This document shows positions 1-64,000 of a DNA stretch of 64,000 nt, one piece after another. The stretch covers positions 65,350,001 through 65,414,000 of the forward strand of contig NC_087436.1 in assembly GCF_036321535.1 (NCBI RefSeq), written 5' to 3'. The notes below the pieces were generated by a model that had not been told where the DNA came from, made no database searches, and saw only the letters and a program-made list of their open reading frames with translations. Source of the DNA: Camelus dromedarius (Eukaryota). Within the stretch, counting starts at the first letter, position 1. The number at the start of each line of letters is the position of its first letter. A program made the translations under genes and the position numbers.

Positions 1-539
1 AGAATAAACATGGAAGCAAACTTTAAATACTTACACAAAATTTTATATAAATTTAACCAATTGTAACTTGTTATTTCCCCCACCTCCCCCGACCCCTTTC
101 GTCTCTTTCTTTTCCTTTTCCTACTGCTGCTTTGTTTTTCTGGGGGAAAAGATGTAAGTTCTGAATGTGTAAGTTTGCAGGCAACTTAGTTACTTTAGAT
201 GTGTTCAAAGAACTAGTCATCAATGTCACCTATTAGTCACAGCTTACATGAAAGGCCTTAAATGGCAAAACTTAAAGGGCAAATCCAGAAATTTTTTCCA
301 TGTCACAGTTTTATAACATCTAATTGCACATCATGTTTTGAGGGAAATTTTTTATAATGAGATTTGAACAAAATTCATTATGTCTGCCAGACTCTGGGGC
401 TTTTTCACTTACCCCTGAAAAATAACATAAAGAGCAGTCAGAATTATGTTGTACACAGATAAACCAGATAAATGTGTTTGCTTAAAAAAAAAACTGCCAG
501 CATGTTTTTGCACTTAACAGTAAATTCAGATGCACGACC

Positions 540-765
540 CTATCCTATGAGCCAGTGTGTCAGCTGACCTCTTACCAGATCACCAGCCTCATCAGATGTT
601 CCTGTTCCTTCCTCTTCCTCGATCACTGAGCTTCAGCTACACCAGGTGTCTCAGTCCCTTCCACATGTAGAGCTGTTCCTGCCTCAGAGCTTTTACACAT
701 GTTATTTTATCTGCTGGGAATGCTTTTTCCACACTCCTCGCACTTTGCTCTAGGAGTAATTCTGT
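540..765 (+). mobile_element. L2 (LINE2) fragment
   Basis: Degenerate L2-type text (ctgcctcagagcttttacacatgttattttatctgctgggaatgct). Confidence 0.6.
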
Positions 766-1254
766 TCTTGCATTCATAGAACATGTCACAATTTGTAAGT
801 ATGTGTACTGTACGTTTGAGGTCTGTCTCATTATATCAGACCAAATTTGTTTGATCACACAGAGGAAAAAATAAGAATCCACTATCTATGAATGTGTACA
901 TATTTACATTTATATTTATAATTTGTACAAGCACCAGAATTCTAATTTTTTAACCTCTTGAGACAAACAAAATATACTTTTAAAAGATAATCAAAATATA
1001 TATGCAAATAAAGATCTAATATTTTCTTCTCCCATCCCAATAAATTAAATACCCTCTAAGCAAAGTCATACCACTTGGGAGTACTCTGCAATCATTAAAA
1101 GCAAATTCATTTCTGCTTACTCATTATATATATAGTTGCCTCTGTGTCTTACATAAAATAGGAATTCAGTATGATTGTTGAATGCATGCATGAATAAATA
1201 AATTAATGACTCTTTATGCCAAAGCACAGCAATAGGAAGTAAAAAGATGAATAA

Positions 1255-1519
1255 ATAAATAAACCGTGGTACATTCAGACAAAGAAATATCATTCAGTGC
1301 TAAAACGAAATGAGCTATCAAGCCATGAAAAGACAGGAAAGAACCTTAAATGCATGTTATTAAGTGAAAGAAGCCAGTCTGAAAAGGTTACATACTGTAT
1401 AATTCCAACTGTGTGACATTCTGGAAAAGAAAAAAATCAATGGAGTCGGTAAAAATATCAGTGGTTGCCAAACCCTGGGTGGAGAGAGGATGGATAGATG
1501 ACACAGAGGATTTTTAGGG
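1255..1519 (+). mobile_element. Old L1 (L1M) 3' region fragment
   Basis: aaaccgtggtacatt...taagtgaaagaagccagtctgaaaaggttacatactgtataattcc is a typical old L1 3' end. Confidence 0.8.
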
Positions 1520-3228
1520 CTCTTTTGTCAAAGATCAGTTAACTATAATTATGTGGGTCTATTTTGGGGCTCTCTATTCTGTTCCACTGATCTTTTTATA
1601 CTTTCATCAATACCACATAGTAGATTGATAGTCTTGACATCATGTAGTGTCAGTCCTCTGACATTGTTCTTCCTATTCAACACTGTGCTGGTAGTTCTAT
1701 GTCTTTTGCCTTTCTGTATGAATTTTAGAATCAGCTTGTTGATATCTATAAAATAACTTGCTGGGATATTGATTGGAATTGCTCTGATTCTATGAATCAA
1801 GTAAATAACAACTTATATCTTGTCAATACTGAGCCTTCCTATCCATGGACATGGAATATCCCCCATGTATTTAATTCTTTGATATCATTATCATAGTTTT
1901 ATAGTTTTATTCATATAGAGCTTATAAATATTTTCTTAGATTTATACTTAAGTATTTCATTTTATGTGTGCTAATATAAATGGTAATGTGTTTTTAATTT
2001 CAAATTCTGGTTGTTCATTGCTGTTTTAGAAAAGTGATTGACTTTTATGTATTACCTTGTATCAGGATCATACTATAATCACTTGTTAGTTCTAGGACTT
2101 TTTTTTGATTCTTTCAGATTTGCTACGTAGACAGTCATATCATCTACAAAGACATTTTTATTTCTTCCTTATCAATTTATATACATTTCTTGGTCTTATT
2201 ATTACTGTTATTGTATTAGCTAGAACTTCCAGTACAATGTTGAGTGGTGAGAGGAGACATCCTTGCCGTGCTCCTGATCTTAGTGGAAAAGTTACTACTG
2301 TCTCACCATTAAATAAGATATTAGCTGTAAGTTTTATAGATGTTATTTGCCAAATTGAGGAAGTTCCCCTCTATTTCTAGTTTATAGTTTTTATTATGAA
2401 TGGCTTTGGATTTTGTGAAATGCTTTTTTGCATCTACTGATATGATCATGTGATTATCTTCTTTAGCCTGTTGATGTGATGGATTATATTAACTGATTTT
2501 TGTATGTTGAACCAGGCTTGCATACCTGGTATAAATCCTGCTTCCTTGCAGTATGTAATTCTTTTTATATATGTTAGAATCCTTTTGTTAATATTTTCTT
2601 GAGGATTTTTATATGTATGTAACTGAGAGATATTGTTCTGTAGTTTTGTTTTTGTTTTTTATAATGTTTTTGGTTTTGTTATGAGGAAAATGGTGTCCTT
2701 TAAGTTAGAAAATACTCTCCTTGACTCTACCTTCTAGAAGAGATAGATTATGCAGAATTGCTATAATTTCTTCCTCAAAGGTTTGATAGAATTCACTGGT
2801 AAGTCCACATGGGCCTGGTGATTTCTGTTTTGTAAGGTTATTAATTACTGATCAGTGTATTTAATTGATACAGACTTTTTCAGATTGTTACTTTTTATGT
2901 GGATGTTGTGATTATTATCTTCAAGGAGTAAGTCCATTTCATCTAATTTATCAAATTTGTGTGCTGAGTTGTTTATACAATTACTTTATTGTCCTTTTAA
3001 TGTTCATAAAATTTGTAATGATGTCCCCTCTTTCATTTCTGATATTAGTAATTTGTATCTTCCCTCTTTTTTATTAATTTGCCTTGCTAGCAGCTTGTTG
3101 ATTTGACTGATCTTTTTGAAGAATCATCTTTTTATTTTGTGGATTTTTCTCTGTTAATTTTCTGTTTTTAATGTCATTGAGTGCTTCTATATTTTTCTTT
3201 CTTTTGTTACTTTGGATTTGATTTCTAG
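1520..3228 (-). mobile_element. Old L1 ORF2 fragment
   Basis: Minus-strand ORF2-like peptides (IRAIPINIPASYFIDINKLILKFI) with many disablements. Confidence 0.9.
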
Positions 3229-3609
3229 ATCGCATCTTTTATTTAGTGAACCAACCTCTTTCCTTGGGAGGGTGAAAGAAATTTAAGCATGAGCAATGTT
3301 CTCCTAACAAATTTCTAAGGAAAGTAAGTGATGTGTGCCTGTCTTTTAGAAAAAATAGCTTACATTTACAAGTATATTTTTTCAAATTATTTGCAATTTT
3401 TAGCCCATTTCATCAGTTGATTATCAAAAATATGTAGTTAACATACAGTAACAATCAATTTTTCATTTTTTTCAGATAAGGAAACAGGGATTTAATATCA
3501 GATGACAGAGCAAGGATTCTAACACAAAATTTCTAACTTCTACAGCAGAAATCTTCCCAAAGATTGTGCTCTCTTTATTTTGTACAGGAGTATTTTAATA
3601 GTTTATTTT

Positions 3610-4480
3610 AAAAATATTTACAGAATATTAAATATATTCCAGGCATTTTTAAGGCACTGAGGATTCAGTAGTGACTGAAACTACTGAAGATTCATCTCCA
3701 CATATGAGTGATATCATATGGTATTTTTCTCTTTTTCTGGAAAGCCTATATTTTAGTAGGCAAAAAAAAAGATGAAAAAGATGTAAAAAAATATAGTATA
3801 TGAGATCATAACAAGATAATTGCTATGTAGAAGAGCAAGGAAACAGGATTAAGAATCTTGGAAGAGGGGTTGCGAGGCTATGTATGGAGGGATGCCAAAG
3901 TGATATTTGAACAGAAAACTGGATTAAGTGAGGAAGCAAACATATATGTGGAAGAAGATTATTTGCAGCTAAGAGAAAATTACAAAGGCTGTTAGATGGA
4001 AATAGCCTGTTCTTGAATTTCAGGGAGGGCTTTGTGGTCATGTCAAGTTACGGGGCAACAGGGATAATAGGGGAGTAATTACAACTACAGGAGGGAACCA
4101 AGCCAGCTAGATCTTAAATGCCCTAGTAAAAATTTTTATTTCTACTCTAAGTGAAAAGAAAAGCTATTGTTTTGAGCTTGATTTAACTTAATACACAATC
4201 AAGATTAATTAATTTAAAATTTGAGAATAAATTGTAGTAGAGAGGCAAGTACAGAAATACAAAAATTCAAGTTATAAATGATGATGGTTAGGACTAAGGT
4301 AGTATTTTTCCAATTGACAAAAACTAGTGGGATTGTAAATATCTTTTTCAAGATTGAATCAAGTGGAATTGCTGTAAGATTGGACGTTAAATGTAAAAGA
4401 AAACAGAGGAGTCAGGAATACCTCCACCCATTGTTTTTGTCCTGTGTTGAGGAAAGTTGCCATTTATTAAGATGGGAAGA
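3610..4480 (-). mobile_element. L2 fragments, containing a ~50-bp L1 3' sliver near 3692-3740
   Basis: L2-like purine-rich text; the sliver ccacatatgagtgatatcatatggtatttttctc is the reverse complement of the L1 ORF2 end seen at 30600-30645. Confidence 0.6.
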
Positions 4481-4484
4481 AGAA

Positions 4485-4740
4485 ACTATTCTTGTTCTTC
4501 AATATTGCTTTGGTGATTCTGGGTCTTTTGTGATTCCATATAAATTTTAGGATTACTTGTTCTAGTTTTGTAAAAAATGTCATGGGTAATTTGATAGGGA
4601 TTATATTAAAATCTGTAGCATGCCTTGGGCAGTATGACTATTTTAACAATATTGATTCTTCCAATCCAAGAACATGGGTTATCCTTCCATTTCTTTAAGT
4701 AATTAATTTCCTTAATCAGTGTTTTGTAGTTCTCATTTTA
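4485..4740 (-). mobile_element. L1 ORF2 fragment
   Basis: ttccatataaattttaggattacttgttctag...ttcttccaatccaagaacatggg is the reverse complement of L1 ORF2 (cf. 23060-23230). Confidence 0.85.
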
Positions 4741-5857
4741 TAATTAATCTAAATTACCCCAAACATAAAGTAGGAAGCAGTAGGATGGCCCTTATGAATT
4801 AGGAATCAAAACTTAAGATCACTAAACCTAGCTTAGCTTCCAAAAGGGATAAAGTTAATACAAAACCTGAAATATACTTATTTTTACTTGACTAGATTTG
4901 TTGTTGTAAGTTGCATTACTCTTACCAGACTGATACTATACTCTATTTTAAAACTTTATTAATTTACCTCAGCCAATTACTCAAGCATTTTCTGAAAATA
5001 GGTAAGTACTTCCTTTTTCTTCTTCTTCTTCCACATTTTAGAAGTTACACAGCATTAGTTAGAGTCAATGCTGAAAAAGAAATGTGAGAAGATAGAGCAA
5101 AATGATTTCCACTAGCCTTGACAGCTACCAGACAAAGGGTTTGTGAACATGATGGCAGGGTTAAAATTCTGGTATTCAAATTACAGGAGAGTCATTTATT
5201 ATGGATGTATAATATTTGCATGTTATCTTTTGCTCTTATTTCTAAGTCTTAATATCTTCCTTTACTCCAAATACGTAAAATATAAAATGTCCAAATAAAA
5301 TATTATCTTTGACTTACTATGAGGTAAGCATAGTAAGGTATTTCATTTGAACCTCATCTGACTGCTCTTTTATTAGCTATTTAGAAGATCACAGAAAAGA
5401 TTTTAGATCTCATCAAATACTTCTAAACTCTAATGGCATATATCCCTCTAACCAACTTATTCAGTGAGCTACAGTCTAGGCTTTTAAGTTATACAAGTAA
5501 AGAGAGAGCAAAGCTAACATGAGAAGAAACACCTCTGACTGTTTTATTTAAGCTGTTTCGAGTTTTGTACAAAGAAGTAGAGAAGCCAATGTCTGAAAAA
5601 TTTGTGTTGAGATGATTGCAAGTGATGGGTATACACTCATATACTATTTAACTTATAGCCGGACAGGCTTGAAAAGTAATTTTAAAGCTCTAGGCTCTCA
5701 AATTCTACTGGCTTGGGGTTTGCTGTAGATATTTTGTACTGCAATCTTTCCTCTTACATTTCATTTCAAAATATGTTTCAGACGAAGTTACATGTACTTT
5801 CAAAACATAGGTTAAAGATATAAACAAAATTATTGTCTTATTATTTTAAAATGGCTT

Positions 5858-6410
5858 TGTATCAGTCAAGGTTCAACAACAGAGCCAGAACTAACAAGAG
5901 ATATACATCTAAAACTATATCTAATACTATCCATCTCCCTATCTCTCTCCTATTTGTCCTTTTGTTTGTTATGAGACTTTTCACAGGGAACTGACCTATC
6001 AAACTGTGGGTACTAGTGCACCTGTCTTTGCAAGACTGTTGTCTAATCTAATGCTGTACTTCAAGCTCTTAGGACAGGCAATCCACAAGGGAAGGTCATG
6101 AGTAGGGTGAAATCCACATGCATGTGCTTGAATCCCACCAGAATAGGCTGAAACCTTTGTCCTACTCTTCTTTCCAACCTTGGTGAGGAGGATACCCCAT
6201 AGAAGCTGGAGCCAACACATACTGGGCCTGCAAACCAGAGAAGCTCAAATGGAATCCAGGTGTCAAGAGACGCTGCAGGCCTGCTGCTGCTTCACACCAA
6301 ACATCAGCAACCACCTTTATGCACTCAAATAACTTGCTTCCCTTCCATTTTTCACATTTCACAGAAATCTCCCTTGTGACCCACCCAAAGCTGAAATATA
6401 TCTAAAAAAT
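5858..6410 (-). mobile_element. ERVL-type solo LTR (MLT2-like)
   Basis: Begins tgtatcagtcaaggttcaacaacagagccagaactaacaagagatata, resembling the MLT2 terminus. Confidence 0.55.
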
Positions 6411-6684
6411 AGAAATCTAGAATGCTTAGTACAAATTATTAACATGTTATAAAGCTATCAAATCTTATTTAATACTTTTTATTTGAAATGATCAACCATT
6501 AGTACCACTTTCTAGATACCTTGTGTGCATTCAAAAAGAATGGCATAGAAATTTACTGAATATAACTATCAGTAGAAGCAAAAATATAGATACACAAAAA
6601 CATAAATCTTCATATGATTCTTCCCTCAGACTATTTTTTCCCTAGTTTATTGTATCCTATTGTCACATACTTTCTTTGGGAAAT

Positions 6685-7330
6685 CTTTTCCTCAACTTTT
6701 TGTTTTGAAAATTTTCAAACCCACAGAATAGTAGAAAGAATAGTGCAATGAACACAGGTATTCCTTTTACCAAATTTATACTTGGCACTCTCCTTTTATC
6801 ATGCTTTCTTAATTGTATACCTTTCATGACACACACATACTTTCTTGTGCTTGATTTGAGACATGAATTTCTAAGCATCATGATACTTCACCTTAATTAC
6901 TTCACCATGTATCTCATAAGAGGAAAAGACATTCTCTTATAATTGAATTGTCTTATCTATATGCTTTATAAAAGTAGTAATCCGTATTCTAAATCTATAA
7001 TTATAATTATCACCCACTTGAAATTTAACATTATCTATTACTTTTATTTAATGTCGAATCCTTACTAAATACTGCCCAATTATTCCTAAATGTCTCCTAT
7101 GGCTTTATTTCATCTACTTTTTTCCTGGTCTAATAGTCTGTCACAGATCATGCATTTCACTTAATCAATATGTGACTTTGGTCTTTTTTAATATAGAATT
7201 TTTGTCCTGCATTTTTAAAATTCTGTCATGCAAATTTTTAAGAGTGAAGGCCAGTTTTTTTTTTTTCCAGATTTCTCACTTTGGGTTTGTCTGATATTTG
7301 CATTATTTGGGAAAGTACATTATAAGGAGA
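6685..7330 (-). mobile_element. Ancient L1 (L1MC/ME-like) 3' fragment
   Basis: ttttgttttgaaaattttcaaacccacagaa...gaatagtgcaatgaacac motif. Confidence 0.55.
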
Positions 7331-7789
7331 TATTTTTATATGCTGTGAGACATGAGACAAATTGAATTTTTGCTGATGCCCAAGCACATGGAAGTGTTAC
7401 AGAATACGTATCTTGGAAAATGTCTGTCTTAGTCCTCTAGCTATATTTTATTTTTCCCTCTAATACCAGGTTTGCATATGATGACAACAGAATATTTCTG
7501 GCTTTTAGCTATATTGAAAGGTAATCTTTCATGGGTAATATCACTGTTGAGAGATGGCCTTTCCTCAAGTGTGTCATATCCTTTAGTAGTCACATTGAAT
7601 TCAGGAATGGGATGCCTAAAAACAGAAGTATGTCTATGCTCACATTTAAATTTATTGCCTATTATAAGTAAAAAATGAGTAATAAAATCCATCAATTCTA
7701 CTTAACAGATAAGGCAACTAAACTGTAATAAGGTTAAATGCTGTGCAAAAAGAAACATTATTTAAAAAGGAATAAAATATTTAGCATAA

Positions 7790-8030
7790 TTTTTTATTGA
7801 AGTATGGTTTGATTTATGTTAGTTCAGATGTACAGCAAACTGGTTCAGTATTTTTGCTGTTTATACTCCATTATAGGTTACTACAAGATAATGGCTATAA
7901 TTCCCTGTGCTATACAGTATATACTTGTTCCTTATCTACTTTATACATAGTAGTTACAAGTTTGTTTTCTATATCTGTCTGTTTCTGGTTTGCATATATA
8001 TTCTTTTTTGTTATTTTTTAGGTTCCACAT
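7790..8030 (-). mobile_element. L1 3' end fragment
   Basis: ttttattgaagtat...ttccctgtgctatacagta...agttccaca is the reverse complement of the L1 3'UTR at 30640-30965. Confidence 0.85.
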
Positions 8031-11000
8031 TGAAATATCATTAGCATCATCTTTCATAATATGCGTTTTAATTGTATGTTTTAAAGTTTCTAATTTGGAT
8101 GTTAAAGTTTATGAAGTAAAAATTAGTGTGAGGTTACATAAGTGGAATCAAGTGAAAATTAAGCAGCAATATTTGTTTTACTATTGCTGTATCATCTATT
8201 AGGAGGGCCTGGGAGTGAAAAGGAAGGAGTGGTGCTTTTTAAAAAAAAATTAATAATACATCCATATTATATATGTGGATATTGATAGAAAAGGATATTT
8301 TAGATTTAGAATTTTTAAAATCTATCAGTGAACACAGAGTAAAGAAATCTATCAATTTGGGTAGATAGTAAATATTTTGACTTTTAAGAAGATACCTTGT
8401 TTGCAAAGTGGAGAAGACCCTGTTCTACATTAATTTTCAAAGGATCAGATATTTTGCTTTATTTCATTTTAAAGCTGTTTGTTTTTTAATAGGTAATATA
8501 TATGAATATCCTTAAAAATCCCCAAAGTAAAATGTGATATTCTTTTCAAATCCTGTTTTCCAGCCACCTCCTTCTCTTAGAAGCAACCATACACCTGTTT
8601 TTTATACATCGTTCCGGAGATAGTTCTAAGTGTTTGCAATCACATATACCTACACCAAGTGAAATATTTGGATCTGACATAAAAAGGAGACCCAGGATTC
8701 TCTTCTCGTGTCTGCTGGTGCCTATCTTGATTGGTCACCTCTGTCCTGACTCACATCCTTTAAGCTTCACCTATAATTTTAACTGAAGTTTGTAGGGTAT
8801 TTTCTGTGAAATCTTCAATTCACTTCAATCTAGTAACAGCTTGCTTCAAGAATACTGTATCTCTTCAGTTTTGACCTTCTGGGTGTACCTCTTATTTAGG
8901 GAAATAAGCTCAGCAGCAAGAGGACTTATTTTTCATTGTTAGCGCTGACAGAACTCTATTAATACGCCTTCACTTGTGCATTAAGATTATTGTAACCTTG
9001 TTTGTACCCTAGACTGATAAGGTCTAGAGAAAGCTGGTTCACACATTTGTTCTTCCTGGAATCAAAAGCTTTCAAAAAACAAGAAACTTTGTTTCTTGTG
9101 AAACTGTCATCTTAAATATTATTGAAACATGCTAGCAAGTCTCACACAAACTATTACTCTAGTTCAAAGAGAACAAGTAATTTTCATCTATAAAATCTTA
9201 ATGGGGGCATCATTTGACCATTTTCGTGACAAACCTACCTTAGTAAAATTATGACACAAAAGCAGCACTTGATCCTTGAGAAGGAGCAGGGCTTCATGAA
9301 TATTGTATCTATTAGCTTCGCTAGTGTCGTAATTTTTCTTCTCAGTTTATATGAAACAATCGAAACATCTGATACTGATCCAGTACACCTGAAATGTATA
9401 GCATAGAGAGAATGACCATGTAACACTTAAACAATTAAAATGTATGTAAAATGATATTTTTACTCACTGCTTTTTTTCAACTAAAATTGCTTCATGTAGC
9501 AAAAACCTTAATACTTTCTTTTTATCATATACATACACAGAATTTACTTGTCACATGCATTTTCATAAAATACTGTAAATCGACTTTAACTGGATAGGGG
9601 TCTATGTAAAATATCTATACATCTTTTCTAGGTCAGAAAGAAAAAAAGTGCTATACCAAGGAATTTTGACTAAAGATATTATGGAAATGGGTATGGGATT
9701 TGACTGTCTATTAGCTGTGTAGTCAGGACACACCCATGAAATGAAGAATTATGGGGTCTTCAATGGACCATCTAACGGAAATGCAAGTCTACTCTGAAAA
9801 GATCGAGCCTCATGCTAGGCCTATCAGGATTCCTAAAATTAAACTCCAGTTAGCATGAATGTATAATACAAAATTAAAAGTCCTACCTGCTAAAAGCTCT
9901 CTGAGTAAAAGCAGCATTTATAGCTAGATTATAACTATATATAAATTTGTTTTATTGCCAAATGTTTGCTTAGGTTATTTAAACCAGGCTGGAGTATTGA
10001 ATTCCAGCTTTCTTCTCCTTTGTGTGTCTGTCTCTTTTGGAGTTGGGGGTTGAATTTTTTTTCAGCTATTATGATTTGCATTTCTAATTTTCTTCTGTTA
10101 CAGCTTTATATGAAATTTGTTTTGTTCTGTTCAAGCATCTTGTGTACTAGATGGTGAGCTCAGGAGTGCCCTCTTCTGACAAGGTAGTAAACTTATGATA
10201 ATCCTCTTTTCTCACCACCACCAATCAGAACATGTCTTTTTAAAATTGTAATTTCTTCATGATTGTTAATTTTCTTTTTTTCCTTTTGTGCTTTGCGACC
10301 ATATCCCAAGAACACCCCTCCCTATGTATTTATCAGATTCTCTCCCAGAAGCAATTTTACTTCCACTCTGTTCTATCTAGTCCTTGTTTTCAATTCTCAG
10401 TCTTATAGCTGGTGTTAATGACCAACCAAGCTGTGAGCCTGTTTAGTGTTCTGGCATTTACTGTTGACTTTTTTTCCATAGGCTTTCTTTCTCTATCTCC
10501 TCTACCCTCTCCATGCTTTATCTGTGTCTTCCAGACTACTCTCCTCTTTTCATTGTGGTTTTAAAGTCCTTGTTCCTTACTTTCTACTTTCACAGATTTG
10601 CAACAACAGGGGGAGCTCCAGTAAAATTTGGTTATTTTTCTACTAAAAGGTCATTTGATATCTGTGATCTCCATCTTGAAGAAATACTAATGGTAAGTTT
10701 TATATAATGAGTTTTTTTGAGTTCTCTGTGGTAAAAACCTTAGGGTTTACTTTTTGAGGTTTGCCTTCGAAACTGTTAGGGCTGTCTCTTATGAAAAGCA
10801 TTTATACGTATCTGACACTTTTGTTACTATTTTAGGTAAGTATATCCACTGTTTATGACATTCCAGTCTTTTTTTTTTTTTAGCACATTTGAAGACTTCA
10901 TGTCACTCCAGTCCTAAATTTTGCCTCCACAGAGAGTCATTTTCATAAGCTCACAAACTATCTACTATGAAAAACAAGAAAATTTTCCATTTTACACATG

Positions 11001-11766
11001 GTTCCCAAGGCTTCAGTTGCACTGTTGTCTGCAGTTGTTTTGCTCTAATGTATTACGTACCATCTCTACCTTTCCTCCTCCCATTCTCTTGAATTTATTC
11101 CATTTTAGTCAGCAGTTCCCCTATTTAATTGTTTAATGTGAAAACAATACTTAGAAGTATTTTGACCTTGATAACTGCAATAACAAAGTTGATCACTCAC
11201 TCTTCCAATACTTTCTTCACATGGTCTCTGAAGTGGCATAACTACCTCTTTCTTCCCTACTTTATTGACTGCAAGTCTTCAGTTTCCTTTGGTGAATCCT
11301 TCATTTATCCTGACTGCTATTTGCTGGGGTGTTTTCAAATTAAAATTTTAGATATTGTCCCTTTTCCTTGTTTATTGTCTCTCCAAATGGCCACAGAGAA
11401 TGGAGTTATATAAAGGCTAGTTAATGGAGATTTGGCAGAGATAACAAAGATCTGATATCATATGAGGGAAAGTAGTATCTGAATGAGAAGTATGTCAATA
11501 ATGTCAAATGATACAGAACAGATAAATAGAAGGAAAACTGAAGATATTCTATTGAATTTATTAATAAAGAGATCATTAGTAAACTATAGATAAACCCATT
11601 TCAGATGCCAAAGTGTAGGAGACTGTGGAGTAAGAAGGATGTGAGGAAATGAAGGCAGGAAGATATTTCATAAAGCTTGGTTACAAAAAGCACTTAGGAA
11701 CCAGAGAGAATGAAAAATAGAAATACAGATACAGACTGATCTAGAGGCAGAAAGACAGAAGAGAGG

Positions 11767-12048
11767 TGCTATAGACTGAATATTTATGTCCCCCATAATT
11801 CATCTGTTCAAATGCTACCCCCCAATGTTATGATACTAAGAAGGGGAGCCTTGAAAGGTGATTAGGACAAAAGTCTCCATTAATGGAATTAGTGCCCTTT
11901 TAAGAGACCCCAGAGATCTCCCTCACCCTGCTTACAATGTGAGGACACAGTAAGAAGGTGGCTGTCAATGAGGAACAAATGTTTGTTGTTTAACTCACCC
12001 AGTCTATGCAAATTTTGTTTACAAAATTTGTTACAATAGACTGAATAG
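11767..12048 (+). mobile_element. MaLR solo LTR (MLT1A-like)
   Basis: tgctatagactgaatatttatgtcccc...taatggaattagtgccctt...atgtgaggacacag...tttgttacaatagactgaa. Confidence 0.75.
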
Positions 12049-12489
12049 AATTGGAGGAGGGAAGATTTTCCCCAAGATGAAAGGATTTAGAGAATCTGTT
12101 TACATGCAAGCAGTTAGAAAATTCCATTTGGGGTGGAATATGTAGAATACACCATGGAAACTTTAGAAAAGTGGAAGGAAATATATTCCAGAACCCAGAG
12201 GGAACAAGTTGGCTTAGCTGGGATGAGCAAAGGAACAAACTGAAGATGGGTCCAGGTGCCAGTAGATAGGTAAGTTTGTTAGCAGAACATTAATAAATTT
12301 CTCAAGTTATAGCTTCCAGTTCTATTTTATCTAGTATGAGATGATAATATTGCATTAATACCTCTCAGTATTATTCTGTTTAATTTCCAGAAAATATATA
12401 TTTATTACATAGTAAGGGACATATGGGAAGATCATGATAAGTATATTGCCAAAGTGGATTATATTTTTGTCAAAAAAATCAGTATCACG

Positions 12490-12735
12490 TGGATAAGTGT
12501 GCAGACACTAGAACAAGGCTGCTAGGAATGAAATATTAGCCACCTGTCAAACCAATTAGGTGATCTTAGGCAACTTGCTTAATCTCTCTGGGGTTAATTT
12601 CATCACATGTAAAATTAAAATAATGATAATGCCTACTCCATAGGACTCTTATGATTATGAAGTGAATTATCATTTGTACAACTTCTGTTTAGAAGAGTGT
12701 TTGGCAAATAGTAAATACTTATGTGTTTGTTAGTT
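12490..12735 (+). mobile_element. MIR SINE
   Basis: MIR core: gtgatcttaggcaacttgcttaatctctctg...catcacatgtaaaat...taatgcctact. Confidence 0.8.
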
Positions 12736-12739
12736 AAAA

Positions 12740-15700
12740 TTAATTGCAGATATCAGCTAAATGATGGATGGAAAGTAGAAAGACCCTGAGTCCATCTTTT
12801 AGAGGTGCACCAAAGTCACAACTATTTGCAGAACAAACATTGATGAAAATGACCAGAGCCTACTAGAAAATATCTTCTACAACTAAAGACATAAGAAGGA
12901 ACCACAAAAAGACGAGTAGGAGGGGTAGACTCACAATATAGTCAAGACTCATACTTCCAGGTAGGTGACACACAAACCAGAGAAAAATTACATTGCAGAT
13001 GTTCTCCCACAGGAGAGGTCTGAGCCCCAGATTGGGCTCCCCAGCCCAGGGGTCATACACTAGGAAGATGGGCCCCAAGACAGTTTTGGCTTTGAAGGCC
13101 AGTGGGGCTTAATTTCAGGAGTCCTACAGGACTAAGGAAAATAGACTTCACTCTTAAAGGGCACACACAAAATTTCACACAATCTAAGAGGGCAAAAGCA
13201 ATAATTTGACAGGAGCCTGGGCCAAACCTACCTGCTGGAATTAGTTTGCCAGACAGGCAGGGGACAGTTGTAGTTCACCCTGGAGACACAGACACTGGCA
13301 GCAGCCATTCTTGGGAGATCCTTCTACCATGTAGATGCTTGTGCTGATAGGTACCATTGTGGAATCTTCCCTCTAGCTCTTTAGCACCAAGACCTGGCTC
13401 CTCCTGATAGCCTGTAGGTGCCAGTGCTGGGACACCTCAGGCCAGGTAACTAACTGGGTGGGGACACAGCCACATCTGTCAGCAAACAGGCTGCTACAGG
13501 CCTCCTGAGTCCATAGCCATCTCTGACCGTGGCCCTGCATTCTAGAAGCCCGCACCAGATGAAAGAAAAACACAGTTTTGCAGCTTATAGACTCAGCCTG
13601 TCCAAGCACGCTGCCCTGGGACCAGCTGGACCCTGGCCTTGCCCACTATCAGGCAGACCAACACAAGCTCTGGGACACCCCCGAGCCTGTACCCACTTGT
13701 GTCAGGAAGCAGTACCCCCGCCCCCCACCAATAACCTGAAACGAGCTCTCAAACCCCTCAGCCTTACAATCAGACTCCACAACCCAGCTCGGCCTGCCAG
13801 TAGTCTGCATTAACCTGAAGACCTGGCTTCAGCCACCAATTGGGGAGCAACCACCCCAAAGTGTTCTAGACCCTGACTTTACCCACCAGGGATCCAACAC
13901 TAGCATAGTGCCCCCTAATATGAAGGTTAAAGGACCCTGGGGTTCTGCAGTTAGAAACCTTGTGACACAGCCCCACCAACCAGCAGCCTCTGCATAAGGC
14001 AGGACCTGGAAACAAACCAGACCAGAAGCCAACCAAGCCTACAAGACCAGCCAAGTAGTCCACCCACCACAACAGGAAGACCCACAAAGCCCTCATAGAG
14101 GGAACTGCTAGAGCATATAGCTTGAGTGATAAGAGGGTCATGCACTGCCGGGATACACAGGATGTCTCCTACAGAAGGCCACTTCTCTAAGGTCAGGGAG
14201 TGTAACTAACCTACCACATACATAAAAATACAAACAACCATTTTGACATTATCAGGTGACAGAGGAACATGTTCCAGATGAAGGAATAAGATAAAACCAC
14301 AGAGGAAAAACTAAGTGAAGTGAAAATAGTCTACCCAAGAAAGTTCAGGGCAGTGATTGTAAAGATGACAAAAGAACTCAGGACAAGAATGGATGCACAG
14401 AGTGAGAAGTTAGAAGTTTTTAACAGTTAAGAAATATAAAGAACAATGAAACAAAAATGAAAAACACTTAATCAATAGTAGATTAATTGATACAAAGGAA
14501 TGGACCAGCAAGCTAGAAGACAGTAGTGGAAATCACTGATGCTGAACAGAAAAACAATGAAATGAGGACAGTTTGAGGCCTCTGGGACAACATCAAGCAC
14601 ACTGATAGCAACATTATAGGGTCCCAGAAGGATGAGCGAGAAAGGGGATGGGAATATATTTGAAGACATAATAGCTGGAAACTCCCCTAACCAGGAGAAG
14701 GAAACAGTCATCCAGGTGCAGGAAGCACAGAAAGTCCCATACAGCATTAACCCAAAGAGGAACACACCAAGATACACTGTAATTAAAATGGCATAAATGA
14801 AAGATACACAGAGAGTAAAGGCAGTAAGGGAAAAATAACAATGTACAAGGGAGCTCCCGTAAGGTTATCAGCTGACTTTTCAGCAGAAACTCTGAAGGCC
14901 AGAAGGGAGTGGCATGATATACAGTGATTAATCTACATGCAAGGACATTCTACCCAGCAGTGCTTTTCACTCATATTTGATAGAGCAAGCAAAAGGTAAA
15001 AGAATTCAGCAATATCAAAACACCTTTATAATAAATGTTATGGGAACCTCTCTAAGTGAAAAAGAAAGGCCGTAACTGGAAACATGAAAATTATAAAATG
15101 GAAAAGCTCACTGATAAAGGCAAACATACAGTAGAGGTAGGAAATGATCCATGCAGAAAGCTGGTATGAAGGTTAAAAGACAAAAGTAGTAAAATTATCT
15201 ACATCCAAAATAAGCAGTTAAAAGATACACAAAACAGATTCAAATATATCAAAAATAGTACTCATGAGGGGAGGAGAGTACAAATGCAGGGTTGTTAAAT
15301 TTCATTTGATATTAAGAGATCAACAACTTACAACATAGATATAGAGAGATGCTATAAAAACCTCAGTGTAACCACAAGCCAAAAATCTGTAATAGCTATA
15401 CACACACAAATAAAATAGAATCCAAACATAATACTAAGATAGTCATTAAATCACAAGAGAACAAAAGGGGGAAAAAAGGCCTACAAAATAACCCCAATTA
15501 AATGGCAATAAGAACATATCAGTAATTACTTTAAATGTAAATGGAATAAATGCTCAATAAAAGACAGAGGACTGAATGGATACCAAAACAAGACCCATAT
15601 ACATGCTGCCTACAAGAGGCTCACTTCAGATCTAAAGACACACAAAGACTGAAACTGAGAGGATGGAAAAATGATATTCCACACAGATGGAAATCTAAAG

Positions 15701-18212
15701 AAAGCCAGGGTAGCAATATTTTATCAGACAGACTTGAAATAAAGACTTGAAAATAAAAAGATAAAGAAAGACACTAGGTAATGATCAATGGATCAACCCA
15801 GCAAGAAGAAATAACAATTAGAAATATATATGCACTCAACATAGGAGCACCTAAACATGTAAAGCAAATATTAACAGATAAAAAGGAAGAAATTGATAGT
15901 AACTCAATAATAGTAGGGGACTTTAACACCCTACTTATATTAAAGGACAAATCATCCAGACAGAAAATCAGTAAAGGAACACTGGCTTTAAATGACACTA
16001 ATTAGACTAGAAAGACTTAATTGATACATATATATTCCCTTTGAAAGCATAATATATACATTCTTTTCAAGTGCACATGGAATATTCTCCAGAATAGATG
16101 ATATATACTAGGCCACAAAACAAGCCTTGGTAAATTTAAGAACACTGAAATCATAGCAAATAAGCATTTATTCTGAACACAATGGTATGAGACTAGAACT
16201 CAACTATAAGAAAAAAATTACAAAACAAAACAAACAAAAAAACAAAGGGAAGCTAAACAACATGCGACTAAATAACCAATGGATCTCTGAATAATAGAGG
16301 AAATCAAAAAATACCTGGAGACAAAGGAAAATGAAGAGACAATGATCTAAAACCTCTGGAATGCAACACACATATTTCTAAGAGATAAGTTTATAGTGAT
16401 ACAAGCTTACCTCAGGGAAGAAAAATATTACCAACAACCTAACCTCACACCTAAAGGAATTAGAGAAAGAAACTTACAGCTAAAGGAACTAGAGAAAGAA
16501 ACAAACCCAAAATTAATAGATGAAAATAAATCATAAAGATCGGAGCATAAATAAATGAAATAGAGACTAAAAAATAATAGAAAAAATGAATAAAACTAAA
16601 ATCTGATTCTTTAAAAAGATAAGCAAAATTGATAAACTTTTAGTCAGACTCAGGAAAAAAAAAAGACAGGGCCCCAAAAAAGGAAGAGTTACAACCAACA
16701 CCACAGAAATACAAAGGGTCATGAGACTACTATGAACAACTCTATGCCAATAAAATGGACAACCTAGAATAAATGGGCAAATTCTTGGAAAGGTACGAAT
16801 CTCCCAAGACTGAATCAGGAAGAAATAGAAGATAAGAACAAACTACAAGTAATGAAATTGAAATTTAAGATACGAACAGAGAAACTACGAGTAACGAAAT
16901 TGAAATTTAAAATCTGCCAGCAAAGTCTAGGACCAGATGGCTGCACAGGTGAATTTTACCAATCATTTAAAGAAGAGTTAATACCTGTTCTTCTCAAACT
17001 ATTCCAAATTGCAGAGGAAGGAATCCTTCTAAAACCATTCCACAATCCAGCATCATCTGGATGCCAAACATAGACAAAGATATCCCCCACCCCCTCAACC
17101 ACACACACACACATAAACACTATAGGCCAATATCACTGGTGAACACAGATGCAAAAGTCCTCAACAAAATACTAGCAAACAGACTCCAACAACACATTAA
17201 AAGGATCATATGCCATGATCAAGTAAAATTTATCCCAGGGATGCAATAATTTTTTCAGTATTTCAAATATCACTGTGATACACTACATTAGAAATTGTAG
17301 AATAAAAACCCTTAGTTGAAGAAAAAGCTGCTGCTGCCAAATTCAACATCCATTTATGATAAAAATCTCCAGAAAGTGAGCATAGAGGGATAACATAATA
17401 AAGGCCACATATGAGAAACCCACAGCAAACATCATACTGAACTGTGAAAAGCTGAAAGCATTTCTCTAATACTGGGAACAAGACAAGGATGCCAATTCTT
17501 GCCACTTTTTTTTAATACACTATTGGAAGTCCTAGAGCAATAGGAAAAAAGTAAATAAATCCAAATTGAAAAGGAAGAAGTAAAACTGTCACTGTTTGCA
17601 GATGACATGATAGTATACATAGAAAATCCTAAAGACACTACCAGAAAACTACTAGAGCTTATCAATAAATTTGGTAAGGTCACAGGATATAAAATTAATG
17701 TACAGAAATTTGTTACATTTCTATACACTAACAATGGACTATCAGAAACAGAAATTAAAAACAATCCCATTTACCATTGCATAAAAAAGAATACAATACC
17801 TAGGAATAAAATTACCTAAGGAAGTAAAAAACCTATAAAACATGGATGAAAGAAATTGAAGATGACACAAACGGGTGAAAAGATATACCATATTCTTGGA
17901 TTGTAAGAATTAATATTGTTAAAATGACTGTACTACCCAAAGTAATGTACAAATTCAATGTAATCTTTATCAAAATGCCAAGGGCATTTTTCACAGAGCT
18001 AGAACAAAAATTTTAAACTTGTATGAAAACACAAAAGACCCTGAATAGCCAAAACAATCTTGAGAAAGAAGAATAGAGCTGGAGGAATTATGCTTCCTGA
18101 CTTCAGACTACACTACAAAGCTACAGTAATCAAGACACTATGGTCCTGGCACAAAAACAGACACATAGATCAATGGAACAGGATAGAGCACCCAGAAATA
18201 AATCCACACACA
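12740..18212 (+). mobile_element. LINE-1 copy A: 5'UTR, ORF1 (~14250-15090), ORF2 (~15501-18212), disabled and 3'-truncated
   Basis: Endonuclease (IIVGDFNT) and RT ([13 protein letters not shown]) motifs; homology stops abruptly after EINPHT at ~18212. Confidence 0.95.
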
Positions 18213-21200
18213 TGGAGACACTCCCTCTCCAGCCCCCTCCAGGGAGGTCAATGAGGACAGAAGTGGAGCTTCCAAGGCTCAGAGGAGAAAGCAATAACCA
18301 CTGCCCACCACACAGAGACAGTCTCAGGGGATTGGAGGGCAGTGTGAGCTCTAGCTGGGGGTGTGGGCAGAACAGCATAAAAAAAAAAAACACTGTTGGG
18401 GTGTGTGTGTGTGGGAGAGGGGCTCAGTGCAGATGCACTTGGCTCCATTGTTGGTGTATTCTCCCTACAAGAGAAGTGGGACTCAGTCATAGCCATCACT
18501 GATGTGAGGAAGCAGGGCTGAAGACTGAATTTATACCCTGTGGCCATGCAACTTCAAGGGAGGGACTGAGATTTGTTTATAGACCAGGCAGAGAGGGTGG
18601 ATTCGCTCTCTGGAACCTTTGTGGACCTGTGCCTTTAGGACTAACAGGCAGTGAGCAGAGTTCTGACTCATGAAGGGGGCAAGTACGGGCGTTTACAACA
18701 AGCCAGTGTACCATACTATATGTGGATGTGGGGCTGGGGTCTGCATCAAACTGGCACACTACAGATTCAAGTGTGTGACTGCACGCTTGCTACACCAGGT
18801 CCTAACACCTGACACTGGTGGATCTGCACTGGTGGTTCCTGGGGCTCAGAACCTTGGGGTATCAGAACAGGTGGCCAACATTTCGACAGCTAAGGTGGGG
18901 ACAAAGGCAGTGTTAACAAAGGGTATTTCATAAGCCTGCATAACAGGTGACAGACACCACCACAGAGGGCACTTCCCAGTGGACATTTCCTGCTTACACT
19001 TCTTCCCAGCTGAAGCAGTCCAACACTGCCTACTACACATCACAGCTCAGAAATGGGTCTAGAAGCCTCTATTCCAGCAACAAGGGAGCAGACCAGGCCT
19101 TTGTCAAGGCTTTGACAACTACAGAACAAAAAAAGAGGCCTGGCTCAACAACAATCAAGGCAGGCTCTGAACACTACACCAACCACACCCCCAATCAAAG
19201 GGATAACAGCCAACTCTCAGAGAAGATGTGGCAACCATCCATACTAAGAACAGCCATTGCAACAAAACTATTAGATGCCCACAATCTACACAGGATCTCT
19301 CCCATTTTAAATAAAAACAAAAAGTAAAACAGCACTTCAAGAACAAAGTAGATAACTGATACTCCTAAATCCAGAGAGATGAAAGTAAAATGAACAGAGG
19401 AACTACTCCCAATTAAAAGAACAAGAGAAATCCCCTGAAAGAATGATTAATGAAATAGACCTTGATAGTCTACTAGATCATGACTTCAAGAAGGGAATGA
19501 TCAATGTAATGAAGGAACTAAAAGAGACTATCAATAGAGACAGAATACTTTAAAAAGGAAATTGAAACTATACAGAAGAGCCAATTAAAAACAGAAAACT
19601 CAATTGCTGAGATAAGAGCCGAGATAAAGGCAGTCAAAAGCAGACTGGATAATGCAGAGGAACAAATAAGTGACTTAGAAGACAGGATAACAGAAGTTAC
19701 CCATTCAGAATAGCAGACAGAAAAGCAAATAAAAACCAATTAAAGCGATATAATGGACCTATGGGATAATACAAAGCATGCCAACCTATGCATAATAGGA
19801 ATCCCAGAAGGAGAAGAAAGAGAAAAGAGGATTGAAAAGGTATTTGAAGAAATCATGACAGAAAACTTTTCAAACCTAAAGAAGGAAACACATATCCAAG
19901 TGCAGGAGACACAGAGGGTCCCAAACAAGAAGAACCCAAACAGACCTACACGAAGACATATTATAATTAAGATGGCTAAAGTTAAAGAAAGGATTGTAAA
20001 GGCAGCAAGAGAAAAACAAAGAGTTAATTACAAGGGAAGCCCCATAAGGCTTTCAACTGATGTCTCTACACAAACACTGCTGGCTAGAAGGGAGTGGCAA
20101 GATAATGTTCAAAGTCCTGAATGAGAAAAACCTGCAACCTAGAATATTCTATCTGGTAAGACTATCCTGTAGAGTCGAAAAAGAGATAAATAATTTCACA
20201 GACAGACAAGCAAAAACTAAAAGCATTCAGCAATACTAAACCTATGCTAAAAGAAATATTGGAAGGTCTACTCTAAATAGAAAAGAAACAGGAAGCTATA
20301 GAAATGAGAAAATCATAATTGGAAATGCAATAACTACAGTAAATTGCAAGAGAATAAACATGAATATTAAAAAATAAAGAAAAATAATATCAAGATCATA
20401 AAGTGTGGGAGAGGGGAGCAAGAAAATACAGATTTTTTTTCTCTCTTCCCCCCACCTTTTTTCCTTCATTATTTTTAAGATGTGTTTGAGCCTACATGGC
20501 TAACAGTCTAAAGGAAACAGATATAGTAAGGGGTTAGCATACTTGAAAAACAGGATAACCACAAATCAAAAGCATACAATAAAATCACAAAAACCAAAAA
20601 GAAACTAAGCTAATACAAAAGAAAAATATCAAACCACAAAAAAGAAAAACAAAAAGGAAAAGACAGGAACAAAGAAGAAATACAAAATCAACTGGAAAAC
20701 AAAGTTCAAAATGACTATAAACACATATCTATCAATAATTACTATAAATGTCAGTGGACTAAATGCTCCATTCAAAAGACACAGAGTGGCAGATCGGATA
20801 ATGAAACAAAAACCTACAATATGCTGCCTACAAGATACCCACTTTAGAGTGAAGGACACACATAGATTGAAAGTGAGAGGATGGAAAAAGATATTTAAGC
20901 AAATGGAAATGACAAGAAAGCAGGAGTAGCAAAACTCGTATCAGGTAAAGTATACTTTAAAACAAAAGCCATCAAAAGAGATAAGGAAGGACACTATGTA
21001 ATAATCAAAGGAGCAATACAAGATGAAGATATTACACTTGTTAACATGTACACCCAATATAGGAGCACCTAAATATATAAAATAAATCCTAATAGACATA
21101 AAGGGAGAAATTGATGGGAATACAATAATAGGAGACATTAAGACCCCACTAACATCACTGGACAGGTCTTCCAGACAGAAAATCAATAAGGCAATGGACA

Positions 21201-24200
21201 TACTAAATGACACAATAGAACAGTTGGACTCGTTTGATATTTTTAGGATATTACATCCCCCCAAAACAGAATATACATTCTTTTCAGGTGCTCATAGAAC
21301 ATTCTATAGAACAGACCACATACTCAGGCACAAAAGAAGCATCAACAAATTTAAGAGGACAGAAATTATTCCAAGCATCTTCTCTGATCACAATGGCATG
21401 AAACTAGAAATCAACCACAGAAAAACAGATGAGAAAAAGATGACAGCATGGAGACTAAACATCATCAATGATGAAATCAAAGAAGAAATTAGAAAATACC
21501 TGGAGACAAATGACAATGAAAACACAACCACACAAAATCTATGGGATGTAGCAAAAGCAGTCCTAAGAAGGAAGTTCATAGTGATACAGGCCTTCCTCAA
21601 AAAAGAGCAATCTCAAATAAATAACCGGACATACCACCTAAAAGAATTAGAAAAAAGAAGAGCAAACAAAACCCAAAGTCAGCAGAAGGAAAAAAATAAT
21701 AAAGGTCATGGAGTAAATAAATATAATAGAGATTAAAAAAAAATAGAAAAAAAATCAGTCAAACCAAGAGCTGATTTTTTTTCAAAGACTAAACAAAATT
21801 GACAAATCTCTGGCCAGGCTCACCAAGAAGAAAGGCGCACACAAATAAAATAAGAAGTGAAAATGGAGAGATTACAACCCAACACCACAGAAATACAAAA
21901 ATTCATAAGAATATTATGAACAACTGTATGGCAATAAATTGGACAACTCAGAAGAAACGGACAAGTTTCTAGAAACATACAGTCCACCAAAACTGAATCA
22001 AGGGGAAATGGATTACTTCAACAGACCAATCACTAGAAGTAAAATAGAATCAGCAATAAAAAAACCTCCCTGGAAACAAAAGTCCAGTGACCAGATGGCT
22101 TCAGTGGGGAATTCAATCAAACATACAAAGAAGAGCTCATACCAGTTTTTCTCAAACTCTGCCAAAAGACTGAAGAGGAGTGAATACTCCCAAACTCATT
22201 CTATGAAGCCACCATCACCCTGATACCAAAGCCAGACAAAGACACTACCAAAAAAGAAACCTATAGGCCAGTTACCATTGATGAACATGCAAAAATCCTC
22301 AACAAAATATTAGCAAACAGAATCCAACAACACATAAAGAAAATCATACACCATGATCAAGTTGGATTCATCCCAGGGACACAAGGATTGTTCAACATAC
22401 ACAAATCAATAAGCATGATACACCACATCAACAAGAGAAAGGCCAAAAATTACATGATCATCTCAATAGATGCAGAAAAAGCATTGGATAAAATTCAATA
22501 CTCATTTATGATAAAAACTCTTACTAAAGTGGGTATAGAGAGAACATATCTCAACATAATAAAACCTAATTATGACAAACCTACAGCCAGCATAATACTC
22601 AACAGTGAGAAACTGAAAGCCTTTCTGCTAAAATCTCAAACAAGACAAGAATGTCCACTCTCACCACTTCTATTCAACATAGTATTGGAAGTCCTAGCCA
22701 TACCAATTAGACAAGAAAAAGAAAGAAAAGGGACCCAAATTGGAAGAGGTAAAATTGTCATTATATGCAGATGACATGATACTATATATATAAAACCCTA
22801 AAGGCTCCACACAAAAACTATTAGCGCTAATAAAATAATTCAACAAGGTAGCAGGATACAAGATTAACATACAGAAACCAGTGGCATTTCTTTACACTAA
22901 CAATGAAATATCAGGTAAGAAATGTAAAGAAACAATCCCTTTTAAAATTGTATCAAAAACAATACTTAGGAATAAATCTGACCAAGGAAGTGAAAGACAT
23001 ATGCAGAGAACTACAAACATTTGCTAAGGAAATTAAAGATGACTTAAAGAAATGGAAAGATATCCCATGTTCTTGGATTGAAAGAATTAATACTGTTAAA
23101 ATGACCATACTACCCAAAGCAATCTACAGATTTAATGTGATCCCATATCAAATTACCCAGGACATTTTTCACAGAATTAGAACAAATAATCCTAAAATTT
23201 ACATGGAATCACAAAAGACCCAGAATTGCCAAAACATTACTGAAGAAAAACAATGAAGCTGGAGGAGTAACACTCCCAGATTTCAGACAATACTACAGAG
23301 CTACGGTAATCAAAACAGCATGGCATTGGTTAAAAAAAAAAAAAAAAGACGGACATATGGATCAATGGAACACAATAGAGAGCCCAGAAATAAACCCACA
23401 AACTTTTGGTCAATTAATCTTTCACAAAGGAGGCAAGAACATACAATGGAGTAAAGACAGTCTCTTCAGCAAGTGGTTTTGGGAAAACTGGGCAGCCGCA
23501 TATAAGTCAATGAAGTTAGAATACTCTTGCACACCATACACAAAAATAAACTCAAAATGGCTTAAAGACTGAAACATAAGACAAGACACTTATAACCCTC
23601 CTAGAAGAAAATATGGGCAAAACATCATCTAACATAAATCTCAGCAATATTCTCCTGGGGCAATCAACCCAATAAACAGAAATAAAAGCAAAAATAAATA
23701 AATAAATGGGGCCTAATTAAACTTATAAGCTTTTGCACAGCAAAGGAAATGATAAGCAAAACAAAAAGACAACTTACAGAATGGGAGAAAATATTTTCAA
23801 AAGATGAGACTGACAAGGGATTAATATCCAGAATATATAAACAGCTCATATAACTTAGTAAGAAAAAAACCAAACAGCCAAATCCAAAAATGGGCAGAAG
23901 ACCTAAACAAGCAATTCTCAAATGAAGACACAAATGGCCAACATGCACATGAAAAAATGCTCAGTATCACTAATTATCAGAGAAATGCAAATCAAAACTA
24001 CAATGAGCTACCACCTCACACCAGTCAGAATGGCCATCATTCAAAAGTCCACAGATGATAAAATGCTGGAGAGGATGTGGAGAAAAGCGAACTCTCCTAC
24101 ACTGTTGGTGGGAATGTAGTTTGGTGCAGCCATTATGGAAAACAATATGGAGATTCCTCAAAAACAAAAAAAAAACTAAAATAGACTTACCATATTATCT

Positions 24201-27200
24201 AGTAATCCCACTCCTGGGCATATATCCAGAGGGAACTTTAATTCAAAACGACACATGTGAGATTCCAGTCAAGATGGCAGAGTAATAGGACCACAAACTC
24301 ACCTCTCCTCGCAACTACAACAAAACCACAACCAACTGCTGAACAGCCATCAAGAGAAAAAGTGGAGCCTAGCAAAAAAGATCTGCTTCAACTGGAAACA
24401 GAGAGAGGGAACCACAGAAAGAAGGTAAGAGGTGTGCGCTCATGATATACTAGGACCTGATACCCATAGGTAGGCAAACCACAAGCTAAAGAACAACTAA
24501 ATCATAGAGGCACTCCCACAGGATGACAGTTCTTAGCCCTATGTCAAGCTCCCCAGCCCACGGTTCTGGCAGTGGGTGAAGGAGACCCCAGGACATCTGG
24601 TTTTGAAGGCCAGTGGGGCTTAACTTCAGGAGCCCCACAGGGGAGACAGAGACTTAATTCTCCTGGGAAATGCACACAGGATCTCACATGCACTGGGTCC
24701 AGAGGCAGAGACAATAATTGCATAGGAACCTGGGCTAGACCTGCCTGCTGGTTTTGGAAGTTCTCCTGGGGAAATAGGGGACTGCAGCTGCAGTTCACCC
24801 AGGGGACATAAAAGCTGGTGGAGGACATTCCAGGGGTGTTCATCTACATGAGCTTTCTTGGATGCCGACATCTTGATTGGATCAGTAGCAACAAGACCCA
24901 GCACCACCCAACAGCTGGTAGGCTTAAGGGCTGGGAAGCCTCAGGCTAAACAACCTACTGGGTGGGAACACAGCCTCACTCATCATCAGACTTTCTGAGC
25001 AACAAATGCCTCTAGACAGGGCCCTACCCACCAGAGGTCCAGGCCAAGCTTCACCCAGCTGTGGGCAGACACTGACCCCTCCTACCAGGAAACCTACATA
25101 AGCCTCTATCCAAGCCTCATCCACCAGGGGGCAGATAGTAGAAATAAGAAGACAGTCCCAAAGCCTGTGGAAGGAATCCTCAAACACAGGCTAGACTCTA
25201 CACTGGGACACATGGGACATCTCCCACAAAGGGCCACCTCACCAAGGTCAAGAATCATAACTAACCTATCTAAAAATACAAAGAGAAAGACAGACAAGGT
25301 GAGGTGGCAGAGGAATATCCTCTGGGACAAAGCACAAGATAATATCCCAGAAGAAGAAATAATTGCTGAGGAGATAGGCAGTTTATCTGAGAAAGAGTTT
25401 AGAATGATGATAGTGAAGATGTTCAGAGAGCTCAAGAGGAGTATAGATGCACAGAGTCAAGTTTTTAACAAAGAGCTGGAAACTATAAAGAATACTCAAA
25501 CAGAGTTGAAGAATAAAATTACTGAAATTAATAACACACTAGAGGGAACCAAGAACAGACTAAATGAGGCAGATGAATGGATTAGTGAGCCAGAGACACA
25601 TTAATGGAAATCACTACTGCAGAACAGAAAAAAGAAAAAGGAATGAAAAGAAATGAGGATAATTTAAGACAATATGAAATGTTCTAATATTCGCATTATA
25701 GCAGTCCCAGGAAGTGAAGAAAGAAAGGACCTGAGAAAATATTTGAAGAGATACTAACTGAAAACTTCCCTAACTTCGAAAACACCCATGTCCAGGAAGC
25801 TCAGAGAGTCCCACACAGGATCAACCCAAAGAGGAATACACCAAGGCACATACTAATCAGATTCAGTAAAATTAAGGTTAAGGAGAGAATATTAAAATCA
25901 GCAAGACAAAAGCAACAAATAACATACAAGGAAACACCCATAAGGTTATCAGCTGATTTTTCAGCAGAAACCCTTCAGGCCAGAAGGGAGTGGCATAATA
26001 TATTTAAAGTTCTGAAAGGGAAAAACTTACAGCCAAGAATACTCTATCCTGCAAGGCTCTTATTCAGAATTGGAGAAATCAAAAGCTTCACAGATAAACA
26101 AAAGCTAAAAGAATTCAGCACATCAGAACCAGCTTTACAACAAATGTTAAAGGAGCTACTCTAGTCATCAAAACATAAGAATAGAGAACAAAAAGAAAAA
26201 AAGAAACTACAAAAAACAAACTCAAAACAATTAACAAAATGGCAGTAAGAACATACCTATCAATAATTGCCTTAAATGTAAATGGATTAAATGCTCCAAC
26301 CAAAAGACACAGACTGGATGAATGGATACAAAAACAAGACCCATGTATATGCTGTCTAAAAGAGACCCACTTCAGAGCTAGAGACACATGCAGGTTGAAA
26401 ATAAGGGGATGGAAAAAGATATTCCAAGCAAATGAAAACCAAAAGAAAGCTAGAGTAGCAATACTTACATCAGACAAAATAGATTTTAAAATAAAAACTG
26501 TTACAAGAGACAAAGAAGGGCACTACATAATGCTTAAGGGATCAAGCCAAGAGGAGGATATAACAATTGTAAATACATATGCACCCAACATAGGAGCACC
26601 TCAGTGTATAAGGCAATTGTTAAAAGACATAAAGGGAGAAATTGACAGTAACACAATAATAGTAGGGGACCTTAACACCCCACTTACATCAATGGACATA
26701 TCATGCAGGCAGAAAATCAATAAGGAAATACAGGTGCTTAATAACACATTGGAACAGATGGACCTAATTGATATCTGTAGCGCATTCCATCCAAAAACAA
26801 CAGAATACACGTTCTTCTCAGGTGCACATGGAACATTCTCCAGAATCAACCACATGCTGGCCCATAAAGCTAGCCTCAGCAAATTCAGGAAAACTGAAAT
26901 CATACCAAGCATCTTTTCAGACCACAATGCTATAAGGTTAGAAATCAGCTACGAGAAAAAACGGCAAACATGCGGAGGCTAAAAATTTGCTACTAAACAA
27001 CCAATGGATCATGGAAGAAATCAAAGAGGAGATCAAAAAATACTTTGAGAGAAATGAAAACAAAAGCACAACAATCCAAAACCTCTGGACACAGCAAAAG
27101 CAGTTCTCAGAGGGAAGTTTATAGCAATACAAGCCTACCTTAGGAAACAAGAAAAATCTCAAGTAAACAACCTAACCTTAAACCTAAAGCAGCTGAAGAA

Positions 27201-30200
27201 AGAAGAACAAACAAACCCCAAAGTTAGCAGAAGAAAAAAAAATCATAAAGATTAGAGCAGAAATAAATGAAATAGAGAATAAAGAAAAAAAAAAAAGAAA
27301 AGATCAATGAAACTAAAAGCTGGTTCTTTGAAAAGATAAACAAAATTGATAAGCCTTTAGTCAGACTCATCAAGAAAAAAAGGGAGGGGGCCCAAATTAA
27401 TAAAATCAGAAATGAAAAAGGAGAAGTTAACTGACACAACAGAAATACAAGGGATCATAAGAGGATACTATGAGCAACTATATGCCAACAAAAATGACAA
27501 TGCAGAAGAAATGAACAATTTCTTAGAAATGTACAATTTGCCAAGACTAAACCAGGAAGAAATAGACAATATGAATAGACCAATTACCAGTACTGAAATT
27601 GAATTAGTAATTAAAAACCTCCCAACAAACAGAAGTCCAGGACCAGATGGCTTCACAGGTGAATTCTACAAAATATTTAGAGAAGAGTTAATACCTAACC
27701 TTCTGAAACTATTGCAAAAGTTGTGGAGGAAGGAACGCTTCCAAACTCATTCTACGAGGCCATCATCATCACTCTGATACCAAAATCAGACAAAAAAAGA
27801 GAAAATTACAGGCTAGTATCACTTATGAAAACAGATGCAAAAATCCTCAACAAAATACTAGCAAATTGACTCCAGCAATGCCATGATCAAGTTGGATTTA
27901 TCCCAGGGATGAAGGGATTTTTGAATATCCACAAAATCAACATGATACACCACATTAACAAACTGAAGAAGAAAAACCACGTGATACTCTCAATAGATGC
28001 AGAAAAAGCTTTTGATAAAATTCAACATCCATTTATGATCAACACTCTCCAGAAAGAGGGCATAGATGGAACATACCACAACATAATAAAGGCCATATAT
28101 GACAAACCCATAGCTAACATCATACTTAACAGGGAAAAGCTGAAAGCATTTCCTCTAAGATCAGGAACAAGACAAGGATGCCAGCTCTCACCACTTTAAT
28201 TCAACATAGTTTTGGAAGTCTTAGCCATAGCAATCAGAGAGGAAATAGAAATAAAAGGAATCCAAGTTGGAAAAGAAAAAGTAAAACTGTCACTGCTTGC
28301 AGATGACATAATACTATACATAGAAAACCCTAAAGAAGTGACCAGAAAACTACTAGAACTCATCAATGAATATGGTAAAGTTGCAGGATACAAAATTAAC
28401 ATACAGAAATCAGTTGAATTACTATACACTAACAATGAAATAGCAGAAAGGGAAATTAAGGAAACAATACCACTTACCATCATACCAAAAATAATAAAAT
28501 ACCTAGGGAAAAACCTACTCAAGGAGGCAAAAGACATGTATGCCAAAAACTGTAAGACACTGATGAAGGAAACTGAAGATGAAGATGACATAAACAAATG
28601 GAAAGATACACAGTGTTCTTGGATTGGAAGAATCAATTTTGTTGAAATGGCCATACTGCCCAGGCATTTTACATATTCAATGCAGTCCCTATCAAATTAC
28701 CAATGACATTCTTCACACAGCTGGAACAAAAAAAAAAATGTTAAAATTTGTATGGAAACACAAAAGACTCTGAATAGCCAAAACAATCTTGAAAAAGTAG
28801 AACGGAGCTGGGGGAATCATGCTCCCTGACTTCAGACTACTACAAAGCTACATTAATCAAAACAGTATGGTACTGGCACAGAAACAGACACACAGATCAA
28901 TGGAACAGGATAGAAAGTCCAGAAATAAACACATGCACGTATGGTCAGTTAATCTATGACAAAGGAGGCAAGAATATACAATGGAGAAAAGACAGTCTCT
29001 TCAATAAGTGGTGCTGGAAAAACTGGACAGCTACCTATAAAAGACTGAATTTAGAACATTCCCTAACACCATGTACAAAAATAAACTCAAAATGGATTAA
29101 AGACCTAAATGTAAGACCACATACTATAAAACTCCTACAGGAAAACATAGGTAGAACACTTACAGACATACATTAAACAATGTATTTTTTTGAACCAGCT
29201 CCTGGAGTAATGGAAATAAAATAAAAAATAAACAAATGGGATTTAATCAAACTTAAAAGCTTTTGTACAGCTAAGGATACCATCAACAAAATGAAAAGAC
29301 AACCAACAGAATGGGAGAAAATATTTGCAAATAATGTAACTGATAAGGGACTAATTTCCAAAATATACAAACAGTTCATACACATTAATATCAAAGAAAC
29401 AAGCAACCCAATCCAAAAATAGTCAGACCTAAACAAGTAATTCTCCAATGAAGACATAAAAATGGTCAATAGGCACATGAAAAAATGGTCAGCATCACTA
29501 ATTGTCAGAGAAATGCAGATCAAAACTACAATAAGGTATCACCTCACACCAGCCAGAATGGCTATCATTGAAAAGCCTACAAATGATAGATGCTGGAAAG
29601 GGTGTGGAGAAAAGGGAACCCTCCTACACTGTTGGTGGGAATGTAGATTGGTGCAGCCACTATGGAGAACAGTATGGATGTTCCTTTAAAAACTGAAAAT
29701 ATACTTACCATGTGATCCAGCAATCCCACTCCTGGGCATATGTCCAGAGAAAAATAAAACTTCAAAAAGACACATGCACCCCAACGTTCACAGCAGCACT
29801 ATTTACAATAGCTAAGACATGGAAACAACCCAAATTTGCATCCACAGATGACTGGATAAAGAAGATGTGGTACATATATACAATGGAACACTACTCAGCC
29901 ATAAAAAAGAATAAAATAATGCCATTTGCACCAATATGGATGGAACTGAAGATTGTCATTCTAAGTGAAGTGGGCTGGAAAGAAAAAGAAAAATGCCATA
30001 TGACATCATTTATATGAGGTATCAAAAAAAAAACAATAATAAGGACACAAATGAATTACTTATTATTTATAACTTAAATGACTGATTTCTTGAATATGTG
30101 TAAGCACATTCGACTATCCTTTATGATTGGATTACTGCATTCTGTTGATTCTTATTTTGTAGTTGCCTATATTCCTTTGATAACTATATAAGTTTAAAAA

Positions 30201-30990
30201 GCTAAAGCTCTAATCTGTTCTTAGAAACAATGATCAGTACATGTATGTAAAAAAAGATGTGCAGTATACTGTATGTATTTACATCCAATATAATGTATAT
30301 GTGTAGTCAAACTATAATAATTCTACCTAATAAAACTGAAAAAGGGAAAAAAATTATACAGACAAGAAAAAAAAAAAAAAAGAAAAAGAAAAAGACATGT
30401 TCCCCAATGTTCGTAGCAGCAGTATTTACAATAGCCAAGGCATGGAAACAACCTAAATGTCCATCGACAGATGATTGGATAAAGAAATTGTGGTATATTT
30501 ATACAACAGATTACTATTCAGCCATAAAAGATAATAAAACAATGCTATTCGCAGCAACATGGATAACCCTGGAAAATGTCATTCTAAGTGAAGTAAGCCA
30601 CAAAGAGAAAGAAAAATACTATATGATATCACTTATATGTGGAATCTAAAAAAAAAGAAAGAGAAAAATGAACTTATTTACAAAACAGAAACAGACTCAC
30701 AGACATAGAAAACAAACTTATGGTTACTGGGGGCAGGGAGGGGATGGGAAAGGATAAATTGGGAGTTTGAGATTTGCAGATACTAATATATATAAAATAG
30801 ATAAACAACAAGTTTATACTGTATAGCACAGGGAACCATATTCAATATCTTGTAGTAACTTATGGCAAAAAAGAATATGAAAACCAATATACGTATGTTC
30901 CTATATGACTGAAGTATTGTGCTGTACACCAGAAATTGACACAACATTGTAAACTGACTATACTTAAAATATATTTTTTTAAAAAAAGAA
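18213..30990 (+). mobile_element. LINE-1 copy B (18213-24258 plus ~30389-30990), interrupted by copy C
   Basis: Partial 5'UTR, ORF1 (DLWDNTKHANLCIIGIPEGEE), ORF2 from 20711. ORF2 text ...IQNDTC resumes after C as TCSPMFVAA; 3'UTR and A-rich tail to ~30990. Confidence 0.95.
24259..30388 (+). mobile_element. LINE-1 copy C, full-length and disabled, nested in copy B
   Basis: 5' start gagattccagtcaagatggcagag; ORF1 ~25300-26163; ORF2 26239-30017 with a 247-aa endonuclease ORF; poly(A) 30367-30381; imperfect TSD aaaacgacacatgt (24245-24258) / aaaaagacatgt (30389-30400). Confidence 0.95.
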
Positions 30991-33900
30991 AGACTGTATA
31001 TTAATCTAAACTTATTTTGGACACAGAATCACTTTCTTAGAATGAAAAATAATGACTCAGTTTTCAGTGCTTCCTTTATTGTTTCATCTCCATTTTTAGC
31101 AGGAATTCCTCTGAAGGTACTGGTCTTTGAATGATATCAATCTAGAAATTCTAAAAGTGACACAGATTTTTCCTCTCTCTTGTACATTTTAGGGCATGTT
31201 CATTATTTCCACTTGGATCTGGATGTGTATATCTGCTTAACTCATCATACCCAGAAGTATAATCATACCCATTAATTTTTAATAGATCTAAAAAATGCAC
31301 TTAAGAATGAATTTCCTATCAATATCAAACACATAAAACAGATTCACATATGTTTAATTCTTAACAGCTTTCTATCTTGAATAGGCATAATACATTATGC
31401 AACATTATTAGCAAGACTAAATTCTGTCAAATTTGTTTAAATTTTAAAGGAATGCATGGATCTCAATGATGACTAGGGTCTATTGAAATGTTATAAAAAG
31501 GTGGCAGAGTTTTAGTATCCTAAAATAAGTAAATATGCTTCTATACTACTATGTATGCTAATTAGAAAAGTTATCTTCAAACCTAGGGAAAATGCTTAAT
31601 ATAAATTAGAAAATTATGCCTTAAAATAGCACAGTTTAATTGGTTTTAATGTCATTTTAATGGCAATAATTATCCTTATTGACCTCAACACAATGTCGAA
31701 TACAGTTTTCTTCCAATAATAAATTTGATGTTTTCTGTCTGAATTTTCCTGACGAGAGTCCTATAATTTTAATCAAACATGTTATATTGTAATTGAGAAA
31801 CCCTCAAGTAGCATTTTAAAGAATTATGGAAGTATTATTCCATAAAGTAATTGGAATCCAATTCCAATCACATTCACCAATAGGTTTTCATACTAACTTT
31901 TCACTTACTTGTCTTAAATGCCATCTATCTTTGTTATGATGTATCTCTCATTAGATGGTGAGAATATATGGATCAATGCTTTTGTTCCCAAGTTATCAGT
32001 TCAGATATGATTGTTGTTCAATAGTGTTTCCATCCCCTTTTCCAGAACCAACACCTGAAAATGATTTAAAGGAGCAAAAAAAGAGTATTTTCTAAAATTT
32101 TAATATAGCACAAAATTCTGAAAATTTGGATAAAATTCTACGTAAAGTGCAGAATTTATCTTAGCTACTATATTTCTTAAATTCTTTAAATTATAAGTAG
32201 AATTCCATGATGCCATCCAATTCCAACTTTTTAAAAATGGATTTTTTTTTGTATTCCAGTGCTGCAGTGCGCGTGAAGAAATTGTTTTCCATATAAATGT
32301 GAATTTCCTCATTAAATTTGGAAATTACTTGACAGTATTTATTAAAAATGCATATATTTCTGACCAAACAATTGCCACCTGGTTAATCTGACCTATACAA
32401 ACAAAGTATGAAAATATATATACCTAAACGCACACATGTATATGTTTGATTTTACGGTGTTTTTACAAATCTAATTGTAAATCAATAGAAATTATATTAA
32501 TAAATTATGTAAGTCAATAGAAAATATTAATAATAAATTATGTACTATGCAGCTATTAAAATAAGTAATCTAGATATATTAACTGTAAAAATTTTTCATG
32601 ATACTATGGATTTTGATCCCATTTTTATTAAAATCAGATAAAAGAAACCAAATGCATGTGTTATATGTATATTTTAGTTTTGTACATACATAGAAAAAGT
32701 AGAAAATTATATACCAGGTTGTTAACTTTGATCACTTTAAGGAAGGTTAGGAAATAGGAGAGAAAATAAAGATTATATCTGTATATACTTCAGCTTAATT
32801 TGAAGTGTTACAAAAATCTTGTATACTTCTGATTTTTTAAAATATAGAACTCAGTTAACAGTGCCCCAGTTTGAAGGATTAACAATGTTTGAATGCTCAG
32901 AAGCATATGAAAGCATTTTTAATAAAAGTTACTTGATAAAATGTGCTAAATGACTTCCTATTTTAGTTTTTCCATTTCCTCAATAGTAGGAAGTTAAAAA
33001 CTTTAAAGCTGTTACTTCATTCTAGCTTATGTTTGTCATAACAAAGCTCATTTTATGGGACTTAAATGTGGAAAAAAATACCTTTTATATATAAAATTTT
33101 CAAGATGGATGTTTTCTGGGAATCTGTAAGTTAATCTGTAAGTCAGTGTGCTTAAAAACATGATAACCATAAAGACACTCAGTTAATATGAAGTGACAGA
33201 TACTAATGGACTATTTAGTAGATTAATAGCTAGCATGAAGTCTTGCTAGCTGTTTATTTCAATCCTTGGCTTAAAAGGATGCACAAGCCATTCAGGTCTC
33301 TAAGCACACTTAATTCAAGTGGACAGAAGCACATGATTATATAACCAAGCTGACTATTGAAATTGTAAGCGTTATCTTTCAGCTGCTCTACTGCTTCAAG
33401 CTGTGGAGATATAAAATGCTAGCCTTGGCACGAGTAGTTGGAGCATCACCAAACTTTGATGAACAAAGAACTTACCAAGTGCCTTTTTTCCCCCAATGAC
33501 AAAGAAAATTTTTCATTTTTATAACATTGTCTTCCCAGTTGTTAATTAATACCATGCACAGGTGGTGTAAGGGATAACCACAGTAAATCACAAAAAGGGT
33601 TATGAGCCTCCAAAGAACTATTATTAAATACAGGTAGGTCATAAAACAATGCTTTAGAATGATGGGACTGTCAGGTGCCACATTTTCAATCTGTACTTTT
33701 GAAGCTGGATCCTCTACTTCTGCAAAGAGTTTTAGTTTAGGATGTGGAGTTTACTTTATTATAATTAGAAGAAATGTTTGTTCAATCCCTGAGTAAAATA
33801 CACTTTGATTCAACGATTTGCTTTCCCTGTGTATTTTTTTCATTTTTTCAATTGTATTTAAGATGCAAAGTAGGATGGGCACCTTCAAGTTAATAACTGG

Positions 33901-35030
33901 TTCCTCAAAATATAGAAAAATATTAAGGTTTTTCTTTCATTTTTTTGAAAATGAAGCAAATCTCAGTAAAAACTGAAAAGTCTTCATAATTGTATTCTCA
34001 CATTGAAAAACATAGTCATCAATAACAAATACACTTGAAAGCATTTTTATGCACTTACAAGAATTTTTCATGGAGAGTTTTTCCATGTATTTTTACACAG
34101 GTAATAATTCTTTTCATTCCTAATCCTCAAATAATGACCTCTCTCAGACCAGTGTCTTAGACCTGATTCAATTGTTGGACTGTACTTCTAGAAGGCAATG
34201 ATATATACACATTTATAATATCATTAAGACTCACACATAATGCTAATTACATGCTCTTTACTCCATTTTCTAGACTTCCCCCTGGACATTTCCCTTGAAG
34301 GAATCTTAAGACCATTCCAAAGCTTGGATTTTAACTTCTAAAATGGTGTTCTTTCTTTGATGTTTTGTGGCAGTCTCTTTGCCTACTTTTATATGTCAAA
34401 ACTGGTTAGCCTGAACATTAATATAGGTTGCTAGACACAAAACTCAGAGATGCTTTGTAGATCGCTCGTTTTTACTGAGTGCTTAAGTGGCAACACACTA
34501 ATATTCAGTAACCAAATATACAGACTGTTCAACTAGCTCTGAAGGCCAAAATATGAAAACCATACTGTAATGCAGGCACAGAGACTCACACTTTTGTAGG
34601 TAAATATTTAAGACATCACTAACATTATAATAAATCTGAGTTGAATGAGGCATATGAAATGGAGTATGAAAGTTCTTGATTAGAATATTTCACCCTAACC
34701 AAAATGTAAGAAAGCCTACCTAGGTTTCACATTATGATACCATTCTTGTCTGCTATTAACATCGCAGACTGGCAAATGTTTTAGCGTCTTCAGAGTATCA
34801 TTTAGGTTAATTTAACTGAAACATTGTTTTAGTATCTTTACCATTGTGGTTACCTCCCTTACGTGCTTGACCGTAAAACAACAACAAAAGTGATGCATAG
34901 TGGAGAGTGTTACTGAAACTTAAAATTGAATTATGTCACAAAGACATCTTTTGTCCTTAAAGTAGTTTTAAATATGATGTATACATATTGCTGATATTAT
35001 ACTTGAAATAAGATAAAGAAAAAATAATTT

Positions 35031-38000
35031 GGGGGGGAGGGTGTCAAGATGCTGATGTAGGAGGGAGAGGAGCTAACCTCCACTACAAAAACATCAAAAA
35101 CACATCTCATGTGGAATAATTCACACAAAAAATCAACTGTAAACTGGCAGACAATCTCTTATAAAACCAAAGCTGCAAGAAATATCCCCACATAACTGGG
35201 TAGAATTGGGGGGCACAGAGAAAGCTTCAGGATGGGACCAGCACCCCTGGGAGGATCTGTGAAAGAGGGAAGGTCCACACTGTTAGGCCCTCACCCTGAG
35301 AAGTGCTCTCACCTATTGGGAGGTCCACCAGTACATATAAAGGGACTAGATGAGCCGGGACTCTGATCATGAGGAGAGTGTACATTCTGGCTTGTAAGCC
35401 ATCAGACTTGAAAGAAACCAGCACTGACTTCTGCCACCTCACTGCACCTCCCAAAACACACACTGGGCAGGGCTGCTAGTACACACTGTGGCTAGGCACT
35501 GAATCTTGGGCAGAAAAGCCCTGGGAGAGGATTGAGCCTAGCTGTGTTGAGACAATCTGGAGGACCTGGGGTGTGATCTGAGCTGAACCTCAGAGCCCAC
35601 TATCAGCATGTGCATGGCAAGACCCAGGTTTGGTGGCAGTGGACTTTGTGGGTGCCCACACAACAGGGGCAGCGCCGACCTGGAAGCACATCAATGATTG
35701 TATGGTGGGGTGGGTCTGGCAATGGTGGACTTTGTTGCCACAAACACTGGGTGGCAGCATAGAATCACATATCTTACATGAATAGCCCCTGGGGAGGAAT
35801 ATTCAGTGCTCCATTTCCTGGCAGGAGTGTTTCAGTTCTACCCACCACACACTGCAGCTTAAAGCCAGATACGGAGCAGACAGACCCTGGGAGAGCCCTG
35901 CCATACAGGCAGCTCAAATCCTAGGCAGCAGCACAACTACCTCTAATTTCTGCAGCCACAGCTCCCAGGCACTCAGCATCAGACTAGCACTAGGTTTGGG
36001 ACAAACATAACAGAGAAAGGGACACAATAATTAGGCTATTTCTGGGCAGAATAATGGATGCCTGCATGGGCAGTACATAGGTTCACTGTGGCTATGTAGA
36101 CCTCACTTGTTTCAGTGCTCATCTCCATTGGGACAGATCATGTTCCTAAGGGTAACACAGCCTATTGAACCTGACCCTCAGGGCTTTTACTTCCACAACT
36201 GAGGAGCAGACCCTACCCCTGACAGGGTGGTGGGAGACATGAAGCAAAGAGGCGGTCTCACACACTAGCGCAGGCTCTGGACACTAAGACACCAATCACA
36301 CCCCAATCAAGGGGATAACAACCAGCACACTCTGAGGAATGATGCAGTTGGTATCAATACCAAAAACAGACTTTGCATCAAAATATTGGACTCATACCAT
36401 TTACACAGGGATGCTCCCACATAAAAACATCCTTTTAAGACCACAGTAGATAACTTTTCCCCCCTAAATTCATAGAGACAGAGAAAAGTTAAGTAAAATG
36501 AAAAAGTGGAGGAACTACCAATTAATGAACAAGAGAAATCTCCTGGGGGAAAAAAATGAAACAGACCTCAGTCTACTAGTCTGCCGAAGTTCAAAAAAGA
36601 GGTAATAAAAACCACAAAATAATTAAGATTATTGACAGAAATGCAGACAACTGTAACAAAGAGCTGGAAACTATAAAGAGAAACCAATCCAAATTAGACA
36701 ACTAAATTGTCAAGATAAAAAGGAATCTAGAATTAATGAATAGCAGACTAAATAATGCAAAAGAATAAGTAAGTGATCCAGAAGATAGAATAATGAAAAT
36801 CACCCTATAAGAACAGCAGACAGAGACAAATAAAAAAATGAAAGCAACATATGAGGTCTATGGGATAATATAAAGTATACCAATCTATCCATAAATAGAG
36901 GTTCCAGAAGGAGGAGAGAGAAGAGGATTGAAAATGTACTTGACGAAATTATGGCTGAAAATATTCCAAACATTAACCACAGAGGGTCCCAAACAAGATG
37001 AACCCAAACAGACCCACACCAAGACATATTATAATTAAAATGGCAAAAGTTAAAAGTAAAGACAAGATTCTAAAGACAGCAAGAGAGAAACAGTAAGTTA
37101 CAAGATAACTTGTATACAGCTATTAGATTTCTATGCAGAAACTATGCAGAAGGGACTTGCATGATATATTCAAAGTCCTGAAGGGGAAAAACCTAGGATA
37201 CTCTACCCAGCAAGATTATCATTTAGAATAGAAAGAGAGTATTTCTCAGACAAGCAAAAACTAAAAGAACACAGCAATACAAAACCTAAACTAAAAGAAA
37301 CATTCAAAAGTCTTCTCTAAATAGAAAAGCAGCAAGAATCTATAGGAAAGGGGAAAATCACAATAGTAAAAGCAAATATAAAAAAGGATTGAAGATGACT
37401 TAAATAAGCCAGTACATAGTTTCAAAAACAATTTAAAAAATTTGTAGAAGCAATTATAACCACAATTAAGAGAAAAAGGATAAACATGAAGATGTAAAAT
37501 AGGACATCAAAATCAAAAAATGTGGGAGATGGGAGTAAAAATACTTTAGATCTTTTAAATATTTGAACTTACATGATTATCAGTTTAAAGCAAGTAGATA
37601 AAGTTACGGGTTAACATACTTGAAAACCAGGGTAACTACAAATCAAAAATATACAACAGATTCACAAAAACCAAAAAGAAAGGAACGCAAGCATAATACA
37701 AAAGAAAACCATCAAACCATAAAAGGAAAAAGAAAGGAACAAAGAAGAACTACAAAATCAACTGGAAAACAAGGTTTAAAATGGCAATAAGTATACACCT
37801 ATCAATAATTACTTTAAATGTTAATGGACTAAATGTTCTGATCAAAAGACAGAATGGTGGATTGGATTTTAAAAAAACAAGACCCCAGAATATTTGGCCT
37901 ACAAGAGAGTCATTTTAGTGGGAAGAACACACACAAACAAAGTGAGGGGATAGAAAAATATATTTCATGGAAACAGAAACAAATAAGTGGGGGTAGCAAT

Positions 38001-41000
38001 ACTCATATCAGACAAAATAGACAGAAAACAAAAGCCATCAAGAAAGACAAAGAAGAGCATTAAGTAATGATAAAGGACTCAATACAAAAAGAGGATCTTA
38101 CACTTTTTAATATACATGCACACAATATAGGAGCACCTAAATATATAAAATACAAACAGACATAAAGGGAGAAATTTACACTAACAATAATAGTAGGAGA
38201 CTTTAACAACTCTCCAGCATCAATGGACAGATTTCCCAGAAATAAAATCAATAAAACAGAGATCCTAAATGACACAATAGAACAGTTAGACTTAATTAGT
38301 ATCTAAGGACACTACGTCCAAAAATATAAATAACAACCATGAAACACACAAACAAACAAACAGATTATACACTGTTTTCAAGTGCATGTGAAACATTCTC
38401 CAGGATAGACCACATACTAGGTCACAAAACACACCTCAATAAATTTAAGAGGATAGAAATTTAGCATCTTTTCTGACCACGATGGTATGAAACTAGCAAT
38501 CAACCACAAAGAAAAATGAGAGAAAAAACAAACACATGGAGACTAAACAACATGCTAATAAAAAACTAATGAGTCAACAATGAAATCAGAGAGAAAATCA
38601 GAAAACACATTGATACCAATTAGAAAATTACAAAAAATCATAAGAAAATACTATGAACAGTTAAATGCCAACAATTTAGACAACCTAGAAGAAATGGACA
38701 AGTTTCTAGAAACACAGTCTGCCAAAACTGAGTCAAGAAGAAACATGTGATTTGATTACATCTGTCACTAAAAATAAAATAAAATCTGTCATTAAAAAAA
38801 AAACAACAACCTGCAAACAAAAATCCAGTATTGGATGGCTTCACTTTGGAATTCTACCAAATACGCAAAGAAAAACTTACACTGATCCTTCTGAAATACT
38901 TTCAAAAGACTGACAAGAAGGGAACACTCCCAAAATCATTCTATGAAGCCACCATCACCCTGATAGCAAAACCAGACCAAGACAATAAAAATAAATAAAA
39001 TTATAGGACAGTATCTTTGATGAATATAGATACAAAAATCCTCAACATATTAGGAAACCAAATTCAACAATGCATAGAAAGGGTCATACACCACGATCAA
39101 GTTGGTTTCATTCCAAGGTCGCATGTATGGTTCTACATACACAAATCAATGTGATGTACCTCATTAACAAAAGAAAAAACAAAAACCACATGATCATCTC
39201 AATAGACACCTAAAAAGTATTTCATAAAATTCAACATCCATTCATGATAAAAACTGTCACCAAAGTGGGTATAGGGGGAACATATCTCAACATAATTAAA
39301 AACATTTATGATAACCCACAGCCAAAATAATATTCAGTGGTGAAAAGCTGATAGCCTTACTGCTAAACTAAGGAAAAAGACAAGGATGCATACTCTCACT
39401 ACTTCTATTCACCATAGTATTGGAGGTTCTAGTCACAGCAATTAGGCAGAAAACATAAATAAAAGGTATCCAAATTAGAAGTAAAGAGGTAAAATTGTCA
39501 CTATTTGCAGATGACATGATACTCTATATGGAGAACCCTAAAGACGCCACACAAAAACTGTTAGAACTAATAAATGAATTTAGCAAGGGAGCATTATACT
39601 AGATTAACATACAAAAATCTGTTGCATTTATTTACACTAACAACAAAATATAATAGAAAGTAAAACAGTCCTGTTTAAAATCACATTAAAAAAAACTAGG
39701 AATAAAGTTAATCAAGGAAATAAAGGATCTATATGCTGAAAATTATAAAACATTGATAACGGAAATTGAAAATGATTCAAATAAATGGAAATATAGCCCA
39801 TGCTCTTGGATTGGAATAATTAATATTTTTTAAATAGCCATACCATCCAAAGCCATCTACAGGTTTAATGTAATCCCCATCAAACTATCCATGACATTTT
39901 TCACAGAACTGGAACAAATAATCCTAAAATTTATACAGAATTATAAAAGACACAGAATTGCCAAAGCAATCCTGAGGAAAAAGAACAAAGCTGGAGACAA
40001 AACCCATCCAGACTTCAGATAATATTACAAAGCTACAGTAATCAAAACAATGTGGTATTGGCACACATATATAACTGAAACATTATGCTGTACCCCAGTA
40101 ATTGGCACATTATAAGCTGACTAAACTTCAATAAAGAAAAAAAATTTTTAAATCCAATAAAAAAATGAACAGAAGACCTAACTGGACATTTGTCCAAAAA
40201 GGCATACAAAAGGTCAATATGCACATGAAAAGACGCTCAACGTTGCTAATCATTAGAGAAATGCAAATCAAAACCACAATGAGGTATCAGTTCACACCAG
40301 CTAGAAAGGCTATCATCAAAAAGTGTAAAGATAGTAAACACTGGAGAGGGTGCGGTGAAAAGATTAGTTTCCTACACTGTTGATGGGAAAGTAAATTGGT
40401 ATAGCCACTATGGAAAACAGTATGGACTTTCTTTAAAAAAGTAAAAATAGATTTACCATATTGTCTAGAAATCCCTGGGCATATTAGATAAAAACTCTAG
40501 CTCAATAAGGTACATGAACCCTAATGTTCATAGCAGGACTATTCACAATAGCCAGACATGGAAACAACCCACATGCTCATCACAGATGATTGGTTTATGT
40601 ACATGTGATATATATGTACAATGGTGTACTACTCAATCATAAAAAAGAATGAAATATTATCATTTATAGCAACATGATGGACCTAGAGAATATCATATTA
40701 AGTGAAGTAAGTCAGATAAAGAAAAGTATCAATACAATATCACTTATATGTAGAATATAAAAAATAATATAAATGAATCTATACACAAAACAGAAAGATT
40801 CACAGACATAGAAAACACACTTATGGTTACCAAAGGGGAAAAGGAGGAGAGGAGGGATAAATTAAGAGTATGGGAGGGATAAATTAGAAGTATGTGTTAA
40901 GAGATTCAAAACACTATAAATGAAATAGGTAAGTAATAGGGATTTAATGTATGGCACAGGAAACTATATTCAATAACTTATAATAATTTATAATGGAAAA

Positions 41001-41102
41001 TAATCTGAAAAAGTATATATATATCTGCATCACTTTGCTGTACATCTGAGACTAACACAATATTGTAAATCAACTATACTTTAAAACATAAAGAAAAAAT
41101 AA
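35031..41102 (+). mobile_element. LINE-1 copy D, 5'-to-3' complete with internal deletions
   Basis: 5' start gggggggagggtgtcaagatg; ORF1 ~36500-37320; ORF2 from 37781; 3'UTR to ~41085; candidate low-complexity TSD ataaagaaaaaataa at 35013-35027 and 41088-41102. Confidence 0.95.
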
Positions 41103-41345
41103 AAGAAAATAAAGACAATAATCCATCTCAAATTCTCACAGTCTTGATATATACTTTGTAAATCTACACAGCTATCCTTTTCACCCTTCCTATCTTCTTT
41201 TTCTTCCTTCTTTCCTTCCATTCTTTTCTACATTTATTCCTTTCATTCATTGGCCTGTACATCAATCTGGACATCAGACAGATGGAAAAAATTATGCGTT
41301 CTGAAAGTTGTGATCACACTATTGATAGGGTTAACAATAGACTGT

Positions 41346-41737
41346 GTATTGTGTTTGCTCAGCCTGACATAGTAAAACATTTCAGACTGGGTGGCTCCAA
41401 CAGCAACACTTTTATTTTCTCACAGTCCTAGCGGGTACAAGTCCAAGATGGAAATGTCAGCAGGATTGATTTCTTGTGAGTCTTCTTGGTTTGCTTGTGG
41501 CTGTCATCTCACGTTGTTCTCACGTGGACTTTCCTCTGTGCTCATACACCCCTGGTGTCTCTCCCTCTTTTTATAAGGACATTAGCCATATTATATTAGG
41601 ATCTACCCACATAACCTCATTTAACCATAATTACATCTTTTAAAAGGCTTTATCTCCAAATAGTCATATTCTCAAGTACACTGGGGGTTAGGACTTCAAC
41701 ATATAAAATTTGGGGGGAAACAAATCAGTTCAAAACA
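41346..41737 (-). mobile_element. MaLR solo LTR (MLT1B/C-like)
   Basis: cagactgggtggct...ttattttctcacagt...aagtccaagat...gggggttaggacttcaacatat...ttggggggaaacaaat. Confidence 0.85.
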
Positions 41738-42579
41738 CACTGTAAGCATTTCCCCATGTCATTAAAGTTATTTTAAAATTGCAGAATATTCTAATATATT
41801 AATACACAATTATTTAATGCATTCCCTATTGTTAAACATTGATTTTTCTAATTTTTCACAATTGTAAGGAGTGCTATAGGTAATTTCCTTAAAAAGAAGT
41901 AATTGTATGCATCTCATTACTTTCTTGAGGTCAAAATCCTAGAGGTGAATTTATTATATCAAAAATCACGAATTTTATTGCTAAAACTTCAGAACTTTCC
42001 TCCCAAGTTTAATTGCCTGCAAGCAGTTTGTGAGTTTTATGTTTGCATACCCCAACCAAAGTAATCAAAAGATTATTGCTGATTAAATACGCAACTATTC
42101 TATTTTTAGAAATGTTTTTATGTACTAGCATGATTAATATTCTTTTGCAATTTTAATAGCTTCATTTATGTGATATTGCATATGTATAGCAATATCTTCC
42201 TTTTCCTTATAGTTTTTAAAGGAATTCTGTTTAGAAAGGTATTAAAATATTCTCAAAAAAGTGTATTTTATAATATTATTTCCATTGTTACTATATATTC
42301 TCATTTTTCTTCAATCTGTAGAAAATACGATTTGCTTTATAATATGAATAAGATTTCAGTGATTAATTACATATCCTATATTAAACTTTATTGATTGCAT
42401 TAAACGTATCTATTTTACACTGATAAAATATTTTATCCACTCTTTTAATTTTACGTAATGATTTCAAATCCTGTTTTACTGAGACCTTCCACAGGTCTCC
42501 ACATCTTCCCAACTAGTACTTGTGCCCAACATTCTACCTTTTCTTATTATTGTGACTAGATTATTCATGCTTCTACCTT

Positions 42580-43290
42580 GTGCAGTAGTCATCCTTGACC
42601 ACTCCTGGCAATGCCCCAGCAATTTTCCACATATCTATAATTCTTCCCTCTTTACAGATTCATCTCCAACAGCATCCAAACATGTACTTACATCAGCCAT
42701 ATGAAAACAAGCAAACAAAAAACCCCAAACACACACGTCCAGGCCCCACCACCCCCTCCTGCTGCCACCATATTTACTTTCCCTCACTTAAAGAAAAATC
42801 ATTGAAAAAGCTGTGTGTTCTACATAGCCTAAATCATACATTTTAGTTTATCTGAGATGGTCACAGTTTGGATATGTTGTACTATCCAATACAGAGTTTT
42901 TCCAGAAGAAAAGGGTCCTGTATTAAGTAACAAATTGCATCCTAACCCTAATTCTGTCTTCATTGCTTGTCTCCTATTTCTTGAGTCCTTTCCTTTGACT
43001 TTTCCCCTCCACTCCACAAATTTCTTTTATCGATTTCATGATCCCCATCTTTCCAGAATCCTCAATATTTTTTAGCTCTAAGTATCATTTGATATGTTTG
43101 ATCTCATTTCTTTTTCAAATTCATACCTTCCTTGTATTGATAGACACCACACTCTCCTGGTTTCCCTCCTATCTTACTGATTTTTTCTTCTGCAACTATT
43201 TTCACTTCTCCAAAACTCTTTAACCTCCAAATATTTGGATGCCCTGCTTCTTAGGCCTTTGATCTCTTCTGTTTTATTATACATTCTTCC
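42580..43290 (+). mobile_element. L2 fragments
   Basis: Pyrimidine-rich L2 text (gacaccacactctcctggtttccctcctatcttactga). Confidence 0.6.
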
Positions 43291-43519
43291 TTCTGTAAAT
43301 GCTGCTGGATTTATTAATCCCTTTATGATCATTACAGCATTTCTTTGTGTTCATTATTGTGTTACTTAGAATGCCCAGGAAAATGCTTGCTACTGAATAG
43401 AAGTGGTGAAATGGACAACTTCATTTTATGGTTTTTCCTTTCCTGGCATTACATTCTCTATTAAAGAATTAACACTTACGATTTTTCCTCAGCCTTGGGT
43501 TTTATGGAATGAATCCAAA

Positions 43520-43950
43520 TTAAGACAGATGTCTTTATATTTAAGTCCTAGAGCTTCTTTTAACCACACCAAAGATCCCTGTTTGCTAGCTATTCTGAAT
43601 GCTACTTTTACCTTGATGTCAATAATGGTTATCAACTTCTTGCTTCTGGGAAATAACTGCTGCCCCTTTCTGACATCCTGGGATTCTGGTATCTTCACTG
43701 AAATTAGGAAACCCATTTCAGTGGCAGTATCTTCCATCTTTATTTCCACCCTATGGAGGATCATGCCAGTAGCACTATTTCAGAGATGTTGGTAACCTGC
43801 TCACCTATGCATATTTCAGTGATGGTAAATAAAGTGGTCTCCAAGCCCTCTCAGTTAGACATAACCGAAGACCTGCTGATTCCATAGAACTTTTAAAATC
43901 TGCTCCGACTCTTCTATCTTCTTAACACTTTATAATATTTACATTTCATT
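43520..43950 (-). mobile_element. Highly diverged ERVL gag fragment
   Basis: Minus strand gatactgccactgaaatgggtttccta...cagaatagc...agggatctttggtgtggtta resembles the ERVL internal gag region (from memory). Confidence 0.55.
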
Positions 43951-44423
43951 AAGGAATGTTTTGAATTAGCACTGGATGCACATAAATGCAAATTTCATTT
44001 AACCAGCTAACTAAAAAGTGAGACCTACCCTCTGCTGAATGAGCTAGTGCATGAAATCCACATTCATTACCAAATGTGCTTTATAAGTAGATTAAGTCCA
44101 ACAGAAATTATTTTTTTCTCCTTATTCCAGTATCATCAGTGCTTATTTCTACAGAAACTTCCTATGTTTCTATCACAACTTTCTGTTTCTACAATAAATT
44201 ATAAAAATCTTGCAAATATTTGGTATATAAATCTTACCAAGTTCATATTTAATTCTTATCCATCTGAGACAGGCTGAGCTTTGACTCAAGCTTGGAGGCT
44301 AAAATGTGGAAGAGATGAGGCATAAAAAGACTGGCATTTCTTTACAAGGTAATTACCTCAAGTAATTTCCTTACTCAAGTGAGTTCCTTACAAGGTCTTT
44401 AATCAGTCCCAAACAGCCTCATT

Positions 44424-45214
44424 TAAAAAAAAAATTATTGAAATATAGTTGATTTACAATGTAGGTTATTTTCAGGTGTAGAGCAAAGTGATTCAGTTAT
44501 ACAAATATACATACATACATATATTCTTCTTCAGATTCTTTTCCATTATAGGTTATTACAAGATATTGAGTATAGTTCCCCATGCTATACAGTAGTTCCC
44601 TGTTGTTTATCTATTTTACATATAGTAGTATATATCTGTTAATACCATATTCCTAACTTATCCCACCCCTACCTCTTCCTCCTTTGGTAACAGTAAATTT
44701 GTTTTCTATATCTATGATTCTATTTCTGTTTTGTAAGTATATTCATTTGTATCATTTTTTTTTAGATTCTACACATAAGTGATATATGTCTTTCTCTGTG
44801 TAAATTATTTCTCTGAGTATAATAACTTCTACATCCATCCATGTTGCTGCAAATGGCATCATTTCATTCTTTTTTATAGCTCAGTAATATTCCATTACAT
44901 GTTATATATGTGTGTGTATCTCACCTTCTATTAATTCTTCTGTCAGTGGGCATTTAGGTTGCTTCCATGTACTATAAATAACGCTGCTGTGAACATTGGG
45001 GTGTGTGTATCTTTTCCAATTAGAGTTTTCTCTGGATATATGCCCTGGAGTGGGATTGCTGGATCACATGGTAACTCTAATTTTAGTTTAAGAAACCTCC
45101 ATACTGTTCTCCATAGTGGCTGCACCAATTTACATTCCCACCAACAGTGCAGCACGGTTCCCATTTCTCCACACCCTCTCTGGCATTTATTATTTGTACA
45201 CTTTTGATGATGGC
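44424..45214 (-). mobile_element. 5'-truncated L1 with 16-bp TSD
   Basis: ORF2 C-terminus ([21 protein letters not shown]) plus 3'UTR; TSD cccaaac[a/t]gcctcatt at 44408-44423 and 45215-45230. Confidence 0.93.
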
Positions 45215-48200
45215 CCCAAACTGCCTCATTCTTACCAGAGAAGTTGTTCTGCTTCCAAGGAAGACTCAGAGGTGTTCAGAATTCAGATTAACCAGTCAGC
45301 CAAATATATCAGAAAGTCCTCTTCTCCTCTTTGGGATTTTAATCTATACTCAGCTTTTCACACAATGACCTAAGTAAATTGTGAATTTACTATATGCTAT
45401 AATATATTAACTTTCAAAATCAGATTCTACATCAGATTTTCAGCTAAGTCTTCCCTAAGATTATTAAAAAAAAAAAAAAAGCTTCCCCTTGATTCTGAAA
45501 CATCTTAGATTCTGCTGATCAGGGAATTCCCTAGAGATGGATTTACAAGATGAGAGAAGGAATTTAGGCCACAAGAAATATGTAACGCCATATTATCCTG
45601 GTTTTTTACTGGCAAAGAGAAAAATTTTATTTTTGTTTAGGCACTTCCGAGTCTATTTCATTTAGCTGAATCCATATCTTAATACTATATCTATGTTTCC
45701 CTTAGACTTGTATCTTTTTTTCCTCTAAAGAGTAAAATTGGCTATTTTATATTTGATTATTTTTGTTATGCTTTAAATTAAGAACAGCACATACTGCACA
45801 TAAATTGATTATTTGGAAATAGATTTCTATTCTAAAAGAAAACATTTTAAAATGGTTCACAAATAAACTTTTACAAAATTTCTGCTAATGTAGCTTTAAT
45901 GAATAGCTGTAACAGTTTCTCAAGTTTGTTGGCTGTAAAACAAAAAACACAATACAACAAAACATAACCAGCAATAAAAGAAAAAACAAAACCAAAAAAA
46001 GCCCATGCATTTTACAGGTCTGATTTGGCTAGAAGCACCAGTTTTCTAGGCACAAGGGATCTTGAAGTACCATAAAGTACAAGCAAACTATATTCTAGTT
46101 TTTTGTTAGTTTAGTTTAAAATTTTTCTAAAATTTGGGGGAAATGTACAATACAGTAAAAGCCCTGAGTGTATTATCTACTGTAAGAGCAAAGTCCACAT
46201 TTTTAGTAAATAAATTTGAGGATTGCCTTCTGTTTGTAGAAAGAGGCACTACTGAGCCTGGCAACAGAACACAGAAATAAACGTGCTAGTACCTTGCGGT
46301 CGGGCTGCACCCTGCAGGCCTGCAACCCTTGTAGTAGCCCAATGTCGAGAACTAAGAGCCCAGGGACAGCAACAGAGACATCAGTGTTCCAACAGGGGAT
46401 CTTACATGTCTGCAGCAATATGTCCTGGAGAGACACCAGGCAGACAGCAGGCAGGACGTGACAGCAATCTTTGCTATTTGGGGGAGAAGGAGGTTACCAT
46501 TTGAAGGAGGAGCTGACGTCAGTTTAGCTCATCAGTTACCAGGGAAACCAGCAGCCGGGGCACATGTCTCACAGACCCTCAGGTTAATGACCATCATAAG
46601 GGAAGATGTCTTCCTTCAGTAAACTAGCAGGTGAAGCTGTTCTGGCCTAAGGACTAGAGCAATCACTAGCTGGGGCAGGAGGCAAGTAGGAACATGTGAG
46701 TAGAGTTAGGTGAAGCAGGAACTGGTTGAGCAGGGAATGTACAAAGAGCAAGAGAATGACCATCTTGAGTGGCCTGACCATGCACGCCACCCCTACACAC
46801 CCTGCCCGACTCCTTACAATCTTGGTCTGCCCCTCTTCCACAATATCCCTGAGGTCAGGTACGTAGAGGTGCACTGCAACCAAATACCACAAATGAAATA
46901 CAGACAGCAGAAGCTAACGGGTATCATGAGTGAGCCAGGGGCTTATTGGGTCATTTTTTCATGGAAGACTGGAGGACGACAACATAATCTCTCTGTAGAC
47001 CCAGCAGTCAGACTTATTTCACAATGAGGCCACCACTGTTACCCAGTCCCTCCACTCAGACTGGGGACAAAATGTAAGATGTGTAACAGGCACAATACAG
47101 GGAAGATCATGACCATTAAGCAAAATACAAGCAGCAACAGCATTCTGAGCAACCTGCCTGTGGTTTCGTCCAGGTCTGCAGTATCATACCGCCCTCAGTC
47201 CCTGCCTGCTGGGGTGCTGAATACTGGAGGGGCCGTGTAACAACAGACCACAAGGGTAATATGATGGTGCCTTTCTCCAGTAGGGAGCCCAGGTTAATTA
47301 CCTTAGTAAGTAGTCTCAGGTGGGCTGGGTAGAAGACAGGTGAAATCTATAAAGTTCCTTTCCAATCCCATTCCCCACGAGTAGCAAACTCAAATAACCA
47401 GGGACTTACCCGCCAGTTCCAGGACTGTTTTACAATGTGTTCCCCTCAGGGTAGATCCTGTGGCTTTGGTAAAAGTTAATTACTGTCTTGACAATAGTTG
47501 GCAATTATCCTCTGGTGGTCAACAGCTGAACTCGGATGGTGTTGAGAAGTTGCCTCTGGGTTAAAACGGTGAAGGTGCTGAGACTATTCCTCCCGGGATT
47601 TTCAGTTATAGTTAATGGGGCTTCAGTTAGCCCCCTGGTCCACATGCTGAGAGAATGGGTTTCCAGTCTCAACTATTATCTAAGTAGTCCGTTCTTCTTT
47701 TAAATTAACCTGGGAGCGGTAGGGTTGTAGGGCAGGTGGAGATGCCAATGTATGTCATTTTTATCGGCCCATTCCTCAACTTCACGGCCAGTAAAGTGGA
47801 TTCCTTGGTTGCTATTAATGTCCATGCAGGTCCTGTATGCCGCACACAGCTGTTCTAGACCACGAATAGTGGTTTTTAGCGTTGCTCGATATCTCAGGTA
47901 GTCCTTTGTAATGTCTTCCGTGCATTAAAATTCACGGTGGACTGCATATAGCTGTTGTTGCATCATGCTGTATTTTTGCTCTGCCCCCGTCCACAGCTGA
48001 GACCAGAAGCCCAAGGGTTACTCATTTTTTTGCCATTGCCACAGACATCAACCAAACACTTCCAGGTATCTGGCCATGTCCAATTCAGAAGCCTCTCCCT
48101 GCACTGAGATCCTTAAAGCCTGGGTCTGTAACTGTTTAGGAGTTTGGGTCAGGAGTAAGCTTGTATTTTGTAGATAAAACAGGTCCTTGTGTTTTGTCTG

Positions 48201-48456
48201 TATTCACCTGCTATCCCCATGCAGTCAGATGAACCACAAGCATTGGGCTGCTACTTTTAAACTGAAAAGAGCCTCTGAGGTTAAGTAAGAGGACATCATC
48301 AGTATTATGGAAGAGAAAGACATCTCTCATGGGAGCCAGTTGCCACAGGGCCCTATATGCTAGTGGAGTGCCATCTTGGGACTACCCTCCTCCCTCAATT
48401 TTCTATTCCCCATCCTTCTTTCCTGACTTCTTGCAACTCGCAGGAGTTTTGCTGGA

Positions 48457-48474
48457 TCCCTGACTGGCTTGCCA
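48457..48474 (-). other. Primer-binding site, tRNA-Arg-like
   Basis: tggcaagccagtcaggga matches TGGCGAGCCAGCCAGGAG at 14/18 and lies 2 nt from the 5' LTR end. Confidence 0.7.
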
Positions 48475-48706
48475 ATTGTTGGGCTGCACTCTGCAGTCTT
48501 GCAAGCCTTGTAGTTGCTCATCCTTGACACAAACAGCCCAGAGACAGTGACACAGACATCAGTGGTTGGATAGGGGATCTTACGTGTCCACAGCAAAAGG
48601 TCTTGGAGTGATACTCCACTGTGTATAGCAGACAGCAGGCAGGACATGACAGCAATCTTTGCTACTCCAGGGGGGGAGGAGGAGGAACTGATGGAACTGA
48701 CGGAAC

Positions 48707-48745
48707 TGACGTCAGGTTTATAGGAGGAAGTGACGTCAGATTGGC
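48707..48745 (-). promoter_or_regulatory. LTR core promoter: CCAAT - CRE - ETS - TATA - CRE
   Basis: Minus strand gccaatc TGACGTCA cttcctcc TATAAA cc TGACGTCA; CREs at 48707-48714 and 48731-48738. Confidence 0.65.
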
Positions 48746-49689
48746 TCATTAGTTACCAGGGAAACCAGCAGCTGGGGCACATGCCTCATAGACCCTCAGG
48801 TTAATGACCATCAAAGGGAAGATGTTTTCCTTTAACAAACTGCAGGTGAAGCTGTTCTGGCTTAAGGATTAGAAACATCATGAGCTGGGGCAGGAGGCAA
48901 GCACGTTCATGTAAGTAGAGTGTAGGAGAAGCAGGAACTGACTGAGTAGGGAATGTGTGAAGAGCAAGAGAAGAGCCATCGTAAGTGGCCTTTTGGCCAC
49001 TTGCCCTGTTGGCAGGACACCAAATCCAGCAGCATTCACCTGATCTACTTGATCTTTCTATTGAAAGTGGTATTATTAAAACCCTAGAAGCATTACAGAA
49101 ATTAGACTTGACACTTAACAAAAAACAGCTTGACACACAGTATGCATCACAAAAATAGACAGTATGTGCTCACTATAATATTTTTATGAGTTCTTTGATG
49201 CAAGAAAATATTATCTAGACCTTTACACAATAAAATTCTAAATTAGAGATAAAGTTTCTGCAAAGCTTTGTAAAGAAAAACAGATGTGATGATCACATCA
49301 ATATTTATTTAGCCAGAGTTAACTCTGAGAGATTGAAATGGAGTTGAAGAGACTGTCAAAGAGCCCTGAAGTGTAGATTCTCTTTTAGTAAATATAGAAA
49401 TATAAAGACAAGGGAATTTTGGAAATCAGGAAGGCCAAAGAATCTGCTGAATAAAAATTTTAGGATACAATGCAAGACATTTTCAAGAAATTATAAAACA
49501 CAGAAGCAGAACACTAATTCAGTTGTTCAACAGCTATTCTATGAGACAGAAGTCTGTGAGGCACTGTGAGCGTCAATATGGATAGAACGGTAGGTAAAAT
49601 GCACAATAGCCCCTGGTATCATGGAGCTTACAATCTCACAAGGGAAAGAAATATTGAAAGTAATGAATCCTGTATACACATCATATAAC

Positions 49690-51380
49690 ATAGATCGTTT
49701 CTGCGGTTTCTATACAATCATGCTCCAGGGGGCCCATTTCTGTGGGTAGCAGGGTGGCAGGATTTAGCAAGTGACAGGTTTTTATGGCAGCTGCTGGGTT
49801 GTCTAAAAGCATAGCTTGAACTTGAACCAACCTTGCAGGGGATGGCCATTCTGTCGGCTTAGAACTTACTAAAGCCTGAACCGGGTAAGGAGTCCATACA
49901 GTGACTGGCTGACTAAACGGTGACTTTTCAGCCTACTTTATTTAGCAGGGTTGTAGTGGTGGCTGCTGCCTGTAGACAAGGAGGTCGTCCCTTAGCAGGT
50001 TGACTTAATGGTTTAGAGAAATAAGCAAACACTTGAGAAAGGGGTCCCAGTTTTTGAGCTAATACCCCAAGGGTGACTCTCCTCTTACGAATGTAAAGGT
50101 TGAAGGGTTTCACTAAATCTGGGAGGGCCAGGGCAGGGGCCTGAAATAATTGCTTTTCTAATTCTTGAAAGGCCCCTTCACATTCCAAATTCCTTTGAAA
50201 AGGATCATCATCCTTTCTTTTCAACATTTCACTTAGAAGCCGAGCTATTAGACCATAGTTAGAGATACAGATGTGGCAACTAGCTGTCTTCTAGTTTTAG
50301 GAGGGGTGAGGCTGCAAATAGCTTCCTTCCTGTCCTGGGGTAGGATTCTCTGACCTTCTGTGAGAATGAAACGTAGGTAGGTCACCCTAGTTTGTGAACC
50401 ACTGACAGATGGAGGGCAACTTTCCCCATTTCCCAGCTGGTATTGGGGCCAGGCTGTGTTAGATGGAAGATCAAATGTTTCTGCAGGATACACCCTAATG
50501 GGCTATCCTTCAGTCTGCGGGATGGTTGGTTTCCTGTACTTGGGATGTTCTGTTTTGGATTTGTTTCCAACTACTGAGGGGCAACTAGAGTGATCTGTTG
50601 GTATGCAATGCTGCAAAATTTGACCCAAATAAAATTTCCAGTTTGGCACATTTGGAACCAGCACCAAGCTGTTAATGGATTCCTCAAAGGCTGGAATGGG
50701 AGGTGCCCAAATGGTGCGGACTCTGATATAATTGGGGGTCCCCCTTGAATATGTAATGGCTCATGCTTGAAACAGTCCCTCCTCAGTCAGAATGTCCCAC
50801 AGGAGGTTAGACAGGGCCGCCTCTGGGCCAGACCAGCTTAGCCACATTAGTTCCTGACCAACTTGGTCCCTTAGGGAGTGGCATGGCTCTATGAGGTGGA
50901 GTTTTCAGCCAAAAAGGAGGAGTTTTCAGACTTCCTGCTGGGCGAGAGCTAAAAGCATGAAGGATTCCCATAGGGTACCACCAGATGACTGGGGCAGCTG
51001 GTGTTCTGTTCTGATATGGGTAGGAGAGCCCTTGGAGCCTCAGTTGATAAGAAATTACCCAAGGTTCACCTCACAAACAGAATGGGGAGGAGAGGTCAGA
51101 TGTTGGGTGTTTCCTGTTCTTGCCAGCAACTCACAGGACTTCCAATAATGGGGTTCCTGATCTGTGAAAAGTTCACAGGGCTCCCCAGCCCACTTCAGAG
51201 AAACTAGCTGACTGGAAGAGGTCAAGATACCAGTCATGTACCTACTCTGGGACCTGTTCACACTCGAGCATCCTCAGTGCCTCTTCCTGAACTCAGATCC
51301 TGCATCCTCATTTCATTTTTTCCTGGTCTTGCCTCTCGGCTCACAGGGCTGACCACTTTCCTTCACCAAACTGAAAGTGA
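49690..51380 (-). mobile_element. Class I (gamma-like ERV1) internal remnant: leader, gag MA and pol
   Basis: gag GNQPS..DSPLGCIL..NTAWPQYQLGNGE (50410-50540); pol VTYLRFIL..PPKTRRQL, APALALPDLVKPF, AYFSKPL, LNPATLLP (49700-50400). Confidence 0.85.
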
Positions 51381-51449
51381 TGCTAGAGAACATTACTGTT
51401 GACCCTGGAAGTCAGCAAGGAGGGCAAAGCCCTGGTGCAGTGTCTGCTG

Positions 51450-51910
51450 CTTTGTAGGGGTGTCAAGAGGACAGTGCTACTGAGGAGACAATGGGCAAGA
51501 TGGCCATGGCTCCCACTGTCCCCGGGCATCTGATTCTATGGGAAGGCCAACCAGGGGCAGCGGGAAGACATGCCTTAGTTTCAGTCTCAGATCCCCAATG
51601 ATGACACATGTGATCCCCTCAAAGGGAGTTACACTGTGTCCACATGACACCTGGGTATTGGGTTGCTGGGCATAATTGCTCCGAATTTGGCTGAAGGCTT
51701 GAGTAGCCTATTAGAGAAGACTTCTGGAAAATCACTCAGTCTGGCTGATAGTCAGCCTACCAAACATCAGTGATATGAATGAAGGTGATGCACCCCAGTC
51801 AAAATGTCCACTTACTGCAATGAACCAAGGCAAAACCAGCTCAAGCTGCCAACCTACATAGTGATTGCTATTTTAAGCTACCAATATCTGGGGTGATTTG
51901 TTTCATATCT
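51450..51910 (+). mobile_element. Old MaLR LTR fragment (MLT1-like)
   Basis: 3' terminus tgctattttaagctaccaatatctggggtgatttgtttcat. Confidence 0.5.
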
Positions 51911-52754
51911 AGGATTAATTTATAATGTCCAATTTCTGCATCTTATTTACTTATAGTATGTGTCATTTCACAATCACAATTGAAAGAATGAGATGTTTAT
52001 CAGAGCTTCTCTTTGGCAGAAACTAAATTCAAAGTTCTGTTGCCCCAGATGCATGAAACTGTCAGAAACTCTGCTCAGGCTGCTCTGGTTCTCAGCATCT
52101 CAGCTGCTACTTCTTACTGTGAAGCTTCTCAGCACATTAATCATGGCTTTTGAATAGACCAATACCTCAAGGGAAAAAGTAACATCAAATATTAGGTTCT
52201 CTCTCTGGAATTTCCTCCTTTCCAGAATTTTATCTCAGCAAGTTCTATTATGGTACCTTCAAACAGATTTTTTTCTTTTTTTTAATGTTCAACCTTTCTC
52301 AGAAAATTTTGGTTTGCAATAAGCCAATATTAAAGGAAACCAGAATTATACGCAATTAAAATTTGTAAGTTTTGTTTCCCTGTGGATTATGAAGTCCTTG
52401 AGAAAAAGAGCACATGATTTATTTATTTTTGAGTTCCAACATAGAACTTAATGTCCAAAACACAGAAATTCCTTAAATTTTTCTGTTGGAATTAAATTAA
52501 GTTTGGTATCAGAAATGGAAGTAAGAGAATGGAATGTGCTGATTTAGGAATGAAAGTTAAGATAGGTATGTATGGGTCAAGGAGAAGCTTTAGTTAAATA
52601 ATCAGTTTTGATACTTACTATCCACAGGAAACATTTTTTTTTTTCTTTTAACAGTCTTTGAGCATTTTGGTCAGGCTCTGTTATAGACATAAGGCATTAA
52701 AAGATAGTTTAAAAATAGTCCTTTCAGGAACTCAAAATTTATAGAGAACAAAAG

Positions 52755-53880
52755 AATCACTTAATCTTCATAGAATTCTATCATTTCTAACTCCAAAATA
52801 TATCTCAAATACACTCCTTTATGCCACTATGGGTTTCAGAATAGGCCAACCCAAGATGTATTATTTGGGCATGTGAATTATTTTGTATTAAAGGCAGTGG
52901 AGATCCCACAGGCTCAAGAAAAACTACTGCCCCTCCCTTAACTACCTAAAAGAATTTAAATGGGGGATTTTTCCCCCAAAGAGAGTTATTACCAGAAACA
53001 AATTTTATCTAAGTGGCTCCATCTGTATGGCAGGGCAAACATCTAATTACCAAACATGTTCCTCTTCTTGTTTTATGAATGACCCTCCATGCCCTCGGAA
53101 CACCCAGACCCCTGCCTTACTCCTTAGCTCAGGATATCATATGTACCTCATTTTTACCTTTCTGTCTTTAAACTTCTCACTTAGTGGGGATACCATATGT
53201 ACTAAATTAAATTTGATTTAATTCAATTAATAAAGTTACTCTTTCTCATGTTAATCTAATTCTTAGACTAGCCAGAAGAACCCAGAAGCATAGAGGAAAG
53301 TTTTCTTCCTCTCCAATAGCACCTCCACTATTTCCATCTTAGTTCAAACTGCCATCGCATCAGCCTAGTTGAGAGTAACTACCTCTCACATGGTCTCCTT
53401 CTTTTCAACAAATATTCCCTCCAACCCATTCAAATGTAGAGGTCAGAGTGAAGTTTTAAAAATTTGTAAATTAGATCATGAGGCTTGTGTCACTGCTTAA
53501 AACTTTTTTCTTTCTTTCTTCCTTTTTTTTTTTTTTAACTTTTGTTAGACTCTAAATTCCTTAGCCTGCAATACCTGAAAGAACCTGTTTCGGCCTTCAT
53601 TTCCAAACTTTTAGTCAGGAACCTCCCATCTAGCTTAAATGTTTACTACTTTACAGTCTCTTTTGTCTTCTCCTATTCTTTCCAAATTACATCAAGCTCT
53701 CTCATGCCTCGGGACTTTTGTGCTTTCTAGTCCCTTGCAGCAGGCTGTTCTTACCTTTTTTTTTTTTCTCAAGTGAGCTACTTATCATGCCGCAGGACAC
53801 TTAAATCTATATTTCAGAGAAGCTTTTCTTGACTGTGCCATCTAATACAGCCCCTTCTCCACCTTCTCACTATCGTTTCC
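52755..53880 (+). mobile_element. L2 fragment interrupted by an LTR
   Basis: L2 text on both sides of 52828-53318 (ctccaaaatatatctcaaat / ttagatcatg / ggacttttgtgct / tttcagagaagcttttcttgac). Confidence 0.6.
52828..53318 (+). mobile_element. ERV1 solo LTR (MER34-like)
   Basis: cagaataggccaacccaagatgtattatttgggcatgtgaattattttg...aataaa...ttttcttcctctccaata. Confidence 0.7.
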
Positions 53881-55539
53881 CCAGCATATATGGCCACAAG
53901 ACTGCGTATCAGATCAATCCTGAGTCTGAACATCTGCTCAACAAGCTTTCACCACACCTAGGATTTTTCCTAATTTATTTCATTCACAACATGCTTGGTG
54001 AGTCATTTTGGTGATAATATGTTTTGAAAACTTAAAAAATATGTGAAAAATATGTATATCTTTGCTCCAGATTTTTACTCTTTGAAGACACTCTAAAGAT
54101 ATACTTGCATTTCTTAACAAAGAATTAGCTGTATCCTTTCACATATGTATATACATAAATATCAAATAATTTAAGATATGTTAAGTAAACTTAATGCATT
54201 TATGTATGCGGCCATTAAATTATATGCTAAATGAACACTTAATTTTAAGGATAAACACTATATATTATAAGGTTAAAACATGTTTTCAAACAGTATACTT
54301 TTTTACTCCAATATGCACAGCACACATTCTGTTAGAATATATATCAGGTAATAATTATTGAAACATATGGTTAATGAAACAATGGATGTCTCTTCTTATT
54401 TTACTTATTTCTATTTCCCAATATTCCCATCATATATCTGGGTTTTGTACATTGATTGCGAATTTATTTTAAGAAAAATAAAGGGTTTTAAAATAAAAGA
54501 CAGTTAACTAGCAATTCTATGACCAGGATGCAAAAAATATAAAATCACTCATATGGGTTCCTTTTTATCTGCCTATTTTGCAAGTAAATTAGCACGAAAC
54601 AGATTAACAAGGGGAGATCATCTGTGCTAGGATGCTAGAATGTTCTCACTACTTGGCTGGTTGTGTATACTCTTTTAGTGGAATAAGCATGTTGTTGTTT
54701 GAATTCTTCTCATAACTCTTAACAGAAAAAAAATCTATTTGAAGCTAATATTGCTCACTTAATATCTATCAGGACTTTATAGACAGAATTCCAAAAGATA
54801 GAGAGATTCTGAAGAAATAACTATAAAATAATAGTTTTTTTGTTCTATTTCTTTGTTTTGTAACTTACTTCATGCAGAATCTAACGTCAGAGGTGGAGCA
54901 GTCTGGCAGAGTAATACAGGGGATTGATGACAAAGCTGCTGCTGAATGTAAAATCAGCACAGCCAATAAACACAGGTATATGGAATCAGAATGGGATTTA
55001 GTATGGGTAAATACAGTTTTAAGACCGTTAGTTCCACAATACGCCATTCTGACATCATGACGTACTGAGTAACAAATAAGGAAATATAATATTTAAAGGA
55101 CAGAACACCTTTAAATATGTTTATGGCTACATATAATTTAAATTCAGTGCTATAGTTCCAAGTCAATAGGATGGAGCTGTTCAAAGGCAATATTTTGAGA
55201 CATTCATTTGATACGTATTTTTCTTAGAAAATACAATTACATTTCCAATGTATGTATGTCTGGTCAATTTGATCTTTGCCATGTTTTATTTATATTCTAG
55301 TTCTATCCTTGCATTCTCAGCTGTAAAAGAAGGCTCTCTCTATGTCTTTGTAACTGAAGACTTACACTGATACCTAAAGGAGATGGTCATGGTTAAAGTT
55401 ATTTGATGATATACTGTCTGACTGCTAACAAGTGGTTTTTAACATTAATTGAATATAATTAAACTTATTCTAGTGTGTGACAGGAAATAGGATCACATTA
55501 CTGGATAATTTTATGTCTACCTACTTTAAACCTCATGTA

Positions 55540-55710
55540 CAAGCAGGCTTTGAGCGCATGTGACATGTAGTTACAAGGACCCTATGTTTAGAAGGACCCT
55601 GCACTTGGTCTAATGCTCTACTGTTGTTGCCTTAGAATTTTTAATAATTTTTGAATAAAGTGACCCACATTTCCATTTTGCCTGACCTGAAAATTATATT
55701 GCCAGTTCTG
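55540..55710 (+). mobile_element. MER91A-like hAT DNA transposon
   Basis: agaaggaccctgcacttggtctaatgctctactgttgttgccttagaatttttaataatttttgaa...aaattatattgccagttctg follows the MER91A consensus as recalled. Confidence 0.8.
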
Positions 55711-56078
55711 TGTACAAAATTGCCAGTTATTTTTCTAGCAAAAATGGCTTTATCTGGAATCAGCAAAGAATTGCAATTCGGGCTTTGCAACCATGCCAAG
55801 CCACATGCAAGTCCTGGCACAATAGGAGAGTAAACCCCTTTTTTAAAGAGGGGAAAAGGAAGTTGGGAGGGCCATGGTAAACAGAGTCAATTAGAGAAAC
55901 TGAGAGCTTGAAGTGGAGTAACTTTTGGTTGGCTGAGTTGTGACAGTCTCTCATTAGTGAACTCTTGTCTGAAAAGAAGAAGGCGGCTTTCTTTTTCTTG
56001 TGGGGCTCGGCTATGGTCACAGGGCCTCAGAGCCCTGACTCTATTTTAATTGAGGTTTCTGTTTTAGTTTTTATATCA
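55711..56078 (-). mobile_element. ERV1-type solo LTR
   Basis: ccagttatttttctagcaaaaatggctttat...gaattgcaattcggg...aaggaagttgggagggc...ctattttaattgaggtttctg. Confidence 0.6.
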
Positions 56079-56212
56079 TATAAAATTTTGACAATATAGG
56101 TGTTAGGTTATTGACTATGGATTTATATTAAATTCATTGAAAAATGTTCCCTCATGGAAACTGAGCTTTTGTGCCAGTTTTACATATCTGATGTGGGCTT
56201 TCTCTCTCTGTC

Positions 56213-57000
56213 AGTGATATTGTGATTTATAAGAAATATATATTTGGTCATTCAGAGACCAAAATATATTTCTCAGACATATTTGGCACTTGTTCATGGT
56301 CCCTGGTTCAAGGCTCCGAAAGCTCTTGGAATATCCTGTGATAGATCTAAATAAGTATCTTTTGTTATGTTAATGAGATAACTTTTGGAAAGCTCTTTGG
56401 TAACTTAAAATGGGGGCCTAGTTGCCAGGAGAACCAACAATGTGATTAAAGGGTTGGAACTTTCAGTCCCACCCTCTCTCCCCACTTCCTGGAAGAGAAG
56501 AGGGGCTGGAGATAGATTTCAATTGCCAAGGGCCAATAACTAATGATGCCTATGTAATGAAGCCTCCATAAAAACCTAAAAGACATGGTCTGAAGAGCTT
56601 CTAGGTTGATGAACACTTGGAGATTTGGTAAGAGTGGCGTGCTGGGAGAGAGCATTGAAGTTCCTTGCCCTTCTCCATTCCCTACCCTATGCATCTCTTC
56701 CATATAAAATGCTTCTCTAAATTGTGAGCTGCTCTAGAAAACTAATCAAACCCAGGGAGGAGGTCCTGGGGACCTCTTATAGCCAGTTGGTCAGAAGCAC
56801 AGGTGACCTGGGCATGTGGCTGGCTTCTGAAGTGAGGGGAGAGGGCAGTCAAGAATGACTCCTTAACCAGAGGAATCTGATGCTATCTCCTGGATAGTAT
56901 CAAACTGGAGTTGAACTGTAGGACATCCGGCTGGTGTCAGAGCACTGCTTACTTGTGTGGGAGACCTCTCTCCTTGTTGAAACTAGATTCAGAGGAAAAT
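56213..57000 (+). mobile_element. MER21-like solo LTR
   Basis: gtgatattgtgatttataag...gggttggaactttcagtcccaccc...gcctatgtaatgaagcctccataaaaac...ttatagccagttggtcagaagcacagg. Confidence 0.8.
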
Positions 57001-57564
57001 TAGTATCTATATCACTACTTCTGTGATACTTTGCTGAATGCTAGTGCAATTAATGAAAAAGAGGAGGACAGAAAGTTAGTTGTGAATTTCAGATAACTAT
57101 GAATTTTGAGTATTTTCCCATTAAATCCTTTGGTTTAAAAGAATAATTTGTCTTTTTTACCAATTTAAAACTAAGCTTAATAAGGACAATGTTGCTAGTA
57201 ATAAAATAAAATTTCAAAATGTTATTTTATAAGCATAAATACAAGCTACAACAAATTGTACTAGTTTGTTTCCTGAAGAACAACTCATGTAATTTTCTTT
57301 AAATACAAATTTTTCATATTTTTAATATTCAAGTATCAAAAATTAATAATTTACAGATTATTTACAAAATACAAATTAATAACTTTGTATTCATCAATTG
57401 GCATCTTGTAGACTGAAGTTTGAGAAGTGGTTTCATGAATCTAAATAATTCCTAGTGTGTTTTTTTTAACTGCAAGTAAGCAGACAGAAATAAATCAAGA
57501 TCACTTTCTTTTTAAATATATATCACATTAGATATTTTAAATATATATGATATTTATTTCAAAT

Positions 57565-57640
57565 ATCTATATGCATACATATATACATATATACACATAT
57601 GTGTGTTTGTGTGTGTGTGTGTGTATATATATATGTATAT
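57565..57640. repeat. Compound (TA)n/(TG)n microsatellite
   Basis: atatatacatatatacacatatgtgtgtttgtgtgtgtgtgtgtgtatatatatatg. Confidence 0.85.
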
Positions 57641-58834
57641 GATTTTTAATGCTAACATAAGAGACTAAATAATGACAACCAAGACTGGGAGTCTTGAAAA
57701 TCATGAGAAGTTTAGTAAAACCACAGGGATTGGAAGCTCAAAGCAAATAAACTTTAGAATTTCTGGTAGAGAATTGTCTTCTGTTTAGATGCTGTTAAAA
57801 ACTCAATGTTTTAGGAATGTTTAAAATATGTTAGTGAAACATCAGTTACCTGGTAGTTACCTAGGAGATAACCTTAGCTATACAGAACACAGATGATGAG
57901 AAAATTTGCAGACAAGTGTAAGAACTTATCCCTACTCTAGTCACAATTATACACCCCCCAACTTATTTATCCTCCACTTGCCAGAGCATGGCAAATTAAA
58001 AGTAACAAATTAAAAATATTTGGAGACACATATCCATAAAAATTCCTTCTGAAAGGAAATGGAAATTAGCAAACACATCAATTTGGATGAGTATATTATA
58101 GGAAAAATAGAGATTCCGGAGTAGAAATTCTTTCAGATTTTGCACTTACTCCTCAAAGAGTTGGAACATTTGAAGGATAAAAGCTAAAGGCAAAATCCCA
58201 ATCTGGCTGTAATACTAGATGTAATAACTTTGCATGACATACAAAAATTTTCAAATCTGTGTACAATCATTTTTTTACTCAAATATTTTAAGATGTCTTT
58301 TAGTTTTGAATATATATCATTCATATATTTCCCCCCATTTTTACATCTTTTCATTCTTTTTGCTCATTGCCATTTATTTGAATAAGACTTTCCAAGAGTT
58401 GTTCTTGTTTGAGATACATTTTTCCAAGAAATGAGAGCCAATATTAATGAAATCTGTTGAGTGAGGGAAACAGGAAGCTTTGTAGTGGAGACAGAAAGGA
58501 AGGAGTCTCTGGTTTACCGTAACATCCAGGCCATCTACCTAAATATTTTTTTTAATCCCCTGGTCTTAAATATTGTATATCTGATTCTTGTTTTCAAAGG
58601 CACATTATCTTATCTTAGAGAAAAGGCAAAGGTCATGTAAGATGGTTGGTAGGATTCTAGCTATAACCCTTTCCATTAAAGATGTAGTTATCTCTAGATT
58701 AATACTGTCTTGGGTTAAATCTCAGGACAGTAACTGATGTTTATAAGACCCTGAGCGATATAGAAAACTTTTAATTATTTTTAGTCCATATACCCAGTAT
58801 TTAAGATACAGTGTTGTTGAGAACAGTTAATATT

Positions 58835-59090
58835 AGCACAGTGGTTAGGAGCACAAACAGTGAAGACAGAAGACTTGATCTAGAATTCCCAGCACTGCCA
58901 TTTATGAGATGAATGACCAAGGTCAAATAACTTCACATTTATGTACCTTGGTTTCCTTACCTTAAAATGAGCATAATTATAGTATGAACCTCACAGGCTT
59001 ATGCTAATAAAATTAGTTAATACCTATAAAACACGTGGAGGGGTCCCTTTCTCTGTCATATTGTGTTAAATCAGTATTAGTTGTTACTAT
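58835..59090 (+). mobile_element. MIR SINE
   Basis: agcacagtggttaggagcac...gaattcccagcactgccatttat...ggtttccttaccttaaaatgag. Confidence 0.8.
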
Positions 59091-59719
59091 AAACTGTTCA
59101 ATTTAGCTTTTCTGAAATATTCACTTGTCAGGTTTACAAAACATTACTTTACACATTTAAGCTACTGATTTATGTAATTTACATAGCCAACTCATTTCTT
59201 AATAAGCTCATCCTTCCAAAATAGCCTGAACTAAAGTGATAATAACTTGAGAAAGCAAAGTTGAACTCTCTCCACTGCTTTATTAAGAATGTGCAATGGA
59301 AGGTCTGTTAATTTTCCAGTAATTCATTTAAAAGTTCCGTGAATGTGAGAATACTGTTTAAAAAGAACAAAACAAAAGCTACTTGAGGTTTTGTTTACCA
59401 GATCCTGCGCTAAAGGCCATGAGACTATTTAATCCTTACAACAAACTTAGTTATTAAGATGAGCTAATGAGGCACAAGGATATTTCAGCGATGTCTCAAA
59501 CTCAGTTAACTGTAACATCTGAAGTTCAGTTATGTGGAAGGAATCAGGATTTGAACATAGGCAGCAGGATTTGAAAACTCATTATTCAGAGGACCCTGGC
59601 AAGTATGATAAGGAATGTTGCCCTAATTATAGAAGCATAAGATATGAAGAAGAGAGATCAGAGGTACCAGACAGGAAGATCTTATGTGTTTCAAGAAATG
59701 TACTTGATACATATAAATA

Positions 59720-60000
59720 TTTAAAAGACTGGGTTTGGTAGGCTTTTTTTTTTTTTTTGGTTTGAATTCTGGTCCTGCCGCTTACAGGCTTGAGACTTTT
59801 TGTATGTGAGTTATCTCAAAATATTACAACTGTATCACCTAAGCTCTATTTAAGGGCAGATTTCTTAACCTCGTTAAGCCTCAAGTGGCCTCATCTATTA
59901 ATTAAAGAATGCTACCCCACAGGGCTGTCGTGGGAATACAGTGGTATAACATATTTAAAACATACGGTCCAGCACTTAGCAGGAGTGCAGTAAATGTTTG
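59720..60000 (+). mobile_element. MIR SINE (interrupted)
   Basis: ggtttgaattctggtcctgccgctta...gggcagatttcttaacctc...agcctca...cagcacttagca. Confidence 0.65.
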
Positions 60001-60213
60001 TTCCAACCCCTGCGGGGGAAGCAATCTGGTTTTCTGTAGGGTAGCCTGAATCATGGAGGCCCATAAAGCTTCTGCCATCCTTGCCCTTCACTTGACTGCT
60101 GCCCACTTCTCTGTCCAGCAGAGTTCCTTGTTACCACCTCTTGGCTCATACCACTCTCACTCTGGCAGCAGTGCAAGATGGGTTCCGCACCCATGACCTC
60201 ACCCTTGCCAGCC

Positions 60214-62850
<2,637 letters not shown>

Positions 62851-62851
62851 A

Positions 62852-63427
62852 CCCTGGCCTGCCATAGCCATGAGTGTGGACAGCAAGCCCTGGCCGAGTT
62901 ACAGGCAGCCTCAAAGAAGAACCACCTCCTGCTTCTTAAAGTGGACATGAGCTCGATGGCCTCCATCCAGAGCTTTGCTTAGTGGCTTCTGCGGTAGTAT
63001 CCAGAGATACATCTACTGGTTAACAATGCTGCAGTCTGTGGTATGTATCTTGACTTAACTTCCCCTAAATGCATTTCAAGAGCCTCCCTTCTAGCTCAGG
63101 GACCCCAAAACAGGCATCCCCCAAGCCTAACCTGTATACTCTGTGGAAACACTCTTAAATAGGACACTGTCCTAAAAAGCCTACCTTAAGTTGTAGCTTC
63201 AAACTTCACTGTTCCAATCTTGACACATACATGTTCCTGTGGCTTTTCTACTGAACCCCAATATATCTTCCCCAGACATCATCTCCCTCGGGGTTGTCAT
63301 TCCACCACCCACCACCTATGTTTTCATCTCCTCCCAGGATTGCCTACAACATGTACTCCAGAGGGCCTTGATGTCACCTTTGCCACCAACTACACTGGAC
63401 CCTTTCTGCTCACAAATCTGCTCCAAG
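62852..63427 (+). pseudogene. Short-chain dehydrogenase/reductase (RDH11/12- or DHRS13-like) pseudogene exons
   Basis: LACHSHECGQQALAELQAAS..LLKVDMSSMASIQSFA*WLLR*YPEIHLLVNNAAVCG (to donor at 63041), then exon 63338-63427 LPTTCTPEGLDVTFATNYTGPFLLTNLLQ; NNAA and F.TNY.GPFLLTNLL motifs; stops at 62980 and 62995. Confidence 0.88.
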
Positions 63428-64000
63428 GTAAGGAAGGATGGGTGCTTATTTTCTGTGCTGCCCCTGTGTCTTCATTCCTCTGGCATTTTCGTGGCTTACT
63501 GCCTCCCATGGTACCCAGATGCTTGCTGAACGATGACCCGGTACACTTTTGCTGGACACAGAAGGGGAACCCACTTGGCACCAGCCAGGATTAGGAGGCT
63601 GGTAATGGAATCAGTCAGCCCCAAATGCAACCAGCAAGAAGATGTAAGATCTGTACAGGCCGCCTCTCCTTCCCCCAAGTCTGAATACTAGCCAGACCAG
63701 TAGTCAGTCATCTCAACAAAAGCTTTTTGAGGTCACTAGGCTACTAGGATTAAGGACATTCTTCCTGGGGAGGTGCGGGTGAGTGGCAGGTACATTCTCC
63801 CTAACAATGTTTTCTAGATTATCTAATAACCTCTTAAAAAGCAAATTAGTTTTTAGCCAGGTAATACATGTCCAAAGTACAAAATAGAAAGTGTGAAAGT
63901 ATACAAAAGGATATACAGAAAAAGAATAAAAGGAAGAAAAGGAAAGAAAAAAAAAAGGTTCCTTCTCTCCTTGAAAAGCAGCTACCAATTCCCCTCCTCG

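Follow-up and report, generated by a model that had tools for sequence, protein, structure and literature searches.

The locus described here raises two questions: do short splice-bounded stretches scattered among repeats on its minus strand represent the exons of a dead gene, and, if so, to which family did that gene belong? The window, meaning the whole stretch of 64,000 nucleotides of dromedary DNA that was analyzed, spans C1:65,350,001-65,414,000. A sequence-only reading of it had proposed a relic gene of about 15 exons and named it a distant KIAA0825/DUF4495 paralog.

Genomic setting of the locus

The window is flanked on the left by a latrophilin C-terminal exon at C1:64.75 Mb and on the right by a TECR-type last exon at C1 66.18 Mb; an EphA5 ligand-binding exon lies at C1 66.97 Mb, leaving the window 1.6 Mb away from EPHA5. 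We take these neighbors to be ADGRL3, TECRL, and EPHA5, following the gene order on human 4q13, which places the segments in the ADGRL3-TECRL gene desert, where GC content is 28-40% outside insertions. The latrophilin-TECR pair is present again on C27, and old paralogs therefore exist in the region.

The segments are single-copy DNA, with copies absent from the 664 kb searched. A transposon origin found no support, as no repeat copies of them occur across this 664 kb. A DNA search of the genome with 2.3 kb of segments, a search for a second functional copy that a distant parent would escape, returned a single extra match, to one intronic repeat piece. An 18-kb block of LINE-1 and other repeats (12808..30995, outlined by a self-BLAST mask) separates two exon clusters and contains frames that we take to be L1 ORF1/ORF2-like. 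A few candidates for extra exons turned up beyond the left end of the window and between 33.7 and 46.4 kb, none of them convincing.

Splice-bounded segments on the minus strand

The window contains ~15 splice-bounded segments on the minus strand, labeled A-O. The initial set was enlarged to reach 15; for C, D, E, F, N, and O, we chose both ends and frames ourselves, deriving them from the peptides of the sequence-only reading and from the phases. In all eight segments for which that reading gave both ends, AG precedes and GT follows on the minus strand.

In the cluster to the right of the repeat block, segment A (33476..33719, 244 nt) has AG/GT ends with an acceptor of 2.0 bits and a donor of 8.4 bits. 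It carries 3 stops in the frame that chains to B, and its next frame is open over 80 codons and may be the true one; the stops of A, counted as 3/0/11 over the three frames, fit the chained frame better. A 75-nt intron (33475-33401) leads into segment B (33260..33400), which is open in the expected LEAVEQ... frame; no GT donor lies at the end of this frame, and the end of B is approximate. Segment C (32160..32392) has an acceptor of 9.0 bits and a main frame open for >50 codons, requires frame changes at both ends, and presents AT instead of a GT donor, so that the proposed NIVAK|VLV junction would require an AT donor. Segment D (31909..32054, 2 stops; acceptor 7.6, donor 9.2 bits) was chosen unaided by an ab initio chainer. 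Segment E (31684..31760) has a weak acceptor, and segment F (31080..31287), open over ~45 codons, has no donor that we could find and an approximate end.

The second cluster opens with segment G (9239..9388, 150 nt, 1 stop), which has an acceptor of 7.1 bits and a donor of 10.4 bits and was chosen by both chainers. Segments H (8889..9055, 167 nt, 4 stops), I (7467..7615, 149 nt), and J (5533..5592, 60 nt) all have AG/GT ends, and the last two are open, as had been claimed. Segment K (4968..5070, 103 nt; acceptor 11.6, donor 8.0 bits) contains an internal purine-rich repeat, and its frame is uncertain, codon tests favoring one other than the chained frame. Segments L (4758..4866, 109 nt, 2 stops, weak acceptor) and M (3256..3338, 83 nt, adjoining an old LINE-1 piece) again have AG/GT ends. 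The proposed phase chain from 9388 to 3256 was reproduced, with frame offsets 0,0,1,2,2,1,0 and 9 stops in 267 codons. Toward the left edge lie segment N (VDSYFFLCVIKQIWS; 800..885), which is open with an approximate end, and segment O (248..414, 167 nt, 3 stops; acceptor 10.8, donor 7.9 bits), again chosen by both chainers.

Splice sites were scored with a matrix built from general splice-site frequencies. Among GT sites, the segment donors fall within the top 0.3-23%, and among AG sites, the acceptors fall within the top 0.8-48%, several being strong and several weak; a usable donor is absent from B, C, F, and N. The same matrix gave 4.3-12.1 and 1.5-18.1 bits at the 18 true KIAA0825 introns. 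Mean GC content is 0.36 in 11 segments versus 0.30 in their flanks, to be compared with 0.40 versus 0.31 for the true KIAA0825 exons.

Phase chains in control DNA

Two ab initio chainers were run on 36 strand-windows of 34 kb across 612 kb, and phase-compatible chains of 9-49 "exons" were obtained in every one of the 36. The target ranked 6th and 14th with the first chainer and 36th of 36 with the second, where its share of unmasked DNA was the smallest. A positive control of real exons with 25% decay also fell within the chainer background, so the chain-score test is weak. In AT-rich DNA, a phase chain alone is no more than chance. Such numbers speak for the most serious alternative, namely that no gene ever existed here and that ordinary AT-rich non-coding DNA, which may include some genuine relic exons, was selected visually because it offered AG/GT ends and open frames. 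The flanks yield a pool of 29,369 overlapping pseudo-exons.

Distribution of stops among reading frames

The pattern of stops by frame exceeds chance. Over 671 codons, the chained frame has 20 stops, the +1 frame 35, and the +2 frame 69 (3.0/5.2/10.3%), with a background rate of 6.5% per frame. In the same genome, the rates are 0/4.4/8.2% for intact BCHE-like exons and 0/4.0/9.9% for intact EPHA5 exons, and about 2.3-3.5/5-6/8-9.5% for both after simulated decay of 20-30%. Stops pile into the +2 frame of AT-rich coding exons because a third-position T precedes AA, GA, or AG. The sign of the asymmetry recurs in real exons, where the +2 count was higher than or equal to the +1 count in 7/8 exons tested; the true KIAA0825 exons have no such asymmetry.

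The excess of +2 over +1 stops is 34, with one-sided p values of 1.5e-4 when the frame is drawn at random, 1e-4 when the frame with the fewest stops is taken, and 1e-3 when either of the two lowest is taken; two of these three nulls imitate the choosing of open frames. The statistic was picked post hoc, once the counts for G-M were known, and its p values in disjoint subsets are 0.0007-0.004 for G-M and 0.01-0.04 for the other eight segments. An excess of 34 sits at the top of the expected range: decayed real exons give 22 +/- 9 without indels and 10 +/- 10 with indels, and exons of the KIAA0825 type give none.

Other tests of frame gave results that are borderline overall. The best sense-codon score falls on the chained frame in 11-12 of the 15 segments versus 6.4 under a selection-aware null (p 0.005-0.02). 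Summed over all segments, the sense-codon advantage reaches p 0.05-0.06, which is borderline; for G-M taken separately it is null (p 0.38). A periodic dinucleotide test, which has low power, gave p 0.065 when set against the selection null. After stop removal it gave p 0.2, a value agreeing with the absence of a gene.

The bias among frames speaks against an absent gene: choosing open frames lowers the number of stops in the chosen frame and should not favor +2 over +1, yet the asymmetry withstands the selection nulls in each of two non-overlapping sets of segments, and its sign agrees with that of real exons. The proposal of a multi-exon relic thus receives moderate support from the stop asymmetry and GC steps, with borderline codon tests and with chain scores at background, and we consider it likely that the segments are a real gene relic.

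Searches for homologs

The segments searched against protein collections were A, B, and I. Relic reads, translated in several frames, gave no significant match to Pfam (0/9 and 0/18). A HMMER search with the A+B read against 1.84 billion representatives returned no long homolog among its 3 matches, two of which were unrelated on inspection. The other is a 47-residue ORF with 70% identity (E 2.7e-10), whose cluster comprises three sequences on contigs of 12.6-49.7 kb; all three match segment A at ~70% and stop at the camelid segment A stop. These ORFs are probably gene calls on the DNA of other mammals. The shared stop would make the lesion in A older than the split between the lineages, provided that the chained frame was the coding frame. 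An identity of 70% is attainable by neutral DNA of a related mammal, so this match is no evidence of constraint.

Word-index searches, which depend on identical words of 5 residues and overlook distant orthologs, gave 251 candidates for A+B, none at E<=10, and 25 candidates for a 4-sequence alignment of A, none of them a match. An atlas search with two open frames yielded either no usable match or bacterial clusters at 0.81-0.83, a low level of recognition, and a metagenome scan found one locus, on a prokaryotic contig, which was discarded as a chance match. Empty homolog searches and poor atlas recognition are also what non-coding DNA would give. Taking both sides together, we regard the absence of any gene as rather unlikely, although it is the strongest competitor of the relic.

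Nothing on the locus was found in the literature searched, and genome-browser annotation may record it. The six names sought do not occur in nine supplementary files of PMC6886504; two further files of that source may list the human site by coordinates.

Comparison with KIAA0825

The true KIAA0825 gene lies on C3 and has 19 coding exons, one of which shows 100% identity to a Camelus protein. A genome scan with PF14906 gave 5 matches from 7 candidates, all 5 at this gene. For comparison with the segments, we built a profile from 99 mammal, turtle, and bird KIAA0825 orthologs; the spliced profile aligner reproduces the true gene exactly. The alternative under consideration is a dead, very diverged KIAA0825 (DUF4495) paralog, possibly derived from the early vertebrate genome duplications, and the duplicated latrophilin-TECR pair on C27 would suit such an origin.

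Seven tests of this kinship were all null, among them the search for colinear profile or tblastn matches, whose failure is the first half of the refutation that the sequence-only reading had set for itself. The spliced profile alignment of the locus scored 21.3 bits, and 114 shuffles averaged 22.1 bits. With the picked exons, the local profile score was 21.9 versus 21.7 +/- 2.1, with 23/60 shuffles as high, and the chained profile score was 63.6 versus 62.4 +/- 5.7 (35/100 shuffles), the result being the same at every softness. The best profile match fell at the position expected from the proposed register in 0/15 segments (p 0.58-0.62). An hhalign comparison reached E 0.084, the site being an unrelated one, and in tblastn searches of 264 kb with 7 of 120 listed orthologs, the lowest E value was 0.18, for a match outside the segments.

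The six peptides quoted as evidence of kinship are all present in the sequence, some of them only with frame changes: FNEEIHIYMEN and NIVAK lie in two different frames, and YWKKTVFDI, in segment E, departs from the frame that the phase chain 32054>31760>31287 sets. Their ordered resemblance to KIAA0825 is no better than chance. The top local profile match on the picked exons, of ~21 bits, does pair the C/D junction with residues 338-365, a pair already noted in the sequence-only reading. A "KIAA-like" word can be obtained from two frames of segment A alike, which indicates that such matches arise easily.

Intron positions were compared after hand-placing eight junctions in the proposed register, at approximately residues 185, 250, 351, 401, 427, 601, 636, and 687. 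The KIAA0825 introns compared are at 323, 377, 409, 485, 573, 624, and 687, and one of the eight junctions meets one of them, at the acceptor of N after residue 687, where phase 0 stands against phase 2. Residues 101-323 of KIAA0825 are encoded by a single 670-nt exon, a span that at least two junctions interrupt in the relic, and KIAA0825 has no intron at 351 or 601.

The power of these tests was measured with simulated paralogs, which were detected in 12/12 cases at 38% identity, 7/12 at 31%, 1/12 at 27%, 2/12 at 24%, and 0/12 at 19%; a paralog below about 28% would therefore escape them. KIAA0825 kinship is unsupported, and it is ruled out only above about 30% identity. What the segments share with KIAA0825 is an AT-rich multi-exon layout, exon sizes of similar scale, and a few ordered peptide look-alikes; they differ in having no significant match, other intron positions and phases, and a location on another chromosome. 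We consider the paralog unlikely, more so than the absence of any gene. CCDC142 (PF14923), considered as another helical family of similar kind, showed no likeness: a genome scan gave seven matches on C15, one below the cut-off at C1:85.4 Mb, and none in the window.

Transcript evidence

Nine RNA-labeled runs contain 5-36% of sampled words. Four RNA runs examined over 30950-33370 (2.4 kb) gave 19 contigs with zero splice joints. The contigs, which are patchy and come from libraries that may contain DNA, span introns and exons alike and continue without splicing across the C-D intron and past either end of E. That a living gene or a non-coding transcript is still spliced at these sites, as suggested by the RNA words and by several strong sites, is highly improbable in view of the 20 in-frame stops and of contigs that cross three predicted junctions without a joint.

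Discussion

Somewhat better than even, in our judgment, is the chance that the segments are exons of an AT-rich protein-coding gene, matched to no family, whose loss dates to the early history of placentals. Drift would have followed, with donors lost, frames changed, and LINE-1 inserted; today, the locus likely has no function and makes no protein. Its disabling lesions comprise the 20 chained-frame stops, frame changes in C, and two absent GT donors.

The in-frame stop rate of 3.0% (95% interval 1.8-4.6%) would correspond to ~0.2 of bases changed (0.11 to >0.3). Neutral change proceeds at a rate near 2e-9 per site per year, which suggests an age of roughly 60-150 million years, an estimate biased low by the choice of open segments. 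The loss is likely common to other mammals.

As it stands, the locus is a relic of a known kind with no family matched, and KIAA0825 paralogy is not established. If the gene was real, a whole gene was lost early in placentals and is invisible to comparisons among human, mouse, and livestock, and marsupials and reptiles would be the place to seek a living copy. It is a long shot that a second KIAA0825-family gene once lay between ADGRL3 and TECRL, was lost near the placental root, and still works in marsupials or reptiles; such a paralog would open another route to a protein about which little is understood. A preprint (PMC13596269) has lately linked KIAA0825 to insulin-receptor trafficking.

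The segments are probably an ancient unitary pseudogene with no family match, a class whose definition in Zhang et al. 2010 (PMC2864566) demands that a reference species carry an intact ortholog at the syntenic site; in this respect they differ from described cases, as protein searches found none. Unitary pseudogenes, as treated in that study and in Mudge et al. 2019 (PMC6886504), have features that these segments would share: introns kept, disablement by stops and lost donors, and no functional genomic counterpart found.

A dispersed C2orf81-type copy

A broken C2orf81-type gene copy occupies 61100–63430 on the forward strand (DUF4639 match, E 3e-44) and is followed without a gap by exons of a short-chain dehydrogenase (adh_short match, E 1.7e-5). 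The GC content of this segment is 55% versus 33% for the surrounding region. A DNA search returned 22 matches on five contigs, those outside the window at 72–87% and the majority on C15, which makes this segment one among about ten dispersed copies.

Mobile elements and an overlapping open frame

Two decayed, near full-length LINE-1 copies are arranged head to tail at 19160–30346 on the forward strand; an older third copy starts at about 12800. A block with higher GC (46250–51900) contains two long-terminal-repeat-like stretches similar to each other, near 46300–46800 and near 48480–49000. On the minus strand of this block, a decayed reading frame at 49928–50287 resembles retroviral RNase H (PF17919, E 2.9e-8). 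The intronic stretch 32641–32926, which has a 76% copy on C9 by DNA search, is probably a fragment of an old transposon.

Segment A, the first splice-bounded segment of the candidate relic gene, is overlapped by an open frame of 80 codons (33478–33717, minus strand), in the +1 frame relative to the one that chains into segment B. Its length is uncommon in AT-rich DNA, and it had no match in the databases searched.

Loci elsewhere in the genome

The genome scan for the CCDC142 family gave a weak match with one stop at L099 (C1:85410939–85411121, 17 bits), which may reflect chance; a steroid-dehydrogenase match lies 140 kb from it, also on C1. In the true KIAA0825 gene on C3, the donor after residue 485 is GC.
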